Translations under genes and position numbers: made by a program
In this document: piece by piece, positions 1 through 64,000 of the stretch
Layout: the number at the start of each line of letters is the position of its first letter
Position numbering within the stretch: position 1 is the first letter of the stretch
The notes under the pieces: generated by a model
Seen by the model: only the letters and a program-made list of their open reading frames with translations
Told to the model about the DNA's origin: nothing
Databases searched by the model: none
Origin: Acidobacteriota bacterium
Lineage (GTDB): Bacteria > Acidobacteriota > Vicinamibacteria > Vicinamibacterales > SCN-69-37
Assembly (NCBI GenBank): GCA_005799825.1
Contig: SYFT01000024.1
Location: forward strand, 11,069-75,068
Direction: 5' to 3'
Length of the DNA: 64,000 nt

Positions 1-1
1 C

Positions 2-1855
2 TCACTGCGGCGGTTGGCCGCGTTTGCAACCGGCCAGGAGTTGAAAGTACCGACCCTTGGCGCTGACCTCGTGGCCATCGAAGCGTCGGCACGCGCGGCC
101 ATTGAGGCTTTCGACGCGCGCGCCACACACCAGACGCTGCCCCACATCGCGACGGGCCTGGGTCAGGTGCGCGCACTGCGCACGGTCGTGGCCGCCAGTT
201 CGTTGACCACCGACGCGCGCGCCGAACTTTCCTGGCGCCTCGATCGCAAGGCACGCGACTTCATGAAAGCCCTCGAACTCGCCCAGGGCATCGTCACCCA
301 CATCACCGTGCCTGATGGCAACGTGGTGCGCGGCCAGACCTTCGATGTCATGGCGCAGGTGTTCAACACAGGGACCGAGCCGATGTCGGTGGACGAGGTC
401 GCGCTCCAGGTGCCGACCGGCTGGACTGCTTCGCTCAAGCAGGGGCAGCCCGTCGCCTTGAAACACAACGAAGCCGCCACGCTGCTCTACAGCGTCACCG
501 TCGGCCCCAACGCCCGGTACTCACAGCCCTACTGGAAGCGCAGGCCTGGTCCCGTGGAGCGCACGGGGGGCGATATCTACGACCTCGACATTCCCGAGCA
601 CCATCTGCTGCCGTGGAGTCCTCCGGACGTGACCGCCACGGTGAGCTACACTGCCGGCGGAGCAAAGGCCGCGATCACGTCGCCCGCCTACTACCGCTAC
701 GACGGCCCGTGGGTGGGCGGAGAAAAGCAGAAGGTGCTGAACATCGTGCCGCACGTGTCGGTGAAACTGACGCCGGACATTGCGGTGGTGCCGCTCACGG
801 CGGGGGGCAAGAAGAAGGAATTTCGCGTCTCGGTACTCAACAACGCGCCTGGTGGCTCGGCAGTCAAGGTACGGCTCGAGACTCCGGAGGGCTGGCAGGT
901 GGAACCCGCCGAAGCCACGCTGAACTTCACAGTGGAAGAAGAAGAAATGTCGGCGCAGTTCTTCGTCACACCACCGGCGCGAGTGACGACGGGCGAAGCT
1001 GTGATTCGAGCTGTGGCAGTACGGGGGACCGAGGCGTTTCGCGAAGGCTATCAGGTGATCGCGTACAACCACATTCAGACGCGTCACCTCTTTCACCCGG
1101 CCGCCTCGAAGATCAAGATGATTGACGTCGTCGTGCCCGCCAACCTGCAGGTCGGCTACGTGGTGGGCACGGGCGATGACGTCCCTGCGGCCATCCGCCA
1201 GCTCGGCGCGACGGTCACCATGCTGTCGCCCGACGACATGGCGTTTGGGGACCTATCGAAATACTCGACGATTGTGCTCGGTATTCGCGCTTATGAGAAG
1301 CGGCCGGACGTGCGAGCCTACAACCAGCGGCTCTTCGACTTCGCGCGCAACGGTGGCCACCTGGTTGTGCAATACAACAAGACGGCCATGAATCAGCTCG
1401 GCGGTGGCCAGGCTGGTCCTGCTCCAGGTGCGTTCGGCGGCGGTGGCCCAGGCGGCGGACGCGGCGGTCGCGGCGGCGGCGCGCCCCCCAACAGTCCTTA
1501 CGTCCCGTATCCCGGTGGCATCACGAGCAATCGCGTGACGGTGGAGGAAGCGCCCGTGCGAGTCCTCGAGGACGGCACGACCGAGATGAGCCGCCCGAAC
1601 CGCATCACGGCGGCCGACTTCGCGGGCTGGGTGCAGGAGCGCGGCCTCTACTTCTTCGGCGCTAACGACCCGCGCTACACCGACATCCTGGCGGCCACCG
1701 ATCCGTGGGCCTTCAACCCGGGTGAAAAGAAGGGCATGCTGACCGTGGCCCAACTGGGCAAAGGCACGTGGACCTATGTGGGCCTCGGCCTCTGGCGCCA
1801 GTTGCCGGCCGGCACGCCGGGAGCGTACCGCATACTCGCGAACTTGCTGCGCTAG
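2..1855 (+). CDS. C-terminal part of a large hypothetical (probably secreted) protein; 5' end lies outside the window
   Basis: ORF is open to the window edge in frame 2. The segment STIVLGIRAYEKRPDVRAYNQRLFDFARNGGHLVVQYNK resembles the GATase1/ThuA-like module of long PIG-L/LmbE-type proteins (recalled, not searched). It contains a Gly/Arg tract [15 protein letters not shown]. Confidence 0.6.
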   Translation, partial: SLRRLAAFATGQELKVPTLGADLVAIEASARAAIEAFDARATHQTLPHIATGLGQVRALRTVVAASSLTTDARAELSWRLDRKARDFMKALELAQGIVTHITVPDGNVVRGQTFDVMAQVFNTGTEPMSVDEVALQVPTGWTASLKQGQPVALKHNEAATLLYSVTVGPNARYSQPYWKRRPGPVERTGGDIYDLDIPEHHLLPWSPPDVTATVSYTAGGAKAAITSPAYYRYDGPWVGGEKQKVLNIVPHVSVKLTPDIAVVPLTAGGKKKEFRVSVLNNAPGGSAVKVRLETPEGWQVEPAEATLNFTVEEEEMSAQFFVTPPARVTTGEAVIRAVAVRGTEAFREGYQVIAYNHIQTRHLFHPAASKIKMIDVVVPANLQVGYVVGTGDDVPAAIRQLGATVTMLSPDDMAFGDLSKYSTIVLGIRAYEKRPDVRAYNQRLFDFARNGGHLVVQYNKTAMNQLGGGQAGPAPGAFGGGGPGGGRGGRGGGAPPNSPYVPYPGGITSNRVTVEEAPVRVLEDGTTEMSRPNRITAADFAGWVQERGLYFFGANDPRYTDILAATDPWAFNPGEKKGMLTVAQLGKGTWTYVGLGLWRQLPAGTPGAYRILANLLR

Positions 1856-1865
1856 ACTTGAGCGG

Positions 1866-3080
1866 ATGTCTCCGTCTACGCGGCCGTCGCTGTCTCGTGC
1901 CGATGCGCCGCCCGGTGCCCTGCGCTGGATCCTCGTCATCGTCTTTCTGGACATGATGGGACTGGGCCTGCTGGTGCCGGTGATTCCGCTGATCGTGCGT
2001 GAGTTTCGTACCGACGCCCTCACGATTGGGTGGATCTCAATGGCGTACGCGGCCGCGCAGTTTGTGGCCTCGCCCCTGCTCGGCGCATGGTCGGACCGTC
2101 ATGGACGGCGGGGCGTGCTACTGCTCAGCTTCCTGGGTTCGGCAGCGGCGTACTTCGCATTTGGATGGGCTCCGGCCGTGTGGGTGCTCTTTGCCGGACG
2201 GATCATTGATGGCCTGACCGGTGCCAACGTCGGCATGTCGCAGGCGTACATCGCCGACATCACGGAAGTCGCCCAACGATCGCGGACGCTCGCGCTCTCG
2301 GGTGTTGCCCTCGGCGCCGGGTTCATCGTGGGTCCACTCGCAGGGATCGGGCTCTCTGCCTTCGGTCCGCACGTGCCGGCGTTTGCGGCCGGAGGCCTGG
2401 CGCTGGCCAGCACGTTACTGGCATGGTGGCGGCTGCCGGAATCACTGGCGGCGCATACCCGTGCCGCGCCCGCGACAGTGCGCCAACTGAATCCACTTGC
2501 GCCTCTCCTGCAGGCGCTGGGGCGGCGTTCCCTTCGGCCGCTCCTGGTGGCCACATTTCTCGCGAACTTCGCCATGGCAGCGCTGCGATCGCACTTCGCG
2601 TTTTTTGCCATCGCAGTTCTGGCCTTCAGCCAGTCGGATGCGAACCGCGTGATGGCATTCCTCGGTGTGATGATGGTCGTTGCCCAGGGCGGACTCGTGC
2701 GGCAGGCCGTGCATCGTTGGGGCGATCACGGCACGCTCGTGGTGGGCCTGATGCTGAGCGCTGTTGGTTTCGTCGGCCTCTCGGTGGCGGTCTCGCCGAC
2801 GATGCTCTACATGATGGTCGCCGTCACCGCCGTTGGTGTTGGACTCGGCACGCCCACGATGGCGGCGCTCGTGTCGCGCCGCTCCGGAGCCGTTGAGCAG
2901 GGCGTGATGCTCGGCGCCGCGCAGGCGTCCGCGTCGCTCGCACAAGTCATCGGTCCTGTCTGGGCGGGGTTCATCTTCGATCGCGCTGGGCCGCAGTTTC
3001 CCTTCAGCACGGGCGCCGCGCTCGTCGCGGCCGCCCTGCTTGTGGTGACGCTGAATCGCCCGCGCGAGTCCCGCTCGTAG
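1866..3080 (+). CDS. MFS transporter (drug/tetracycline-efflux-like)
   Basis: Polytopic hydrophobic profile. MFS loop motif GAWSDRHGRRGVLLLS. ATG at 1866 was chosen because the listed start at 1776 overlaps the preceding gene. Confidence 0.85.
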   Translation: MSPSTRPSLSRADAPPGALRWILVIVFLDMMGLGLLVPVIPLIVREFRTDALTIGWISMAYAAAQFVASPLLGAWSDRHGRRGVLLLSFLGSAAAYFAFGWAPAVWVLFAGRIIDGLTGANVGMSQAYIADITEVAQRSRTLALSGVALGAGFIVGPLAGIGLSAFGPHVPAFAAGGLALASTLLAWWRLPESLAAHTRAAPATVRQLNPLAPLLQALGRRSLRPLLVATFLANFAMAALRSHFAFFAIAVLAFSQSDANRVMAFLGVMMVVAQGGLVRQAVHRWGDHGTLVVGLMLSAVGFVGLSVAVSPTMLYMMVAVTAVGVGLGTPTMAALVSRRSGAVEQGVMLGAAQASASLAQVIGPVWAGFIFDRAGPQFPFSTGAALVAAALLVVTLNRPRESRS

Positions 3081-3156
3081 GACGCCCACTCGTCCGGGAT
3101 ATCCTTCCCCTGTGGTCGCGCACAGTCCCCGGCACAACACAGGCGTCAGCCAGGCT

Positions 3157-4518
3157 ATGCGGACGATGGCCGATCAGGCCTTCAGCCGGGCTGCGGGTGC
3201 GCCTCTTGTGGCCGGCAACTCCGTGCGCGTCCTGCGTGATGCCGTCGAAAACTATCCGGCGTGGGAGGACGCGATCCGCAGGGCTCGCCGAACCGTCCAT
3301 CTCCGGACCTACATCATCCATCGCGACGCCGTCGGGCGTCGCTTTGTCGATCTGCTGGCGGCCAAGACGCGTGAAGGTGTGGCGGTGCGGGTGCTCTATG
3401 ACTGGTTTGGTTGCGGAGCCGGGCTCGCCCTTGGCCTGTTCCATCCGCTGCGGCAGGCCGGCGCTGACGTGCGCGTGTTCAACCCTCCAACATTCGCGGC
3501 CATGCTCGGCTGGGTGGGGCGCAACCACCGCAAATTTCTCAAAGTTGACGGTGATGTGGCATTCATCGGCGGTCTCTGCATCGGGCAGGCGTGGGAAGGC
3601 ACCCGTCGCGTGGGCGCCTGGCGCGATACCGCCGTGCAACTGCAAGACCCCGTGGTGGGGGACGCCGAACGATCATTTGCCGACAGTGGGGCCGCAGCCG
3701 GAGATGACGACAAGACTGCCACTCTGGTGTGCGCAGATGCACCGCCGGTCGCAGACGAGGTGAATGTCCGCTTGATGCCCACGACGCCGTTCACAGCCAG
3801 CATCTTCCGGATGGACCTGCTTGTCGCCGCCATGGCCCGTCGGCGCTTCTGGATCGCTGACGCCTATTTCATCGAGCACGGCCCCTACGCCGACCTTTTG
3901 AGCCATGCCTCGCACGATGGCGTGGACGTTTGTCTGCTGTTGCCGCAGGGCAGTGACGTCGGATGGACCGTGCCTGTGTCCCGCAGCCTGTACCGATCGC
4001 TCCTGGGCGTCGGCGTGCGGGTGTTTGAGTGGACAGGGTCGATAATGCACGCCAAGACCGTCGTCGCAGACTCACGCTGGAGCCGCGTGGGCTCAACGAA
4101 CCTGAATATCAACAGCTGGCTCGGCAACTGGGAACTCGACGTCGCGATAGACGACGAGGGTGTGGCCAGAACCCTGGACGCGCACTTTGAGGAGGATATC
4201 GCCCACGCCACGGAGATCACCCTCTCGAAACAGGGACGGCGGCTGGCGACAGGGCCGAGCCGCCGCAGCGGACGGGCGCGGCGATCGGCACGCCGTGCAG
4301 TCCGCGAGGTGACGGGCGTGGCGCGCAGCGTGGGCGCTGCGCTGACCACAAGCCGGCCGCTCGAGGACTGTGAGGTGACGCCGCTGGTGGTGCTGGGCCT
4401 GGCTGGAATGATCGTGGTCGCGCTCTCGGTGTGGCAGCCGTGGATCGTCGCCTGGCCCATAGCCGTGGTGGTGGCATGGACCGCGGCCAGCCTGTTCGTG
4501 GAAGCGTGGTGCGCGTGA
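3157..4518 (+). CDS. Phospholipase D / cardiolipin synthase-like protein (two HKD motifs)
   Basis: HKD motifs HRKFLKVDG and HAKTVVADSRWSRVGSTNLN. Hydrophobic C-terminal tail VVLGLAGMIVVALSVWQPWIVAWPIAVVVAWTAASLF. Confidence 0.85.
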   Translation: MRTMADQAFSRAAGAPLVAGNSVRVLRDAVENYPAWEDAIRRARRTVHLRTYIIHRDAVGRRFVDLLAAKTREGVAVRVLYDWFGCGAGLALGLFHPLRQAGADVRVFNPPTFAAMLGWVGRNHRKFLKVDGDVAFIGGLCIGQAWEGTRRVGAWRDTAVQLQDPVVGDAERSFADSGAAAGDDDKTATLVCADAPPVADEVNVRLMPTTPFTASIFRMDLLVAAMARRRFWIADAYFIEHGPYADLLSHASHDGVDVCLLLPQGSDVGWTVPVSRSLYRSLLGVGVRVFEWTGSIMHAKTVVADSRWSRVGSTNLNINSWLGNWELDVAIDDEGVARTLDAHFEEDIAHATEITLSKQGRRLATGPSRRSGRARRSARRAVREVTGVARSVGAALTTSRPLEDCEVTPLVVLGLAGMIVVALSVWQPWIVAWPIAVVVAWTAASLFVEAWCA

Positions 4519-4526
4519 AGGCGCCC

Positions 4527-5363
4527 ATGACGCGACCAGTGGCCATCCGCGCCGTGACGCGTTTTGTCAGGGGTCTCCCAACGCACGATCAGGATCTGGT
4601 GGCGGCCGAGGCGCCGATTGCCCTGCGCCTGCACGCACACACGGGCCACGAACGCGATCTGGGCCTCCTGATGCGCACACCTGGGCATGACGAGGACCTG
4701 GCGACGGGCGTACTGACGGCCGAAGGCGTCGTCTTCCGCGCAGGCGATCTCGTGGCGATCGAGGTGCATCACGATGAGGCGCGCAAGAGTGATGCAGCCG
4801 ATCGCACGGACGTGATCCACGTCTGGGTGGGTCCAGGGGCCGACATCAATGCCATCAGTGACCGTGTGGGGACCGCGACCAGCGCGTGCGGGCTGTGCGG
4901 CCGGCTGTCGATGCGGCAGATTGATCGCCTGGGCGCGCCCCTGGCAACCGAGGCGCCGCGCGTGAGCGCTGACCTCATTCAGTCGTTGCCGGACCGGCTT
5001 CGCGAGGCCCAACACGCGTTCGCCCAGACAGGTGGCCTGCATGCGGCCGCGGTCTTCACGGCGGATGGCGCATTGGTGGACATGCGGGAGGATGTGGGCC
5101 GCCACAATGCGGTGGACAAAGTCGTGGGCGCGCTGCTTCGCCGTGACGGCCTGCCTGCCCGCGATCTCATCCTCGCCGTGAGCGGCCGAGTGGCGTACGA
5201 AATTGTCCAGAAGGCGGCCATGGCCGGCCTGCCCATGATCGTGGCCGTCGGGGCGCCCACCGACCTGGCGGTGGACGCGGCACGCGCGTGCGGCATTACC
5301 GTCCTCGGGTTCGTCCGCGACGGCCGGTTCAACGTTTACACCCACGGCCAACGGGTCCTCTGA
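4527..5363 (+). CDS. fdhD: Formate dehydrogenase accessory sulfurtransferase FdhD
   Basis: FdhD signature DVGRHNAVDKVVGALL. ATG at 4527 lies 8 nt after the upstream stop. Confidence 0.85.
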   Translation: MTRPVAIRAVTRFVRGLPTHDQDLVAAEAPIALRLHAHTGHERDLGLLMRTPGHDEDLATGVLTAEGVVFRAGDLVAIEVHHDEARKSDAADRTDVIHVWVGPGADINAISDRVGTATSACGLCGRLSMRQIDRLGAPLATEAPRVSADLIQSLPDRLREAQHAFAQTGGLHAAAVFTADGALVDMREDVGRHNAVDKVVGALLRRDGLPARDLILAVSGRVAYEIVQKAAMAGLPMIVAVGAPTDLAVDAARACGITVLGFVRDGRFNVYTHGQRVL

Positions 5364-5701
5364 ACGGGAATTTTTCCGCAGTCTGACGCTGACCGAGCGA
5401 AATTGAACGCGCGTCGTGGACGGCGTTTACAGGGTTTATCGAGGGCCGGTCCTGCGGAAAATTGCGGCAAGGATCCTGCAGAGTCAACGGGCAGCGATGC
5501 ATCCATGACGACCCGTGTCCTCCCCTTTATTGGCCTGCTGATGTGGCTGGCAGCTCTCGGCATGGTGCCGATGGCGTGGCAGGTCATGCACTTGTTGGCG
5601 TCGTACCCCTTCTTGCCCACTTCAATTTTGACCGTATCCTGCGCGCCAGGTGTTCCCGCGGCCACCAATGACAGACCCGAGACCAGTAACATTCCCGTCA
5701 A
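5336..5701 (-). pseudogene. Possible remnant of a small c-type cytochrome
   Basis: Signal-peptide-like KFAVRLTGMLLVSGLSLVAAGTPGAQD followed by heme motif CMTCH. After that the ORF becomes low-complexity, Arg/Pro-rich, and overlaps the fdhD 3' end. No canonical ATG precedes the signal peptide. Confidence 0.3.
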
Positions 5702-5800
5702 TCTAACTGCGAACTTCTCGATAACACACCCCTTCTATCCATAAATTTTTGCACCATTCGTGCCAACTCGCTGCCGCCCAGGCCTGTGATCGACAGGCGG

Positions 5801-5838
5801 CATTTCGCCATTTCTGACATTTCCCCCATTTCGCCATT
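5801..5838. promoter_or_regulatory. Periodic CATTTC repeats, including a 12-bp direct repeat CATTTCGCCATT x2, upstream of blaI
   Basis: CATTTC occurs at 5801, 5809, 5818 and 5827. CATTTCGCCATT occurs at 5801-5812 and 5827-5838. The block lies 42-79 nt upstream of the blaI ATG in a locally AT-richer stretch. Confidence 0.35.
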
Positions 5839-5879
5839 ACGGTAAACTGCCGGGGTGGATTGGGGAGTATCCCGCACCA

Positions 5880-6284
5880 ATGGTTGATAAGACCTCCACG
5901 CTCCTGGGACCGCTGGAATGGCGTGTACTCGACGCCCTCTGGGCCCGGGGCACAGCCGCGACCGTGCGCGACCTCCAGCCTGAGTTCCCTGACATCGCGT
6001 ACACCACGCTGATGACCACGCTGGACCGCCTGCACCGGAAGCGGGTGCTCACGCGCACCAAAGAAGGCCGGGCCTTCGTCTACGAGCCGGTGTACGGCCG
6101 GGCCGCCTTTGATTCGCGTCGCGCCACGCAGGCGCTGCTCGCGGCCGTTGAACGAGGCGGACCATCGGCCACGCCGGTGCTGTCGTGTTTTGTCGAGGCC
6201 CTCGGCAATTACGATGAAGCCCTGCTCAGCGAGCTGGAAATATTGGTGCGCGCGCGCCGTGCACATCGCGAGAACGCCGAATGA
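5880..6284 (+). CDS. BlaI/MecI/CopY-family transcriptional repressor
   Basis: Winged-helix region LGPLEWRVLDALWARGTAATVRDLQPEFPDIAYTTLMTTLDRLHRKRVLTRTKEGRAFVYEP. Confidence 0.85.
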   Translation: MVDKTSTLLGPLEWRVLDALWARGTAATVRDLQPEFPDIAYTTLMTTLDRLHRKRVLTRTKEGRAFVYEPVYGRAAFDSRRATQALLAAVERGGPSATPVLSCFVEALGNYDEALLSELEILVRARRAHRENAE

Positions 6285-7252
6285 CATTCGTCGTGCGATG
6301 TCTCGTGCTGGCACTCGCTGCGTTTAGCGTGGCCGCCCTCGTGACAGCGCTCATCGTCGCACTGACGTCGTGGCGGCGACCGCCGGCCGGGTCTGCGGCC
6401 GCGCGCGCGGACGCCCTGCTGCGCCTGCGCCTCCTTCCGTCGGGCGCAGCCGCGCTTGCGTGTCTGTTTGCGCTCATCGGGCTGTGGCGTTTTGAGTCGC
6501 GTGGTGTGGACGAGTTGCTGGGGTGGACGGTGCTCGCCAGTGCGGCGACCGGGGCCTGGCTCATGACGGTGTTCCTGACGCGGCTCTGGCGCATGCGCCT
6601 CGAGACGCGTCGGCTCCTGACATCCTGGCTGGCAGACGCCACACCGCTCTGGCTGCCGGGCGTCACCGTGCCGGCCTTCCGCATCGACTCCGGGTTCCCC
6701 GTGGTGGCGGTGGTCGGGATCTTCCGCCCCACCCTTGTGGTGGACGCCATCGTTCTTGATGGATGCAGCGCCGATGAACTTGCGGCCATCCTCGCGCACG
6801 AACACGGCCATCTGCGCCGGTGGGACAACCTGCGGCGCGCGCTTTTTGCCGCAGCACCCGACCCTCTGTCGCACACGGCGGCCGGTGTCCGGCTGCGTGA
6901 CGACTGGCGCGTGGCCACCGAAGAAGCGGCCGACGACGCGGCCGCCGAGCACGGAGACGATGCCCGGCTCCACCTGGCCAGCGCACTGCTTCGTGTGGCC
7001 CGCCTCGCGCCACGATTCTCCGCACACGCGTCCGTGGTCTTCCACGGCGCACAACTGCCCGCAAGCGCGCTGTATCGCGGTGAAAGCGTCGAGTGCCGCG
7101 TCCGGCGGTTGATGGCAGCCGCCCCGGCTACGACCGGACGCACGAACCGTGGTCTGGGCCTTGGCCTCACCACAGCGATGGTCACGACCGCTTTCACATT
7201 CCAACGTGATATTCACGACATGATGGAGGTCGTGATCGCGCTACTTCCGTAG
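6281..7252 (+). CDS. BlaR1/MecR1-like M56 membrane metalloprotease (short form, no obvious sensor domain)
   Basis: ATGA start/stop overlap with blaI. N-terminal TM helices. HExxH motif in ILAHEHGHLRRWDN. Confidence 0.8.
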   Translation: MTFVVRCLVLALAAFSVAALVTALIVALTSWRRPPAGSAAARADALLRLRLLPSGAAALACLFALIGLWRFESRGVDELLGWTVLASAATGAWLMTVFLTRLWRMRLETRRLLTSWLADATPLWLPGVTVPAFRIDSGFPVVAVVGIFRPTLVVDAIVLDGCSADELAAILAHEHGHLRRWDNLRRALFAAAPDPLSHTAAGVRLRDDWRVATEEAADDAAAEHGDDARLHLASALLRVARLAPRFSAHASVVFHGAQLPASALYRGESVECRVRRLMAAAPATTGRTNRGLGLGLTTAMVTTAFTFQRDIHDMMEVVIALLP

Positions 7253-7286
7253 GGCACTGGGCTCAGTGTCGTACTATTGTTCTGTC

Positions 7287-9494
7287 ATGCGCTTCTTCAG
7301 GGTCCTGGCGGTCGTCGCCATCGCCCTTCTGACCTTCGTCTCCAGCGCCTTCGCGCTTGAAGGACGACTGGTGGACAAACGGACCGGCTCACCGGTGGCG
7401 GGCGCCGAAGTCATGATTGTGGGTTTGACCGGATCCGTGAGGACCGATGCGGACGGGCGGTTCTCCTGGAAGCCCGATCCTGTCGCGCCGTTTGAACTGC
7501 TGGTGCTGATGCCCAACGGCACGCTGACGCGGCCGGCCCGCGTGGCGACCGTTGATGCGGCCGCCGTGCTGACGATCTCCATCGAACCGGTCGTGAACGA
7601 GGAGGTCACGGTGACCGCTGGCCTGGCGCCGAGCATTGATGCAGCGCCCGGCGCCGGCATGACGCTGCTTTCGGGACGCGACGTGGCGCTACGCCAGCCC
7701 AGCAACCTCGTGCAGGCGCTTGAGAACGTGCCCGGTGTGAATCAAGTATCCGAGGGACAGGCGGCGGTTCCGGCCGTGCGCGGATTGGCGCGTGGACGCA
7801 CACTCATCCTGATCGACGGAGCCCGAGTCACCTCCGAGCGGCGCGCGGGCCCAGGTGCAACCTTCCTGGATCCATTCGGTATCAGCTCGGTGGACGTGGC
7901 TCGGGGGCCGGGATCGGTGGCGTATGGCTCGGATGCGTTTGGCGGTGTGGTCTCGGTGCAGACACCTCGCCCCACCATTGGTGGTCCCTGGCGGGGCCGG
8001 ATGACTGGGACGCTTGGTGCGGGCGTACCCGATCGCCGGGGCGGCATCGAAGTTCAGAAAGGCTATGCCACCGGCGCGTTCATCCTGCAGGCGCACGCGC
8101 GGGACGTGGAGGACTACGAGAGCCCGACGGCCGCCGTCCTCAATTCAGGCTACGAAGATCGCGGGCTCATGGCGCGCGTGGACCAGCAGGTCGGAGGCGG
8201 CCTCCTGTCGCTGGGATGGCAAAGCGACCTGGGCCGCAACATCGAACGCCCACGCAACAACTCGGCGACCACGCGGTTCTATTACCCGTTCGACAATTCC
8301 CATCGCGCCACAGCCACCTATGAAATCGCGGGCGCGGCGGGCCTCGACCTCGTTTCAGTACAGGGCTTCTTTGGCACCGTGCAGCAACGCACGGACCAGG
8401 ATCGGAATGCAACAGCCACCGTCCCGCGTCAGATCGTCCGCGCCGACACCGAGTCGAAGGACTTCTCCATACGTGCAATCGCGGAGAAATTCCTCAGCCG
8501 CGCGCGCCTCGAGTTCGGCGCCGACATCAATGGCCGCTTCGGCCTGCAGGCACACGACATCCAGATAGACTTCAGTGCCACCGGGGCCGAAACCTCCCGC
8601 ACCGACAATCTCTCGACCGAGTCGGCGCGTCGCAGTGACACGGGGCTCTTCTTCCAGGCCGCCGTCACGATAGCCCCGCGGGCGCGTGCCACAGGCGGCG
8701 CGCGCGTAGACTTCGTGTCGTCGAAGAACACCGGCGGCTACTTCGGAGATAAGTCAATTTCGCACCAGGCCATGTCGGGATTTGGCGCACTGACGATCGG
8801 ACCGTTTGATGGCTTGACTTTTACTGCGCAGATCTCGCGTGGCTTTCGCGATCCCACGCTGTCGGACCGCTTCTATCGGGGGCCGTCAGGGCGCGGCTTC
8901 ATTGCCGGCAATCCGGACCTTGACCCGGAGACCAGCCTGCAACTGGATTTCGGCGCCCGGTATACCTCCGGCCGCGTCCGCCTGGCCGCCTACGTTTACC
9001 ACTATCGGATCACGGATCTGATTGAACGTTACACGACCACTGCGGATTTGTTTTTCTCACGCAATCGCGGCAAGGCGCAGTACCGCGGCGTCGAAGTGGA
9101 GGCGCAGGCCGACCTCGGTCGCGGCTTTATCCTTGAACTAAGCGGCCAGACCGCACGCGGCCGTGCCGTGGAAGAAGCCGATGACACGTTGTGGCTCGAC
9201 GATGTGGCCCCAAACATGCTGACGGTCGTCCTTCGCAAACGCCTGTTGGAAAAGGGCTCGGCACACATTCGAGTCGCCGCCACCAGCGACGACGAGCGGC
9301 CCGGCGTCAGTGAGACCCGCGCGCCCGGTTACACACTCTTGGACGCGGGCGCGAGTTGGGCCCTGTCACCGCACATCGAACTGCGCGCCAACGGCCGAAA
9401 CCTCCTCAACCAGTCCTACTTCGCCAGCCCGGATCCGCGCTGGGTCTGGGCGCCGGGCCGCAGCGCATCGCTGACCTTCGTCGCGCAATATTAA
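7287..9494 (+). CDS. TonB-dependent outer-membrane receptor with N-terminal carboxypeptidase-regulatory-like domain
   Basis: Signal peptide MRFFRVLAVVAIALLTFVSSAFA. CarboxypepD_reg-like GRLVDKRTGSPVAGAEVMIVGLTGSVRTDADGRFSW. Plug-like DGARVTSERRAGPGA. C-terminal beta-barrel ending SLTFVAQY. Confidence 0.85.
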   Translation: MRFFRVLAVVAIALLTFVSSAFALEGRLVDKRTGSPVAGAEVMIVGLTGSVRTDADGRFSWKPDPVAPFELLVLMPNGTLTRPARVATVDAAAVLTISIEPVVNEEVTVTAGLAPSIDAAPGAGMTLLSGRDVALRQPSNLVQALENVPGVNQVSEGQAAVPAVRGLARGRTLILIDGARVTSERRAGPGATFLDPFGISSVDVARGPGSVAYGSDAFGGVVSVQTPRPTIGGPWRGRMTGTLGAGVPDRRGGIEVQKGYATGAFILQAHARDVEDYESPTAAVLNSGYEDRGLMARVDQQVGGGLLSLGWQSDLGRNIERPRNNSATTRFYYPFDNSHRATATYEIAGAAGLDLVSVQGFFGTVQQRTDQDRNATATVPRQIVRADTESKDFSIRAIAEKFLSRARLEFGADINGRFGLQAHDIQIDFSATGAETSRTDNLSTESARRSDTGLFFQAAVTIAPRARATGGARVDFVSSKNTGGYFGDKSISHQAMSGFGALTIGPFDGLTFTAQISRGFRDPTLSDRFYRGPSGRGFIAGNPDLDPETSLQLDFGARYTSGRVRLAAYVYHYRITDLIERYTTTADLFFSRNRGKAQYRGVEVEAQADLGRGFILELSGQTARGRAVEEADDTLWLDDVAPNMLTVVLRKRLLEKGSAHIRVAATSDDERPGVSETRAPGYTLLDAGASWALSPHIELRANGRNLLNQSYFASPDPRWVWAPGRSASLTFVAQY

Positions 9495-9496
9495 CT

Positions 9497-10663
9497 ATGA
9501 CTCCCGTGATCCTGGGTTCCGACATCCTCTTCGATCGATCGCTGCTGCGCGGACGCACGATCGGCCTCGTCTGTAACCCCGCGTCGATCGACGCCGGGTT
9601 CTGCCACGTCATCGACCGCGCCGACCGCGCCGGTGTGCGCGTGGGCGCCATCTTCGGGCCGCAGCACGGGTTCCGCTCGGACCTGCAGGACAACATGATC
9701 GAGTCGCCACACGGCGCGGATCCTGCGCGTGGCGTGCGAGTCTACTCGCTCTACAGCGACACCCGCATCCCGACGGCCGAGATGTTGGCTGGCCTCGATG
9801 CGCTGGTGATCGACCTGCAGGACGTGGGCACGCGCATCTACACCTACATCTACACGATGGCTAACTGCCTGACGGCGGCGGCCGCGCACGGGGTGCCAGT
9901 GGTGGTGTGCGACCGACCCAACCCGATCGGGGGAACGCAGGTCGAGGGCCCGATGCTGCTGCCCGGCTACACGTCGTTCATCGGCCAGTACCCCATTCCC
10001 ATGCGGCACGGGATGACGATTGGCGAGCTCGCGCGCCTTTTCAACGACTACTTTGGCATTGGTGCCAAGCTGGAAGTGGTGGCGATGCAGGGATGGTCGC
10101 GCGACCAGTATTTCGAGACTACCGGCCGGCCGTGGGTGCTGCCCTCGCCCAACCTCCCGACGGTCGAGAGCGCCGTCGTGTATCCGGGGACCGTGTTGTT
10201 CGAGGGCACGAACGTGTCCGAAGGCCGCGGCACAACGAAGCCATTTGAGTTGTGCGGCGCGCCGTGGGTGTCACCCGAGCCGTTCTGTGAGGCGCTGAAT
10301 CGGCGCGGCCTGCCCGGCGTGCACTTCCGCCCGCATGCCTTTGAGCCGACGTTCCAGAAACACGCGACGGTCTTGTGCGGAGGCTGCCAGGTGCATGTCA
10401 CCGATCGCGCGACGTTCCGCGCGGTTGAAACCGGCGTGGCACTCATCGAGGCGTTCCGTGACGCCGGGCCACATCAGTTTACCTGGCGCGAACCGCCGTA
10501 CGAGTACGAATACTCCAAGCCGCCCATCGACATCCTGTATGGCTCCGCGCGCCTGCGAGAGGGCCTGGCGGCCGGCCGTACAACAGACGACCTCGCCCGC
10601 CCGTGGGCAGACGAGGTCGCGGAGTTCATGAATCTCCGAGCGCGCTTCCTGTTGTATCCGTAG
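9497..10663 (+). CDS. DUF1343 protein (YbbC/NamZ-like exo-beta-N-acetylmuramidase family)
   Basis: ATG lies 3 nt after the TonB receptor stop. DUF1343-like N-terminus GRTIGLVCNPASID and DLQDVGTRIYTYIYTM (family recalled, not searched). Confidence 0.75.
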   Translation: MTPVILGSDILFDRSLLRGRTIGLVCNPASIDAGFCHVIDRADRAGVRVGAIFGPQHGFRSDLQDNMIESPHGADPARGVRVYSLYSDTRIPTAEMLAGLDALVIDLQDVGTRIYTYIYTMANCLTAAAAHGVPVVVCDRPNPIGGTQVEGPMLLPGYTSFIGQYPIPMRHGMTIGELARLFNDYFGIGAKLEVVAMQGWSRDQYFETTGRPWVLPSPNLPTVESAVVYPGTVLFEGTNVSEGRGTTKPFELCGAPWVSPEPFCEALNRRGLPGVHFRPHAFEPTFQKHATVLCGGCQVHVTDRATFRAVETGVALIEAFRDAGPHQFTWREPPYEYEYSKPPIDILYGSARLREGLAAGRTTDDLARPWADEVAEFMNLRARFLLYP

Positions 10664-10674
10664 CCGTTCGGAGG

Positions 10675-13569
10675 CTACCGATTTCCCTCAGGGAGCGGTA
10701 TCACGGTGAAGCTCTGGCCAGCCCCGACCGCCGTGAAGGTATTGTTGGCCACCTTGCCAATGGTCGCGGTGTAACGGCCCTGCTCGACCGCCTGGCCACC
10801 ACCGCCTCCGCGCCCACCGAATCCTCCGCCGCCGCCACGGCCGCCACGGCCGCCCTCGGGCGCACCTGCAGGCGCCGGCGCAGGAGGCGCCCCGGCCAGG
10901 TTCCACACCACGCGCTTCACACCGGCCTCGCCGGTCAGATCGATGCGGCGCACTTCGCGGCCTGCGGCATCCGTAATCGCGATCGCCCACTGCGTGCCTG
11001 CAGCGGCCACATCACGGAGGTGGTAGGTGAAAATCGCACCGTAGGGGGGATTCGGCGCCCGCCAATCGCTCTGGGCGGCGCGGATCTGGTTCTTCAGCGG
11101 GAACTGATACGCATGCCGCAGCGGCAGCAACTGCGCTTCCTGCGCAAAGCTCTGTGCCGAGACACCACGCAGTGCGCTGTAGTCGTCGAGCACGTAGAAG
11201 CTTCGTCCGAATGTGCCAAGCACTAGGTCGTTTTCACGCTTCTGCACGTCCATGTCGCGGACCTGCGCCGTCGGCAGTCCGCCCTTGAGCTGCACCCAGT
11301 GCGCGCCGGCGTCCACGGTGACGAACAGGCCATACTCGGTGCCCACGAACAACAGGTTGCTGTTGACGTGATCCTGGATGATTGACCAGGCCGGCTGCCT
11401 GTCGGGGATGTCCCCCGTAATCGACGTGAACGTGCGGCCGCGGTCATTGCTGCGCGCCACATACGGCTGGTAGTTGCCGCGCTGCCAGTCGTTGAGCGTG
11501 ACGAACACGACGTTGACATCACGCGGTGACGCCATCACGTCCGAGACGTAGGTGACCTTCGGCACGCCCGGGAAGTCTTCCGTCTTGCGCCAGGTGCGGC
11601 CGCCGTCTTCGGTCACCTGCAACAACCCATCGTCAGTGCCGGCGTAGATGAGGCCGGCCAGGAGCGGTGACTCGTCCACCGACACGATGTTGCTGAGCGC
11701 GGTCGTGGCGCGATTGAAGCCAACCGTCTTAGTCCGGTCCCACTGCTTGCCCATGATTGGCACTTCACTGGCATCGAGCTGCCGCGTCAGATCGGGGCTG
11801 ATGCGCGTCCAACTGTCGCCGCGGTCCTCGGTGCGGTACAAGTAGTTGGACGCCCACAGCAGGCTCTTCGAATTGTGCGGACTGACCAGATACGGCGCGT
11901 CCCAGTTGGGGCGTTCGCTCGGCATGCCGCCTCCGCGTCCGCCGGTGGCCGGGGCAATCTCACTGCCGTCGAGGTTGCGCGTGTTGTTCGCGTTCGGGCG
12001 AATCGACTGCGACTGCCCAGTGCGCAGGTCGAGGCGTGTCACCGCGCCGTTTTGCGACGTAGCATACGTGAAGTACGGATCTTCGGGGTCGCTGCGGGTG
12101 GTGAAGCCGTCGCCGCCGCCAGTGATGTAGACGTCACTGGTGCGGATGCCGGCCGAGTTCTGGGTACGGTGGGGAGTACAGAATGAGCCGTTATCCTGTG
12201 TGCCGCCGCAGACGTTGTAGAACGGCTTCATGTTGTCCACCGACGCGCGGTAGAACTGCGAAATCGGCAGGTTGGTGAAGTGACGCCACGTCCGGCCCTC
12301 GTCGTATGACTCGTAGAGGCCGCCATCGTTGCCCAGAATGAAGTGGTTGCGGTCATTCGGGTTGGGCCAAATGACGTGGTGATCGACGTGGACGCCCGCC
12401 GTCGGCATGTTGCTCCACGTACGACCGCCATCCGTGCTGCGTGCCATGTTCGTGCTGACGGCGTACAGCGTGTCCGGTCGAATGGGATCGACGAAGATCT
12501 CGTTGTAGTAGCCGGGATCGGCGTTCATAAACCAGTTGTCGGCCGCGGCCTGCGGTGGCGCTTCCTGGCCGCCCTCGGTCTGCGCTACCTCATCGTCGTT
12601 GCCCGCACGAACCTCAAGCGCTGTACCCACGCCGCCGCGTCCGCTGCCCGGCGCCGTCTTCCCCACGCGCGCCCAGGTGGCGCCCTGGTCGTCGGTGCGG
12701 TACACACCACGCTCTTCAGCAAGGGCATCGATCATCGCGTAGACACGACTGGGACGCACCTTCGCGTCGACGGCTAGATTGATGCGGCCCATGTCCATCT
12801 TCGGTAGCCCCGTCGTCAGCTTCGTCCACGTCTGCCCTGCGTTGGTGGACTTGTAGATGCCGCTCTCCGGTCCGCCGCCGACGAACTGTCCCACCGCGCG
12901 CCGCCGCTGCCACATCGCCACATACAGCGTGTTCGGGCTGGCCGGGTCAATCACCACTTCGTTGGCGCCGGTATCCGGACTGACCGTCAGAATTTCTTTC
13001 CAGGTTTTACCGCCATCCGTGGTCTTGTAGAGGCCGCGTTCGCCGCCTGCGGACCACAGCGGGCCCTGCGCGGAGACGTAGACGACGTTGGAGTCGCGCG
13101 GGTCGATTTGGATGTTCCCGATGTGCTCCGACTTGGCCAGGGCCACTCGCATCCAGGTCATGCCCGCGTCGGTGGACTTGTAGAGACCGTCACCAATCAT
13201 CGAACTGCGCGGATTTGAGTTCTCGCCCGTGCCGAGCCAGACGATATTGGAGTCCTTTGGATCGACCTTGATGCAACAGAGATTGAACGACCCACCCCGA
13301 TCAAAGGTGGACACCCAAGTGACGCCGCGGTTGACGCTCTTCCACACGCCGCCGGCAGCGGTGGCCACGTAGTAGACGTTCGCGTTTTTCGGGTCGACGT
13401 CGAAGTCGGCAATGCGGCCGGTCACAAGCGACGGACCGATGCTGCGCATTTCCAGTCCCTCGAACACCGTGGCGTTGAGCCGGTCGTTCGTCGGGGCCTG
13501 TCCGGAGGGCGCGATAGCCGCCGCTACGAGCGCAGCGCAGGCCAAGACGAATGTCAGACGTTGCTTCAT
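10675..13569 (-). CDS. Secreted sortilin/VPS10-type BNR (Asp-box) repeat protein
   Basis: Signal peptide [25 protein letters not shown] at the ATG at 13569. Repeated S-x-D-x-G-x-T-W Asp-boxes ([55 protein letters not shown]). C-terminal Gly/Arg tract [20 protein letters not shown]. Confidence 0.85.
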
Positions 13570-13737
13570 GAAGATGCTCCTTGGCAGAAAGTCGCCGGAC
13601 AGATTTTGACATATTTGCGGGGCCGTCAACGCCCCAGCCAATAGGAGACCTTGAGGAGAGCAGGTCATCTGCTGACAGATCCCAAAGTAACCTCGCATCC
13701 CGATTGCCGACACGGTTTGCGTACTGACGGCTGGCGA

Positions 13738-13770
13738 ACACTCGGGCTTGAGAACCAGCCCGAGCTACGT
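13738..13770. repeat. REP-like hairpin element (copy 1), followed by degenerate partial copies up to about 13870
   Basis: ACACTCGGGCTTGAGAACCAGCCCGAGCTACGT has the stem CTCGGGCT/AGCCCGAG. It is near-identical to the element at 19607-19639. Partial echoes GGGGAACCAGCCCGCGCTAC and CCGGAGCTACGG lie downstream. Confidence 0.55.
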
Positions 13771-13875
13771 ATCGGTCAAAGCCGCGGCATGGGGAACCAG
13801 CCCGCGCTACACTTCCCCACTGACCCAGTTTCCACCTTCGCTCCTCCGGAGCTACGGCGGACAAGCCCCACTTCC

Positions 13876-14850
13876 TTACTTTCCTCCCGCCACCATCGCC
13901 TTCCAGGCCGCCTCGTAGGCGTCCACTGTGGCGGCGGTTACCACGTCCACACCCGAATCGATGATTGGATTGGTGGGCTTGCGGCCGTTGATGATGCCGT
14001 GTAGGAGTTTGATGGGCTCCTCACCCCAGCCGAAGTACTTCTGGCCGAGCAGGACCTGGACCTTGCCCGCGCGCAGCAGCGTAATGGCCGATGGGACCGT
14101 ATCAAACGACACGAACTTCGTAGTCGGCGGTACCGGAGCGAGCGCGTTGGCGCTGAACACGGGCCAGCCGCCCACCGAAATCCAGGCGCCGAGGTTGGGG
14201 TACCGGTTGGTGCCGGTCGCAATGATCTCGCCAGTGCGCACGCTGTCTTCCTTGATGTCGTAAGTCTCAAGGATGGTAATGCCGGGGTGCTTCGCGAGGG
14301 CTTCCCGGGCGCCTTCGAGCCGCCGGGCAAGGTTGTTGGCGCCAAGACTTGTAATGAACGCCACCGTTCCCTTGCCGTTTAACATCTTGGCCGTCTCCTC
14401 GCCCATCACGATGCCCGACCGGTAGTCGTCCACGCCGTAGAACGCCAACCGTTTTGATGCCGGGGCATCTGAGTCCCAGGTCACCACCGGAATACCGGCG
14501 TCAACAGCGCGGTCGATCGTTGACGTCAGGAACGACGCATTGAGCACCGAGATGGCAATGCCATCCACCTTCTGGGTGATGAACGATTCGAGCACTTCCT
14601 TCTGGCGCAGCTCATCGGCGCGGTCAGGACCGCGATAGATGACCTCCACGCCCAGTGCGGCGGCCGCCCGCTCGCCGCCGATACGCGCGTAGTCGAACAC
14701 CGGAATGTCGAGCGACTTCGGAATCAGCGCAAAGCGCAGCTTCCTAGCTGCCGGAGGCGCGTCAGAAGTTCCACCCCCACACGCGACCGCACCCATCGTG
14801 CCCATCACGCTCAAAACGGCCACAACCGCGACCAGCAGTACCTTCTTCAT
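13876..14850 (-). CDS. Sugar ABC transporter substrate-binding lipoprotein (ribose/RbsB-like periplasmic binding fold)
   Basis: Lipoprotein signal MKKVLLVAVVAVLSVMGTMGAVAC. PBP type I pattern FALIPKSLDIPVFDY...VDGIAISVLN...VVTWDSD. Confidence 0.85.
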   Translation of the reverse strand: MKKVLLVAVVAVLSVMGTMGAVACGGGTSDAPPAARKLRFALIPKSLDIPVFDYARIGGERAAAALGVEVIYRGPDRADELRQKEVLESFITQKVDGIAISVLNASFLTSTIDRAVDAGIPVVTWDSDAPASKRLAFYGVDDYRSGIVMGEETAKMLNGKGTVAFITSLGANNLARRLEGAREALAKHPGITILETYDIKEDSVRTGEIIATGTNRYPNLGAWISVGGWPVFSANALAPVPPTTKFVSFDTVPSAITLLRAGKVQVLLGQKYFGWGEEPIKLLHGIINGRKPTNPIIDSGVDVVTAATVDAYEAAWKAMVAGGK

Positions 14851-15806
14851 GCTTCTCCCCTTCGCACCATGATCTGGTCCATCACCACAATGACAATGAC
14901 CGCCAGACCGACGATGACCCGATCATAGAACGTGGCGCCCGGAATCTGCGGCAGCGCGTTGCGTAGAACACCAAAAATCAGCGCACCGAGCACGGCGCCG
15001 GCCACCGACCCTCGGCCGCCGGTCAAACTGGTGCCGCCCACCACCGCGGAGGCGATGATGTCCAGTTCGTACCCATTGGCGAGGTCGGCTTTGCCCTGCC
15101 CCTGCACCACGGCCAGCACGACGCCCGAGATGGCCGCGAGGAGGCCCGCCGTGACGTAGGCGGTCGTCTTGACCAACCCGACCCGCAGGCCCGAGAACAA
15201 GGCGGCGGTTTCGTTGCCGCCCACCGCGAAAATGGCGCGCCCCCACTGGAACCGCTTCATCAGCACCTGGAAGGTGCCCGCCAGTGCCACCATGACCAGC
15301 GGCGGGACCCAGTCGATCGACACACCGACCACCGTCCAGTTACGGGGCAGCTTCGCGGACAGATCGTAAAACCGCGCCTCTGTGATGATGTAGCCCGCGC
15401 CGCGCCAGATGCCCATCACGCCCAGCGTGGCGATGAACGGCGGCAACCGCATGCCGACAATCAGCCATGACGACGCCAGACCGGCCGAAAGGCCCACCAT
15501 CAGGCCCATCAGGGCGCTGGCCGTGAGGGACCAGTCGGCCTGGACGAAGAAGTACCCGGTCACAACACTCGTCAGGCCAATGACGGCACCCGACGACAGG
15601 TCGATGCCGCCCGTGATGATGACAATGGCCGCACCGATGGCCGCAATGCCGTAGATCGACGAGTACTTGAGGATCAGGAGGGCGTTGCCGACATTCAGGA
15701 ACGGATGCCCGCCATCCGACGGCCACAGATACCACGTAAAAAACGCGACCTCCAGCACGAGAATCATCAACGTGCTGACTTCGCGCACCTGCCACAACTG
15801 CTTCAC
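14847..15806 (-). CDS. Sugar ABC transporter permease (RbsC/AraH-like)
   Basis: Polytopic membrane protein. 4-bp overlaps with both neighbours. GGIDLSSGAVIGL motif typical of this permease family. Confidence 0.85.
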   Translation of the reverse strand: MKQLWQVREVSTLMILVLEVAFFTWYLWPSDGGHPFLNVGNALLILKYSSIYGIAAIGAAIVIITGGIDLSSGAVIGLTSVVTGYFFVQADWSLTASALMGLMVGLSAGLASSWLIVGMRLPPFIATLGVMGIWRGAGYIITEARFYDLSAKLPRNWTVVGVSIDWVPPLVMVALAGTFQVLMKRFQWGRAIFAVGGNETAALFSGLRVGLVKTTAYVTAGLLAAISGVVLAVVQGQGKADLANGYELDIIASAVVGGTSLTGGRGSVAGAVLGALIFGVLRNALPQIPGATFYDRVIVGLAVIVIVVMDQIMVRRGEA

Positions 15807-17353
15807 GCGTTGCCTCCTGCGGGCCGGTCGAGATCAACGTCATGTGTGGCCAGCCGCATCACGGTCTCTTCGGTCGCGCCTGCCCCCGGCAATTCGCCGC
15901 GCAGATGCCCCTCGCGCATCACGAGAATGCGATCGGCTAGGGCCAGCACTTCGGGCAGATCGCTTGAGACCATCAGGCAGGCCATCCCGGCATCCGCCTG
16001 GTGCCGAATGAGGTTGTGAATCTCGAACTTGGCGCCGACGTCCACGCCCTTCGTGGGTTCGTCCAGCAGCAACACCTTCGGCGTGGTCGCCAACCACTTG
16101 CCGGCCACGATCTTCTGCTGGTTGCCGCCCGACAACGCGTCGGGCGTGACCTTCAGGTGGGGTGCCTTGATCGTGAGCGCCTCGACCTGGGCACGCGCGG
16201 CGGTTTCCTCACCCGCGTCACGAATGAGGCCCACGCCCTGCTTGGCGGCCAGCGGCAGCACCAAGTTGTGGCGGAGCGAGAGATTAAAAAACAGTCCCTG
16301 GCGCTGCCGATTCTCCGGCACCAGCGCGAGTCCAGCCCTGGCCGCATCTCGGGTCGAGCGCACGTAAATGGCTTGACCATCTACGGCCACCTGGCCCGCG
16401 TCCGGAGTGGCCAGACCGAAGAGGGTCTCGAGAATTTCGGTGCGGCCGGATCCCACCAAACCGAACATGCCGACAATCTCGCCAGGCGCCACCTGGAACG
16501 AGACATCCTCAAACGCGGGCCGCCTGGAGAGCCCGCGGACTTGCAGCGCTGGGGAACTGGGGAACTGGGGAACTGGGGAACTGGGGAACTGAGGAACTGA
16601 GGAACTGTGCGGCACGCGACGTGGTGGCTCACGGCCCACCATCGCCCGCACGATGTCGTCGGATGGTGTAGTCGCGCGCTCGAATGTGTCCACAAATTGG
16701 CCATCGCGCAGCACGGTAATACGGTCGCAGAGGCGATACACCTCCGGGAGCCGGTGCGACACGAACAGCACGGTGACGCCCTGCTGCCGCAGGCGTGTCA
16801 CCACGCCAAACAGGTGATCGACCTCGGCGTCGGTCAACGAGGTCGTGGGTTCATCAAGCACGAGCACACGGCAGTCGAAGGCAAGCGCGCGGGCGACCTG
16901 TACCAGTTGCGCGCATGCCGTCGACACATGTTGCATCGACGTGTCCGGGGTGACCGGCACATGGAGTTGCATCAGCAATTCCTGGGTGCGCGCGCGCATG
17001 GCCCGTTCGTCCAGCACTCCCCACCGGTTGGTGATTTCGCGGCCCGCGAAAATATTCGCGGTGACTGAGAGGTTGGGAAACGCGAGCATCTCCTGGTAGA
17101 CCATGCCGATGCCGTGTTCAAGCGCCTCACGTGGAGTGGAAAAGTGGATGCGTTCGCCGGCCCACGAGAGTGCTCCGCGGTCGGGCCTGATGATCCCGGC
17201 CAGAATCTTGAGCAACGTGGACTTGCCGGCGCCGTTTTCGCCGACACACGCGTGCGCGTCGCCGGCGGCGATCGTGAAGCTGACGCCGCGCAGCGCCTGT
17301 ACGGCGCCAAAGGCCTTCGCCACGTCACAAAACTCCAACCCGGCCGTTATCAT
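15803..17353 (-). CDS. Sugar ABC transporter ATP-binding protein, duplicated ATPase (RbsA/MglA-like), with repeat-encoded linker insertion
   Basis: Two nucleotide-binding domains. Walker A GENGAGKST and GLVGSGRTE. Signature LSGGNQQK. Walker B VLLLDEPT. ATG at 17353 (MITAGLEF) is preferred over the listed start at 17515. The linker HSSSVPQFPSSPVPQFPSSPA is encoded by the 8-bp repeat array. Confidence 0.85.
   Translation of the reverse strand: MITAGLEFCDVAKAFGAVQALRGVSFTIAAGDAHACVGENGAGKSTLLKILAGIIRPDRGALSWAGERIHFSTPREALEHGIGMVYQEMLAFPNLSVTANIFAGREITNRWGVLDERAMRARTQELLMQLHVPVTPDTSMQHVSTACAQLVQVARALAFDCRVLVLDEPTTSLTDAEVDHLFGVVTRLRQQGVTVLFVSHRLPEVYRLCDRITVLRDGQFVDTFERATTPSDDIVRAMVGREPPRRVPHSSSVPQFPSSPVPQFPSSPALQVRGLSRRPAFEDVSFQVAPGEIVGMFGLVGSGRTEILETLFGLATPDAGQVAVDGQAIYVRSTRDAARAGLALVPENRQRQGLFFNLSLRHNLVLPLAAKQGVGLIRDAGEETAARAQVEALTIKAPHLKVTPDALSGGNQQKIVAGKWLATTPKVLLLDEPTKGVDVGAKFEIHNLIRHQADAGMACLMVSSDLPEVLALADRILVMREGHLRGELPGAGATEETVMRLATHDVDLDRPAGGNA
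16551..16606. repeat. 8-bp tandem repeat array (GGGGAACT)x5 (GAGGAACT)x2 inside the ABC ATPase coding sequence
   Basis: Read directly: seven perfect head-to-tail octamers, 56 bp. On the coding (minus) strand they read AGTTCCTC x2, AGTTCCCC x5. Confidence 0.95.
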
Positions 17354-17362
17354 TTGGCGGTA

Positions 17363-17374
17363 ATCGTATACGAT
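17363..17374. promoter_or_regulatory. Perfect 12-bp palindrome ATCGTATACGAT in the divergent ABC-operon/galM promoter region
   Basis: Read directly. It lies 10 nt upstream of the ATPase ATG (17353) and 75 nt upstream of the galM ATG (17449). AT-rich relative to its surroundings. Confidence 0.3.
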
Positions 17375-17448
17375 CCCTTCAGGGTCCAGGCCTTGCCCGC
17401 CGTAGCGTAGAACGCGGAGGTAGGTCCGGAGTTCAAGAGGGGAACGCA

Positions 17449-18597
17449 ATGAGGCACACAGCGGTGGCGGTGATGGTTGGGATGGTTGCGGTGGGATGTG
17501 GTGGTGGTGAATCATCTCTGCCAGTGCCTGGCAACGACATCCGCATCACCTCGGTGCCCTTTGGCGCCACGGCCGACGGCACGCCCGTCGATGTCATCAC
17601 GCTTCGGAACGGCAAGGGCATCGAGATGACGGTGCTCACCTATGGCGGCATCATCATGTCGCTCAAGACACCGGATCGAAATGGCGTGGCGGACGACATT
17701 GTGATGGGCCACGACACCGTGGGCGGCTACGAGGCGAACTCTCCGTATTTCGGCAGCCTGATCGGCCGGGTGGGCAACCGCATCGCAAACGGCGCCTTCA
17801 CACTCGACGGCAAGGTACACACGCTCGCTAAGAACAACGGCCCGAACCACCTGCACGGCGGCCTCAAGGGCTGGGACAAGGTGGTCTGGAAGGCCGACCC
17901 GTTCCAGGACCGGACCGGAGCCGGTGTACGTCTGGAATACATAAGCGCCGACGGCGAAGAGGGGTATCCCGGCAAGGTCACCGCCCATGTGGTCTATACG
18001 CTGACGCCCGACAACACCTTGGTGGTGGACTACCACGCGACCACCGACACACCCACGGTCATCAACCTGACGCAGCACAGCTACTTCAACCTAGGCGGCA
18101 GGAAGACCACCGACATCCTGGGTCATGAATTGATGGTCAACGCCGACCGCTACACGCCGGTGAACTCCACGCTCATCCCCACCGGAGAACTGGCGCCAGT
18201 CGCCGGCACACCCTTTGACTTTCGCGCGCCCACGGCCATTGGCGCGCGCATCAACGACAAGAATACGCAGTTGGAATACGGCAAGGGCTACGACCACAAC
18301 TACGTGTTAACCCGGTCGGGCACCGGACTCGAACTGGCCGCGCGCGTGTATGAACCCACCACCGGCCGCACGCTTGAGATCTCAACCACAGAACCCGGCG
18401 TCCAGCTCTACACGGGCAACTTCCTCGACGGCACGATCACCGGTAAGGGCGGGCATGTGTATTCCTTCCGCTCGGGTCTCTGTCTCGAAACGCAGCACTA
18501 TCCCGACTCGCCGAACCAGAAGGGTTTTCCCTCGATCGAATTGCGGCCAGGCGGCGAATACAAATCAAAAACGGTCTTCGCCTTCGGCAGCCGCTAG
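17449..18597 (+). CDS. galM: Aldose 1-epimerase (galactose mutarotase), lipoprotein-type signal
   Basis: Mutarotase motifs NGPNHLHGG, NLTQHSYFNL, GLCLETQHYPDSPN. N-terminal MRHTAVAVMVGMVAVGC. Confidence 0.9.
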   Translation: MRHTAVAVMVGMVAVGCGGGESSLPVPGNDIRITSVPFGATADGTPVDVITLRNGKGIEMTVLTYGGIIMSLKTPDRNGVADDIVMGHDTVGGYEANSPYFGSLIGRVGNRIANGAFTLDGKVHTLAKNNGPNHLHGGLKGWDKVVWKADPFQDRTGAGVRLEYISADGEEGYPGKVTAHVVYTLTPDNTLVVDYHATTDTPTVINLTQHSYFNLGGRKTTDILGHELMVNADRYTPVNSTLIPTGELAPVAGTPFDFRAPTAIGARINDKNTQLEYGKGYDHNYVLTRSGTGLELAARVYEPTTGRTLEISTTEPGVQLYTGNFLDGTITGKGGHVYSFRSGLCLETQHYPDSPNQKGFPSIELRPGGEYKSKTVFAFGSR

Positions 18598-18912
18598 ATC
18601 ACGCGGCGATCACCACTACGCGGACGCTCGCTCTCCACGTGTCGCCAGTGCATGGCGCGTGCGCGCGCGGTCCCACGCCATGGCGCGCGATCCGGAGTTG
18701 AACACAATAAAGTCGCGCAGCGCGCGCTCATCCTGCCAGGCCGGCCGCGACGTCGCGCTCGCGGAACTGACGACAGACCTGATGATCGATCGCTTTGAGG
18801 CGGTCTACTCGACGCTTGGATGACTTCGCCTGGTGGCGTTGCGCCGATTGACCCGAGCGGTGGCCACCACGCAAGATAACGGCATCTGCCCGAACACACC
18901 GAATGGCTGGAC

Positions 18913-19512
18913 GTGGCACGCACGGCGACGGTCGACGACCTGCGCGAACTTATCCTGACGGGGTTCAAGATCGGCAAGCCGTTCACGCCGTATGTGCCCA
19001 CCCTCGCGTTGCCGTCACCGGTGGGCTGGGTGCTGGACTGCGGGTGCGGCGTCGGACGCCACTTCTCCTGTGTGCGAACCATCGGCCGCCACGTCGCGGG
19101 GTTTGACCTGCCGCCCAGGATCGCGCGATGCAGGGAACTGGCGCAGCAGGTGGAACTGCTGTCGGACGATTGGCCGTCGCCCAAGACGCGCCGCTTCGAT
19201 CTCATCTTCGCGTCGCTGGTGCTGTAACACATCGAAGTGGACGTGGTGCGCGGACACCTTCCTGATCTCGCGCGCATGGCGCCAGTGACCTATCTCCTGA
19301 CGCGCGACAGCAGTGATTTCGGCGTCAACGTGCTCGACCTGGTAGCCCAGAGCGAGGCCTTCGACGCCGGGGACTGCACCAAGGTCGATCACGATCCCGA
19401 GACGCACCAGCTTCGGGTGCTGGGACGAATGTCATTTGAGCAGGCGCGCCAGTCCACCGAACCTGCGCACTACGAGGTGCTGTTGCAGAGCAGCGGCTGG
19501 TATCAGCTTTGA
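18913..19512 (+). pseudogene. Class I SAM-dependent methyltransferase interrupted by an in-frame TAA
   Basis: Motif I VLDCGCGVGR, then FDLIFASLVL-TAA-HIEVDVVRGHLPDLARMAP. ORFs 18913..19227 and 19237..19512 share one frame. The stop at 19225-19227 sits where this family usually has Gln (VLQHI). Confidence 0.7.
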
Positions 19513-19609
19513 GACCGTCGCCTCGTAGCCACATACGGTCGATGCCCCGAAGGCACAAGCTTTCCCTTCCTCCCCCGATAGAGCGTTTTCGAGCGGCGGG
19601 TAGAGGACA

Positions 19610-19710
19610 CTCGGGCTTGAGGACCAGCCCGAGCTACGTTCCGGATGGATATCTGCTCGTGCGTAGCCCGATCCTTCCGCACGTAGCTCGGCCTGATTTT
19701 CAAGGCCGAG
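19610..19710. repeat. Pair of inverted REP-like hairpin elements (copies 2 and 3)
   Basis: Forward copy CTCGGGCTTGAGGACCAGCCCGAGCTACGT (19610-19639). Inverted copy ACGTAGCTCGGCCTGATTTTCAAGGCCGAG (19681-19710). A partial GCGTAGCCCGATCC lies between them. The pair sits between convergent genes. Confidence 0.6.
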
Positions 19711-19734
19711 GCCTACACGCAAACGAAAAAGGCT

Positions 19735-20181
19735 TTAATTCACGTAGAGCGGCCGTATCTGGAACAGGATGTAGAGCCCGATCAGGCCGCCGATGAGGGC
19801 GCCGAGAATAGACCCGCTTAGCAGAGAAAAGACGATCCCGACCAATTGGGAATAGAACATCAGCGTCCACGCAGACTTCTTGCGCGAGAACAGCCCAGGC
19901 AGCGCCAATCCGAGCAGCACCAACTGGGCCAGCAGCACAACCGTGAGGTAGGTGAACCCGGCGGCGTAGCCCACACCGCCAAACGGCACCATCGCCGTGC
20001 CGATACCGAGCATGAGGAGCAGGCCCGGCAGCGAGAGCACCAGTAGAACAAGAGCGATCCATGGACCGAACTTGACCAGGAACTCCCGGATCTCGCCGGG
20101 AATCTGGAACGGGGCTTTCTGGACGAGATAGAAGTCGAGGAACCCAACGAGGTCGCGCGGTGCCTGATCGGATGCAGTCAT
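19735..20181 (-). CDS. Small integral membrane protein of unknown function
   Basis: ATG at 20181 is preceded by AGGAGG. Four predicted TM segments (WIALVLLVLSLPGLLLMLGIG, FTYLTVVLLAQLVLLGLALPGL, and others). Confidence 0.6.
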   Translation of the reverse strand: MTASDQAPRDLVGFLDFYLVQKAPFQIPGEIREFLVKFGPWIALVLLVLSLPGLLLMLGIGTAMVPFGGVGYAAGFTYLTVVLLAQLVLLGLALPGLFSRKKSAWTLMFYSQLVGIVFSLLSGSILGALIGGLIGLYILFQIRPLYVN

Positions 20182-20216
20182 CAAAGCCTCCTGAGTAGAC
20201 GTCGCGGCATTGTAGT

Positions 20217-21749
20217 TCAAAGGGCTCCGCGCAGCCGCCCTTCTGCTTCGGCATACCGCTTCCTCAAATCGGCGTAGGTCGCCACGGCCGATTCGTGCGG
20301 GGAGACCCGGCTCGCCGCCAGCGGAGCGGCCAGATCCCTGACGACCTCGGGCCAAGGCACCGGGTCGGCTGACGCGGCCGCATCGGCGTGCCACGCCCGC
20401 AGGGCGGACCCCAGGCACGCGGAGTTACCGACCGGGAACTGATAAACGTCTGCGTCGAACACGTTGGCCATGACCTGTAATACGTCGCGGTTGGCGGCGG
20501 CGCCGCCGGTGGCGTGGATGCGCCGCACGCCCACGCCCATCCAGCGCGAGTGATTGGCCATGGCCATCATCTGCGCTTCCACCACCGCCCGCACATTGCC
20601 CGGCACATCGTCAGGCTCCAGGCCGACACGGCGCACGCCTGGCACTGGGACGTCGGGCGTGATTTCGGGATCGAACCACGGAAACATGAATCGCCCGAGG
20701 TTGCCGGTGGGTGTTGAACGTAGACTTTCCGAGAAACCGGCCCAGTCAAGCCCATAGGCGTCACGTACCCGTTCACGCGCCAGCGATCCGTTCTTGAAGA
20801 CGGTGATTCCCATGAAGTCGCCGGTCGGCGCACCGAACACGTGGCCGATGCCGCCTGGGTCCACTCTCGATTCCCGCATGATGCCGGCGACCGTGTCACT
20901 CGTACCGAGCGAGACAACGACGTGGCCGTCGGTCACCAGGCCCGTGCCAACGAGGCTCGACGAGTTGTCGCCAGTCCAGGCGATGATGCGCGCGGGGGGC
21001 AAACCATACTTCGACTGCCAGCGTGGCGCCAGTGTGCCAATCACGCTGGCCGACGGCACGATCCGCGGCAGCTTCGAGAACAAACCGGGCGCCGTGGCGT
21101 CAACCGCTGGCGGCCACCACTCATTGGCCGCGACATCCATGAGGTTCATTCCGCTGCCATCGCCGGGATCAAGCGGTGCATCCGCGCCGAGCAGCTGTGA
21201 CGCAAGGAAGGAACTGATCAGGTGGATGCGTGCAGTGCCGACGTACGCCTGCGGGTCGGCCTTGTAGAACTTTCGAATCTGCGGCCCGGCGAAACGTTCG
21301 TACGCGCGTGATCCGGTGCGCTGGGCCAGCACCGCAGCACCGCCAACCGTCGCAGTGATCTCTGCGCACTCCTCGCGCGTGCTGCTGTCCATCCAGATCG
21401 GGGATACCGATCTGGTGTACGCCTCGTCGCTGCCAAGATACACACTGCCGTGCTGCTGCGCACATCCACTGATGGCGCAGAGTCGGCTCATGTCGACGCC
21501 GCACCCGGCCACTCGAGCCAGCATCTGCTCCAGCGCCTTAACCCACATTGCCGGAGACGAGACTCTGACGAGCGGGTCGACTGAGGGCAACACTCCATGG
21601 ACGGTGCCGAACTCTGGGAACGCCTCGTCAAACGGCATCACGTGCTGCCAGAGGACTTCGGCTCGACCGGCGGTGACACCGATGAGAATGGCCGACAGGC
21701 TTTGCGTCGAGCTGTCGAACCCGAGGTAACACCTCTGCGGGTGGCTCAC
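20217..21749 (-). CDS. FGGY-family carbohydrate kinase (xylulokinase-like)
   Basis: N-terminal YLGFDSSTQSLSA, and C-terminal HATGGAAANRDVLQVMANVF typical of the FGGY fold. 4-bp overlap with the upstream oxidoreductase. Confidence 0.75.
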   Translation of the reverse strand: MSHPQRCYLGFDSSTQSLSAILIGVTAGRAEVLWQHVMPFDEAFPEFGTVHGVLPSVDPLVRVSSPAMWVKALEQMLARVAGCGVDMSRLCAISGCAQQHGSVYLGSDEAYTRSVSPIWMDSSTREECAEITATVGGAAVLAQRTGSRAYERFAGPQIRKFYKADPQAYVGTARIHLISSFLASQLLGADAPLDPGDGSGMNLMDVAANEWWPPAVDATAPGLFSKLPRIVPSASVIGTLAPRWQSKYGLPPARIIAWTGDNSSSLVGTGLVTDGHVVVSLGTSDTVAGIMRESRVDPGGIGHVFGAPTGDFMGITVFKNGSLARERVRDAYGLDWAGFSESLRSTPTGNLGRFMFPWFDPEITPDVPVPGVRRVGLEPDDVPGNVRAVVEAQMMAMANHSRWMGVGVRRIHATGGAAANRDVLQVMANVFDADVYQFPVGNSACLGSALRAWHADAAASADPVPWPEVVRDLAAPLAASRVSPHESAVATYADLRKRYAEAEGRLRGAL

Positions 21750-22747
21750 GGAACTTCCCAGCCCCCTGACGCAGCAGAGCGGAACGCCGCGTCGATGGCG
21801 GCCATGTTCTTCACCGACAGCTCGAGCGGATACGGCGCCGCGCGTGATTCCAGAATGGCGAGCGACAATTCGTCGCCTTGCGCGCGATACTGATCACACG
21901 CCGGAATCTCGAGCGTCTCCACGGTCTCGCCCAATAGATCGCCATGTGAATCCACAAAGAGGCGGCACGGCCGATCGGGCGGCGCATTAAAGGGAATTTC
22001 GACCTCGAGCCGTCCGCGTGTGCCAAAGACCTGTACGCGCTGGTAGGGCGCCAACCGCGTGCTGCAAACACCGATCGCCTGACCCGAGGGGTAGTCCAGC
22101 ATCAACGAGGCGAGAGTATCGACGCCCGACGCCGGGTCGCGCTCCACTAGGCTCATGACCCGTCGGGGTTCCTCGCCAAAGATCATCCGCGACGTCATGA
22201 TCAGATAACATCCGATATCCATCAGGCCACCACCACCCCACTCAACGACATTGCGGATATTGGTGGGGTCGTCGTTGAAATAGCTGAAGGCGCCGACGTA
22301 CGAACGCACGTCACCAAGACGGCCAGAGCGACACACGTCCAGGACACGCAGCCACTGCGGAGCAGACCGCACCATGAACGCTTCCTGGATGACCACCCCT
22401 GTACGATCGCGAACGCCGATCAGAGTCTGCGCGTCGCCCGCCGACAAGCCAACCGGCTTCTCGCACAACACATGTTTGCCGGCCTCCGCCGCTCGCGTCG
22501 TCCACGGCACGTGCAGATGGTTCGGCAACGGGTTGTAGATAGCGTCCACGTCGGGATCGGCGAGCAGGGCCTCATACGATCCGTAGGACTTCGGGATGCC
22601 GAGTGCAGTGGCGGTCGAAAGAGCCGTCGACGCTTCGCGCGATGCAATCGCCACCACCTCGGTGTACGTCCCGCCCTGCATGGCGGGAATCACCTTGTTC
22701 ACACCAATCTTCGCGGTGCTCAGTACGCCCCATCTGATCTTGTGCAT
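21746..22747 (-). CDS. Gfo/Idh/MocA-family NAD(P)-dependent oxidoreductase
   Basis: Rossmann N-terminus IRWGVLSTAKIG and the conserved EKP motif (VLCEKPV). Confidence 0.85.
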   Translation of the reverse strand: MHKIRWGVLSTAKIGVNKVIPAMQGGTYTEVVAIASREASTALSTATALGIPKSYGSYEALLADPDVDAIYNPLPNHLHVPWTTRAAEAGKHVLCEKPVGLSAGDAQTLIGVRDRTGVVIQEAFMVRSAPQWLRVLDVCRSGRLGDVRSYVGAFSYFNDDPTNIRNVVEWGGGGLMDIGCYLIMTSRMIFGEEPRRVMSLVERDPASGVDTLASLMLDYPSGQAIGVCSTRLAPYQRVQVFGTRGRLEVEIPFNAPPDRPCRLFVDSHGDLLGETVETLEIPACDQYRAQGDELSLAILESRAAPYPLELSVKNMAAIDAAFRSAASGGWEVP

Positions 22748-22908
22748 TTGTCAATCGACAATTTACCTCAGTCGAGGTCGTCGGGGCGTGGGGAGTCTGG
22801 CGCAGCGGTGCGGAATAACCCGCCACGACTGCCTAGCGCCGAGCGCAGGACATTTCTCAATCCGGCCTCAGCGCGTGGCTCGCATCTTGCTTCGTTGAGG
22901 GCCCCACT

Positions 22909-24486
22909 ATGGACCAGGAGCAGGAGCGCGACCTCCGACTCGCCCGTCTTGAAGCCGCCCCAAGGGACCTGACCGACCTTGCAACATTACTGGGCCTGGC
23001 CTTCATGGTGTTTGGTGGCGCCTATCTCCTGCGCGCGCTGACGGAATCGGGGCGTGTGCCCGACAGCGCCGGCGTGATCATCGGCATGACCTACTACGCC
23101 GGCTGGATAATCGCCGCCCACCGATCCGCCGCGACACGCCTCACGAGCGCGCCGTTCCACGGCGTCACCGCCCTGCTCGTGGCGCTGCCAATCGTCTGGG
23201 AGGCCACCGCAAGGTTCGGCCTGATGAGCCCCGACGCCGCTGCACTGACGCTGGCCGACATCAGCGCGGCCGCATTCGCCGTCGCCTGGCGCGGAGGGCT
23301 CGACGCGGTGGCGGCTGTCGCGGGATTCGGTACTGCCGCGGCCGCCTTTGCCACCGCCTCGTCCACCAAGCACTTCGCCGCGTTCTCGCTGCTCCTGATT
23401 GGTCTCAGTGTGGTGACCTATTGGATGTCCGAACAACCGGGACACGCCTGGCTCCGATGGCCCAACGCCACAGCCGTTGGACTCTCGGTGATCGGCGTGA
23501 TCATTCGCGCGCTCGGTCATCCTCCGCTGGAAACACCCGGGCTCACCCTTATCGCTCAAGCGGCGTTTGTCGGGACGATGCAGGGATCGCTGGCGGTGCG
23601 GCTGCTGATGCTCGGTCGCAATGCCCGGTTCTTCGACGTCATGCAGGCGGCGAGCGGACTGGTCATCGGCATTGGCGACGCGGTGTTGGTGATGCGCGCG
23701 TCTCCCGGCGGACTCGGGCTGATTGGCGCGGTCACGGAAATTCTGGCGCTGGGCGCCTTTCTGCGTCTGGCTGATCGCCCTCACCTCTCGGCCAGTTACC
23801 ACCTGTTGGCGGCGTTCGGGCTCGTGGCCGCGATCGCGGCGCTCGCGCTTCTTTGTTCCGGGCTCATTCTGGCGCTGGCTGCCATCACAATCGAGATCAT
23901 CACCATCGGTCTGGGCCCCCACCGCCTTGCCGGTTACGCCGCGCTGCACGGTGCGGCCTACGTACTGACCGCGCTCGCCGCGTCGGAGCTGCTCACCGCG
24001 TCGCTGACGGCCTGGATGCGCAATCCGACGCCCTGGCCCTGGGTGTCTGCGGTAGGCTGGCTGACACTGGGCACTGTCGGAATTTGCGCCACCCTGCGTC
24101 CCCCACGGCACGGCGACATCGGCGACTTGCTCGCCCGCGTTGGGCGCTTGCTTCTGGCTTCGCTGTTCGTCTTTACCGCGAGCGGAGCTGTGCTGATGGT
24201 GACGGGGCCGCACATTGCAGGCCCCCCGACGGATGCGGGCGTCTTTGCCACCCTGCGCATCACGCTCTTGTCGCTGTCGGTCATCGGCCTCGGTCTTGCC
24301 ACGCACCCACCACAGACCAGGGTTTTCACTCGACTGGTCTCTCCAATGCTCATCGTCGGCGGGTTACGATTCGTCGCCGACGACTTCCGGCACTCGGACC
24401 CAGCCACGCTGTTCATTGCACTGGCCGTTTCTGGCCAAGCCTGGGCTCTCGGTCCGCGGCTGGCTGCACGAGGCAACGTCTGCTAG
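22909..24486 (+). CDS. Large polytopic membrane protein of unknown function
   Basis: 525-aa ORF with about 14 hydrophobic segments after a charged N-terminus MDQEQERDLRLARLEAAP. No catalytic motif recognised. Confidence 0.6.
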   Translation: MDQEQERDLRLARLEAAPRDLTDLATLLGLAFMVFGGAYLLRALTESGRVPDSAGVIIGMTYYAGWIIAAHRSAATRLTSAPFHGVTALLVALPIVWEATARFGLMSPDAAALTLADISAAAFAVAWRGGLDAVAAVAGFGTAAAAFATASSTKHFAAFSLLLIGLSVVTYWMSEQPGHAWLRWPNATAVGLSVIGVIIRALGHPPLETPGLTLIAQAAFVGTMQGSLAVRLLMLGRNARFFDVMQAASGLVIGIGDAVLVMRASPGGLGLIGAVTEILALGAFLRLADRPHLSASYHLLAAFGLVAAIAALALLCSGLILALAAITIEIITIGLGPHRLAGYAALHGAAYVLTALAASELLTASLTAWMRNPTPWPWVSAVGWLTLGTVGICATLRPPRHGDIGDLLARVGRLLLASLFVFTASGAVLMVTGPHIAGPPTDAGVFATLRITLLSLSVIGLGLATHPPQTRVFTRLVSPMLIVGGLRFVADDFRHSDPATLFIALAVSGQAWALGPRLAARGNVC

Positions 24487-24496
24487 GCTTTCGGGT

Positions 24497-24967
24497 ATGT
24501 TGCGAACCCTGATGATGTGTGGAGGCCTTCTGATGGTGGCGATTCCGTTGACCGCGCAGACCCAGTTACCCACCAAACGTGTGCTGACACTGGAGGCGGC
24601 GCGACGCGTCGTGGCGGCGGCCGAAGCCGAGGCCCGCAAGAACAACTGGGCCGTGTCGATTGCGGTGCTCGACGACAGCGGACACATGATCCTCTTCCAG
24701 CGAATGGACGGTGCCAAACTCGTGGCCACGGACATTGCGATACGCAAGGCGCGCACGGCCGTCTACTTCCAGGGGCCGACCAAGGATTTGGAGGCAGAAG
24801 TCGCCGGTGGCCGAACCGCACTGTTGCCCATCGAGGGATTCATGCCGCTCGAAGGTGGTGTGCCATTGATGTCAGGCGGCCAACTCGTCGGCGCGGTCGG
24901 CGTGAGCGGAGTCAGCGGCGCTCAAGACGCGCAGTGTGCGCTCGCGGGCGCCGCGGCGATCAAGTAG
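24497..24967 (+). CDS. GlcG/HbpS-like (DUF336) heme-binding protein, secreted
   Basis: Signal peptide MLRTLMMCGGLLMVAIPLTAQ. Family pattern AVSIAVLDDSGHMILFQRMDGA...GGVPL...GAVGVSGVSGAQDAQCA. Confidence 0.8.
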   Translation: MLRTLMMCGGLLMVAIPLTAQTQLPTKRVLTLEAARRVVAAAEAEARKNNWAVSIAVLDDSGHMILFQRMDGAKLVATDIAIRKARTAVYFQGPTKDLEAEVAGGRTALLPIEGFMPLEGGVPLMSGGQLVGAVGVSGVSGAQDAQCALAGAAAIK

Positions 24968-24988
24968 CGCCTCACTCAAATAGGCGCC

Positions 24989-26290
24989 CTACCGCGCGAG
25001 TGCGAGCAGCGTCGCGAGTGCGATCTCGATGCCGCGAAGGCTCGGGACCTTGTCGATGGTAATCCACTCGTCGAGCGCGTGCGCCCGTCCACCTCGGCCC
25101 CCTGAATCCACGGTGATCGCAGGAATGCCGAGGCTGATGGGGATGTTGGAGTCGGTGCTGCTCCAGCTGAATGTCGGCCGCCCACCCGCCGCCCGAATCG
25201 ACGCCGCAGCAGTCTGGACTAGGCGCGAGTCGATCGGCGTCTCACCTGACGGCCGATCGCCGATCAACGTCAGTTCGGCCGTCACCGGGCCCTGTGCCGT
25301 GGAGCGGGCTGCGTTTTCTTCGCGCACGGCGTCGGCAATCAACGCCATCAGGCTTTCATCGAGCTTCTGCAGTTCTGCGCGTGACTCCGAACGCATGTCG
25401 AGTTCCATCCATGACTCGAAGGGAATCGAGTTCACTGATGTGCCGCCGCCCACCACGCCGACGCTGTACGTCGTTTTGGGTTTCTCGGGCACGGTCAGCC
25501 TGCCAAACCGCTGCATCGCGCTGGCCATGGCGAATGCCGGGCTCACGAGTCCGAATGCCCCATAGCTGTGGCCGCCCGGCCCCTTAAAGATCACGCGATA
25601 CCGGCGGCTGCCGACGCCACCGTGCGTGATGTTGGCCCCGCCACCGGCGCCATCCAGGGAAATGAACATCTTGATGCGGTCCTTGTACTTGCCCTTGTTG
25701 AACAGGTACTTCACACCGCGCAAGTCGCCCTGGCCCTCTTCACCCACGTTGCCGATGAACAGCAGGTCACTCTCGGTGCGAATGCCGGCTTCGTTCATCG
25801 CGCGGATCATCGCCAGCAGCACCGCCAGCGAACGAGTGTCGTCGCCGATGCCAGGAGCGGACAGCCGATCGCCGTCACGCTTGACCTTCACATCGGTGCC
25901 CTCCGGGAACACGGTGTCGAGGTGTGCGGCAATGGCAATGAACGGCGCCGTGTCCCGCTCCGGCCCGCTACCCCGGCGCAACCCCATCACATTGCCTTCC
26001 TCGTCCTGCTCAAGGTCGGTCAGACCGGAGGCACGCAGCATCTCAAGGTAGGCGGCAGCGCGCGCGGTTTCCTTGAAGGGCGGCGCCGGGATCTCGGTCA
26101 GCGTGATGATCTCTGCAATCAGGCGGTCGTGATCGCGATCGAGCACGGCCAAAGCCTTCTTGAAGCCATCGCTTGCCCGCACAGTGGCGAGGGTCGAATC
26201 ATACGGATTGGTTTGCGCCGCAACAGCCGCGCTGAGCAGGCCCACGGCGATGGCGATTTTTTGCAGTCGTGACAACATGCCCACGATCAT
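24989..26290 (-). CDS. M20-family metallopeptidase (secreted)
   Basis: Metal-ligand context AAHLDTVFPEG, GIGDDTRSLAVLLAM, GNVGEEGQGDLRG. N-terminal signal peptide. Confidence 0.8.
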   Translation of the reverse strand: MIVGMLSRLQKIAIAVGLLSAAVAAQTNPYDSTLATVRASDGFKKALAVLDRDHDRLIAEIITLTEIPAPPFKETARAAAYLEMLRASGLTDLEQDEEGNVMGLRRGSGPERDTAPFIAIAAHLDTVFPEGTDVKVKRDGDRLSAPGIGDDTRSLAVLLAMIRAMNEAGIRTESDLLFIGNVGEEGQGDLRGVKYLFNKGKYKDRIKMFISLDGAGGGANITHGGVGSRRYRVIFKGPGGHSYGAFGLVSPAFAMASAMQRFGRLTVPEKPKTTYSVGVVGGGTSVNSIPFESWMELDMRSESRAELQKLDESLMALIADAVREENAARSTAQGPVTAELTLIGDRPSGETPIDSRLVQTAAASIRAAGGRPTFSWSSTDSNIPISLGIPAITVDSGGRGGRAHALDEWITIDKVPSLRGIEIALATLLALAR

Positions 26291-26390
26291 ACGGCCTTTG
26301 CGTCAGGCTTCTGCAGGCGACAGACGCACAACAAAGCCCCAGGCAAGCCACTGAAAGATGCCCACCTTGGCGCCAAGTCAGAGTGCACGC

Positions 26391-27842
26391 TTACTTGAGA
26401 ATTTCCCGAATCACCTTGCCGTGCACATCGGTCAAACGCATGTCGCGGCCGTTGAACCGGTAGGTCAGTGTTTCGTAGTCGAGCCCGAGCAAATGCAAGA
26501 TCGTCGCGTGGAGTTCGTACACTGACTTCGCGTTCTCCACCGCCTGGTAGCCGTATTGGTCGGTGGCGCCAACCACCGTGCCGCCCTTCACGCCGCCGCC
26601 GGCCAACCACACACTGAAGCCCTTGTTGTTATGGTCGCGGCCATCCATGCGCTCTGAAATCGGCAGCCGCCCGAACTCGCCGTGCCAGACGATGAGCGTG
26701 TCCTCAAACATGCCTCGGCTCTTGAGGTCCTTGATGAGCCCCGCCAGGGGCTTGTCGGTCTCGGCGCAGTGGAGCCCGTGGTTGCCCTTCAAATCCCAGT
26801 GCGCATCCCAACTCGGCTCAAAGTTGCCGCCGCCCGAAAAAATTTGCACGTACCGCACGCCGCGTTCCACCATGCGACGGGCCATCAGCGCCTGGCGGCC
26901 GAAGTAGTCGGTGGGTTCAACGCCAATGCCGTAGAGATTCCTGGTGGCCGCCGATTCCTGTCCCAGATCAATCGCTTCTGGCGCGTGCGTCTGCATGCGG
27001 AACGCCAGCTCGTAGGAAAAGACGCGTGCCGACAGCTCGCTGTCGAGCGGATGCAGGTCGCCATGTTTTTCGTTCAACTCGGCCAGCATGCGCAGCCACC
27101 GCTGCTGCTCTTCAGGCGTGCGGCCCGCCGGCGGCTTGAGATCCACGATGGGCGACCCCTTGTCACGGATCTGGGTGCCTTGATACGCCGCCGGCAGGTA
27201 GCCATTGGACCAGTTCGGCGGACCGTTGATCGGTCCGCCGCGATGATCGGTAAAGACGATGAACCCCGGGAGGTTCTGGTTGTCGCTGCCCAAGCCGTAG
27301 GTCACCCAGCTGCCGACGCTGGGGCTGCCGGCCAGAATCGTGCCGGTATTCATCTGGAACAGCGCGGGTCCGTGCGCCGGACTGACGCCGTACATCGATC
27401 GGATCAGCGCGATATCGTCCACATGCTGCGCCATGTGGGGAAACAACTCAGACACTTCCATGCCGGACTGGCCGTGTTTCTTGAAGGCCCACGGCGACGG
27501 CATCAACCCGCCCGGATTGCCCATCACCGTGCGCACTTCCCCCACATCCTTCATCGTCTCGCCCTGCCACTTCACCAGATCGGGCTTGGGGTCCCAGGTG
27601 TCGATGTGGCTGACGCCGCCGTAACAGAAGATCGAGATAACGGCTTTGGCTTTCGCAGGAAGCGGCGCAGGCTTGGGCGTGAGAGGATTGCGCGCTTGCG
27701 CACCCAGCACGTTCTGCGACAGCAGGTCCGCAAAGGCGAGACCGGCAATGCCGCCACCGAGCCGGCCCAGCAGTTCACGCCGCGTGTACTGAAGCTTCTC
27801 GACGTGTCCGCAACCGTGATGATGATGATGGTGGTGCTTCAT
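26391..27842 (-). CDS. DUF1501 (sulfatase-fold) protein with Tat-like signal and native His7 tract
   Basis: N-terminus MKHHHHHHHGCGHVEKLQYTRRELLGRLGGGIAGLAFA. 4-bp overlap with the upstream DUF1553 gene. The DUF1501 assignment is recalled, not searched. Confidence 0.8.
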   Translation of the reverse strand: MKHHHHHHHGCGHVEKLQYTRRELLGRLGGGIAGLAFADLLSQNVLGAQARNPLTPKPAPLPAKAKAVISIFCYGGVSHIDTWDPKPDLVKWQGETMKDVGEVRTVMGNPGGLMPSPWAFKKHGQSGMEVSELFPHMAQHVDDIALIRSMYGVSPAHGPALFQMNTGTILAGSPSVGSWVTYGLGSDNQNLPGFIVFTDHRGGPINGPPNWSNGYLPAAYQGTQIRDKGSPIVDLKPPAGRTPEEQQRWLRMLAELNEKHGDLHPLDSELSARVFSYELAFRMQTHAPEAIDLGQESAATRNLYGIGVEPTDYFGRQALMARRMVERGVRYVQIFSGGGNFEPSWDAHWDLKGNHGLHCAETDKPLAGLIKDLKSRGMFEDTLIVWHGEFGRLPISERMDGRDHNNKGFSVWLAGGGVKGGTVVGATDQYGYQAVENAKSVYELHATILHLLGLDYETLTYRFNGRDMRLTDVHGKVIREILK

Positions 27843-30436
27843 GGCCGATACAGAAATTCATTGAGATTGAGAAGCATGTGACAGAACTCGGTCAGTCCCT
27901 TTGAGCTTCCCGCGATGAAGGCTGCGCCGCGCTTCAAGTCAATTGCGTCAGCCGGCCGGCCCAGCGCAAGCCACACGGCGCGCTGCACCTGCGCGGCCGG
28001 GTCGGAGCCCGCCTCGCGAGCGACACGCTCGGCAAACTGGCCGGCCTGGAACAGCACCATCTGGTTATTCATCAGGATCAGGGCCTGAGGCGCAATAGTC
28101 GTGCGGTTGCGGCGGTCGATGGAATTGATCAGATTGGGCTGATCAAACGTCTCGAACATCGGATACCGGATGCTGCGCTTGGAAAACACGTACAGGCTTC
28201 GTCGCCACGTGGAAGAGTCGCTGTCGGGCTTGCCTTTCCAATCGCGGTTGGAACTCTTTTCAAACAGGTCCGGGTCGATGAACGGGAAGATCGACGGGCC
28301 GCCGATCGTTGGCTCAAGCGTGCCCGCGGCCGACAGGATGCTGTCGCGGATCACTTCGGCTTCAAGGCGCACTCGTGGCATGCGCCAAAACATCCGGTTC
28401 TCGGGATCGACGCCGTAGTTGGCTGTCGTATCGCTGGCCGCCATGCGATACGTCGTCGACGTGAGCATCAGCCGATGCATCGCCTTCATGCTCCAGCCCT
28501 GGCTCATGAATTCGGCCGCAAGCCAGTCAAGCAACTGAGGATGCGACGGCGCCTCTCCCATCTTCCCGAAGCTGCTCGGTGTGCGGACGATGCCCTCGCC
28601 GAAATGGTGCTGCCAGAGACGATTCACCATCACGCGCGCGGTCAGAGGATTGTCTTTCGACACCAGCCACTCGGCAAATCCCCGGCGACGCCAGCTCGAC
28701 TTGGCGTCTGCGGGCGGCTCAGGGAAGGTCCATTCATCACGCCTGGCGACCGACAACACACCAGGCGTCATTGCGGACCCTCGCGCATCGGGGCTGCCGC
28801 GGTGTAGGAAGAACACCGCCCCTGGCACGCGTCCGCGCTCGCCGATGGCCCGCGCGGTGGGCAGGCGTCGCGGCTCTTGAGCGTCGAGCGCGTCAATCTC
28901 GGCCTTGACCGCCGCGTGTTTTGCCTGGACCTCGTCGGGCATCAGGGCGACGACGTCCTTCTCGGTGATGAGCTTGCGAAGCGACGTGATCCCGACCGTA
29001 TCTTCGATCTGTTTGGCGTTGAGTCGCTGCCCCTCGGTGCGCTGGTCGGCGGGCGTCCTCCATGCCTCCTGCATGTAGGGCGACAGCTTCGCGACCTCGC
29101 GGTCAACTAGGATTTGGTGATAGGGCTTCTCGAGGGTCGTCTTCGCAACCCGCAGCGGCTTGTGCAAGGCTTCAATCCGCTGCGTCTCGGCACGATGGGC
29201 CGCCACCTCCTGCGCCGGGACGAGAGGATGCTCCACACTGGTCGTGGGGTCAAAAATCGACTGAATGCGGTAGTAGTCCTTCTGTGGGATGGGATCGAAC
29301 TTGTGATTGTGGCAGCGCGCACACCCCACCGTCATCCCCATGAAAGTCAGCGACGTCGTGGTCACGAGGTCATCCACCGCGTCGAGGCGATTCCCGCCGC
29401 CCTCCGGCCCCAGGCGAAGATACCCGGTGGCAATCATCGCTTCGTCGGAGCCGGGCGCGTACTCATCTCCTGCCAGTTGCTCCTTCACGAACGTGTCGTA
29501 GGGCTTGTCGGTGTTGAAGGCGGTCACCACGTAATCGCGGTACCGATACATCTCTGCCCGGTCCACGTCGAATTCGTAGCCCCCGGAATCGGCGTAGCGC
29601 ACCAGATCCATCCAGTGACGCGCCCAGCGCTCGCCGTAGTGCGGGGATGCGAGGAGCCGGTCGACCAGCGCGGGCCAGGCATTCGGAGACGAGTCGTTGA
29701 CAAAGGCGTCCGATTCAGCCGGCGTCGGCGGCAGGCCCAGCACGTCCAGATACGCGCGGCGCACAAGCGTACGTTTGTCAGCGGCCGACACCGGGGTCAG
29801 GCCTTTGCGCGACATCGCATCAAGAATGAATGCGTCGATCGGATTGGCGGACCAGCCCTCACGCGTGACCGCCGGGACCCCGGGTCGTACGATCGGCGTA
29901 AACGCCCAATACTGCCGTTCACTTTCCATGATCGGTCGTTCTTCGCGCCTGCGCAGTTCCGCAATGTCGGTGCCGGCCCCGCCGCTGGCTGCGGGCACGG
30001 TCGCCCACGAGGCACCGGCCTCAATCCACAACCGGATAGTGCGCCGCTGCGCCTCACTCAACGGCGGGGCGTCTTCGGGCATCTGCAGATCGCCATCGTG
30101 CATGATGGCCTTGTATAGCAGGCTCGCGGCCGGCTGGTGGGCCACCACGGCGCGTCCGGTCCGGCCGCCTTTTTGCAGGCCCGCCTCAGTCCTCAGATCG
30201 AGGCCACCGTCTTTGGCATCGCCGTGACACTCGATACAGGTCGTCTGCACGAGTTGGAACACGTCTGCCGCGAGTTGATCGGGCGTCCGGGTATCCTGCG
30301 CTGCATCCTGCCACGCATCAGACCATGGGGCCGCGCGTTCCGCACGCACTGTCACCACCACCCCCCAAGCCAGCATCGTCGCAAGGCCTGCGACCGTCAC
30401 GGCGCCCGAACCACACATCCGTCGTCTCACAATCAA
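27839..30436 (-). CDS. PSCyt1/DUF1549/DUF1553-domain protein (planctomycete-type cytochrome c domain)
   Basis: Heme motif CIECHG in VQTTCIECHGDAKDGGLDLRT near the N-terminus. Central GCARCHNHKFDPIPQKDYY typical of DUF1549/1553 proteins. Confidence 0.85.
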   Translation of the reverse strand: MIVRRRMCGSGAVTVAGLATMLAWGVVVTVRAERAAPWSDAWQDAAQDTRTPDQLAADVFQLVQTTCIECHGDAKDGGLDLRTEAGLQKGGRTGRAVVAHQPAASLLYKAIMHDGDLQMPEDAPPLSEAQRRTIRLWIEAGASWATVPAASGGAGTDIAELRRREERPIMESERQYWAFTPIVRPGVPAVTREGWSANPIDAFILDAMSRKGLTPVSAADKRTLVRRAYLDVLGLPPTPAESDAFVNDSSPNAWPALVDRLLASPHYGERWARHWMDLVRYADSGGYEFDVDRAEMYRYRDYVVTAFNTDKPYDTFVKEQLAGDEYAPGSDEAMIATGYLRLGPEGGGNRLDAVDDLVTTTSLTFMGMTVGCARCHNHKFDPIPQKDYYRIQSIFDPTTSVEHPLVPAQEVAAHRAETQRIEALHKPLRVAKTTLEKPYHQILVDREVAKLSPYMQEAWRTPADQRTEGQRLNAKQIEDTVGITSLRKLITEKDVVALMPDEVQAKHAAVKAEIDALDAQEPRRLPTARAIGERGRVPGAVFFLHRGSPDARGSAMTPGVLSVARRDEWTFPEPPADAKSSWRRRGFAEWLVSKDNPLTARVMVNRLWQHHFGEGIVRTPSSFGKMGEAPSHPQLLDWLAAEFMSQGWSMKAMHRLMLTSTTYRMAASDTTANYGVDPENRMFWRMPRVRLEAEVIRDSILSAAGTLEPTIGGPSIFPFIDPDLFEKSSNRDWKGKPDSDSSTWRRSLYVFSKRSIRYPMFETFDQPNLINSIDRRNRTTIAPQALILMNNQMVLFQAGQFAERVAREAGSDPAAQVQRAVWLALGRPADAIDLKRGAAFIAGSSKGLTEFCHMLLNLNEFLYRP

Positions 30437-30536
30437 TACCTGCTCCTAGTTACGAGTGTCTAAATAGTCACTTAGACCCGGCCTTCCGTCAATGACCACA
30501 TCGCCCTCGTTGCGCCGTGATTGATAGCGTCAGTAT

Positions 30537-30998
30537 ATGATCCGGCTCATGCCGCAAAAGCTTCGAACCTCTCTCGTTTTGTCTCTCGCCGGACTCGCGG
30601 TCATGGCAACCGCCGTCTCTGTCAAAACCGTCGTCACGCCTTCTGCCCAGGCCGCCCGCTGGACCATTCCGACCGGGGGCGCCGCCGAAGCAAACCCGCT
30701 GCCGATCAACGCGGCCACACTCGCCGGGGGCAAGAAGTTATTTGCTGCCAAATGCCAACGCTGCCATGGACCCGCGGGTAAGGGCGATGGTCCGGATGCG
30801 GACGCAAAGTACGCCGCGGAGATGGACCTGACCAACGTGGCGCGCGCTTCCCGCAATTCTGATGGCACGGTATTTTACAAGATCTGGAACGGGCGCTCGA
30901 ACCCGAAGATGCCCGCCTTCTCGGAAGACACCTCCAAAGAACAGGTCTGGGCCATCGTCGCCTATGCTCAGTCGTTGAGGAAACCGCCCAGTTCCTAA
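30537..30998 (+). CDS. Class I c-type cytochrome (periplasmic)
   Basis: Signal peptide, then heme motif CQRCHG (FAAKCQRCHGPAGKGDGPDA) and a distal PKMPAF Met ligand region. The stop TAA lies in the first unit of the octamer array. Confidence 0.8.
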   Translation: MIRLMPQKLRTSLVLSLAGLAVMATAVSVKTVVTPSAQAARWTIPTGGAAEANPLPINAATLAGGKKLFAAKCQRCHGPAGKGDGPDADAKYAAEMDLTNVARASRNSDGTVFYKIWNGRSNPKMPAFSEDTSKEQVWAIVAYAQSLRKPPSS

Positions 30999-31044
30999 GT
31001 TCCTAAGTTCCTAAGTTCCTAAGTTCCTAAGTTCCTAAGTTCCC
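30990..31044. repeat. 8-bp tandem repeat array (AGTTCCTA)x6 plus a partial unit
   Basis: Read directly. It fills the gap between the cytochrome c gene and the next ORF (GTG at 31046). Confidence 0.95.
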
Positions 31045-31045
31045 G

Positions 31046-31474
31046 GTGTCCTCCTCCGATCCTGCCGGCCACTTTGAACAGCGACTCTTCATCGCGGCAA
31101 AGCCGGCTGACGTGTTCGCGTGTTTTGGGGGTCATGCCGCGCTACAGGTCTGGTGGCAGGTGACGCACGCGGTGGTCACGCCGGTGCCGTTTGGCGTGTA
31201 TGAAATCGAATGGGCGCCGACGTCGTACCGCGACGACCTGTTGGGGCCGCTGGGAGGCGTCTTCCGCGGGACGGTGGTGGATGTGCGTCCGGGCCAGCAG
31301 TTCCTGGTCGCCGACTGCTGATGGGTGCCACCCGAGGGGGACGCACTGGGGCCGGTGGCGCTGCACGTCAGCGGCCAACCTGAAGGCACGGGCTGCCGGT
31401 TGGTGGTGCGCCAGGACGGCTACGAGCCGTCGACGCGGTGGCGGCGATACTACGCGGTCGCGTCGCGCAGTTAG
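31046..31474 (+). pseudogene. SRPBCC/AHSA1-like small protein interrupted by an in-frame TGA (pseudogene, or candidate Sec codon)
   Basis: ORF 31046..31321 ends ...QQFLVADC-TGA. The same frame continues WVPPEGDALGPVALHVSGQPEGTGCRLVVRQDGYEPSTRWRRYYAVASRS to a TAG at 31472-31474. The continuation looks coding-like. Confidence 0.55.
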
Positions 31475-31528
31475 CCACTCTCGCTGACCGCGCTTCGGCG
31501 TCGGGCCGAAGAGCGCCATTCGGCGCAC

Positions 31529-31858
31529 TCAGTCCGCTGACGCGCCAGCGGTGCCCACCTTGAGCGCCTTCGCCAGCCCGATGGCGAGCGGCGCAGCCAG
31601 GAAACTCAAACGCGCCCCCATCTTGGCTTGATCGAGGTACGACGAGGTGACCGGAAACGCCGCAGTTGTGAAACATAGCGCGACGGTGAATCCGATCCTT
31701 GCGGCAATGCCAATCACCACCATCGAACGATTCTCGAGGCCGACGGCTCTGGGAAATCCGAACGCGCCGGCCATCATCGCAAACGCGACGATGCCCAGCG
31801 GCTTGCCGATCACCAGGCTGCCCAGGACCATCCCCATCGCGTCGTCCGCAATGGCCAT
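31529..31858 (-). pseudogene. nhaA: 3' fragment of a Na+/H+ antiporter NhaA gene (last ~105 codons only)
   Basis: GMVLGSLVIGKPLGIVAFAMMAG...MVVIGIAARIGFTVALCFTTAAF...LDQAKMGARLSFLAAPLAIG aligns by eye with the E. coli NhaA C-terminus (LLIGKPLGISLF...GIGFTMSIFIASLAF...WAKLGILVGS). The first ~280 residues of the family are absent. Confidence 0.65.
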
Positions 31859-32228
31859 CGTCGAGCAGCAGGCGCTGGCCCCGCGAGACAGAGGAGAACA
31901 ACGGGGCAAAGGACGTCGGGATGCAGCCTGGCCCATCCTCGTCGTCGCCCAGCGTCACCAGCACCTCGGCACCGGCTGTCAGCGTGATCGGTGATGCGAG
32001 GTGGCCGGTCCGAATCTTCGGGCCGGACAGGTCCTGGAACACGAGTATGTTGCGGCCCACCGCCTGTGCCTGCGCGCGAACGGCGCCGCACGCGGCCGCG
32101 TGTTCCTCGGCCGTGCCGTGAGAACAATTCAGACGGCACACATCTACGCCCGCGGCAATCAAGGCGCTAATCACATCGCCGTCGATGGTGGCTGGGCCGA
32201 GCGTGCCGATGATCTTGGTGCGTCTCAT
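31854..32228 (-). pseudogene. pyk: 5' fragment of a pyruvate kinase gene (first 125 codons only)
   Basis: MRRTKIIGTLGPAT...CRLNCSHGTAEEH...FQDLSGPKIRTG...GQRLLLDDG matches the PK N-terminus. Beyond DDG the listed 314-aa ORF is Arg/Gly-rich nonsense running antisense-free through the nhaA fragment in another frame. Confidence 0.7.
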
Positions 32229-32295
32229 GGGCGAAATGTCTGAGGCAGCGTACAATCGCGGAAGCGGGACGGGCAAGGGCCGAGGAGACATTATT

Positions 32296-33024
32296 GTGAA
32301 AACGAGATTCATAGGAGCAGTGCTTGCGGCTCTGGTGCTGATGGCGGCGCCTGCGTGCGCTCAAACGTCCGAGATCGAGGCGCTGCGAAGAGAGTTGGCG
32401 GCGGTCAAAGAGGACCTGGCTAATTTGCGCGCCTCGCTTGGCCGCCCTCGGCCCGAGGTCGATCTCACGGGCGCGCCGACCAAAGGCAACCCCGACGCCC
32501 AGGTCGCGCTGATGGAATTTTCAGACTACGAATGCCCGTTCTGCATCCGGCACTTCCGCGAAACGATGCCGATGATTGAAAAGAACTACATTGCCACGGG
32601 GAAGATCCTGTATGCCTTCCGCGACTTTCCCATCGATGTGCTGCATCCGCAGGCGGTGAAGGCGCATGAGGCGGCGCAGTGCGGCCTGGAGCAAGGCAAG
32701 TTCTGGGAGATGCACAACACGCTCTTCGGCGCACCCGCGCAGCATTCGGTGGAAGGGCTCGAAGCGACCGCCACACAGGCCGGCGTGAATCTGGCTCCGT
32801 TCCGCGAATGCATTGCGAGCGGGCGCACGACTGCGGGCATCAGGAAGACTGCCGAACTTGCGGCCAGCTTCGGCGCCAACGGCACGCCGGCATTTTTTAT
32901 CGGCCTTGTGGACAAGGTCACCAATCAGGTCAAGGTTACTCGCGCGATCAGCGGTGCCATTCCGTTTGCGCAGTTTGCACAGGCTCTTGAAGCGGCGCTG
33001 GCGCAGGCGGCTGTGAACAAATAA
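32296..33024 (+). CDS. DsbA-family thiol:disulfide oxidoreductase (secreted, N-terminal coiled segment)
   Basis: GTG at 32296 is preceded by GGAGA. Signal peptide. Active site CPFC in FSDYECPFCIRHF. Terminal GTPAFFIG thioredoxin-fold cis-Pro region. Confidence 0.8.
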   Translation: MKTRFIGAVLAALVLMAAPACAQTSEIEALRRELAAVKEDLANLRASLGRPRPEVDLTGAPTKGNPDAQVALMEFSDYECPFCIRHFRETMPMIEKNYIATGKILYAFRDFPIDVLHPQAVKAHEAAQCGLEQGKFWEMHNTLFGAPAQHSVEGLEATATQAGVNLAPFRECIASGRTTAGIRKTAELAASFGANGTPAFFIGLVDKVTNQVKVTRAISGAIPFAQFAQALEAALAQAAVNK

Positions 33025-33194
33025 GAAGGGCGAGGCCTCGCGCGCCTGATCCCACGCGCTCGACGCGTCTGGCGGCACATACGCCTCACTGGCTGCTTTT
33101 CTAATCGGCAGACAACAGATTGACCGCATCGTCATACAGCGCGGTCAATGGTGAAGCTTCATGTTCTTCATGGTGACAGCTCTTAGTGCCAGCT

Positions 33195-34298
33195 CTAGCG
33201 CCACGGGTCCACAAGCGCCTTGGGGATCACCATGGATTCGGCAACCGCGAGGGCATCGTTGATTTGCCCGAGTCCGTAGGTGCGGGCGCCGATCAGGTGC
33301 CATGGAATTTCGTGATGGTAACGTTCGAGCACTTGCAGGGCACGCAGGAAGTGCCCCACCTGGCTGCCCCAACAGCCACGGATATCCAGGTGCTTGCGGT
33401 TGATGTGTTCGTGCGCGTTCACCGTGCTGTCGCCCGTGTTGGTGTAGTGACCGGCGATCACATAGGCGCCGCCGTTGCGCGCCATGCGCAGGCCTTCCTC
33501 GAACGCGCGCGCGGAGCCGGCCGCCTCAATCACGACGTCAGCCCCTCGGCCGCCAGTGAGCGCCAGCACTTCTTCAAGCCGCTGTTCGGGCGTCGTCGAG
33601 TCAATGTTGACGACCACGTCCGCGCCCATCTGGCGCGAAAGGTCCAGGCGGCTTTCAGGCGCGCCAACCGCGATGACCTGACCCGCACCTGCTTTGCGGG
33701 CAAGCGCGGCCGCGCTCATCCCCACCGCACCCGCGCCTTGCACAACGACGGTATCGCCAAGGACGATCTGTGAGCGTTCGATGATGTGCACGGCCGTCAG
33801 CAGGCCGCAGCCGCCGCCGATGTACGACTCGAACGACACACCATCCGGCAACTTCGCGACGACCACTCCCGGTTCGAGGTAGACCTTCTGCGACCAGCCG
33901 CCAAACAGCCCTTCGGTCGCCGAATCGGTGATGCCATACACCCTGCGCGACGGACACCGCGTGGGTGTGCGATGCGCAGTGCACGCCAGGCAGCGGCCGC
34001 ATGTGCGATGCACGTCAAAAAACGCCAGCCTGTCGCCTTCCCGTAATACGCGCCCCTCAGGATCCGTCAATGTGCCCCTGACAGAGTCGAGCGTGCCGGT
34101 GGTCACATGACCGGGAATGATTGGGTACGGTACCCCGGAAAGCCGCCCATGCCACAGGTGCACGTCGGTGCCGCAGACTTCCGACATCGCGGTGCGCAAC
34201 AGCGCGCCGCCCAAGGGCAACTCGGGTTCAGTGAATTCACGGATTTCGACAGGCACGAGCGGTGCCGGCATCACGGCGGCAAGTACAGTACGTGGCAT
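33195..34298 (-). CDS. Zinc-dependent alcohol dehydrogenase-family (MDR) oxidoreductase
   Basis: Catalytic-zinc region EVCGTDVHLWHG. Structural zinc CGRCLAC. NAD fold VVVQGAGAVG. ATG at 34298. Confidence 0.8.
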   Translation of the reverse strand: MPRTVLAAVMPAPLVPVEIREFTEPELPLGGALLRTAMSEVCGTDVHLWHGRLSGVPYPIIPGHVTTGTLDSVRGTLTDPEGRVLREGDRLAFFDVHRTCGRCLACTAHRTPTRCPSRRVYGITDSATEGLFGGWSQKVYLEPGVVVAKLPDGVSFESYIGGGCGLLTAVHIIERSQIVLGDTVVVQGAGAVGMSAAALARKAGAGQVIAVGAPESRLDLSRQMGADVVVNIDSTTPEQRLEEVLALTGGRGADVVIEAAGSARAFEEGLRMARNGGAYVIAGHYTNTGDSTVNAHEHINRKHLDIRGCWGSQVGHFLRALQVLERYHHEIPWHLIGARTYGLGQINDALAVAESMVIPKALVDPWR

Positions 34299-34332
34299 CG
34301 GGTACGATATCCTCGCCGAAGAGCTTACCCTG

Positions 34333-35673
34333 ATGACGTTGCCCGCCACCATGGTGGAGGCCGCTGCTGCGCTGCGCGCTGGCCGGCTCACCTCCACCGC
34401 ACTCGTCGAACGCAGCCTCCAGGCCATTGCGCACCATGATGCGGCCACGCACGCCTTCATTCGCATCGACGCAGAGGGCGCACACGCAGCCGCCCGACTG
34501 GCTGATCAGGAACGCGCCCGCGGTGTCGACCGTGGTCCGCTGCATGGCCTGCCGATTTCGCTGAAAGACTTGATTGATATCGCGGGCCAGCCAACCACCG
34601 CCGGCTCGCGCGTATGTGCCGACCGCGTGGCCACAGCCGACGCGCCCATCACCGCGCGATTGCGCCAGGCAGGCGCCGTGCTCATTGGAAAAACGAACCT
34701 GCACGAGTTTGCGCTCGGTACCACGAGTGAAGACTCGGCGTTCGGCCCGGTACTGCACCCCGTTGATCACACACGGTCGGCGGGCGGCTCCAGCAGCGGC
34801 TCTGCGGTCGCGGTCGCCACCGGGATGGGCCTGGCCTCGGTCGGTACCGATACCGGCGGCTCGATCAGGATTCCAGCCGCGGTGTGTGGCGTGGTTGGAC
34901 TCAAGCCATCACAAGACGACGTGCCGGTAGACGGTGTAGTCCCCCTGAGCGCGACGTTCGACCATGTAGGTCCGTTGGCGCGCTCGGTGCAGGACGCCGC
35001 GTGGTTGTGGTCGGTGCTCGCCGCCCGCCCCATTCACACCGTGCATCACGCCGACTTCAGGAACCTGCGCCTTGGACTTCTCGGCGGATACTTCGCGCAT
35101 CCGGTGGATGCGGTGGTCGCCACCGCGTTTGCGCGCGCGTGTGAGTGCCTTCGCTCGGCCGGAGTCCGCATCACGGATGTGACGGTGGACTCTGCGCAGA
35201 CCATTACCGAGGCGTACGGCAACATCGTCTTGCCCGAAGGCGCTGCGTGGCACGCGCCGTGGCTCGACAGCCGGAGCGGTGACTATTCGCTCGCGGTGCA
35301 CGGTCGCCTGATCAGTGGAAGACAGATTTCCGCGGTGGACTACCTCAGGGCCCGCGCGACCTGCGAGAGGCTCCGCCAGGAAGTGGACCAGTCGCTGTCC
35401 ACCGTCGATGCCCTGATCCTGCCGACACTGCCGATTGTGGCGCCTATCAGCGGCCAGACTGACGTGACGATTGACGGCACGGGAATGCCCGTGCGCACGG
35501 CGATGCTCAAACACACTCAGTTGTTCAACATGACCGGGCACCCGGCGATCACCCTGCCACTTGACACCACGGGTTTGCCCGCCGGCTTTCAAGTGGTTGG
35601 CCGCCGGGGCGCCACTTCGCGGCTGCTCGACATCGCCGCCGCTTGCGAAACACTATGCCCGTTCCCTCGCTGA
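34333..35673 (+). CDS. Amidase (amidase-signature family, GatA-like)
   Basis: Amidase signature GGSSSGSAVAVATGMGLASVGTDTGGSIRIPAA. Confidence 0.85.
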   Translation: MTLPATMVEAAAALRAGRLTSTALVERSLQAIAHHDAATHAFIRIDAEGAHAAARLADQERARGVDRGPLHGLPISLKDLIDIAGQPTTAGSRVCADRVATADAPITARLRQAGAVLIGKTNLHEFALGTTSEDSAFGPVLHPVDHTRSAGGSSSGSAVAVATGMGLASVGTDTGGSIRIPAAVCGVVGLKPSQDDVPVDGVVPLSATFDHVGPLARSVQDAAWLWSVLAARPIHTVHHADFRNLRLGLLGGYFAHPVDAVVATAFARACECLRSAGVRITDVTVDSAQTITEAYGNIVLPEGAAWHAPWLDSRSGDYSLAVHGRLISGRQISAVDYLRARATCERLRQEVDQSLSTVDALILPTLPIVAPISGQTDVTIDGTGMPVRTAMLKHTQLFNMTGHPAITLPLDTTGLPAGFQVVGRRGATSRLLDIAAACETLCPFPR

Positions 35674-36074
35674 CCGTAATTGCCGCACTCGCCGCCCTGC
35701 ATGATGGCGCGCTGTACATCGACGTCCGCTCAAGCGCGGAGTATGCGCAAGGTCATCCTGCCGGCGCGATCAATGTGCCCCTGCTCGACGCCGACGAGGA
35801 CACGGGCCAGGTATTGCCCAACCCCGACTTCGTGCGAGTCATGAAAGCGAACTTCGCACCCGACGCCTTGCTGCTCATCGGCTGCGAGGCGGGCAGCCGT
35901 TCGGGCCGCGCCGCGCAGATACTGGAAGTCTTCGGTTTTGTCAGTGCCGCAAGCGTCGTGGGCGGATACGTCGGCTGGCGCGCAGCAGGCCACGCAGTGG
36001 AGACATCAGTTCCCGTCGGCCGCACCTACGCGGATCTCCTCGCAAGGGCCGAAGAGAACGTACACGAGACATGA
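35655..36074 (+). CDS. Rhodanese-domain sulfurtransferase
   Basis: YIDVRSSAEYAQGHPAGAINVP, and active-site loop CEAGSRS. Confidence 0.8.
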   Translation: MPVPSLTVIAALAALHDGALYIDVRSSAEYAQGHPAGAINVPLLDADEDTGQVLPNPDFVRVMKANFAPDALLLIGCEAGSRSGRAAQILEVFGFVSAASVVGGYVGWRAAGHAVETSVPVGRTYADLLARAEENVHET

Positions 36075-36143
36075 AGGCCTGCAGGAACTCCCCACTTTCT
36101 GGTCCTTCAGTTCCTTCATGCCTCGTGTGTACAAAGGTGTTGC

Positions 36144-36356
36144 CTAAAGGTACTTGAAGAGGCCCTTGAGGGCCTCGGCGATGACTGAGAACAACGCCTG
36201 CATGGCCGGCCAGACATCACCTTCCGACATCTTGGAGGCGGCGTCGGCAACAGTCACGGGCGCCGTGAGCAGAAGCCACACGGTGGCCGCCGCCATCGTG
36301 GTCGCGACAAGCCCGACGATCGCGACCAGGCTCACGCTCCAACGGGCAAGGGACAT
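36144..36356 (-). CDS. Small hypothetical membrane protein
   Basis: 70-aa ORF starting 6 nt after the qor stop. One clear TM helix WSVSLVAIVGLVATTMAAATVWLLL. No family recognised. Confidence 0.4.
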   Translation of the reverse strand: MSLARWSVSLVAIVGLVATTMAAATVWLLLTAPVTVADAASKMSEGDVWPAMQALFSVIAEALKGLFKYL

Positions 36357-36362
36357 CGCCGG

Positions 36363-37394
36363 TTAGTTTACAGCGAGCACGATCTTGCCGAATTGGTTCC
36401 CGGTGGCCAGTCGGCTCTGCGCCTCGGCCGCCTCGCGCAGCGGGTAGGTCGAATCGACAACTGGCGCGTAACGTCCCTGAAAAAACCCACCGGCGGCCGC
36501 CAGCAGTTCTGTCTTCGACCCCATGTAGGACCCGACAAACGTCAACTGCCGTGCAAACAGGTGCCGGAGGTCCAGCGAGACTTCGAATCCGGTTGTCGCG
36601 CCGCACGTCACCAGACGGCCACCCTTGGCCAGGGAACGGACGCTCTGATTCCACGTGGCCGCGCCCACGTGTTCAATCACGATATTCACCCCTCGCCCCT
36701 CTGTGAGCGCCTTGACGCGCTTCGGCACATCCTCTCGGGTGGAGTCGATCGCGTGATCGGCACCCAGGGCACTGGCCCGGGCGCATTTGTCCTCGCCGCG
36801 AGCGGTGGCGATGACTCGGGCCTGCGCCGTTTTCGCAATCTGGATCGCGGCCTGTCCCACGCCACTGCCGGCCGCGACAACGAGCACCGTGTCGTCACCT
36901 TTCAGGTGGCCGCCGGCAAACAACATGTGCCAGGCGGTCAGGAAAGTCAGCGGAAATGCCGCAGCACTGACGAAGTCGATCCTGTTCGGAATCGGGATGA
37001 TATTTTCTGCCGGAACCGCGACCATCTCGGCGTATCCGCCTGCAGACTGGTACCCCAGCACGTCATAGCGGTCGCATTGGTGATCACGATCTGAAAGACA
37101 TGCACCGCAATGTCCACAACTCAGACCCGGTTGCAGCATCACCCGCTGGCCGACCGCGAGACCCGAGACGCCCTGGCCCAATTCGGCGATGGTGCCCGCC
37201 ACATCGGCGCCTGAAACATGAGGGAGCGGCAGCGTCACGCGGTCCAGCCCACCCCGCTGCCAGAGATCCAGGTGATTGACCGCGCAGGCGGCGACGCGCA
37301 CCAGCACGTGACCGGCGCGCACCTCGGGATCGGGAGCGTCCTCGTACACCAGCACCTCTGGCCCACCGTGCGTATGAAATCTGATCGACTTCAT
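36363..37394 (-). CDS. NADPH:quinone oxidoreductase-like zinc-type alcohol dehydrogenase
   Basis: MDR fold. Motifs CAVNHLDLW, CGHCGAC, VVAAGSGVGQAAIQIA. Confidence 0.85.
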   Translation of the reverse strand: MKSIRFHTHGGPEVLVYEDAPDPEVRAGHVLVRVAACAVNHLDLWQRGGLDRVTLPLPHVSGADVAGTIAELGQGVSGLAVGQRVMLQPGLSCGHCGACLSDRDHQCDRYDVLGYQSAGGYAEMVAVPAENIIPIPNRIDFVSAAAFPLTFLTAWHMLFAGGHLKGDDTVLVVAAGSGVGQAAIQIAKTAQARVIATARGEDKCARASALGADHAIDSTREDVPKRVKALTEGRGVNIVIEHVGAATWNQSVRSLAKGGRLVTCGATTGFEVSLDLRHLFARQLTFVGSYMGSKTELLAAAGGFFQGRYAPVVDSTYPLREAAEAQSRLATGNQFGKIVLAVN

Positions 37395-37433
37395 TTCCCC
37401 AGTTCCCCAGTTCCTAAGTTCCTGAGTTTCCTA
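37393..37433. repeat. Degenerate 8-bp tandem array (ATTTCCCC AGTTCCCC AGTTCCTA AGTTCCTG AGTTTCCT)
   Basis: Read directly. It occupies the whole gap between the M16 gene stop (37431-37433) and the qor start (37392-37394). Confidence 0.9.
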
Positions 37434-38798
37434 GAACTCGATCTCGGCATCCTCGACGGGGCGATCGAGCGCTGCCAGCTGTTCCCGCCATGTCGAGGCG
37501 TCACCCACAACGACGACGATGGCATCGTCTGGTCTGATGTGACGCCGGGCGGCGGCCGACACGGCCTCGGGCGTCACCGCCTCTACCTCCGGAACAAATC
37601 GATCGAAGATATCGGCAGACAGCTCAAACGTCGCGAGCCGTGCGGCGGCGTGGGCCAGTTGCTCGGACGTTTCGAATTGACGGACAAAGCCTCGCGTGAT
37701 CGAGGACTTGGCGCGCTCGAGTTCGTCCGTCTCCGCCGGACGGCTGCCGCCCACGGCCTCGAACTCCTTGAAAATCTCGGACACGACCAGGGGGGTGGCG
37801 TCGCCCTGCACGTTCGTTTCACACGAGAACGTGCCCGATCGCACCCGGAAATCAAAGGCCGTGCGGGCACCATACGTCAGCCCGCGGGCTTCGCGCAGGT
37901 TTAGGTTGATGCGGCTGGAAAACTGGCCGCCGAGCAGCGCATTCAGCGTCACCAGCGCGTGATATTCGTCCACGTTGCGCGCCGGTCCCAGATGGCCCAC
38001 GTTCACCTCTGTCTGTGGCGCGCCAGGCCGATCCACCACAATGACGCGCGCGAGCCCCGACGACATGGCGGCCGGCACCGGGGCGAACAGTGACACGGCG
38101 GCGCTGGCCTGCCACCCGCCCAGTTGCCGTTCGGCCGCCTCAATCGCGTCCTGTGCAGCCACCGCGCCCGCAATGATGAGCGTGGCACCCAATGGGCGCA
38201 TGGCCGCCGCGTGGAACGCCCGAACGTCGTCGATCGATACGCGTGCCAACGCGGCCGATGTGCCGAGCGTGCCGTGCCCGTAAGGGTGCGCGCCGAAGGC
38301 GGCCGACAGGAACGCGCGATCGGCCACCGCGGACGCCGAACTCCTGACCTGGCGCAACCGGTTGAGCCGCATCTCACGCACCCGTTCCAGATCGCTCTCA
38401 TGCAGGCGTGGACGCGTCATCACATCGCCCAGCAGCGCCAACGCGCGCTCCATGAACCGCGTCAGCGTCGTCAGCGTGAATGTCGTGGTATCCGGGCCAA
38501 CATCAATGGACAGTTCACTGCCGAGGCTCGCAAACGCCTCGGCCAGGCCGATCGCATCAAATCGGTCCGTCCCCTCATCAAGCAAGTCGGCCACCACGCC
38601 GGCAAGTCCTGGCGCAGCCGCCGGGTCACACGCTGACCCGACCGACACCACCAGTGCGATCGTCACGACCGGAATGGTGTCGTGGTGAATGGTCCAGACT
38701 CGCGCGCCGCTCGACAGCGTGGCCCGGACCATGGGCGGGAAGGTCACGTGCGCGGGTGCGCCGGCCGCGGGCATCACAAAACGCCGATCGTCGGTCAC
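37431..38798 (-). CDS. M16-family peptidase, non-catalytic-type subunit
   Basis: M16 fold, but the HxxEH position reads GVVADLLDEGT. A GTG at 38798 overlaps the upstream stop (GTGA), so it is preferred over the listed start at 38837. Confidence 0.8.
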   Translation of the reverse strand: MTDDRRFVMPAAGAPAHVTFPPMVRATLSSGARVWTIHHDTIPVVTIALVVSVGSACDPAAAPGLAGVVADLLDEGTDRFDAIGLAEAFASLGSELSIDVGPDTTTFTLTTLTRFMERALALLGDVMTRPRLHESDLERVREMRLNRLRQVRSSASAVADRAFLSAAFGAHPYGHGTLGTSAALARVSIDDVRAFHAAAMRPLGATLIIAGAVAAQDAIEAAERQLGGWQASAAVSLFAPVPAAMSSGLARVIVVDRPGAPQTEVNVGHLGPARNVDEYHALVTLNALLGGQFSSRINLNLREARGLTYGARTAFDFRVRSGTFSCETNVQGDATPLVVSEIFKEFEAVGGSRPAETDELERAKSSITRGFVRQFETSEQLAHAAARLATFELSADIFDRFVPEVEAVTPEAVSAAARRHIRPDDAIVVVVGDASTWREQLAALDRPVEDAEIEF

Positions 38799-40099
38799 GA
38801 GGTCACCACCGCCGGCTCGGAAAGTTCCAGAGCCCATTGCCGCTGGCCCTGGGGCACCACCGACAATGCCACCGCCTGCCCGGCCGACAGAAACGTCCGC
38901 ACGGCGCGCTGGACATCGGCGGCGGTCACACGCAGATACCGATCGAGATCCTGCTCAAAGTAGGAGGGCGACCCGGTGTACACGTTGTAAGCGTTCAACT
39001 GGTCCGCCTTGCCCCCGAACCCGCCGAGCGTCTGCAACCGGTAGAGGAACGAGGCTTCGGCCTGCACTCGGGCGCGTTCGAGTTCGGCCTCGGACGGCCC
39101 GGCCGTGGCCAGCCGTTCCAACTCGTCCATCACCGCCACGCGCAACTCGTCGAGCATGATGCCTGGTGCCGCAGTGGCCACCACCTGGAACAGGCTGCCC
39201 AGTTCCCGTGACCCCTGACCGGCGCCGAGCCCAGCCGCTCGTCTTCGATCGTGCAGCAGCGTGCGATACAGGCGCGAGGTCCGGCCGTTCGCCACCAGAT
39301 CGGCGGTCACGTCGAGCACGGCATCGTCTTCGGTAAACAAGGCCGGACTTGGAAACATCAGATACAGCCGCGGCAACTCCACGCGGTCTTCCAGCAGCAG
39401 ACGCCTCGGCGCCACCGGCACTGCGGGGATCTTCGGCGCCAACAGGGCCGGCCCGGCTGGGATAGCACCAAACAGCCGCTCCACAAGGCGCATCACGGCA
39501 TCGGTGCGCACATCCCCAGCGATGGCAAGCGACGCGTTGGCTGGATGGTAGTACTGCTCGAAAAACGCGCGTGCGTTATCAACCGTCGCTGCGCGCAGGT
39601 CGGACGGATATCCGATCGTGGGCCAGTGATACGGATGGTCAGACGGATAGATCGCCTCGGACAACGCAAAATACGCGAGGCCGTACGGCCGATTCTCGTA
39701 ACTCTGGCGGCGCTCGTTGAGCACCACTTCGCGCTCGGTCTCAAAGCGCTCGGTCGACAACGCGGGCACCAGCCACCCCATGCGATCGGCCTCCATCCAG
39801 AGGGCCAGTTCTGTCGCGCCCTCCGGGACCACCGACCAATAGTTGGTGCGGTCGGCGCTGGTGGAACCATTCAACGACCCACCAGCTTTCTGCAGCGGCT
39901 CAAAAAAACCGTGTGGTTGATGCGCGGCGCCCTTGAACATGAGGTGTTCGAACAGGTGCGCCAGACCGCTGCGACCCGGCGCCTCATTGGCGGAACCGAC
40001 GTGATACCAGACGTTGACGGCCACAAGCGGCAGATGATGATCCTCATGGACCACCACCTGAAGGCCGTTCCCGAGCGTATGCTTTGTGAACGGGATCAA
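38795..40099 (-). CDS. M16-family (pitrilysin-like) zinc peptidase, catalytic-type subunit
   Basis: Inverted zinc motif HxxEH in GLAHLFEHLMFKG. Confidence 0.85.
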   Translation of the reverse strand: MIPFTKHTLGNGLQVVVHEDHHLPLVAVNVWYHVGSANEAPGRSGLAHLFEHLMFKGAAHQPHGFFEPLQKAGGSLNGSTSADRTNYWSVVPEGATELALWMEADRMGWLVPALSTERFETEREVVLNERRQSYENRPYGLAYFALSEAIYPSDHPYHWPTIGYPSDLRAATVDNARAFFEQYYHPANASLAIAGDVRTDAVMRLVERLFGAIPAGPALLAPKIPAVPVAPRRLLLEDRVELPRLYLMFPSPALFTEDDAVLDVTADLVANGRTSRLYRTLLHDRRRAAGLGAGQGSRELGSLFQVVATAAPGIMLDELRVAVMDELERLATAGPSEAELERARVQAEASFLYRLQTLGGFGGKADQLNAYNVYTGSPSYFEQDLDRYLRVTAADVQRAVRTFLSAGQAVALSVVPQGQRQWALELSEPAVVTS

Positions 40100-41181
40100 G
40101 TGATCGGCGTCAGCGGAATGGCTTTCCGCGCATAAGAGGCAATCGACACCTGTTGGGCCACTCGGGCCGCCGCGCTCGCCAGGGCGACCGCCGCCGGCGA
40201 ATCCGGCGCGGAGAGGACAATCGGATTCCCCGCATCGCCGCCTGCGCGCACGGGCTGAGACAGTGGCACGCCGCCCAGGAACGGCACACCCAGTTCAAGG
40301 GCCAGAGCCTCGCCGCCGCCCTTGCCGAAGATATCGGCCTCGGTCCCACAGCCGCCACAGACGAAATAACTCATGTTCTCGATGATGCCGATCACCGGTA
40401 TGTTGAGCTTCTGATACATCTTCACCGCGCGCCTGGTGTCGGCAATTGACACCGTCTGCGGCGTGGTGACGACCACGGCTCCGGCCACCGCTACCGTCTG
40501 GCTCAAGCTCAGCGCCACGTCACCCGTGCCGGGCGGCATGTCCACGATCAAATAATCCACGTCGGCCCATTTGACGTCGCGAAAGAACTGCGTAATCGCG
40601 CCGTGCAACATCGGACCGCGCCAAATCACCGGCGCATCGTCGGCCGTGAGGAACCCCATCGAGACGGCCTGCACACCGTACCGCTCAGCCGGCAGAATCT
40701 TGTCTTCGTCCTGCTCAAGCCGCAGACCCTTTTCAAATCCCAGCATGATGGGCACGTTGGGCCCGTACATGTCGGCATCAAGCAGCGCCACGCGACTGCC
40801 CGCTCTCGCGAGTGCCACGGCAAGATTCACGGCCACGGTTGTCTTGCCGACGCCGCCCTTGCCCGCGCCAACGGCGATGATGTTCTTCACGCACTCCACC
40901 GGAGCGCGGCCAGCTTCCGGGCGGCCCGCGGCTCGCACCTGGGCGGTCATCTCCACGGCTACACTGGTCACGCCGGGCAGCGCGCTCACAACGGACTTCG
41001 CCTGATCGCGCAGAAGATCCTTCACGGGGCAAGCAGGGGTGGTGAGTTCAACAGTGAACGCGACATGCCCGCCGGTGATGTTGACGTGCTTGACGAAGCC
41101 CAGACTCACAATATCGCGGTGCAGATCGGGGTCTTGCACCACGCGCAGGGCATCCAGAACAACAGATTCAGACAGGGCCAT
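40096..41181 (-). CDS. apbC: Mrp/NBP35/ApbC-family iron-sulfur cluster carrier ATPase
   Basis: N-terminal DUF59-like VLDALRVVQDPDLHRDIVSLGFV. Deviant Walker A GAGKGGVGKTT. CxxC (FVCGGCG). Confidence 0.9.
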   Translation of the reverse strand: MALSESVVLDALRVVQDPDLHRDIVSLGFVKHVNITGGHVAFTVELTTPACPVKDLLRDQAKSVVSALPGVTSVAVEMTAQVRAAGRPEAGRAPVECVKNIIAVGAGKGGVGKTTVAVNLAVALARAGSRVALLDADMYGPNVPIMLGFEKGLRLEQDEDKILPAERYGVQAVSMGFLTADDAPVIWRGPMLHGAITQFFRDVKWADVDYLIVDMPPGTGDVALSLSQTVAVAGAVVVTTPQTVSIADTRRAVKMYQKLNIPVIGIIENMSYFVCGGCGTEADIFGKGGGEALALELGVPFLGGVPLSQPVRAGGDAGNPIVLSAPDSPAAVALASAAARVAQQVSIASYARKAIPLTPIT

Positions 41182-41509
41182 TTCTCGAATTGTACGAGAA
41201 GCTGGCGGCAATGTCGCCCAGGTACGGCACTCGATATGACTTTCCTGGGAGGGCTTTCATGATTAGAAACACCGAGAGCGCCACCACGCCCAGGCGAAAC
41301 AGGACGCTCACCGCGCGCCAGGCGCCAACAACAGGCAACGTCGGCAGGAGCAGCGAGATAATCGCCGCCACGGAAAACGCCAGCACCGACTGCTACGCAT
41401 GGAATCGCACGTACGCGTCCTTTTTTTTCATGGAGAGGACGATGAGGCCGCTGAGGAGGCCGAGCGCGTAGGAGAGGGCCGTCCAACGATTCGGATCGCG
41501 ATTCGTCAC
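41168..41509 (-). pseudogene. DUF4870-like small membrane protein interrupted by an in-frame TAG
   Basis: The GTG at 41509 overlaps the upstream stop (GTGA). Translation reads MTNRDPNRWTALSYALGLLSGLIVLSMKKKDAYVRFHA-TAG(41393-41395)-QSVLAFSVAAIISLLLP... and continues in frame to the TGA at 41168. The conserved family core VRFHAxQS is split by the stop. Confidence 0.6.
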
Positions 41510-41910
41510 TCGCTCACCGCCACAGGAGGAACCACCACACGAGGTGGCCTGCCAAACGCCCGGCGGGCGTCGTCATTGAGCAGCACCCAGAACGTATACA
41601 CCCCGAGCGCGGTACCGAAGGGCACCACCACGAGATTGGGCACGGCCATCAAAAGCGCGATCAACCGGCCTCGTGCTTGCCGCCGCTTGAGTGCCCGACC
41701 GGTCCAGGCCGATAACCCGCCACCAACAATCAGGAAGACTCCGACCGCGGCCAGCGCCGCCACAGCCGCGCGTTCGCCCAGGCCAAACACCTCGCCCGCG
41801 AGCGAACCCCACGTGCCAGCCGCCAGAATGGAGAGAGACACGCCGGTCATGACCCCGAATGCACCCCAGACCAGGTGCAACGTGCCAAGGACATCGATGT
41901 GCAGGCGCAT
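41506..41910 (-). CDS. Hypothetical integral membrane protein
   Basis: 134 aa with four hydrophobic segments. Same strand as its neighbours and tightly packed against them. Confidence 0.6.
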   Translation of the reverse strand: MRLHIDVLGTLHLVWGAFGVMTGVSLSILAAGTWGSLAGEVFGLGERAAVAALAAVGVFLIVGGGLSAWTGRALKRRQARGRLIALLMAVPNLVVVPFGTALGVYTFWVLLNDDARRAFGRPPRVVVPPVAVSE

Positions 41911-41946
41911 ACGAAAGCCCGCGGGGGACTCGCGGGCTCGCTGGAC

Positions 41947-42177
41947 TCAGCGTGCGCCCAGCGTCACCATCAATTCGCGCCGCTCGTCGTCATTAAAGCC
42001 TTCGAGGTCGAGCGTCGCATCACACTCGTCGCACAGCAGTTCGAACAGTGCCGGCCGTCCCTCTTCCATCGGAGGTTGGACTTGCCCGTCTGCGACGCGT
42101 ACAAGGTGCATCTGGAGGGTTTTGGCGAGAAAGTTTTCGGCGTTGCCGCAATTTGAACACGTCAGAAGCATCGACAT
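41947..42177 (-). CDS. Small zinc-ribbon-like protein (two CxxC pairs)
   Basis: CSNCG ... CDEC in a 76-aa acidic ORF that starts 10 nt downstream of the addA stop. Confidence 0.5.
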   Translation of the reverse strand: MSMLLTCSNCGNAENFLAKTLQMHLVRVADGQVQPPMEEGRPALFELLCDECDATLDLEGFNDDERRELMVTLGAR

Positions 42178-42186
42178 GAGTGTATC

Positions 42187-45100
42187 TCACTCTCCTGGGC
42201 CTGGATACACGAGTTCTCCGCCTACGGCAGCTTCCGGGAACGCATGCCGGACGGCGGCCAGATACATGGCCAATTGCGCCGGGTGTTCGGGCCTGGGCAC
42301 GCCTGTCTTAAACTCCAGCACCAAGAGCGACCCATCAGGCCGGACCACCAGACAGTCAATGCTCCCCCGCACGATGGCCGAGGGTCTCTCGGGTGACACG
42401 AACGAAAACGGTACCTCATAGTGGGCCCGGCCGCCAGTGAGCCAGGCCCGGACGTCCGAGCGGTCGGCCAGCCGCAAATAGCCTTCCGCAACGGTCCCAA
42501 AGAACCGGGTTCGGTCGGCCACGTCCACCAGTTCCTGCGGACGTGCCAGGCGCGCTGCGTGAAGGGCCACAGCCATGACCGTGGATGGGCCGGCCAATCC
42601 ATACTGGAACAGCCGGTGAACAAGCGTGCCGGCCAACCGGTCACTCCTCTCACCCTCCCCGACGACGACCGTCGGGACGTCTGACATCGCGGTGGCGCTG
42701 AGAATGACGGGGGCCTCGCTCGTCAGCGACTCGCGGTCAACATCGGCCGGCGCCACGGGTGCCGGCGGGAGCGCCGGGCGCGCACCCGAAGGCGACGGCG
42801 GTTTGCACACGCGCACGGCAAACGCGCGCCCGCCGGCATCCCACATCACCTCATCGTCATCAGCGAATGACGCGCGCGTGAACAGCTGCCGCAGCGTCAG
42901 CGGGAGCAGGCTCGCCAGGCTGCGCTTGGGCGCGCGAAGCACGGCGTTTTCGTCCACTTGACCCGCCAGGTACAGGACGTCGCGTGCACGGGTCACGGCG
43001 ACGTAGAGCAACCGGCGCAGTTCCTCCATCTCGCGGCGGTCCTCAAGCCTGGTACCGTCGGTCGAGCGGAAGGCCACCTCGGGTTCACCATCCACACTGC
43101 GATCGATGACCGTCACGCCCGCAGAGCCGCTCCGGCCCGGCGCATGCAAATTGACGACAAACACCGCCGGGAATTCCAGGCCCTTGGCCGCGTGAATCGT
43201 CATCAGGCTCACGCAACCCCGCTCCTCGATGACGGCATTGGATTCGTCGCCGGCGCGCAGGGTTTCAAAGTACTCGGCCAGCCGCCCGATCGTGGTGTAG
43301 CCCCGATTCTCAATCCTGCGCACGAGCGCGCGCACCTTTTTGACATTCTCGCGGGCCTGATTGGCGCGAAGGCCCGTCATCTCCACGGCGTACATGGACT
43401 CGCGTATCACGCGGTCCACGAGCTCGCCGGCAGGCACACGATCGGTGAGCGCCAGCCACCGACGCGCACCGGCCCGGACACAATCGATCAACTGCCGATC
43501 AACGTCCGCGAGCGCTGCCGCAGGCTCAGCGTTCCCAATGATCGCGGCCGACAGGTCTGGGGCCAGCGCCGCCAGCGCGGCGTCCGACAACCGGACAAAG
43601 CGCGAGCGCAACAGCTCGGCCGCGCGGAGATTCGACTCGGGTTGCGCCAGGAACCTGAGCAGCGCCTGCAGGTCCTGCACTTCGGGCGCGTCGAAGAAGC
43701 CCAGGCCTTTGGACACGTACGTGCGGATCCCGAGTTGCTCCAGGGCTTCTTCGTAGACCTGGTGTCCGGCCCGTGCTCGAAACAGAATCGCCACGTCATC
43801 AGGCCGTGCCGCTCGTGGCGGCCCCTGGCGATCGCGCACGGTGGCTTCGGCCAGGAACCGCGCAATCTCGGCGGCCACCGCATCGGCCGCCGCCTGAAGC
43901 GATGCACCGGCGACCACGCCGAGCACGGGCCGTCCGTCGCGCCTTGCGCCCTGGGCAATCACGTCCACCGGGAAGTGGTCGCGCGCCTCATACGCGAAAC
44001 GTTCCTCAAGATCCGGGTCGCCTTCCATCCCCGATGCCAGCACGTTCACGAACGCCAGCAACTCGGCCACCGCGCGGAAGTTCTTGGTGATGGCCTGTTT
44101 GACCTGGCGACCGGGACGCAACGCCGAGATCCGGCGCGCGGCCTCGTCAAGCAGCGCGACCTCCGCATGCCGGAAGCGATAGATCGACTGCTTGCGGTCG
44201 CCCACGATGAAGATCGAGTTTTGCCCGTCGACCACACCCTCGCCTTCGCCCCAGGCCGCGATCAGCAGGTCCACCAGGCGCCACTGCTGTCGGCTCGTGT
44301 CCTGGAACTCGTCCACCAACAGATGGTGATAACGCGCCTGGAGCTTCAAACGACTGCGCGCGAACTCTTCCTGACGTTCGAGGAGCGCCACGGCGCGGTC
44401 GAGCATGCCGGAAAAATCGAGCACCGCGTGTTCATCGAGCAACCGCTGATACTGATGCACGGCAATCGTCAACACCGTCAGCAGCCCTCGCGCCAGCAAC
44501 CCATCCACGTCGCGCTCGAGCGCCGCGATCGATGCCTCGATGCCGCGAGCCATCGAGAAAAACGCCGCTTCGTGCCGCTTGCGCGCAGCGGGATTCGAAT
44601 GATCGCGCGCGTTCCCAGGCAACTTCTTCCTGGCCTCGAGCTTCTTGGTCAGGAAGTACCGTTCGAGTCGCCGTCGCAACTGAGGGACGTCGGTGACGGG
44701 AATGTCTTCCCCGCTCGCCAGTCGGCCCGCCTCGGTGGCCACCCACTGGAACTCGGCCAGGGATGACGGGCCGTCCGACACAAAAGCCTCGTGCCCGTTG
44801 AACACAGCGCGCACGCGTGAGACAAACGCCCGCGATACCTCGTCGGGTGTCTGCACACGTACTTTCTGCCGCACAAACGTGGCTACCGCAGGTACTGCCA
44901 AGTGACGCCGGTCGAGCAGTGTCGCAAGAACGCGCTGCAGCATAGTGGCCTTGATGCGCGTGAACAACAGCCGCACATTTTCGTCTCGCACCACCACGCC
45001 GCGCACGACTCGCATCGTCACATCAAGCGCTTCAGTGGTGAACCGCGCCATCTCGGTCTCATCGGCAATTTCGAAGCCGGGATCGACGCCTGCCTCGAGG

Positions 45101-45447
45101 GGAAATTCGCGCAGCAAGCCGAAGCAGAACGCGTCGATCGTAGCCACCTGAATCTCGGCCAGCAGCGCGTGAGAAACCTCGGCGCGCAGTTGCTCAAGGA
45201 TGCGCTCCCGCATCTCGGCCGCCGCCTTCCTCGTGAACGTGATCGCGAGGATATGCCGCGGCGACACGCCCAGGCGAATGAGCCGGACGTAACGATTCAC
45301 CAGGACGCGGGTCTTGCCCGTGCCGGCCGACGCCTCGAGCACCACGTGCTGCGCCGGGTCAGACGCGAAATCGCGCGCCGCCTGGTCGGGCAACACCGCC
45401 GGTGCCGGCTGGTCGTCGTCGGACAGATCAAACAGACTCATCTGCAT
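42187..45447 (-). CDS. addA: UvrD-type helicase / PD-(D/E)xK nuclease, AddA-like
   Basis: Walker A EASAGTGKT. UvrD helicase motifs (LLVDEFQDTS, IFIVGDRKQSIYRFR, LMTIHAAKGLEF, LLYVAVTRA). C-terminal nuclease motif GSIDCLVV...LVLEFKTG. ATG at 45447 or 45441. Confidence 0.85.
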   Translation of the reverse strand: MQMSLFDLSDDDQPAPAVLPDQAARDFASDPAQHVVLEASAGTGKTRVLVNRYVRLIRLGVSPRHILAITFTRKAAAEMRERILEQLRAEVSHALLAEIQVATIDAFCFGLLREFPLEAGVDPGFEIADETEMARFTTEALDVTMRVVRGVVVRDENVRLLFTRIKATMLQRVLATLLDRRHLAVPAVATFVRQKVRVQTPDEVSRAFVSRVRAVFNGHEAFVSDGPSSLAEFQWVATEAGRLASGEDIPVTDVPQLRRRLERYFLTKKLEARKKLPGNARDHSNPAARKRHEAAFFSMARGIEASIAALERDVDGLLARGLLTVLTIAVHQYQRLLDEHAVLDFSGMLDRAVALLERQEEFARSRLKLQARYHHLLVDEFQDTSRQQWRLVDLLIAAWGEGEGVVDGQNSIFIVGDRKQSIYRFRHAEVALLDEAARRISALRPGRQVKQAITKNFRAVAELLAFVNVLASGMEGDPDLEERFAYEARDHFPVDVIAQGARRDGRPVLGVVAGASLQAAADAVAAEIARFLAEATVRDRQGPPRAARPDDVAILFRARAGHQVYEEALEQLGIRTYVSKGLGFFDAPEVQDLQALLRFLAQPESNLRAAELLRSRFVRLSDAALAALAPDLSAAIIGNAEPAAALADVDRQLIDCVRAGARRWLALTDRVPAGELVDRVIRESMYAVEMTGLRANQARENVKKVRALVRRIENRGYTTIGRLAEYFETLRAGDESNAVIEERGCVSLMTIHAAKGLEFPAVFVVNLHAPGRSGSAGVTVIDRSVDGEPEVAFRSTDGTRLEDRREMEELRRLLYVAVTRARDVLYLAGQVDENAVLRAPKRSLASLLPLTLRQLFTRASFADDDEVMWDAGGRAFAVRVCKPPSPSGARPALPPAPVAPADVDRESLTSEAPVILSATAMSDVPTVVVGEGERSDRLAGTLVHRLFQYGLAGPSTVMAVALHAARLARPQELVDVADRTRFFGTVAEGYLRLADRSDVRAWLTGGRAHYEVPFSFVSPERPSAIVRGSIDCLVVRPDGSLLVLEFKTGVPRPEHPAQLAMYLAAVRHAFPEAAVGGELVYPGPGE

Positions 45448-48400
45448 CGTCCTCCAGGTGATATTCCTTGCGACAGACGCCGGCGTACTTGCACCAGCCG
45501 CACTCACTCGTAGAGACGGGCCGGGCGGGAAACTGCCCTGCTTCGATTTGGCCGATGACACCGGCAAACTCCCCGGCCCTTGTCTGGACGGCGATCGATG
45601 CGCCGGTGCGCGCGCCCAGGCGCCCTTCAAGGCGTTGCTCATCACCAAACGCGAGGTACATGGCGCTCGCCACGGGATGCGGTGTGTGATCGCGCGCTTC
45701 GAACTTTTGCTGCGACGCCCACGCGTACACAGCGATCTGGATCGACGTCTTTAGATCCGGCATACGGCCCAACTTGTAGTCGACCACGCGCAAGCTGCCA
45801 TCGCTGAAGACGTCCACGCGATCAGCCTTACCGTTGATCGCAATCGTCACCTCGTCCAGGCCGCCGAGCACAGGGAACCTGAACGGGCCCTGCAGCACTT
45901 CTTCAAGATGGCGGGCGACTACATCGCCTCCATCTTCGGCTTCCAGTTCAAATACGCGCTCGGCAACGCCGCGGGCGACGAGTGAACCCAGCAGGCGCGT
46001 TTCCTCCAGTACGCGGTCGGCATCGGGAAGTGCGCTGCAGGTTTCACGCGCCATGACCGTGAACATCGCGACGGCTTCGGACAGTCGCTCAGCCGTGATG
46101 GTGCCATGGCCGGCGGCGTTCCAGGCCCGATAGAACCGCTCGAACAAGTCGTGCATCAGGGTGCCGCGCTGCATGGGAGTGAGGCCCACGGCTTCCTCAG
46201 ACTCCTGCTGAAGATGGAGCACAGATTCCGAGAAGTACTGGAAGGGACAGGTGACATATCGATCGACCTTGCTGATCCGATACGCCTGCGGCGCCTGCGG
46301 CAGGCCGACGCCGCAGTAGCGTTCGTCGTCGAGCGGCGGACGCTGCCGGCGCGCGACCAGCCACGCGGCCGCATCCTCCAGCAGATGGGCCTCGTCGTTC
46401 CTCGCGCCTGAGAGCACTTCGTCGCTGAAGATCTGGACCGGCGGCAGTGCTTCACTGAACACGGCAGGCAGACCTCGCGCCACCTCCACCATCGGCGACA
46501 TGCCGACCATCGCATCACCCTCCAGACGGAACGCGTGCAGGTGCAGGGTTCGTGACGGCAAGCCGGTGAGGTCGCGAAACCCTCCCAACTGGGCCGCCGC
46601 GTGGTCCGCATCCTGCGGCCAGCCCAGCACCTTCAGGAGTCCGCTCGTATAAAAAATGCTGCGACGCTGTCGCTCGGGCCAGTCAGTCTCCACCAGGCCC
46701 ACCAGATGCACGTGATCAAATTCGCCGAACCGCGCGGCCACCGCATCCACAAGGTGGACGCCGGCCTGATTGCGCGCTGGCGAAAACGTCTGCCATTCCA
46801 CCTGGTGGCGAATGGCGGCCACCAGTTCGTCGGCCTCCCGGTGGCGATCATCGTAGCGCTCGTACGCATCCGCCAACGCATCCAGTGAGCCAAGTATCGC
46901 GGCGCGGGCGCGCAGATACGCCTGGCGCCACTCATCACCTTCATCAGGTCCCCGTTGTCGTGCGCGCAGGAATGCGGCCACCGACCGGACCTGATTCGAT
47001 GCGGTCGCCTCCTGTTGGAAGGGTGCCAGCTCACGAGCCGCGGCGGCCGCCGCCTGCGCCGCCCGGGGTGCACCACTGGCTCGCGCGCGATCGTGGCGAT
47101 GTGCCGCAGCACAAAAACGGCTGACGGCGTCGGGATAACGGTCGGCCCCGCCGGTGACGCGAAGCCCAACAAGCACGGTGTCGAGCGCCGCGATATCCTT
47201 TAGGGAGACGCGCTCTCCCCCAACATCGAACCTGAGCAACGGCGAGCGTAACAACGCCAGGCTCGACTCACGGGTGCCGCCGGTGCGCGCAATCACCAGA
47301 ATCAGATCGAGCAGCGCGGCATAGGGCTCGCCAGCCAGCGGCAACGCGTCAAGCGCCTGGATCGGCACACCCGCGTCCTCGCACAACTGGCGGGTCAAGT
47401 ACAGATACGGTAGTGGCCGCTGGAAAACGATCGCCGTCGGGGCAAGCCGGCCGGGGACAGCGTCCTGACGGGCGCGCGCGCGGATGTGCCGAATCACATC
47501 CCGCACCTCCTCTTCACGGTCGCGGCCCAGGTGACACCAGTCGCCCTCTTTAGCGTCTCGTGGGCGGACCACCACGGGCGACCATGGCGCCGGCGGTTCG
47601 CGACGTTCTTCGATCTCCGGCAGTTCGCGTTCGAGGCGTTCGCGAAAACCAGCGTCGTGCGTCTCATCGGTCATGACTACGTCCACCCGCAGGCCGGGCC
47701 AGCGACCCAGCAAATCGAAGTCTGCCGGCCAGAGACCGCGAGGATCCGTCGGATGGTCCGCCACGGCGATCACCACGTGATCGACGGCCCACTGCGGGCG
47801 TTCGGCCAGTAGTTGCGCGCGCAGCATGTGTTCGTCGATTGCGCCGGCCGCCACGACAGCGCGTTCGTACGCGAGGAACGAGAGGCCGAGGAAGGCCGTT
47901 TGATGAATGAGGCTTTCGCTGCCGCGGTCGCTGCCGCGCTCAACCTGCAGTTCGCGGAACAGTGCGCGACGAAACTGGGTGACCGACCGCTGGCGCCGGC
48001 GGAGCTCGTCGTAGAAGTCCAGCATCACGGCCACGAGCGCCGGGCGCAGGGCGAACGGCGCGCCACCCATGCGCGCGCGGCGTGCGGTGCGATCGGCGGC
48101 CGCGGCCATGAGCACTTCGCGTTCGACCCGTGCGAGCAGACGCGTGGCCTCGGGCAACGTCAGGTGCAGCCGAGTCATCCATTCGTCGCGTGTCAAGAGG
48201 TCGGGCCAGATGACTGTGGCCCGGCCCGTACGCAATGCATGTCGTTCGAGCGTTTGCCGCAGCAGGGCCACTGACGCGCGAGTGGGCACGATCACCATAC
48301 GCCGGCGTGCATCCAGCGGGGCGCCTTCAAGCGCCAGCGTCGCCACTGCCCTGCGGAAGCCGGCAAGATCCGACGTCCGAATCAGGCGGCGCGTGCTCAC
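45428..48400 (-). CDS. addB: AddB-like helicase-nuclease subunit with C-terminal Fe-S/PD-(D/E)xK nuclease domain
   Basis: C-terminal nuclease RVDVFSDGSLRVVDYKLG. Cys cluster YVTCPFQYF ... CGWCKYAGVC. No intact Walker A recognised by eye in the N-terminal region. Confidence 0.8.
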   Translation of the reverse strand: MSTRRLIRTSDLAGFRRAVATLALEGAPLDARRRMVIVPTRASVALLRQTLERHALRTGRATVIWPDLLTRDEWMTRLHLTLPEATRLLARVEREVLMAAAADRTARRARMGGAPFALRPALVAVMLDFYDELRRRQRSVTQFRRALFRELQVERGSDRGSESLIHQTAFLGLSFLAYERAVVAAGAIDEHMLRAQLLAERPQWAVDHVVIAVADHPTDPRGLWPADFDLLGRWPGLRVDVVMTDETHDAGFRERLERELPEIEERREPPAPWSPVVVRPRDAKEGDWCHLGRDREEEVRDVIRHIRARARQDAVPGRLAPTAIVFQRPLPYLYLTRQLCEDAGVPIQALDALPLAGEPYAALLDLILVIARTGGTRESSLALLRSPLLRFDVGGERVSLKDIAALDTVLVGLRVTGGADRYPDAVSRFCAAAHRHDRARASGAPRAAQAAAAAARELAPFQQEATASNQVRSVAAFLRARQRGPDEGDEWRQAYLRARAAILGSLDALADAYERYDDRHREADELVAAIRHQVEWQTFSPARNQAGVHLVDAVAARFGEFDHVHLVGLVETDWPERQRRSIFYTSGLLKVLGWPQDADHAAAQLGGFRDLTGLPSRTLHLHAFRLEGDAMVGMSPMVEVARGLPAVFSEALPPVQIFSDEVLSGARNDEAHLLEDAAAWLVARRQRPPLDDERYCGVGLPQAPQAYRISKVDRYVTCPFQYFSESVLHLQQESEEAVGLTPMQRGTLMHDLFERFYRAWNAAGHGTITAERLSEAVAMFTVMARETCSALPDADRVLEETRLLGSLVARGVAERVFELEAEDGGDVVARHLEEVLQGPFRFPVLGGLDEVTIAINGKADRVDVFSDGSLRVVDYKLGRMPDLKTSIQIAVYAWASQQKFEARDHTPHPVASAMYLAFGDEQRLEGRLGARTGASIAVQTRAGEFAGVIGQIEAGQFPARPVSTSECGWCKYAGVCRKEYHLEDDADESV

Positions 48401-49779
48401 CGCACCCTTCGCGGCTCGATCGCGGTCGCGAGGCTCGCCACACCCCTCTTGCGCAGCAGTTCGGCGCCGGCAATGGCCGACGACGCGTTGCGCGAAATGT
48501 CGAGATTCGCTGCCACTGAAAGGCGCTGCCCGAGCTCGAGGCCCTGCCGCGCGAACTGGACAGCGCTCTGAAAAATGCCGTGGACTTCCTCAAGTTCGGC
48601 CGGTGGAACCCACTCCTTCAGCGCCTGGGCCAGTTCAGTGAACTCCCGCATCGCGGCATCAAGGTGATCGCGATTGGCCCGCTGACCGGACCTGATCAGT
48701 GTGAGCGTTGACGTGTGCCGACTCCACACCTGCTGTGCTCCCCGAAGCCGTGTGTCATACGCTCGGAGCTGGTCCTTCACCAGCGCCCACCGATCAAAGG
48801 CATTCTTTTGGTCGACCGCAAGACCCGACTCGCTCCACAAGCGTCGTATCACCGGAGCCACATCTCGGGGGCGCCGACGACCGAGGTCGGCATCCTCCCG
48901 CTCAACGTCCAGAATCAGGCGCCGGATCACGGCTGGGCGCCCCTGGCGCACTGCGCCATCGGCGCGCGTCAGCGCAGCGCGGAGCAGAGTCCGGTACGCG
49001 GCGTCCACCCGTATTTCGTCGGCGAGCAACCGCGCGACTTCTAACCGAAGGCTGTCGCCGGCTTCAGGCAATGAGTCCGCCACGCGACTGGCCGACCGCA
49101 GCAGCGCCAGCTTCTCTACGCCAACGTCAGTGGCAAGCGCTGCCACCAGGGCCATGGACACCGTTTCTACCGGCGTGAGCGCCGGCAGCAGCGGGATGGG
49201 CGGCGGGGGTGCGACTGACGCAATCAGTTCGATAGAAAAATGCGAGACGCCGCTGGCGGCCTGTAGTTCAAGCACCACCTCATCCATGATTGACGCGAGC
49301 TGGCGCACGTCCGCCGCACGATAACCGAAATGGTCCTCGGACCATGAGAGCAACCGTTTCCGCGCGACCATCGCGATGCCCAACCGCCGGTCCCGGTCGT
49401 CGCTCGCCTCCAGAGCGGCTACCGCTTTAGAGATATCGGTCACGAACGACTGATATTCCTTTTCGCCGCGATTCAGCGCGTACTCGGCCTTTCTGACGGC
49501 AACGGCGTACGCCGACGTCCGCGCCATGTCGACCGCCGCCACCGGGATGGTCATTAAATCGTGCGTCTCGACCAGCCCCTTCTGCCCCTGGGCCACAACG
49601 AAGACGAGGTCTGTGTCCACCTGCGCGAACTCGCCGTAACTCGACAACACGCGGCCCTCGCGAAGAAAGATCCGGAAGGTATCAACCGCAGGTCGAGCAG
49701 AGGGAGCGGACTGGGCGTGCGCGGCCGAGGTCAGGACCAGCAGCACGACGACAATTCCGGCCTGGATCAATGTCCGCAC
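48397..49779 (-). CDS. Secreted hypothetical protein (alpha-helical, no recognised domain)
   Basis: 4-bp overlap with the addB start. Best signal peptide VRTLIQAGIVVVLLVLTSAAHAQ is at the GTG at 49779. The listed start at 50004 adds an implausible N-terminus. Confidence 0.55.
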   Translation of the reverse strand: MRTLIQAGIVVVLLVLTSAAHAQSAPSARPAVDTFRIFLREGRVLSSYGEFAQVDTDLVFVVAQGQKGLVETHDLMTIPVAAVDMARTSAYAVAVRKAEYALNRGEKEYQSFVTDISKAVAALEASDDRDRRLGIAMVARKRLLSWSEDHFGYRAADVRQLASIMDEVVLELQAASGVSHFSIELIASVAPPPPIPLLPALTPVETVSMALVAALATDVGVEKLALLRSASRVADSLPEAGDSLRLEVARLLADEIRVDAAYRTLLRAALTRADGAVRQGRPAVIRRLILDVEREDADLGRRRPRDVAPVIRRLWSESGLAVDQKNAFDRWALVKDQLRAYDTRLRGAQQVWSRHTSTLTLIRSGQRANRDHLDAAMREFTELAQALKEWVPPAELEEVHGIFQSAVQFARQGLELGQRLSVAANLDISRNASSAIAGAELLRKRGVASLATAIEPRRVR

Positions 49780-49978
49780 GCTGGTATTGTGGCCCAGTTT
49801 GCCATGGTTGTGGAAAACCTGTGCACACATCGTGAAAGACCTGTGGACGTTCATCGAGTGAAAAGAAAAGCTGCGACATTTGCTGAGCGAAAAGATGCGA
49901 GCGACACACACGGGTGCAGATTCGTACGGCGCTTCGCTTGCGCGCATTCCCTGACTCCGCGACAATCCTCGCGCGTCC

Positions 49979-50203
49979 GTGACACAAGTAACTTCCTCCT
50001 CCACTCTCGTGCGTTATAAGGAAACGATCAATGGCCGAGCCTATGTGATCGAGGCCTCCTCAGTCGGAAGGGACCGGTGGAGGGCCCAGATCGCGAGGCT
50101 GCCGGCCGGCCGGGCCGCGCTGATGCCTTTTTATGGTGCCACTCCGGACGAAGCGGCCGGCCAACTCAGCGCATGGCTGACCAGGGCTTCTCGGACGCAA
50201 TAG
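49979..50203 (+). CDS. Small hypothetical protein
   Basis: 74-aa ORF upstream of the asparaginase gene. Composition is coding-like, but no family was recognised. Confidence 0.35.
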   Translation: MTQVTSSSTLVRYKETINGRAYVIEASSVGRDRWRAQIARLPAGRAALMPFYGATPDEAAGQLSAWLTRASRTQ

Positions 50204-50224
50204 TGTCGCGGTAGAGTAACGGCC

Positions 50225-51322
50225 ATGAATCGTTACACCCTCGGCGCTGCGGCCGCGATCGCTGTGTACCTGACCGGCGCCGCGCTGGTCGCCGTGGAGC
50301 CGACCCACACTACGGCCCAGGCCGGACAAGCGCCAGCCTCCACACCCGCTACCCCTCTGCCGAAAGTGTTCCTCTTCGCGACGGGAGGAACCATTTCGAA
50401 CAAGGTGGGCGGACGCCTGACCGTTCAGGAACTGATTGCGTCCATTCCCGGACTCGATCACCGGGTGCGGGCCGAAGGCGAGCAGTTCGCTAACACGTCG
50501 AGTTCCGCCCTCACACTTGAACAGTGGGTGGACCTGGCCAAGCGCATCAACGCGCGTTACAAGAGCGACGCTGAACTGGCGGGCGTGGTGGTCACGAGCG
50601 GCACAGACACGCTCGAAGAGCTCGCGTATTTTCTGCATCTGACCGTGCGCGACGAGCGCCCCGTGGTGGTGGTGGGTTCAATGCGCAACCCGAGTACGCT
50701 TGGATACGAAGGCGCCGCCAATCTCGAAGATGCGTTCCTCACCGCCGCACACCCGCAGTCGCGCGAGATGGGCACCGTCGTTGTGCTCAACGACGAGATC
50801 AACTCGGCGCGTGAAGTTACAAAGACCGACGCGCTCAGTCTGGATACGTTCCGATCGGGCCGCTACGGCGTCCTGGGTGTCGTAGATGGGTCCGGAGTGG
50901 CGTACTACCGGAAGACGGCTCGCCGGCACTCGGCGCACAGTGAGTTCGACGTCACAAACCTCACCACGCTACCCCGTGTCGATATTGCGTGGGTGTATCA
51001 AGGCGCCACGGGTGATATCATTAACGCCCTGGTCGATGCGGGCGCAAAGGGCGTTATCATCGCCGGAGCCGGTGCCGGAGCCACGAGCGGCACGCAGGGT
51101 CAGGGCATCGCGTACGCCGTTGGTAAGCAGGTATTTGTGGTGACGACGACACGAGCGGGCGCCGGACGAATCAACGTGGGCCGCCCCCGCGCCGGCACCG
51201 CGCCGGTCTACAGGATCAGCGGTGACGACCTCACGCCGCTCAAAGCACGCATCCTCCTCATGCTCGCAGTCGCGACGACCAACGACGGCCGCGTGATTCA
51301 GCGAATGTTCTCGGAGTATTGA
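50225..51322 (+). CDS. ansB: Type II (periplasmic) L-asparaginase
   Basis: Signal peptide. Catalytic motifs FATGGTISNK and VVVTSGTDTLEE. Confidence 0.85.
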   Translation: MNRYTLGAAAAIAVYLTGAALVAVEPTHTTAQAGQAPASTPATPLPKVFLFATGGTISNKVGGRLTVQELIASIPGLDHRVRAEGEQFANTSSSALTLEQWVDLAKRINARYKSDAELAGVVVTSGTDTLEELAYFLHLTVRDERPVVVVGSMRNPSTLGYEGAANLEDAFLTAAHPQSREMGTVVVLNDEINSAREVTKTDALSLDTFRSGRYGVLGVVDGSGVAYYRKTARRHSAHSEFDVTNLTTLPRVDIAWVYQGATGDIINALVDAGAKGVIIAGAGAGATSGTQGQGIAYAVGKQVFVVTTTRAGAGRINVGRPRAGTAPVYRISGDDLTPLKARILLMLAVATTNDGRVIQRMFSEY

Positions 51323-51348
51323 GCCGGCCGATTGACGAAAGACCCCCG

Positions 51349-51675
51349 ATGCGAAAGTACCTGACTGCCGTGTCTGCGCTCTTTGCGGTCGCGACAGCGG
51401 TCGGCTCGTGTGGACCTGCGGCGGCCCCTGAACAGGACACCGCACTCGCCGGGCAAGTGAATCTTGATGCGGCGTTCGACGTGAGAGGCGACCGGCTCGT
51501 GTGGCGCCGCCGCTGGCAGGCAGACCTGTCGGTTCATCCCGTCTCGCGCGACCGTGTTCTGCGCGGCCTTGGTGTTGACAGCGCGGTCGCGATGCGCCTG
51601 CACTTCACCCGTGACGCCTCGGGCCGATTGATGGAGCTGATGGTGTCAACGCCGCCAGCTGAAGACTCAGTTTAG
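51349..51675 (+). CDS. Small lipoprotein of unknown function
   Basis: MRKYLTAVSALFAVATAVGSC lipobox at the ATG at 51349. Confidence 0.55.
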   Translation: MRKYLTAVSALFAVATAVGSCGPAAAPEQDTALAGQVNLDAAFDVRGDRLVWRRRWQADLSVHPVSRDRVLRGLGVDSAVAMRLHFTRDASGRLMELMVSTPPAEDSV

Positions 51676-51822
51676 AATCTGAGGCTTGTCAGGTTGCCGC
51701 AGTGCTGTCTCGGCGAATCCTGATTGGAGTCTATTGGCTGAACGGACCCGCGTCGATCACGAAAGTCACGGAGACCCAGTCCCACACAGTTCACCCGGGT
51801 CGGATTCTGGCAGAATGTCCGC

Positions 51823-52971
51823 ATGCTGCGACTCACCACCCTCGCTGTCCTGCTCTCGCTGACCGTCTAGTCATCCAAAGTCCCGGACTGGACCACGGCC
51901 GACGCCGAAACGCTCCGGCACTTTCAGGCATTGGTAGGCTTCGATAAATCGGACCCGCCCGGGAAGGAACGTGAGGCGGTCGACTACATAAAGAGGGTGC
52001 GCGAAGCCGAGGGCATTCCGACGTAGGAATTCTCGAACCAAGCGCACCACCCCAACCTGGTCGCCCGGCTCAAGGGCACCGGCGCACAACGACCGCTCCT
52101 GTTGATGACGCACACAGACACCGTCAACGTGTATCCCGAGCGATGGACATTTCCCCCCTCAGCGCCACCATCGATGGCGGATATGTCTATGGATGCAATA
52201 CGGTGGACGACAAGGACAACGTCGCCACGTCGCTGATGATCATGTTGATGCTCAAGCGGCTCAACGTCCCTCTGGCTCGCGACGTCATTTTCCTGGCCGA
52301 GCAAGGCGAAGAGGGATCGACGCACATCGGCATCCCGTTCATGGCCGACCAGCACTTGAGCAGCATCGATGCCGAATACTGCCTTGCCGAGGGAGGGCGT
52401 GTCATACGGACGGGCGGTGTGGCCCAATACGCGCAGGTGCAGACGCTTTAACAACGTTCGGTCGGCATCGAATTGGTCGCGCGCCATCCTGCGCTCCACC
52501 GTCGCCCCCAACATCGTCTTCGGAGGGAACGGCATGAACGTGATCCCGTCGGAGGCGATGGCCACACTCGACACGCGACTTCTTCCCGATGAAGACATCA
52601 CCGCCTTCGTCGAGCAGGTGCGCAAGGTCGTCAACGACCCGGCGGTCGAGGTGCGGCTCGCCAAACGGAACGAACGGCCTGGCGGCGTCGAGGCCCGCAT
52701 TGACTCCGACGTCTTCAAGGCCATCGCACGCGCCGTCAAAACGCATTACAACGCTCCCACATTGCCGAGCATGAGCACGGGCGCTACCGACGTGGCGTGC
52801 CTGCGAGCCACGGGCATTCAGTGCTACGGCATCGGACCTGGGCTCGACACCGAGGACGGCCCGAAAAGTTTCAGGTCACACTCGGATCAGGAACGCATCT
52901 TGATCAGCGAGCTTCATAAATTCATGTGGACATACTGGGGCGTCGTGGTGGCAGTTGCCGGGGCAACGTAA
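51823..52971 (+). pseudogene. Heavily degraded M20-family peptidase gene
   Basis: Signal peptide MLRLTTLAVLLSLTV, then TAG (51868). M20-like N-terminal region ...DKSDPPGKEREAVDYIKRVREAEGIPT, then TAG (52024). ...PNLVARLKGTGAQRPLLLMTHTDTV...ERWTFPP, then a frameshift in a C6 run (about 52153-52160). ...SATIDGGYVYGCNTVDDKD...AEQGEEG..., then TAA (52449). Apparent internal deletion and a second frame change follow, then the C-terminal STVAPNIVFGGNGMNVIPSEA... Confidence 0.75.
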
Positions 52972-52977
52972 CACGCG

Positions 52978-54795
52978 TCACCGCTTGTGCCGCTCACCAT
53001 CAAGCCAACAGCCGAAGTGCTGTTCGAACATTCCAAGCGGGATCGGTCCTGCGTCGAGCAGGTAGTCGTGGAACGTCCGGATGTCGAACGCCGCGCCCAG
53101 CGATTTCGTCACACGTTCGCGTGCGTCCCTGATCGCCAGCGCACCCAGCTTGTAGGCCAGCGCCTGACCAGGCATGTCCGTGGAGTATCGCAGGGTCTCT
53201 GTGTCGATCTGCGCGTCGGACTCAAACGTGTTGTCTTTCATGAACTGCATCGCCCGTTCGCGCGACCAGCCGAGCGCGTTCATGCCGGTGTCCACCACCA
53301 GCCGCGATGACGTGAACAGATCCATGCCAAGCCGGCCGGCCTTCGCGTACACATCGGGATACGCGCCCATCTCCCAGGCCACATCCGAGGCATATTCGCC
53401 CCAGCCTTCCGTGTAGGCCGTATAGCGCGCGGTCTTTCGCACACCGGTCAGGGCGTCGTTTTCCGCAAGCCGGGTCAGTTGGTAGTGATGCCCCGGCAGC
53501 AGTTCATGAAACACAATCGCGGTCACCATCGTCAACGACCGCGTCTCCGGATTGAGGCCGTTGTAGTGGTAATAACCCATCGGCTCGCGCGCGTCCGGCA
53601 GGCTGTAGAAACCGTACGTCATCGACGGCTCCAGCTCGGGAGCCAGCCGCCGCACGCCGTACGGCGCCTTCGGCATCATCGAAAAGAACTGGAGCATTTT
53701 TGGCTCGATGATCCGGATCGCGGCCATCATGCGTTCACCGAGTTCTTCGCTCCGCGTGGGATAGAAGCGCTTGTCGGTGCGCAGGAACGTCTTGAAGTCT
53801 TCGAGCGACCCCGCGAAGCCCGCCTCGGCGCGTAGGCCATCGAGCGCGGCGTTGATGCGCGTGACCTCGGCCAGACCGCGGTCGTGAATCTGTTGCGGCG
53901 TGAGGTCAAGCCCGGTGTGCATGCGAATCAGGTAGCGGTAGTAGGCCGGACCGTTGGGGTACTGCGACAGCCCAACCAGTTTCACGGTCCGCTTGCGGTA
54001 CGGACCATCGATGTAGGCCGCCAACCGCTCCACCGCCGGATTCACCTGCGCCGCTATCACGTCGTCCACCCGCTTCTGGAACGCGGCCTGTTCGGCCTGT
54101 TCGACCTGTTGAACGACGGGCACGACGGACAAACGCGCCGTTGTCACGGAAAACGGGCTCTTCGGTGGCGGCGCCGCGAACGAGCGGATGAACGCAGTCA
54201 CCAACCGAAGCTCCTCTGTGGGTAGCGCCACGCCGTGTTCGGTCTGCTGTTCCAGCCGCACTTCGTACGCCTTCATGGTCGCGGGCAACTGGTGAAGTGC
54301 CGCGATGTAGGCATCACGCTGAGCCGCAGTGGCCAGTGGCGCGGCGGCAAACGGGGTCGTCAGCGTGCGAAGAGGCGACAGGTAGGGCGTGACAACGCTT
54401 TGCAGCCAGAAGAAATCGGGCGAATTGTCCGCGTCGATGCGTGCCTGTGATTCGGCGATCCCGTAGAGCAGCCACTGCTCGTGCGTCAGTTGTGCGGTGT
54501 CGATCGCTCTCAGCCGCGTCAGGAATTGCGCGGCCTGATCGGCCAGGGACTGCGCCTGGGCGAGCGTCACGATCGGACCGCGGTCTATGACGAGGGCTCC
54601 CGGAACACGCGGCCCCGGATTAGTGATTGCCCTGCGCTCCTCGGCATACGAGGCCGCGAGCACCTCGAGTTTTTGGAACTCCGTCTTCTGGAACTCCGTC
54701 GTCTGGACATCCTGCGCCGCGGGCGCCCAGGACAACACCAGCACCAGCCCGGCCGCACACCACATCAGTCGATTAGGACGCATGCGCCGTAGCAT
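52978..54795 (-). CDS. DUF885-family secreted protein (putative metallopeptidase fold)
   Basis: Motif FHELLPGHHYQ. Signal peptide MLRRMRPNRLMWCAAGLVLVLSWAPAAQD at the ATG at 54795. The listed 683-aa ORF start (55029) reads through a tRNA gene and is rejected. Confidence 0.8.
   Translation of the reverse strand: MLRRMRPNRLMWCAAGLVLVLSWAPAAQDVQTTEFQKTEFQKLEVLAASYAEERRAITNPGPRVPGALVIDRGPIVTLAQAQSLADQAAQFLTRLRAIDTAQLTHEQWLLYGIAESQARIDADNSPDFFWLQSVVTPYLSPLRTLTTPFAAAPLATAAQRDAYIAALHQLPATMKAYEVRLEQQTEHGVALPTEELRLVTAFIRSFAAPPPKSPFSVTTARLSVVPVVQQVEQAEQAAFQKRVDDVIAAQVNPAVERLAAYIDGPYRKRTVKLVGLSQYPNGPAYYRYLIRMHTGLDLTPQQIHDRGLAEVTRINAALDGLRAEAGFAGSLEDFKTFLRTDKRFYPTRSEELGERMMAAIRIIEPKMLQFFSMMPKAPYGVRRLAPELEPSMTYGFYSLPDAREPMGYYHYNGLNPETRSLTMVTAIVFHELLPGHHYQLTRLAENDALTGVRKTARYTAYTEGWGEYASDVAWEMGAYPDVYAKAGRLGMDLFTSSRLVVDTGMNALGWSRERAMQFMKDNTFESDAQIDTETLRYSTDMPGQALAYKLGALAIRDARERVTKSLGAAFDIRTFHDYLLDAGPIPLGMFEQHFGCWLDGERHKR
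54675..54704. repeat. 15-bp tandem duplication GGAACTCCGTC(T/G)TCT x2 within the DUF885 coding sequence
   Basis: Read directly. It encodes TEFQK-TEFQK just after the signal peptide and shares the GGAACT core of the octamer family. Confidence 0.8.
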
Positions 54796-54869
54796 ACGCG
54801 CGAACGCCGCCAGCGGCGAGGTCTCGCGCTTGGCTTGCCAGCCGAAGCTCGCCGTAGGCGAGCGAAGGT

Positions 54870-54945
54870 TGGTGGACCTGACCGGGATCGAACCGGTGAC
54901 CTCCTGAATGCCATCCAGGCGCGCTCCCAGCTGCGCCACAGGCCC
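54870..54945 (-). tRNA. tRNA-Ala (anticodon GGC)
   Basis: 76 nt: GGGCCTG-TG-GCGC-AGCTGGGA-GCGC-G-CCTGG-ATGGCAT-TCAGG-AGGTC-ACCGG-TTCGATC-CCGGT-CAGGTCC-A-CCA. Cloverleaf folded by hand. G3:U70 alanine identity pair present. Encoded CCA. Confidence 0.9.
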
Positions 54946-55106
54946 ACACTTGAGTCGCTTAGTATAGCGTCGAGGCGCGTAATGAGGCAATTGGGCCAAT
55001 GGCCCATTGGCGCATTGACTAATGGCCAACCCCGAGCCTAGACTGGGGGCGATTCACTTCACGAAAGTTTGTTGGGGGTGTCTTGGCATCCCTCGGAGGA
55101 ACAGTC

Positions 55107-55313
55107 ATGCCGAATGGCACGATTGCACGTTTGTTGATCGATAAGGGTTTTGGGTTCATTCGGGACGAAGCGGGCGTGGAGCACTTCTTCCACCGGTCCG
55201 CCATCCGTGGCGCGGTGTTTGAGCTGCTGCGCGAAGGCCAGCGGGTGGAATTCACCATCGAGGATTCACCCAAGGGACCGCGGGCGGGCGAAGTCCGTCT
55301 GCTCGACGAATAA
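55107..55313 (+). CDS. Cold-shock protein (CspA family)
   Basis: RNP motifs KGFGFI and VEHFFH. GGAGGA Shine-Dalgarno 6 nt upstream of the ATG. Confidence 0.9.
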   Translation: MPNGTIARLLIDKGFGFIRDEAGVEHFFHRSAIRGAVFELLREGQRVEFTIEDSPKGPRAGEVRLLDE

Positions 55314-55378
55314 CACCTGAGGCTCCGGGCCCAGGCTCAGAGCCGCATCGTCCCTTGGCCGTTGCCGGAAACCCCGGG

Positions 55379-55476
55379 GGAAGCTCCCGGGGCCCGGTGG
55401 CCCTCCCGGTCTTCAAAACCGGCCGCTCCCCGCCTCCGGCGGGAAGGGTGGGTTCGACTCCCACGAGCTTCCGCCA
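55379..55476 (+). tRNA. selC: Selenocysteine tRNA, tRNA-Sec (anticodon UCA)
   Basis: 98 nt: GGAAGCTC-CC-GGGGCC-CGGT-GGCCCT-C-CCGGT-CTTCAAA-ACCGG-(long variable arm CCGCTCCCCGCCTCCGGCGGGAAGG)-GTGGG-TTCGACT-CCCAC-GAGCTTCC-G-CCA. It has the 8-bp acceptor stem, 6-bp D stem with 4-nt loop, 5-bp T stem and long extra arm of bacterial tRNA-Sec. It parallels E. coli selC segment by segment. Confidence 0.9.
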
Positions 55477-55488
55477 ACTCCGCCTGCT

Positions 55489-56169
55489 CTAGCCGATCAG
55501 GGCCTCGACCGACAGGGCCTCGAGCGTGTGCACGGTGTGTGCGGGCTCGGTCGCGGCCAACACCTCATACGAAAAGATCCCGGTCGCTACGGCCACGGCC
55601 CTCGCGCCGTAGGCGTGCGCACAGTCCACATCGAGCGGAGTGTCTCCGATGACCACGATGTTGGCCGCCTCGAAGCGCGGATGCCCAGCAGCTACCGCGG
55701 CCTCCACTGCCACCGGCACGAGCGCCCGGCGCTCCGCGTGATGGTCGCCAAACGCTCCGAACGCAAATCGCCGCCACAAACCAAAATGTCCCAGCTTGAG
55801 GGCCGCGCCACGCGCAAAGTTCCCCGTCAGCAACCCCACCGCCACATCGTCGTGCGCGTCGAGTACGTCGAGCAGCGCCAGGACGCCCGGCAGGATGCCG
55901 CCCGGATGAGCCTGCGGGTCCGCGAGCGCTGCCTGCAAATCCTCGCAATAGGCGTCCCGTAACCGGAGGACTGCCGCGTCTTCCGCCGGTTGACCCGCGC
56001 GCGCCAGCGCCTCGGTGACGATGGCGCGGTCGGTGCGCCCGGCCACAGGCACGGCATCAAGTGCGCCTGCGACACCAAACAGCCGTTCGAACGATCGATT
56101 CATTCCGCGTACGCCGACACGCCCGGATGAAATGAGCGTGCCGTCAATATCAAACAAGACGAGCGTCAC
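55489..56169 (-). CDS. HAD-superfamily phosphatase (phosphoglycolate phosphatase-like)
   Basis: Motif I LVLFDIDGTL. C-terminal VVIGDTPLDV (motif IV). The GTG at 56169 overlaps the upstream stop (GTGA). Confidence 0.8.
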   Translation of the reverse strand: MTLVLFDIDGTLISSGRVGVRGMNRSFERLFGVAGALDAVPVAGRTDRAIVTEALARAGQPAEDAAVLRLRDAYCEDLQAALADPQAHPGGILPGVLALLDVLDAHDDVAVGLLTGNFARGAALKLGHFGLWRRFAFGAFGDHHAERRALVPVAVEAAVAAGHPRFEAANIVVIGDTPLDVDCAHAYGARAVAVATGIFSYEVLAATEPAHTVHTLEALSVEALIG

Positions 56170-56888
56170 CAGAACCTCCCCCACCGCCGAGTGGCGGGCA
56201 CTCGAATGTCGCCGGATGCGGCCACGAGCTGGCCCAGGCGGCCGCCGGCGGCCTCGACAAACGCCTCATCCTCAGTGAGCGCCAGCCATGCGATGTTCCG
56301 ACGTTTGGCGATCGCCGCCAGCAGCCGGCCAAAGGCCGTGGCCTCCTCGGACGCCAGCTTTGCCGTCGGATGCTCGAGCAGCAACATGCGCGGCTCCGTC
56401 GCGAGCGCCCGCGCCAGATGGACGCGAACGCGCGCGCCTTCCGCCAGTGTATTGGCGTGCGCTGACAAGGCGGAATCGAGCTCCACTTCCTGAGCCAGCG
56501 CCGCAACCGTCGCGCGTACCTCAATCGACACTGGGTCGATCGACAGTGTCAGCGGCAGTGCGAGGTTGGATTCGAGCGTGAGGCTGTCGAGCAACACGGC
56601 ACGGGCGGTGACCATGCCGAATACATCAAGCGATGTGAGCCATTGGGTGTCGGTGCTGATCTCGCGCGTATCACCCCCCGCGATGCGCACCGTTCCTTCA
56701 TCGGGCAGCGACGCGCCGGTCACCAGAAGCACAAGCATCTCGGCAGCTTGAGCGTCGAGGCCCCGCAACGTGACGCGTTCGCCTGGCGCCACCGACAGCG
56801 CGTTGATGCGCAGCGGCCGCAACCCTCCGTACTGTTTTCGGAGACCGGTAATTTCAACAAGAGGGACGACGTTCGCCAGTTGCGCCAT
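56166..56888 (-). CDS. ABC-ATPase-fold protein with degenerate catalytic motifs
   Basis: ABC-like scaffold VEITGLRKQYGGLRPLRINALSVAPGERVTL. Walker A position reads RGLDAQAAEM. Signature reads LAEGARVRVHLARAL. Walker B reads LLLEHPT. H-loop position reads LTED. Confidence 0.7.
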   Translation of the reverse strand: MAQLANVVPLVEITGLRKQYGGLRPLRINALSVAPGERVTLRGLDAQAAEMLVLLVTGASLPDEGTVRIAGGDTREISTDTQWLTSLDVFGMVTARAVLLDSLTLESNLALPLTLSIDPVSIEVRATVAALAQEVELDSALSAHANTLAEGARVRVHLARALATEPRMLLLEHPTAKLASEEATAFGRLLAAIAKRRNIAWLALTEDEAFVEAAGGRLGQLVAASGDIRVPATRRWGRFW

Positions 56889-57739
56889 CAGCAGGGAATG
56901 GTCCAGCCCGTGCGTTCGGCCAGCCGTGTAAAATCCGCCGCCGGCAGGTAGAACTGCCCGAGCCCCTGGGAACGGCCGCTCCCCACACCGTGATAATCGG
57001 ACCCTCCGGTTACCAACAGATTGAAGGTGTCAGCCATCTGCCGGTACCGCGCGGTCTCGGCCGCGTCGTGCTCGGGGTGATACACCTCGATCGCGGGCAA
57101 GCCGGCCGCGACTAGGTCCGGGATGAGATGGTCCTTCTGCGTCTTGCCTGGATGCGCAAGCGACGTTACGCCACCGGCACGCGCGACGAGGGCCACCACC
57201 GCTGCCGGTTGGGCCCCCTGGCGCTCGATGAACGCCGGGCGGCCTTCGGCCAGGTACCGATCAAACGCCTCTCTGATACTTGCCACGTGCCCGGCCGCGA
57301 CCAACGCCGCAGCGGCCATCGGTCGTCCCATCGCTCGCCCCGCGCTGCGTGCCGCTTCGGCCATCGCGCCCTGTAGATCGACCGGTACGCCCAGGCGCGC
57401 AAGCCGGTCACCAATCTCGCGCAGCCGGCGCGTGCGGTCTTCACGTTGGGTCGAGAGGAACGTCACGAGCTCAGGGTAGTTCCGGTCGAAGCAATAGCCC
57501 AGCATGTGGACGTCGCGCCCGTGATCCACCGCCGTGATCTCGATCCCGGGCATGCAGGCCACTCCGGCGACAGCCGCAGCCGCACTCACCTCATCCCAGC
57601 CGGCAGTGGTGTCGTGGTCCACCACGGCCATGGTGGTGATCCCCATGGCCACGACCTCGTCCACGAGCTGCGACGGCGTGGACCGCCCATCGGAGGCCGT
57701 CGTGTGCATATGCAGATCGATCACTCGCCCCGGCCTCAC
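56888..57739 (-). CDS. PHP-domain metal-dependent phosphoesterase (TrpH/YciV-like)
   Basis: IDLHMHTTASDG N-terminal PHP motif. Later VVDHD and GGSDYHG. Confidence 0.85.
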   Translation of the reverse strand: MRPGRVIDLHMHTTASDGRSTPSQLVDEVVAMGITTMAVVDHDTTAGWDEVSAAAAVAGVACMPGIEITAVDHGRDVHMLGYCFDRNYPELVTFLSTQREDRTRRLREIGDRLARLGVPVDLQGAMAEAARSAGRAMGRPMAAAALVAAGHVASIREAFDRYLAEGRPAFIERQGAQPAAVVALVARAGGVTSLAHPGKTQKDHLIPDLVAAGLPAIEVYHPEHDAAETARYRQMADTFNLLVTGGSDYHGVGSGRSQGLGQFYLPAADFTRLAERTGWTIPC

Positions 57740-58749
57740 CGCCGCTTCCTGGACGCGCGGCCGAATGGCCAGGAAGACGCGCGGGGCTTTGGCGCGGCTT
57801 TGCCGGCGGCCTTCTGCCGTTCCACCAGGCTGCGGTACTCGCGGATGAGCAAATCGAGATGTTCACGTTCCTCGTCAGCGAACTCCAGGAAGATACGCTT
57901 GCCTTCAGACTCTTCGAAGCGATCGCCGTATCGCTTGAAAAACTGGTGCGAGCCGCGTTCGCACTTGATCCCCACGAGCAACGCTTGCCGGTCGTCTGCA
58001 CCTTGGCGCAGTTCGGCCGTACCCGCCGCGAACAGGCCATGCGCCGCGCCTTTGAAAAACAGGAACGTGGGATGCGCCTCGAGCGTGGGGTCCTCGGCGA
58101 GCAACTCGCGGTACCGTGCTTCAAGTTTGCCCAGGTGTTCCTTCTCTTCGTTTGCCAGCCGGCGAAACACCCGTCGACCGCGCGCGTCGCCGGTCAATGC
58201 GGCTGCCCGCGTATAAAACTCTAGGCCACTCCGCTCGGTGGCGATGGCAATGCGCAGGGCGTCGCGCGCAAACAGCGCCTCGGTGGGGGCGGTCACGCGC
58301 TCGGGCTGCCGCCCACTCTGGCAATTCACGCAGGTTCCATAGATCTGCAGCACGCTCTGGCGCGCGGCGAAGTTGCGCGCCTCGGCCACTTCCTCCACCA
58401 ACGCTTCGATATCAGAACTGAGGAACTCGTAGGACTGACTGCAGGTTTTGCAGATGAGATGGAAATGCCGGGGATGGCGATACGAATGTTCGAACCGGTA
58501 GCGCCCCTCGCCAAAGTCCACTTTGCGCGCGATGCCGGCGTCCACCATCCACTGGAGCGTGCGGTAGATCGTGGCGCGGCTGATGCGGGCATCCTCGGCG
58601 CGAATCAGATCGACGAGTTCCTCGGCCGCCAGGTGGCCTTCCTGTCGCAAGAAGACCTGCACGATGAAGTCGCGTTTGCCCGAGCGCCGGCCACCAGCAG
58701 GCCGTCGCTGTTCGATGAACTCGGAGGCCGACTGCATACGCGCGGACAC
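57736..58749 (-). CDS. Fusion protein: Fur/PerR-family DNA-binding regulator plus C-terminal rubrerythrin/ferritin-like diiron domain
   Basis: Residues ~25-145 are Fur-like (ISRATIYRTLQWMVDAGI, HFHLICKTC, GTCVNC). Residues ~160-320 carry two E...EExxH diiron half-sites (ERSGLEFY...NEEKEH and ERGSHQFF...DEEREH). Confidence 0.8.
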   Translation of the reverse strand: MSARMQSASEFIEQRRPAGGRRSGKRDFIVQVFLRQEGHLAAEELVDLIRAEDARISRATIYRTLQWMVDAGIARKVDFGEGRYRFEHSYRHPRHFHLICKTCSQSYEFLSSDIEALVEEVAEARNFAARQSVLQIYGTCVNCQSGRQPERVTAPTEALFARDALRIAIATERSGLEFYTRAAALTGDARGRRVFRRLANEEKEHLGKLEARYRELLAEDPTLEAHPTFLFFKGAAHGLFAAGTAELRQGADDRQALLVGIKCERGSHQFFKRYGDRFEESEGKRIFLEFADEEREHLDLLIREYRSLVERQKAAGKAAPKPRASSWPFGRASRKRR

Positions 58750-58755
58750 CGCCGC

Positions 58756-59085
58756 TCAGGCACTGAATGACGAACCGCAGCCGCAGGTGGACTTGGCGTT
58801 CGGATTCTTGATGGTGAATCCGCCGCCCATGTTGTTGTCGACGAAATCCACTTCGGCGCCACTGAGGTACCGCAGGCTGATCGGATCGACGAGCAACTTC
58901 ACGCCGTTGACCTCGAACACCTGGTCGGCGTCCGCGTTGCCATCGCCCTCATCAATCATCAGGCCGTACTGGAACCCTGAACACCCGCCGCCCTGCACGA
59001 ACACGCGCAGGCCGGCCCCGAGCCGGCCTTCCTCGACCAGCAACTCTGCGATCTTGGTGGCCGCCGTTTCCGTGACGTTGATCAT
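58756..59085 (-). CDS. erpA: HesB/IscA/ErpA-family iron-sulfur cluster insertion protein
   Basis: GGGCSGFQY and C-terminal CGCGSSF cluster-ligand motifs. ATG at 59085 (MINVTETAA). Confidence 0.85.
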
Positions 59086-59116
59086 TTTTTCATTATACCG
59101 GGAAAGGGAGAGCTCA

Positions 59117-60640
59117 TCATTTGAGCAGTTTGAGCCGCCGCCCCGACTCTTCCTCCACCACCTGGTGCAGGCTGTTGCCATGTGCGTCCATCGTCACAAT
59201 GGCGGGGAATGCGTGGGTCTGAAGGTGCCACATCGCCTCGGGCGTGCCCAGCTCAAGCCACGACACATCGTCTACGCCGGTGATACAGCGGGCGTAGAAC
59301 TGCGCGGCGCCGCCAATCGCGTTGAGGTACACGGCGCCATGTTCCTTGAGCCCGACCAGTGTCTTGGCGCCCATCCCTCCCTTGCCCATCACGGCGCGAA
59401 GGCCGTAGCGGCCGATGATGTCGGCCTGATACGGCTCTTCGCGCATGCTCGTGGTCGGTCCCGCAGCGATCACCGTCCACGCGTCACCATCTTTCCTGAC
59501 CACCGGCCCGCAGTGATAGAGCACGCCTCCTCGCAAATCCACCGGCGGTACCTCTTTCATCAGGCGCGAATGCACCGCATCACGACCGGTGTAAACACGG
59601 CCTGAGACCAGCACCACGTCGCCTACGTGCAGGCTGCGAATCGTGGCCTCGTCAATGGGCGCCTGCAACACCACTTCGCGGCCGGTTCGTGGAAATCCGC
59701 CGGCCATCCCAGCCGGCAGCATCGGCGCACCTGAGACGGATGGATCGCGGTAGAGCCATCGGGTGATGTCGCCTGTAGATGCATCAACGTGTACACCGAG
59801 GCGCCGGAACGCCCAGCAGTCGTACGCCACTGACACGAAGAAACTCGCGGGCAGACGGTTGATTGCGCCGATCTTGCATCCAATGAGTGACACCGCGCCG
59901 CCGAAGCCCATCGTGCCCACGCCGATGCTGTTGACCGTGGCCATCACCTGTGCCTCGATGTCGGCCAGCCGCGCATCGGGATTCACGTCGTCGAGTGTCC
60001 TGAAGAGTTGATCCTTCGCATGTTGGTACCCGGCCGTGCGATCGCCGCCCACGCACACGCCGACCGCACCAGGGCTGCAGCCTTTGCCCTGGGCCTTCCA
60101 GATGGCATGCAGGATGCACTTGCGCACGCCTTCAAGCGACCGGTCGGCGCGGCCCAGATGATCGAGTTCAACCGGGAGCGCGTATTGCGCGTTGACGTTT
60201 TCGCACCCGCCGCCCTTCAGGAGCAGCCTGACTTCGATGTCATCGCGTTCCCACTGGTCGAAGTGGATCACGGGAGTGCCGGGCCCGAGATTGTTGCCGC
60301 TGTTCTCACCCGTGATCGAGTTCACGGAGTTCGACCGCAGTTTGCCGCGCCTGGTCGCCTCAGCGACCGCGTCACGAATCTGCGCACGCACCCACATCTG
60401 ATTGACGCCTACCGGGGTGTGCACCTCGAAGGTCGCCCATCCCGTGTCCTGGCAGATGGGACCCTCGCACGCGGCCGCCTGATCGATATTCTCGGCAATC
60501 ACCGCCAGCGCCTGGGCGCCGCGTGTGCCTTCAGGCTCCTGGCCCATCGCCTGACGCACGGCCTGACGCACATCGGGCGGCAGATCCGTGGCAGTCCGCG
60601 TGATCAACTCAACCATACTCTCAAAGAACTTCGACGCCAT
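59117..60640 (-). CDS. Class I (Fe-S dependent) fumarate hydratase / tartrate dehydratase-type hydro-lyase, fused alpha and beta domains
   Basis: 507 aa. N-terminal Fe-S hydro-lyase alpha-type region (CQDTG, GGGCEN) followed by the beta-type region ([18 protein letters not shown]). Confidence 0.8.
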
Positions 60641-60684
60641 GACCTGAGTATAAACCTGCCTCTGGAGCGGTATAGGATTGACGC

Positions 60685-61353
60685 ATGCTGGCCGGCGTTC
60701 GCGGTGGACTGATGATGGTTGTTGTGGCCGGCGCGCTGTGTGCGTGGGCCTCCGCCACGTCTGCCCAGCAGCAGCGAGCCCCCCACGGGCGCCTCTTTCC
60801 GCCTGAGAAACTGGGTGAACTTGAAGGCCCCGATCGCGATGAGTGGCAGGAACCCGATCGCATCATGGATGAACTGGGCATCGCTGACGGCGCCCGAGTA
60901 GCGGATGTGGGCGCCGGCGGTGGCTGGTTCACCGTGCGACTGGCCCGCAGGGTGGGCCCCAATGGACGTGTGTTCGCGGAAGACATCCAACGCCAGATGA
61001 TTGACTCCATCACCCGGCGCGTTGAGCGCGAGGGCCTCCGTAATGTCGAAACGGTTCAGGGCACGGCGGTTGACCCACGGTTGCCCAATAACTTGGATGC
61101 GGCGCTAATCGTTGACACGTATCCCCAGATTGAGACCCCCGTCTCGATGCTGAAGCATCTGGCCACGGCACTGGCGCCAAACGGGCGGCTCGGGATCGTG
61201 GACTTCCGCAAGGATGTGTACGGCCCAGGTCCCGACATGGACGAGCGTCTGGAGCCCGAGGTCATCATTCGCGACGCCAAGTTGGCCGGCCTGCGCCTGC
61301 ACGCGCACCATACGTTCCTGCGCTACCAGTACCTGCTGGTCTTCACACGCTGA
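60685..61353 (+). CDS. Class I SAM-dependent methyltransferase-fold protein with N-terminal signal peptide
   Basis: Signal-like MLAGVRGGLMMVVVAGALCAWASATSAQQ, then motif I VADVGAGGGWFTVRLA. Confidence 0.8.
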   Translation: MLAGVRGGLMMVVVAGALCAWASATSAQQQRAPHGRLFPPEKLGELEGPDRDEWQEPDRIMDELGIADGARVADVGAGGGWFTVRLARRVGPNGRVFAEDIQRQMIDSITRRVEREGLRNVETVQGTAVDPRLPNNLDAALIVDTYPQIETPVSMLKHLATALAPNGRLGIVDFRKDVYGPGPDMDERLEPEVIIRDAKLAGLRLHAHHTFLRYQYLLVFTR

Positions 61354-61360
61354 CGTGCCG

Positions 61361-62239
61361 ATGCGCTCGCTGCCAGCATTCTTCACGGAATCACAGGACA
61401 CCATCGCGCGAGCCCTCGATCTCATGGTGCCGGCGCCAGAAACGCAGGGGGCGTCTGCCTCCCAGGTCATCGACGCCATGCGCTACACGCTGCTTGCGCC
61501 CTCCAAGCGCGTGCGCGCCGTGGTCGTGCTGCTGGCGGCGGATCTGTGCGGTCATCCTTCGCGGGCGCTCCCGGTGGCCTGCGCGATCGAGGCCATTCAC
61601 GCGTCGTCTCTCATTCTCGATGATTTGCCGTGTATGGATGACGCGCCGCTGCGTCGTGGCCGTCCCACAGTGCATACCGTGTACGGCGAGGCCATCGCGC
61701 TACTTGCCGCCTTCGGTCTGTTGAACGAGGCCTATCGGCACCTGGCTCGCAGTTATGACGCGCCGCTGGCGGCGCGCCTGACATCACTCTGCGCCGACGC
61801 CGTCGGCCTGGATGGGCTCGTGGCGGGACAAGCCGAGGACGTATTGGCCACAGACGCCACCCTGAACTTCGAGACACTTGAACGCATTCACCGACGCAAG
61901 ACCGGCGTGCTCTTCAGCGCGGCCGCCACCGCGGGCGCTCTGACCGCAGGAGGTTCAGCCGCAGATGTCGCGGCGCTGACCGCGTACGCCAAGAACCTCG
62001 GCCTCGCGTTTCAGGTGGTGGACGACTTGCTCGACGTCATCGGCACGCCTGAGGAAACCGGTAAGGCTGCGCGGCACGATGCGCGCAAGACCACGTTCGT
62101 CTCCTTCAGTGGCGTCGATGGCGCACGTGAACTGGCGCATGAGCTATGCCGGACCGCCACCCTGGCTCTGGCGCCGTTTGGCCAGCGCGCAGCACGGCTC
62201 GGTGAGTTGGCCGACTTCGTCGCTGCGCGGAGACTTTAG
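61361..62239 (+). CDS. Polyprenyl (geranylgeranyl/farnesyl) diphosphate synthase
   Basis: First Asp-rich motif LILDDLPCMDD and second FQVVDDLLD. Confidence 0.85.
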   Translation: MRSLPAFFTESQDTIARALDLMVPAPETQGASASQVIDAMRYTLLAPSKRVRAVVVLLAADLCGHPSRALPVACAIEAIHASSLILDDLPCMDDAPLRRGRPTVHTVYGEAIALLAAFGLLNEAYRHLARSYDAPLAARLTSLCADAVGLDGLVAGQAEDVLATDATLNFETLERIHRRKTGVLFSAAATAGALTAGGSAADVAALTAYAKNLGLAFQVVDDLLDVIGTPEETGKAARHDARKTTFVSFSGVDGARELAHELCRTATLALAPFGQRAARLGELADFVAARRL

Positions 62240-64000
62240 ATGGCACAGGATCAAAAACCGCCGGCCCGCGTCGACGACCTTCGTGAACAGTTGCGTGCGC
62301 TCGGGTACCTGGACGCCCGCGTCGATCGGTTTGTGTTGGGTCGGGCCGCCACACGCGGGCGTGGCTGGTCGCTCGCGCTCGGGGCGAGCCTGCGCATTGG
62401 CGCGCTGGCGGGCGTGCTCCTGGGTCCGGCGGCAGCCGTAGGGCTGTCTGCTCGCCTGCCGGGCCTCGTCACGAGCGTGACCGACGCAGTCGTGCTGGCC
62501 GGGTATCTCGCGCTGCTGTTTGGCGCGGGGTCTGCAGTCCTCGCCTTCGCCGCGATTCTGGCTGGCGTGGCGCTCGCTCGAGGCGCCGCCTCAGATGCGA
62601 ACTTCGCACTACGCGCCCGCCGCGCGGCCACGCTGGCCGGTCTGGCCGTGGCCGTCTCCTGCCTGGTGTATCTCACGCTATGGTGGCGGACCACCTCCGC
62701 CCCGATGGGCCCGCTGGCCAGCGTGCCCGCTCAGGTTCTGGTGATGGCGCTCGCCGTCGCGATCAGCGTGCTTGTCGGTCATGCCGTCACCGTGACGGTG
62801 CTCGCCACCCTCGTTCGCTTCGGCCTCGCGCGGTCACTGGAACATGGATCGCCGCTGTCGTCGTGGCGAGTGCTCCTGCCGGTCGGCGTCGTCGCGCTGG
62901 TCGGCGCGCTCGCCCTCCTCACGGTGTCTGCGCAGACCGCGCCAGAGACTGAAGTTCCCCCGCTGGCCGTGGTAGCAACCGGCGCACACGTGGTGGTCAT
63001 CGCGATCGATGGTGTGGACATTCTCACCCTCACTCGGCTCACCACTTCCGGCGCCGTTCCCACACTCGGGGCGCTGACCGCGCAAGCTCGGGCCACGCTC
63101 CTCAACGACACCAACCGCGACCCTGCACGTGTGTGGACGACGATCGCGACGGCGCAGACGCCTGAGCGGCACGGCATCCACGCCCTGCAGGCGCGCCAGC
63201 TGGCGGGCGTGGAGGGCCGGCTCCGGTCGGAATCGCCCGAACTCTCGATGCTGACTGCCGCGACGGATCTGCTGCGACTCACCAGCCCGACCATCGCGTC
63301 GGGCGACGAGCGTGTGCTTCCGGCGTTCTGGGAAGTGGCCGCGACGGCGGGGCTGCGGACGGCCGTCGTGCACTGGTGGGCGACATGGCCGGCGGGTCCT
63401 GGTCAGGGGATTGTGCTGTCGGATCGCGCCATCCTTCGCCTGGAGCAAGGCGGCGCTCCCGCCGGGGAGTTCGCGCCCGAGACACTCCACGCACCACTCG
63501 TCGCCCTCATCGAGGCGCGCCGCGCGCGTGTGGCGGCCGCGACCGCGCACACATGGCCTGACGGGCAGCCCGATCAGATCACCAGCGTGCTGAAGCGCTC
63601 AGCCGAACTCGACGCAACTGTGCTCGACCTCGGCGCCGACGCAGTTCTGGGGCCACTCGATCTGCGAACGGTGTATCTACCGGGCCTGGACATCGCGCAA
63701 CACGCCCTTCTGCAAGGCGCGGACAACTCACCGATGGCCACCTCGGCCACCGCCGACCGCGTACGCGGCCTCGAAGCCTACTATTCGTTTCTTGATGCGG
63801 CCCTCGCTCGGTGGCTCGCGCTGGTTCCAGACGCCAACCGGCAGGTGGTGCTCATCCTTCAGCCTGGACGAGTGCAACACGCCGCGGCAGGCCTTCTGGC
63901 AATGAGCGGATCCTTCGCATCACAGGCCGCGCTCACCGACATGGCACCCACCGCCGTGGCGCCAACGGTGCTGACTTTGCTCGGTGTGCCGAGTGCATCC
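62240..64000 (+). CDS. Membrane-anchored alkaline-phosphatase-superfamily protein (type I phosphodiesterase/nucleotide pyrophosphatase-like); 3' end outside the window
   Basis: Not in the supplied ORF track. I translated frame 2 by hand from the ATG at 62240 (TAGATG junction with the previous gene) to nt 64000: 587 sense codons, no stop. The N-terminal ~230 aa has several TM helices. Then VVVIAIDGVDILTLTRL and ARVWTTIATAQTPERHGI (AlkP-family-like), and APTVLTLLGVPSAS near the edge. Confidence 0.75.
   Translation, partial: MAQDQKPPARVDDLREQLRALGYLDARVDRFVLGRAATRGRGWSLALGASLRIGALAGVLLGPAAAVGLSARLPGLVTSVTDAVVLAGYLALLFGAGSAVLAFAAILAGVALARGAASDANFALRARRAATLAGLAVAVSCLVYLTLWWRTTSAPMGPLASVPAQVLVMALAVAISVLVGHAVTVTVLATLVRFGLARSLEHGSPLSSWRVLLPVGVVALVGALALLTVSAQTAPETEVPPLAVVATGAHVVVIAIDGVDILTLTRLTTSGAVPTLGALTAQARATLLNDTNRDPARVWTTIATAQTPERHGIHALQARQLAGVEGRLRSESPELSMLTAATDLLRLTSPTIASGDERVLPAFWEVAATAGLRTAVVHWWATWPAGPGQGIVLSDRAILRLEQGGAPAGEFAPETLHAPLVALIEARRARVAAATAHTWPDGQPDQITSVLKRSAELDATVLDLGADAVLGPLDLRTVYLPGLDIAQHALLQGADNSPMATSATADRVRGLEAYYSFLDAALARWLALVPDANRQVVLILQPGRVQHAAAGLLAMSGSFASQAALTDMAPTAVAPTVLTLLGVPSAS

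Follow-up and report, generated by a model that had tools for sequence, protein, structure and literature searches.

A copy-number-variable octanucleotide array in the interdomain linker of a sugar ABC transporter ATPase gene from Vicinamibacterales

Introduction

To our knowledge, ON/OFF variation driven by SSR tracts has been studied nearly exclusively in host-adapted pathogens, and the classic phase-variation tracts are longer than seven units. Phase-variable loci are recognised by a genetic change at a single locus that is reversible and occurs at a high rate, so that variants can be detected without selection, and the mutation rates of SSR tracts are typically 100–10,000 times basal (Bayliss et al. 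2025, PMC11868660). Haemophilus influenzae possesses tetranucleotide SSR tracts, and hepta- and octanucleotide SSRs have also been proposed to mediate phase variation in this species (PMC2651432). The term contingency locus is used here for localised hypermutation that gives phenotypic variation, for which reversibility is not required.

Short repeats also occur as dispersed families and as typing loci. The STRR1 unit, CCCCAGT, lacks one base relative to CCCCAGTT, and we know of no frameshift polymorphism caused by a STRR in a coding region. Cyanobacterial STRRs consist of tandem 7-bp units dispersed over many mostly intergenic sites, and their function is unknown (PMC2670836). In Salmonella enterica serovar Typhi, the VNTR TR2 (unit CCAGTTCC) shows the highest variability among eight typing loci, and 103 strains yielded 34 alleles of 4–46 repeats (PMC4819281). 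Tandem-repeat copy number in Mycobacterium tuberculosis is reported to vary within isogenic populations and between lineages, with within-population rates of 10^-2 to 10^-3 per chromosome for promoter repeats (PMC12817950). The M. tuberculosis repeats resemble the locus described here as repeat copy-number variation in a high-GC bacterium, whereas they lie in promoters and act on transcription and our array lies in a coding linker.

Here we describe an octanucleotide array within a sugar transporter ATPase gene on a 64-kb stretch of acidobacterial DNA (the window). As in SSR phase-variation loci, its unit length is not a multiple of three and it lies in an ORF, where unit gain or loss truncates the product, and near-identical strains differ in copy number and include both intact and truncated alleles. 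Unlike those loci, it belongs to a free-living uncultured acidobacterium and targets a cytoplasmic transporter ATPase, it lies mid-gene at an interdomain hinge with only seven units rather than near the 5' end, and it is part of a mostly intergenic genome-wide family. Public metagenome assemblies alone reveal this intragenic copy-number change between near-identical environmental strains, including one natural allele that disables the gene, and the locus is a concrete site at which to test whether repeat slippage is exploited by environmental bacteria or simply befalls them.

Results and Discussion

The array lies in a minus-strand ORF (15803..17515) whose homologue-supported start is the ATG at 17353, which gives a protein of 516 aa (Table 1). 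Pfam analysis identified two ABC_tran domains in this chain, and NCBIfam models of the AraG, XylG and RbsA types of sugar ABC ATPase align over its full length, with scores below every equivalog cut-off. The two ABC_tran domains in one chain, and an operon that also encodes a permease (BPD_transp_2) and a binding protein (Peripla_BP_4), identify the system as a CUT2-type importer. Some sources label close homologues of the ATPase as 'rhamnose transport'. The product is cytoplasmic and has neither a surface nor a restriction-modification function. The ATPase gene is the first of its operon, and the overlap of its stop codon with the permease start makes translational coupling of the two genes likely. 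The search for a promoter or terminator role of the tract gave no signal other than a single weak promoter-like match close to the start of the gene. The GGAAC motif of the reverse unit resembles an ECF-sigma -35 element; the repeat has no matching -10 element, and this reading was dropped for that reason.

Table 1. Coordinates of the array-bearing gene, its neighbours and the three octamer arrays of the window
Feature	Position	Strand	Description
CUT2-type sugar ABC transporter ATP-binding protein gene	15803..17353	-	AraG/XylG/RbsA-like, 516 aa; two fused nucleotide-binding domains
Nucleotide-binding domain 1	16634..17353	-	Residues 1-240; Pfam ABC_tran 21-171; AlphaFold2 secondary structure
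Interdomain linker	16547..16633	-	Residues 241-269; disordered in model; length and sequence differ among orthologues
Octanucleotide tandem array, slippage-prone tract	16551..16606	-	Encodes residues 250-268 (SSSVPQFPSSPVPQFPSSP)
Nucleotide-binding domain 2	15806..16546	-	Residues 270-516; lost if unit number is not 1 mod 3
Permease gene	14847..15806	-	BPD_transp_2, 319 aa; start overlaps ATPase stop by 4 nt
Periplasmic sugar-binding protein gene	13876..14850	-	Peripla_BP_4, 324 aa; last gene of operon
Aldose 1-epimerase gene	17449..18597	+	382 aa; transcribed divergently from ATPase operon
Second array	30990..31043	+	(AGTTCCTA)x6 + final AGTTCC; fills spacer from cytochrome c gene to next gene
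Third array	37395..37433	+	Short, impure, mixed units; spacer between M16 peptidase and quinone oxidoreductase genes (both -)

The original prediction, made from the sequence, described seven perfect head-to-tail 8-bp units between the two nucleotide-binding domains, and this description proved accurate in both respects. The plus strand at 16551..16606 reads (GGGGAACT)5(GAGGAACT)2 and the gene strand (AGTTCCTC)2(AGTTCCCC)5, while Tandem Repeats Finder reports a period of 8 at 16549..16607 (7.4 copies, 98% matches, score 104). The window contains 14 copies of the pattern AGTTCCNNAGTTCC, whereas shuffled sequences predict 0.01. Translation (...RRVPH-SSSVPQFPSSPVPQFPSSP-ALQVRGL...), Pfam and an AlphaFold2 model together put the array-encoded residues 250-268 in the interval from the final helix of domain 1 (231-239) to the initial strand of domain 2 (270-277). 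The encoded peptide agrees with the one originally predicted. Disorder is predicted for this linker, with pLDDT <50 at residues 249-265. The stop-free unit encodes a flexible peptide in any frame and in both orientations (SSPVPQFP forward, GELGNWGT reverse).

Simulated alleles confirmed that a change of one or two units shifts the frame and truncates the protein before domain 2, and that three-unit steps keep it. Alleles with n = 1, 4, 7, 10 or 13 encode the full-length protein and every other n places a stop between codons 271 and 343, which means that the frame is kept only at n = 1 mod 3. With six units, the stop falls at codon 279 and the product has 278 aa.

Natural alleles of this kind were found in related assemblies, where the orthologous site holds 4, 6, 7 or 13 units. 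A tract fixed at seven units, named alongside the original prediction as the outcome that would speak against it, is thereby excluded, and the tract is variable. Over 6845 nt, the only differences between the window and one MEGAHIT contig of 127 kb (L104) are a single substitution and the absence of exactly one unit from the contig, and this unit loss alone, a genetic change in a single locus, truncates the ATPase where predicted. The OFF allele is a single allele class, represented by two contigs with a 278-aa product, one of which was inspected (sample ERZ27257033). At least one natural sample has it as the consensus allele, and the remaining operon is intact; a working switch would give the same picture. 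In a neighbouring sample, the ATPase gene is likewise interrupted at the array, which could reflect selection for loss.

Strains of a sister species, with mutual identities of >99.8%, have tracts of 4, 7 or 13 units (13 in L111). The 7-unit L110 and the 4-unit L106 differ by three substitutions in 6129 nt, and the L110 tract looks as if one duplication of 24 bp (3 units) had extended the block seen in L106. Across these comparisons, flanks of 4.6-6.8 kb differ by 1-9 substitutions while the copy number of the tract changes. A crude count over near-identical assemblies, based on 3-4 events and confounded by selection, puts array change at ~500-2000 times the per-base substitution rate, which is inside the 100-10,000-fold SSR range. 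At greater distance, the tract of L139 consists of four pure units at only 82% nucleotide identity, and this purity across 18% flank divergence indicates what appears to be ongoing turnover; selection for mutability could also maintain it. In P0135 and P0139 the tract has decayed through point substitutions. Near-identical strains with 4, 6, 7 and 13 units, together with the broken 6-unit gene, lead us to infer from sequence comparison that the tract really slips in nature and can turn the gene off. On an evolutionary timescale, the four allele lengths document both gain and loss of units between lineages. This allele census draws mainly on cluster members and exact-protein look-ups, because a metagenome scan with the ATPase returned mostly distant relatives, the only close ones being L112 and L139.

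Such differences could also arise if the true tract were fixed and the assemblies or reads were in error. Family arrays often terminate contigs, L112 has an NN gap precisely at the tract, L199 terminates within array 2, and the junctions of L105 and L194, whose flanks are absent from all fetched loci and in one case from the window, could be rearrangements or chimeric joins at arrays. However, the tract (32-104 bp) does not reach the k-mer length indicated by the contig names (k141_/k127_), and unique sequence borders it on either side. The alleles also recur, with seven units in at least three independent NCBI assemblies, four units in at least six contigs from different samples and six units in two contigs, and they differ by whole units, unlike homopolymer errors. 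The artefact explanation was rejected on these grounds, and we regard it as barely credible. The family does break short-read assemblies, and in MAG annotation it can pass for frameshift errors or pseudogenes.

A comparison of orthologous ATPases, proposed as a check on the original prediction, showed that both the presence and the length of the array differ and that distant orthologues have a short non-repetitive linker in its place. Orthologue linkers are hypervariable in length and sequence, ranging from ~14 to >35 residues, and L123 has a (GGS)n linker. This wide range, the fact that all alleles persisting between species are in frame (4, 7, 13) and the apparent 3-unit duplication in L110 would fit a tract that sets hinge length in 8-residue steps and so modulates ATPase activity or transport, with frameshifts as noise. 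However, the linker is disordered in the prediction, and orthologues work across the whole range of linker lengths, which suggests that length is nearly neutral; such tuning therefore seems improbable to us. The excess of in-frame alleles may come partly from a mutational preference for 3-unit steps, and the one intergenic difference, that of array 2, is also one of three units, with six AGTTCCTA units in the window versus three in another assembly. Array 3 is invariant, with one and the same sequence in the window and in three further assemblies.

Arrays 2 and 3 are the intergenic arrays mentioned in the original prediction. The accompanying proposal that stop-free variants occupy coding sequence and the stop-containing TA variant occupies spacers holds locally, but it fails as a general rule, since arrays of related genomes that have no spanning open frame are often pure AGTTCCCC. 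The scan of related genomes was seeded with the CC variant, so variant frequencies cannot be taken from it. Matches to (AGTTCCCC)3 were found at 103 loci. Acidobacteriota MAGs account for 74 of these, and a single MAG has as many as 31 (ant_bin.222), another 18 (MFD04850.bin.1.105). The same short unit is therefore present at many dispersed sites per genome, including three in the 64-kb window, and the family appears, from these matches, to occur mostly in Vicinamibacterales/Acidobacteriota. A Nostoc genome (L096) also matches the array. An origin of arrays from a dispersed single-copy motif was discarded, as the window holds only 2 isolated copies of the octamer versus 1.5 expected.

The family lies mostly outside genes. 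Ninety arrays lie clear of locus ends. No open frame runs across 44 of these; 48 frames run across the other 46, and only six of the frames have a Pfam hit. In three of these six, the array is clearly inside the protein, and in all three it lies between domains: two are ATPase orthologues and the third is arginyl-tRNA synthetase (ArgRS), an essential enzyme. Only 3 (possibly 4) of the 90 interior arrays are thus in a recognisable protein. Both anchor motifs were identifiable in 117 of the 120 listed ArgRS orthologues, and the insert is missing from all 117; an OFF state of this array would be expected to be lethal. A peptide query (four copies each of SSPVPQFP and GELGNWGT) against 5.8 billion sequences returned 20 short ORFs only, because in a collection of this size an insert of 20 residues gives too little signal, and it led to YpfM of S. 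Typhi. A limited literature search found no prior description of a genome-wide octamer family in Vicinamibacterales and nothing relevant on SSR phase variation in Acidobacteria, while the octamer and its permutations gave incidental primer and oligonucleotide matches only.

We consider it moderately probable that the locus is a slippage-prone VNTR in a permissive linker, whose ON/OFF and linker-length alleles arise as a side effect of a repeat family, neutral or selfish, and are not kept as a bet-hedging switch. The source of the tract would be the AGTTCCNN tandem-array family dispersed across Vicinamibacterales/Acidobacteriota genomes, and the array would persist inside the ATPase gene because it landed in a disordered, length-tolerant hinge between nucleotide-binding domains. 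Slipped-strand mispairing or unequal exchange would alter the unit number, and a G-quadruplex motif on the G-rich strand may promote such changes. Alleles with n = 1 mod 3 (4, 7 and 13 seen) would encode full-length ATPases whose linkers differ by 8-residue steps, while others (6 seen) would shift the frame, reach a stop ~10-75 codons past the tract and lose domain 2. Truncation at this point should abolish transport, and frame-shifted alleles probably also lower permease translation via the stop/start overlap. Selection would filter the array family. The by-product argument rests on context, namely the distribution of the family, the ArgRS copy and the type of gene. The locus itself appears to be a real mutational hotspot for ON/OFF and linker-length alleles.

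The original prediction had gone further and read the tract as having the architecture of a contingency locus. In a true phase-variable locus, selection would keep the tract since stochastic, reversible ON/OFF switching of the sugar importer pays, either through the cost saved without the sugar or through escape from an agent that enters via, or depends on, the transporter. The architecture, the variable tract and the 6-unit truncation all stood up, and several features are in favour of a switch: a frame-shifting unit length and high purity in the gene that heads an operon with probable translational coupling, ON (4, 7, 13) and OFF (6) alleles among near-identical strains, mutability that exceeds per-base substitution ~10^3-fold, another interruption of the gene at this array in the neighbouring sample, and the octanucleotide SSRs proposed as phase-variation mediators in H. 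influenzae. The step from there to a true contingency locus was not sustained. The OFF state is known in a single allele class, the product is a cytoplasmic ATPase, family arrays are overwhelmingly intergenic with one in ArgRS, P0135 and P0139 show a decayed tract, the proposed division of unit variants between genes and spacers is not general, and seven units are few relative to classic tracts. A selected switch is therefore unlikely in our judgement, if still a serious contender. If it were genuine, SSR bet-hedging would extend from host-adapted pathogens to soil and wastewater bacteria.

The array-bearing genomes expose a genome-wide octamer family in Vicinamibacterales whose unit is common to S. 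Typhi TR2 and nearly to STRR1. The TR2 unit CCAGTTCC is a cyclic permutation of AGTTCCCC, and in database proteins named YpfM the tract runs in frame as GELGNWGT repeats. TR2 would thus be the tract in ypfM, a link that rests on the identity of the unit and on the protein sequences. Unlike the Vicinamibacterales family, TR2 is a single enterobacterial locus and a typing marker, and it involves no frameshift of a multidomain enzyme. The G-rich strand of the array matches a G-quadruplex motif, and quadruplex formation by this strand is predicted (-29.4 versus -2.2 kcal/mol). A more elaborate proposal joins these points and views the locus as a genuine sugar-importer switch by octamer slippage, drawn from a cross-phylum, G-quadruplex-capable and expansion-prone CCCCAGT(T) family that comprises the Vicinamibacterales arrays, STRR1 and TR2; we consider this combination quite unlikely. 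If it were true, it would provide a mechanistic handle on the long-unexplained STRR-type repeats, and if a shared G-quadruplex motif explained the recurrent expansion, this would amount to a general rule on which short repeats spread in bacterial genomes. Like STRRs, the octamer family has a very short unit that is tandem, dispersed and mostly intergenic. It differs from the 7-bp cyanobacterial repeats in the phylum of its hosts and in its unit of 8 bp, with a 9-bp variant in L019.

Octamer array in the interdomain hinge of a sugar ABC ATPase

The octamer array (array 1, the tract) reads CAC-(AGTTCCTC)2(AGTTCCCC)5-AGCGCTG on the gene strand and is translated as H-SSSVPQFPSSPVPQFPSSP-A, residues 249-269 of the ATPase. 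The original prediction of such an array in the linker between the two nucleotide-binding domains was borne out in every detail of sequence, position and encoded peptide. Tandem Repeats Finder placed the array at 16549..16607 (period 8, 7.4 copies, 98% matches, score 104). Across the whole window, 14 occurrences of the two-unit pattern AGTTCCNNAGTTCC were counted, where shuffles gave an expectation of 0.01, and every match belongs to one of three arrays (16551.., 30990.., 37401..). Isolated octamer copies were not over-represented in the window.

The ATPase has two ABC_tran domains and aligns over its full length with AraG, XylG, RbsA and MglA-type sugar ABC ATPases, but its scores fall below every equivalog cut-off, so no particular sugar was assigned. 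It is the first gene of an operon, followed by genes for a permease, whose start overlaps the ATPase stop, and a periplasmic binding protein; the divergent neighbour encodes an aldose 1-epimerase. In an AlphaFold2 model (mean pLDDT 83), the only internal segment with pLDDT <50 comprises residues 249-265, which follow the last helix of domain 1 (231-239) and precede the first strand of domain 2 (270-277).

Coordinates of the octamer arrays and associated genes in the window
Feature	Position	Strand	Remarks
Array 1 (tract)	16551..16606	+	(GGGGAACT)5(GAGGAACT)2
Open frame around array 1	15803..17515	-	ORF
ATPase gene	15803..17353	-	516 aa; start ATG at 17353, chosen by homologues
Permease gene	14847..15806		operon, after ATPase
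Periplasmic binding protein gene	13876..14850		operon, after permease
Array 2	30990..31043	+	(AGTTCCTA)x6 + final AGTTCC; between genes 30537..30998 (cytochrome c) and 31046..31321
Array 3	37395..37433		short, impure; between minus-strand genes 37431..38837 (M16 peptidase) and 36363..37394 (quinone oxidoreductase)

Unit number varies among close relatives and sets the reading frame

The ATPase gene was rebuilt in silico with 1 to 14 units. Alleles of 1, 4, 7, 10 and 13 units encoded the full-length protein, in line with the expectation that only three-unit changes keep the frame. When the unit number was a multiple of three, the product ended in ...PSAASPRALQAARV*, about 10 codons beyond the tract; with a remainder of two, the stop lay about 50-75 codons further on. 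The proposal that gain or loss of one or two units cuts the protein before domain 2 agrees with the rebuilt alleles and also with a natural one. The database cluster of this ATPase contains full-length 516-aa members and fragments of 278, 267 and 221 aa, which come from contigs of 0.1-1 Mb. One of these, L104 (a 127 kb MEGAHIT contig from sample ERZ27257033), differs from the window over 6845 nt by one substitution and one gap of exactly one AGTTCCCC unit, and its six units yield a 278-aa product and leave behind a separate ORF of 221 aa. The 278-aa product is recorded for two contigs, and DNA inspection covers L104. Three same-species NCBI assemblies carry seven units, counted in the DNA of GCA_005778535.1 and GCA_005798135.1 and inferred for the third from its 516-aa protein (P0125).

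In a sister species (87-88% nucleotide identity to the window), four contigs (L106-L109, GCA_016716905.1 among them) have four units, L196 and L197 carry a second four-unit variant, and L110 has seven, in which the unit variants CC and TC are ordered TC,CC,CC,TC,CC,CC,TC; judged by this order, the L110 array looks like one 24-bp duplication of the L106 block. A further contig, L111 (JGI 3300029314, Ga0239302_101911; ~1700..1800), has 13 units, three of them ACTTCCCC variants. Only 3-9 substitutions per 4.6-6.1 kb separate these strains from each other. Related genomes, whose comparison had been proposed as a check, thus carry 4, 6, 7 or 13 units rather than a uniform seven. These data show that tract copy number changes among near-identical strains, and that alleles of one unit more than a multiple of three keep the ATPase gene while the six-unit allele truncates it. 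Array events per flank substitution amount to some 500-2000 times the substitution rate per base, a crude figure from 3-4 events with selection acting on both terms; for phase-variable SSR tracts, a recent review gives 100-10,000 times the basal rate (PMC11868660).

At 82-83% identity, L139 and L048 have four pure AGTTCCCC units, and proteins P0135 (ant_bin.512) and P0139 retain the seven-unit length with a repeat decayed through point substitutions, indicating that the insertion is old, with turnover ongoing in some lineages and decay in others. In homologues with ≤72% amino-acid identity, the linker is non-repetitive and spans ~14 residues. In a distant orthologue (L123, ~2203..2300, JADMIO012726959.1), the hinge is occupied by a (GGS)n linker, GSKGSGGSGGSGGSGGS, a repeat that expanded independently at this permissive site. 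In three orthologues from the cluster of P0002 (P0127, P0128 and P0130), the linker VSSPVSTFAPAELRRTSPSSPA replaces the pure repeat; at the protein level its middle resembles opposite-orientation units, which suggests a small inversion or an unrelated insertion within the tract.

Possible gene disruptions at the tract

The ATPase gene is likewise interrupted at the tract in the adjacent sample, ERZ27257034. One junction (L105, 3748..3795) joins domain 1 and 5.75 units to a TauE/GDH (glutamate dehydrogenase) locus, and the reciprocal one (L194, 1389..1418) joins a 669-aa gene and 3.9 units to domain 2 and the remaining operon. This arrangement could reflect either an inversion through array-array recombination or a repeat-induced assembly chimera. 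In L111, 245 nt of the start of domain 2 are deleted directly after the 13-unit array, with CAGCG microhomology at the array edge, which may be a second type of gene-disrupting event or an assembly error. A wastewater assembly (L112, ~2250, CXWK01004802.1) has a scaffold NN gap exactly at the expected array site, where the tract was either unresolved or heterogeneous.

By these observations, adaptive phase variation has three points in its favour: one natural sample has the OFF allele as its consensus, in an otherwise intact operon, repeat purity is kept across 18% divergence, and the adjacent sample holds a second interruption. The tract also represents a single-locus cause, as required for phase variation (PMC11868660), and a role in H. 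influenzae phase variation has been proposed for octanucleotide SSRs (PMC2651432). We nevertheless consider this explanation rather unlikely.

A dispersed, largely intergenic octamer family

Arrays 2 and 3 each occupy an entire intergenic spacer. The cytochrome c gene takes its final two codons and its TAA stop from the first unit of array 2, and the array abuts the next start codon. It is polymorphic, with six AGTTCCTA units in the window versus three in ERZ27257034 (24 nt fewer), and the GCA_005778535.1 contig terminates inside it. As this only intergenic comparison likewise differs by three units, multiples of three may partly reflect mutational bias, a caveat on selection for frame. Array 3, which runs from the TAG stop of the M16 peptidase gene to the ATG of the quinone oxidoreductase gene with GGGGAA immediately 5' of that ATG on the gene strand, shows no difference between the window and three other assemblies.

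Among species-representative genomes, (AGTTCCCC)3 matched 103 loci, 74 of them in Acidobacteriota MAGs mostly labelled Vicinamibacterales (up to 31 loci in one MAG and 18 in another), with scattered matches in Mesorhizobium, Chloroflexota, Actinomycetota, Bacteroidota, Nostoc and others. Arrays are common at the very ends of contigs in short-read Vicinamibacterales MAGs (e.g. L010, L024, L027, L058, L064, L069, L077), so the family breaks such assemblies and array lengths at ends are underestimated. Of the 125 arrays in these loci, 90 are separated from the nearest locus end by >300 nt. Open frames that continue for 60 codons to either side were absent at 44 of the 90, and 48 such frames span the other 46. 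A Pfam match was found in only six of the 48: two of them (CtpB-like peptidase, TonB-dependent receptor) probably start downstream of the array, in a Nostoc amidohydrolase its position relative to the protein is ambiguous, and in three it is clearly internal, namely two orthologues of the window ATPase and an arginyl-tRNA synthetase (ArgRS) of MAG ant_bin.222. The ArgRS array (L059, 4527..4606, JBKJJZ010000536.1; reverse orientation, in frame) encodes WGTGELGNWGAGELRSWGTGELGNWGT exactly between the N-terminal and catalytic domains. This hinge has 73 residues, versus 47-60 non-repetitive residues in 117 of 120 listed orthologues, those in which both anchor motifs could be located. Elsewhere in ant_bin.222 (L019, ~5350..5451), a 9-bp variant, (CCAGTTCCG)x9, runs straight into (CCAGTTCC)x3 upstream of a CtpB-like peptidase gene.

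Variation at the tract is, on balance, probably a by-product, and several features favour this reading. The great majority of the family lies between genes, and the few coding members are all found in hypervariable interdomain hinges, one of them in an essential enzyme (ArgRS). Whichever way round it is read, the unit gives a flexible peptide free of stops. In some lineages the tract has decayed, and the ATPase product is cytoplasmic.

Unit-number changes would arise by slipped-strand mispairing, and the truncated allele would be expected to lose transport function and to exert a polar effect on the permease. The G-rich strand (GGGGAACT)n, which is the template strand of the ATPase gene, fits the canonical G-quadruplex pattern when n is at least 4, and ViennaRNA with DNA parameters gave a four-layer quadruplex at -29.4 kcal/mol versus -2.2 without quadruplexes; for the TA unit variant, the same calculation predicted no quadruplex. 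Quadruplex formation may promote slippage at the tract.

The octamer unit in other organisms

The ATPase tract falls within the definition of a VNTR and is an intragenic frameshifting one, unusual in host, gene and position. In M. tuberculosis, tandem-repeat copy-number phase variation has been measured for repeats in promoters (PMC12817950). The octamer arrays also show STRR-like family features. The unit of cyanobacterial STRR1 is CCCCAGT. STRR sequences as a class are tandem repeats of 7 bp that are dispersed in cyanobacterial genomes and have no known function (PMC2670836).

The Vicinamibacterales family and the identity of its unit across phyla were a less expected side finding. The unit of S. 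Typhi VNTR TR2, CCAGTTCC (PMC4819281), is a cyclic permutation of AGTTCCCC and thus identical to the tract unit. Among eight typing loci, TR2 showed the greatest variability: 103 strains carried 34 alleles of 4-46 repeats (PMC4819281). Salmonella Typhi proteins named YpfM (P0143, P0148, P0150-P0152; 35-50 aa) contain in-frame GELGNWGT repeats in variable number, whose DNA unit matches TR2.

Follow-up and report, generated by a model that had tools for sequence, protein, structure and literature searches.

What explains the recurrence of one 8-bp unit in tandem arrays at unrelated loci of a single bacterial genome, and what do such arrays mean for the genes they touch? We addressed this question in a 64-kb stretch of DNA (64,000 nucleotides; here called the window), the host of which is an uncultured soil member of the Acidobacteriota, probably of the order Vicinamibacterales. 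Proteins of the P0002 cluster, ∼92% identical to an ATPase encoded in the window, carry the name Acidobacteria or Acidobacteriota bacterium, homologues of that ATPase at 68 to 70% identity are named Vicinamibacterales, and the repeat unit is also present in metagenome-assembled genomes (MAGs) of the Vicinamibacterales.

Direct reading of the window sequence revealed three head-to-tail arrays of one unit without spacers, at the loci where the original prediction had placed them. Array A1 (16549-16607, minus strand) holds seven units, two of AGTTCCTC followed by five of AGTTCCCC; A2 (30990-31045, plus strand) holds six of AGTTCCTA and then AGTTCCCG; and A3 (37393-37433, plus strand) consists of five partly decayed units, ATTTCCCC, AGTTCCCC, AGTTCCTA, AGTTCCTG, and AGTTTCCTA. 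The unit consensus is AGTTCC[C/T][C/A], or [G/T][G/A]GGAACT on the opposite strand. When one mismatch was allowed, AGTTCCNNAGTTCC matched the window 17 times against 0.11 matches expected from shuffles, and 0 of 100 shuffles reached 17. TRF at period 8 reported 98 to 100% matches for A1 and A2 and 80 to 90% for A3. Isolated single units were not enriched, with 6 found outside arrays and 3.4 expected by chance for the whole window. Two further sites that had been proposed as relics of the family were rejected, neither having an 8-bp periodicity: 36083-36115 belongs to an imperfect inverted repeat (a hairpin at 36062-36128 with convergent genes on either side), and 54675-54704 is a 15-bp tandem duplication that is in frame.

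The unit variants differ in the stop codons they carry. AGTTCCTA places TAA in every frame on one strand and TAG in every frame on the other, AGTTCCCC has no stops on either strand (the original prediction had the arithmetic of both variants right), and AGTTCCTC has none in the forward direction and TGA in every frame in reverse. The arrays had also been said to sit precisely in short gaps between co-directional genes, which describes A2 (a 47-nt gap) and A3 (a 36-nt gap) and fails for A1, which lies inside a gene.

The gene that hosts A1 (15803-17353, minus strand) encodes a 516-amino-acid (aa) ATPase of a sugar (rhamnose/ribose-type) ABC transporter with two ABC_tran domains (Pfam), and its product is 100% identical to a database protein (P0001). 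A1 is in frame within the linker that joins the two nucleotide-binding domains; its units are of the stop-free type, and it is translated as a Ser/Pro-rich segment (..SSSVPQFPSSPVPQFPSSP..). Distant homologues (at most ∼73% identity) are mostly 494 to 499 aa long and have no insert. A near-identical strain (L123) differs from the window over 20.8 kb by 3 mismatches and a sole gap of 8 nt, which takes A1 from 7 to 6 units; this 6-unit allele, known like the A1-A4 junction described below from short-read metagenome assemblies, leaves the ATPase frameshifted and split. Within the 90%-identity cluster, the in-frame 516-aa form occurs on 4 contigs, a frameshifted 278-aa form on 2 (4 contigs have a called C-terminal fragment of 221 aa), and a rearranged 267-aa form on 2. 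Among relatives, A1 unit counts differ in multiples of 3 (P0002 versus P0126; L165, which is 82% identical, has 4 units at the site and keeps the frame); P0136, of the P0002 lineage, is another frameshifted allele, and decayed arrays at the A1 site remain as ordinary linker sequence (P0139). The linker in relatives also contains other small repeats, namely (CCATTGCC)5 in L125 and GCCGGGTCTTTAGACCCGGC hairpins in L127 and L128.

A2 contributes the 3' end of a cytochrome c gene (30537-30998, plus strand; 153 aa; Pfam Cytochrom_C and Cytochrome_CBB3), namely its two final codons (Ser-Ser) and its TAA stop, and occupies the entire gap up to the next reading frame. A near-identical strain (L118) aligns to the window over 21 kb with 2 mismatches and a single gap of 24 nt, in which A2 goes from 6 to 3 TA units; three other contigs break within A2. 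In the relative L125 the A2 site is empty, and the cytochrome c ortholog has a different, longer tail that overlaps the next gene by 17 nt. The AHSA1/SRPBCC-like reading frame directly 3' of A2 (31046-31540, plus strand) begins with GTG, has no purine-rich ribosome-binding sequence, and carries TGA and TAG interruptions where the L125 ortholog has Trp. The same stops occur in L118 and L121, and the frame is probably a pseudogene.

A3 fills the whole gap between the gene of an M16 peptidase upstream (37431-38837, minus strand; 468 aa; Pfam Peptidase_M16 and M16_C) and that of a zinc-type alcohol dehydrogenase/quinone oxidoreductase downstream (36363-37394, minus strand; 343 aa; Pfam ADH_N and ADH_zinc_N). 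On the sense (minus) strand of these genes it reads TAGGAAACT CAGGAACT TAGGAACT GGGGAACT GGGGAAAT(G), providing the TAG stop of the peptidase gene, a Shine-Dalgarno-like GGGGA 9 nt 5' of the dehydrogenase ATG, and part of that ATG. A3 is unchanged in 5 of 5 other assemblies, and the exact dehydrogenase protein is found on 10 contigs.

Each near-identical strain compared with the window over ∼21 kb showed 2 to 3 single-nucleotide polymorphisms (SNPs) and a single indel, and every time the indel fell in an array. Whole 8-bp units are gained and lost far faster than the surrounding DNA changes, and the copy-number polymorphism that had been predicted is present both at A2 (6 or 3 units) and at A1 (7 or 6). 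Arrays have also come and gone at orthologous positions: besides the empty A2 site of L125, L229 (88.8% identical) carries (TAGGAACT)4, which begins right at a stop codon in a place that has no array in the window. Arrays can also be break or join points between loci. The alignment of one contig (L124) to the window ends within A1 and then runs into another locus, whose native upstream array (A4, a fourth array of the same genome) is visible in L184, a contig of the same organism at 99.97% identity.

Beyond the window, many MAGs of Acidobacteriota and Vicinamibacterales, and metagenome contigs as well, contain the same unit in arrays that mostly adjoin gene 3' ends, are rare between divergent genes, and often supply a stop codon. 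We assessed placement in 99 arrays among the matches listed, all from high-GC loci and found with a search pattern that required about 4 perfect units; gene calls were crude open reading frame (ORF) picks by GC3. Of 10 abutting ORFs checked, 8 were real genes with Pfam domains, most of them matched to the end of the model. Among the matches listed, 22 arrays lay in convergent gaps and 4 in divergent gaps, against 94 and 75 in the background (P = 0.005), with the upstream stop a median of 10 nt away and the downstream start a median of 93 nt. Of these listed arrays, 51 were no more than 30 nt from a gene 3' end and 18 were equally close to a 5' end. The G-rich strand was the sense strand in 44 of the 51 listed arrays near a 3' end. 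Where a gene 3' end was adjacent, 36 of 95 arrays among the matches listed overlapped the stop codon of that gene, and arrays overlapping a stop were in the stop-supplying orientation by 33 to 3. Listed arrays that did not overlap a stop had no orientation preference (14:8, 11:8, and 9:9).

Arrays within ORFs were few. Among the matches listed, all 8 in-ORF arrays had AGTTCC on the sense strand, a split that became 11:5 when any NN was allowed. In the AGTTCCYM set (94 merged loci among the matches listed), 3 loci lay well within ORFs and 5 lay within 200 nt of the listed ORF start, where the ORF may be overextended. Stop-free GGGGAACT/AGTTCCCC units make up many of the family's arrays, A1 among them.

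No flank motif was shared by more than about 5 loci in a k-mer survey of the 200-nt flanks of the 99 arrays among the matches listed, and a REP-like hairpin adjoined about 5 of the 99. No Rfam match was found for the arrays, nor any RNA structure beyond that of shuffled controls. The AGUUCCNN strand is unstructured (minimum free energy of −2.6 to −5.4 kcal/mol; z-scores of +1.8 for A2, −0.2 for A1, and +0.3 for A3), and folding of the complementary strand of A1 and A2 was not significantly better than that of shuffles.

The family is an octamer counterpart of known dispersed 7-bp repeat families in Xanthomonas, Nostoc, and Beggiatoa and not a new kind of element. Its likeness to the STRR heptamers of cyanobacteria had been suggested, aptly, as CCCCAGTT is STRR1 CCCCAGT with one T added; unlike STRR, the unit here has a period of 8 and an acidobacterial host. 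The heptamer units of Nostoc are reportedly the STRR repeats of Mazel et al. (1990). The accompanying suggestion that nothing comparable existed beyond STRR does not hold, since 7-nt families that are likewise dispersed and share the positional bias have been described (PMC4692102, PMC4679880). Rehm et al. (2015) reported dispersed G-rich heptamer simple-sequence repeats (SSRs), GGGAATC in Xanthomonas and GGGGA(C/T)T in Nostoc PCC 7120 (PMC4692102). Like the octamers, these are short units in genome-wide tandem arrays, mostly intergenic, on the side of the upstream gene and no more than about 50 bp from its stop, with the G-rich strand as sense; they are underrepresented in divergent gaps, vary extensively in length among relatives, and have no demonstrated function (PMC4692102). 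The Nostoc unit is nearly identical to ours (GGGGACT versus GGGGAACT). The octamer family differs from both in its 8-nt unit, in its acidobacterial host, and in how very often its arrays overlap and supply the stop codon. Unit positions 7 and 8 vary here, so that about half of the arrays (GAGGAACT and TAGGAACT) lack G-tracts and have no predicted G-quadruplex (G4), unlike the Xanthomonas and Nostoc repeats.

The TAACTGA direct repeats of marine Beggiatoaceae, some Cyanobacteria, and Bacteroidetes (MacGregor 2015; PMC4679880) are unrelated in sequence and heptameric, and they too form dispersed short tandem repeats with all-frame stops in one orientation that may overlap an upstream gene end; their in-ORF copies have only the stop-free orientation and lie at the protein periphery or at domain junctions (PMC4679880). 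In Beggiatoa they mostly lie a few nucleotides 5' of a start codon in the forward direction, whereas octamer arrays are nearer the upstream stop (10 versus 93 nt among the matches listed). Mrazek et al. (2007), as summarized in PMC4679880 and PMC4692102, described long SSRs with 5- to 11-nt units in large, high-GC genomes of nonpathogens. The octamers share with those repeats a head-to-tail arrangement above chance length in a high-GC environmental bacterium; in both cases units not divisible by 3 are mostly noncoding, and polymerase slippage is the accepted mechanism. Heptamers dominate in that survey as summarized, whereas here one octameric unit does.

Given this placement and variability, we consider it probable that the arrays form a lineage-wide, dispersed family of slippage-driven long simple-sequence repeats, an octanucleotide microsatellite filtered by selection on translation. 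The arrays have the properties of a microsatellite: a head-to-tail unit in the 1- to 11-nt range without spacers, copy numbers above chance, no conserved flanks, and whole-unit length polymorphism among close relatives. Slipped-strand mispairing, at replication or at repair, would produce the whole-unit changes, and the family would have no dedicated function, the persistence of each array being set by how well translation tolerates it. Stop-free AGTTCC(C/T)C arrays could survive in frame within flexible linkers, read as SSPVPQFP, and arrays that reach a gene 3' end would survive only in an orientation that stops translation at once, with TGA from GAGGAACT, TAG from TAGGAACT, or TAA from AGTTCCTA. 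Promoter-bearing divergent gaps would largely exclude arrays, which over time would come to fill the neutral space from the stop codon to the next functional signal; erosion of neutral flank would explain their sharp peak at stop codons. The by-products would then be a frameshift on/off site in a sugar ABC importer at A1, a replaced cytochrome c tail and an uncoupled downstream gene at A2, and a supplied stop codon and Shine-Dalgarno-like sequence at A3.

An alternative that we regard as unlikely holds that the arrays are functional elements acting after the stop codon at gene 3' ends, whether as all-frame backup stops, as Shine-Dalgarno-like purine pads (GAGGAA, GGGGAA) that hold ribosomes for reinitiation, or as binding sites for a putative GGA-recognizing RNA-binding protein. 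Their strong concentration at stops would fit, as would the stop-supplying, purine-rich sense orientation of overlapping arrays among the matches listed, the GGGGA before the dehydrogenase start codon, and the similar placement of the Xanthomonas, Nostoc, and Beggiatoa families, for which regulatory roles have been proposed (PMC4692102, PMC4679880). Yet the orientation preference disappears where no stop is overlapped, many arrays are made of stop-free GGGGAACT units, at least 22 lie in convergent gaps with no downstream gene for reinitiation, A2 is oppositely oriented and followed by a gene that looks dead, and copy number is free to vary among near-identical strains; the analogous heptamer families are also without demonstrable function (PMC4692102). 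The compact bidirectional stop of the original prediction is truly present in the sequence, but we found no evidence that stopping is its function: because the 33:3 bias appears only when a stop is overlapped, stop content looks like a condition of tolerance at gene ends and not a purpose. Somewhat less likely again is that the arrays are adaptive contingency loci, in which gain or loss of units would reversibly switch genes such as the sugar ABC importer as bet-hedging in soil. Phase-variable contingency loci are a feature of host-adapted pathogens, such as Haemophilus, where the repeats are tetranucleotides, and Neisseria, where they are pentanucleotides. They are among the subjects reviewed in PMC11868660. 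A1 resembles them as a coding repeat with a unit not divisible by 3, with in-frame (7 and 4 units) and out-of-frame (6 units) alleles coexisting within one population or species, among strains 3 SNPs per 20 kb apart, and a further frameshifted allele in the P0002 lineage. Of the three arrays, A1 is the only one of this kind, however; most arrays of the family lie between genes and have no frame to disturb (only 3 of 94 loci among the matches listed are well inside ORFs), the unit is 8 nt long, the host is a free-living soil bacterium, and the target is a nutrient importer and not a surface antigen. The host and neighbor genes are ordinary housekeeping or metabolic genes; this is also the case in Xanthomonas, for which phase variation has been considered unlikely (PMC4692102). 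The off alleles may be mere deleterious polymorphisms or pseudogenization.

That the arrays are G4-forming regulatory repeats of the Xanthomonas GGGAATC or Nostoc GGGGA(C/T)T kind, acting through a four-stranded DNA or RNA structure, seems to us improbable. Four copies of GGGGAACU are predicted to fold as a G4 (−26.4 versus −2.8 kcal/mol), the G-rich strand of A1 is predicted to gain 17 kcal/mol when G4s are allowed, and placement near stops, on the sense strand, and rarely in divergent gaps matches that of the heptamer families (PMC4692102), the orientation bias being confined to arrays that overlap a stop. However, a tract of at least 3 G's per unit is present in GGGGAACT units (A1 and two A3 units) and absent from TAGGAACT and GAGGAACT; the TA and TC variants, which make up A2, a large part of A3, and roughly half of the family, have GG runs only and no predicted G4, and the G-rich strand of A1 is the antisense strand of its gene. 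We give still less credence to the arrays being footprints or cargo of a mobile MITE/REP-like element, or to a dedicated enzyme having added the octamers at particular sites. The presence of one unit at many unrelated loci, for which slippage alone is insufficient, speaks for such an origin, together with the other small repeats in the ATPase linker of relatives and the REP-like hairpin beside some arrays. REP/BIME elements and MITEs are likewise small repeated DNA that gathers next to gene 3' ends and in convergent gaps. Unlike those elements, the octamer arrays lack a palindrome and conserved ends, and they form no hairpin that exceeds shuffled controls. The absence of conserved flanks and terminal repeats speaks against a transposable unit; target duplications are absent too, the REP-like motif is confined to about 5 of the 99 arrays among the matches listed, and the window has no candidate transposase or reverse transcriptase linked to the arrays. 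Hardly credible at all is an assembly or adapter artifact, to which the three contigs ending within A2 and the one switching locus within A1 might point. At least 5 independent assemblies contain these arrays with identical flanks, and the arrays lie interior to contigs of independent NCBI, ENA, JGI, and Logan assemblies, orthologous arrays in relatives at 82 to 92% identity are kept in frame, and assemblers are expected to break contigs at repeats.

What counts against a slippage-driven microsatellite is that slippage accounts for change in length and not for one unit at many unrelated loci. Some seeding route is needed, because chance birth of 8-mers would give a different unit at each locus; candidate routes are ectopic recombination, template switching, or an enzyme. 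The sharp peak at stop codons, which more than a third of the arrays beside a gene 3' end overlap (36 of 95 among the matches listed), is a further point against it, which erosion of neutral flank might explain. This pile-up, together with one unit over hundreds of unrelated loci, could instead reflect an active process at the end of translation or transcription and not passive tolerance, a reading that we find doubtful, a shade more so than contingency switching and less so than a G4 element. One possibility is templated seeding and expansion where nascent RNA first becomes ribosome-free; the route could be an R-loop or G4 formed by the G-rich sense strand, or a template switch to a different array. 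A second possibility is directional: a sense G-rich RNA would be invisible to Rho, and the antisense, unstructured, C-rich (AGUUCCCC)n would be an ideal Rho loading site. If such a process were real, the arrays would be a generated or selected gene-boundary device, and on/off switching of transporters by SSRs would be its by-product.

The window holds three head-to-tail 8-bp arrays, A1 to A3, at the positions given by the original prediction. Their unit is AGTTCC[C/T][C/A], or [G/T][G/A]GGAACT on the other strand; the last two positions read CC, TC or TA, and the variants include GGGGAACT, GAGGAACT and TAGGAACT. A1 (16549-16607) reads on the minus strand as two copies of AGTTCCTC followed by five of AGTTCCCC, A2 (30990-31045) consists of six copies of AGTTCCTA and then AGTTCCCG, and A3 (37393-37433) comprises five units that are partly decayed. 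Allowing up to one mismatch, a pattern of two units matched the window 17 times, against 0.11 expected, with 16 matches inside A1-A3 and one elsewhere. Single units outside the arrays, as in an uptake-sequence or HIP1-like pattern, were not enriched in the window, so the family exists only as arrays. Chance and an adapter artefact were ruled out by the 17 matches against 0.11, together with recurrence of the arrays in independent assemblies, and we conclude that they are a real feature. The organism itself, whose window has a G+C content of 63 to 67%, was recovered in five or more assemblies made independently: three MAGs from NCBI, two assemblies from ENA, and one from Logan. Its long contigs or MAGs include GCA_005793715.1, GCA_005778555.1, and GCA_005798135.1.

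Two other stretches had been proposed as remnants of the family, and both turned out to be something else. The one at 36083-36115 belongs to a hairpin-like imperfect inverted repeat (36062-36128; 16-nt arms, ACACGAGACATGAAGG / CCTTCATGCCTCGTGT) that separates a rhodanese gene from a convergent 70-aa gene, and a single GGAACT/AGTTCC pair inside it accounts for the misreading. This repeat is terminator-like, without a T-tract. The other, at 54675-54704, is a tandem duplication of 15 bp that keeps the reading frame (also placed at 54671-54700). Near it, Rfam places a selenocysteine tRNA (63.7 bits) and a second tRNA, at 55379-55472 (+) and 54873-54945 (-).

The arrays had all been described as intergenic. 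This does not hold for A1, which lies within the gene for a sugar ABC-transporter ATPase (516 aa, two ABC_tran domains) and is translated in frame as SSSVPQFPSSPVPQFPSSP in the inter-domain linker. The predicted protein is 100% identical to the database protein P0001. A second homologue cluster, P0002 (∼92% identical), has members named Acidobacteria or Acidobacteriota bacterium, and homologues at 68 to 70% identity are named Vicinamibacterales bacterium; homologues of about 73% identity or less are mostly 494 to 499 aa long and lack the insert. On the minus strand, A3 takes up the whole 36 nt between the genes for an M16 peptidase and a zinc dehydrogenase. Read in the sense direction as TAG-GAAACTCAGGAACTTAGGAACTGGGGAACTGGGGAA-ATG, it supplies a stop codon and part of the ATG, together with a GGGGA that lies 9 nt ahead of that start.

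A2 begins two codons ahead of the stop (TAA) of a cytochrome c gene and runs up to the GTG of the next frame with 0 nt between, thereby filling the whole 47-nt gap; promoter and terminator searches gave no matches near it. The gene directly 3′ of A2 (31046-31540, +) is AHSA1/SRPBCC-like and starts with GTG, with neither an ATG nor a purine-rich ribosome-binding sequence. It contains an in-frame TGA (31319-31321) and TAG (31472-31474), at both of which the ortholog on the related locus L125 has Trp; two loci from other assemblies, L118 and L121, carry identical stops. The gene is probably a pseudogene, and its decay is possibly a consequence of A2 uncoupling it from the cytochrome c gene.

Near-identical strains differ in array length, as a copy-number polymorphism check showed. 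L118 aligned with the window over 21,032 nt with 2 mismatches and one 24-nt gap, which leaves A2 with three TA units instead of six. Likewise, L123 aligned over 20,837 nt with 3 mismatches and one 8-nt gap, giving A1 six units instead of seven and shifting the reading frame of the ATPase. With this shift the ATPase is called in pieces, a 278-aa N-terminal fragment on two contigs and a separate 221-aa C-terminal fragment on four, alongside the unsplit 516-aa protein on four. Three contigs end inside A2, and the decayed A3 has the same sequence in every assembly compared. Gain and loss of whole units at the arrays far outpace point mutation in the surrounding DNA. With indels at the arrays only over ∼20 kb, the window and its sister assemblies form an unusually clean natural experiment.

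The arrays are also where contigs break and, in one case, join. The 407-kb contig L124 (ERZ27257034 k141_12449) follows the window to 16558, within A1, and then switches to a TauE/glutamate-dehydrogenase/methylmalonyl-CoA-mutase locus (junction region, 10687-10830 of L124). Its second part is 99.97% identical to L184, from the same organism, in which the native order is a 670-aa ORF without a Pfam match, a stop, CTTCCCC(AGTTCCCC)3AGTTCC (∼3427-3462), and TauE. This native array brings the genome's total to at least four and identifies L124 as an array-to-array join. The join is either a product of recombination between the two arrays or an assembly chimera; an identical junction protein is encoded on two contigs, of 407 kb and 1.09 Mb. 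At strain level the evidence is unusually clean: indels confined to arrays, an importer put out of frame, and a junction between two arrays.

Comparison with more distant relatives revealed gain, loss, and decay of arrays at orthologous sites. At the A1 site, a relative with 82% identity (L165) has four AGTTCCCC units in frame. The P0002 lineage (92% identical protein) includes alleles exactly three units apart (518 versus 510 aa), a frameshifted allele (P0136), and some that have decayed to ordinary linker sequence (P0139). Other small repeats fill the same linker elsewhere: (CCATTGCC)5 in L125 (8001-9563), and in-frame GCCGGGTCTTTAGACCCGGC hairpins in L127 (8001-9548) and L128 (330-1898), the latter two with one or two palindromes of the form GCCGGGTCT(T/A)(T/A)AGACCCGGC, translated ..AGSLDPA... 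The inter-domain linker is a permissive site, a repeat hot spot. The A2 site is empty in L125, where the cytochrome c tail is longer and the gene runs 17 nt into the AHSA1-like gene; A2 takes the place of this junction in the window. Conversely, L229 (88.8% identical) has an array, (TAGGAACT)4, that begins precisely at the stop of a gene for a 148-aa protein, whereas the window has a TAA followed by two REP-like hairpins and no array (19610-19633, CTCGGGCT..AGCCCGAG; 19682-19710, CGTAGCTCGGCCT..AGGCCGAG). These hairpins look like a second small repeat family of the lineage. Similar CGTAGC.CGGCCT...AGGCCG elements adjoin arrays in L023, L177, L240, L251, and L253. A composite of array and REP-like hairpin (CGTAGC.CGGCCT..AGGCCG) was rejected as the general unit, given that such hairpins adjoin only about 5 of 99 arrays among the matches listed, and the flanks of these 99 arrays showed no conservation.

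To place the family in a wider context, we scanned one genome per species with the pattern (AGTTCCNN)3AGTTCC and recovered at least 117 loci from many phyla. Judged by record names, Acidobacteriota/Vicinamibacterales MAGs accounted for 27 of 117 among the matches listed, most of them carrying the CC, TC or TA variants of the window, often on several contigs per MAG. A metagenome scan for AGTTCC[CT][CA] arrays returned at least 120 loci.

For placement we used the 99 arrays in high-GC loci among the matches listed, which the search pattern restricts to about four perfect units or more, with heuristic gene calls (long ORFs with high GC3). Among the matches listed, the 94 merged loci comprised 36 in co-directional, 22 in convergent, and 4 in divergent gaps, 24 flanked by a called gene on one side only, and 8 inside ORFs. 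Background gaps in the same loci numbered 311 co-directional, 94 convergent, and 75 divergent (convergent versus divergent, p = 0.005). Among the matches listed, arrays in co-directional gaps sat a median of 10 nt from the upstream stop and 93 nt from the downstream start. Among the same matches, 51 arrays were no farther than 30 nt from the 3′ end of a gene, compared with 18 that close to a 5′ end. The abutting ORFs were real genes in 8 of 10 cases checked (EamA, M24 peptidase, NAD synthase, FtsZ, and others); their Pfam matches mostly ran to the end of the model.

At 3′ ends the sense strand was [G/T][G/A]GGAACT in 44 of the 51 arrays among the matches listed (p = 1e-7), typically as ...GGAAC TGA GGAACTGAGGAACT... 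or ...CTT TAG GAACTGGGGAACT.... Such a 44:7 bias might reflect a directional function. Among the matches listed, however, it was confined to arrays overlapping the stop codon (33:3 under a broader array definition, p = 2e-7) and was absent at 1 to 30, 31 to 100, and >100 nt (14:8, 11:8, and 9:9); the need for a stop explains it, and a directional function inferred from it was rejected. Inside ORFs, the AGTTCC strand, which is stop-free, was the sense strand in all eight arrays of the AGTTCCYM set among the matches listed; the split was 11:5 when any NN was allowed.

The AGUUCCNN strand is predicted to be unstructured, folding no better than shuffled sequences, as does the complementary strand of A1 and A2, and the only Rfam matches in the window are two tRNAs away from the arrays. 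Only GGGGAACU units are predicted to form a G-quadruplex; these include the A1 antisense strand but neither A2 nor TC and TA arrays. The variable last two positions would remove this potential from about half of the arrays.

Taken together, the data fit a dispersed family of long simple-sequence repeats. We infer that units change in number by slipped-strand mispairing and that placement is set by a selection filter on translation. Flexible linkers would tolerate stop-free units, an array extending to a gene end would persist only in the orientation that gives a stop immediately, and promoter-bearing divergent gaps would be avoided, so that arrays would come to take up all neutral space as far as the stop codon. 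The original prediction had seen in the array a bidirectional translation stop. As a property of the sequence this is real, but a function as such is unsupported by the evidence; under a translation filter, the property would instead condition which arrays survive.

Heptamers in Xanthomonas (GGGAATC) and Nostoc (GGGGA(C/T)T) present the same picture. They are genome-wide and mostly intergenic, with mean distances of 28 nt (upstream ORF) and 160 nt (downstream ORF), are rare between divergent ORFs, vary highly in length, and have no known function (Rehm et al. 2015; PMC4692102). The unit is nearly identical as well (Nostoc GGGGACT versus GGGGAACT here). TAACTGA repeats likewise have stops in all frames, overlap upstream stop codons, and occur inside ORFs in the stop-free orientation only (MacGregor 2015; PMC4679880), and Mrazek et al. 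(2007), as summarised by MacGregor, placed repeats of 5 to 11 nt in large high-GC genomes (PMC4679880). The present family differs from the known heptamers in its period of 8, its host phylum, Acidobacteriota, and its variable last two positions. No published description of it was found in the literature searched, the coverage of which was limited and makes this weak evidence. A class of dispersed 5- to 11-nt repeats hitherto known mainly as heptamers (Xanthomonas, Nostoc, Beggiatoa) is hereby extended to an octamer in a soil phylum that is abundant yet little studied. To a specialist the class would be familiar at once; the questions it shares with the heptamers, namely the spread of a single unit to many loci and the reason for the pile-up at stop codons, are sharpened here, and the pile-up merits a whole-genome test. 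In practice, the arrays break short-read assemblies and give split-gene and false-start annotations, and they could be used as VNTR markers to type strains of uncultured Vicinamibacterales.

Outside Acidobacteriota we found no evidence that the AGTTCC core is special. In a viral-contig collection, different from that of the genome scan, it gave 4 loci, and three control cores of the same base composition gave 8, 10, and 7. The loci matched by the genome scan also held 81 octamer arrays of other units among the matches listed, many of them one mutation away. The core is thus probably not special across the biosphere. Several loci carry many adjacent octamer arrays of differing units, with up to 45 copies (L079, 654-1003; L093, 5983-6880; L099, 5258-7963; L006, 751-4910; L114, 5922-6281), in Ramlibacter, Bacteroidales, Bacteroidaceae, Cytophagales, and Acidimicrobiia, and one Saprospiraceae MAG (M2_metabat2_scaf2bin.095) has AGTTCCTC arrays on at least eight contigs. 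Genomes rich in octamer repeats may be commoner than the heptamer literature suggests. In some Vicinamibacterales MAGs (L013, 194-330; L094, 3969-4070; L031; L109), (AGTTCCNN)n is followed directly either by its reverse complement (NNGGAACT)n or by (AACCTTGG)n, and such pairs would form long imperfect intergenic hairpins. Finally, in L087 (∼2690-2760), (AGTTCCTC)3 abuts a tRNA 3′-half look-alike (..GGTTCGAATCCCTGCCTCCCAGCCA), a join that could be the remnant of an integration site.
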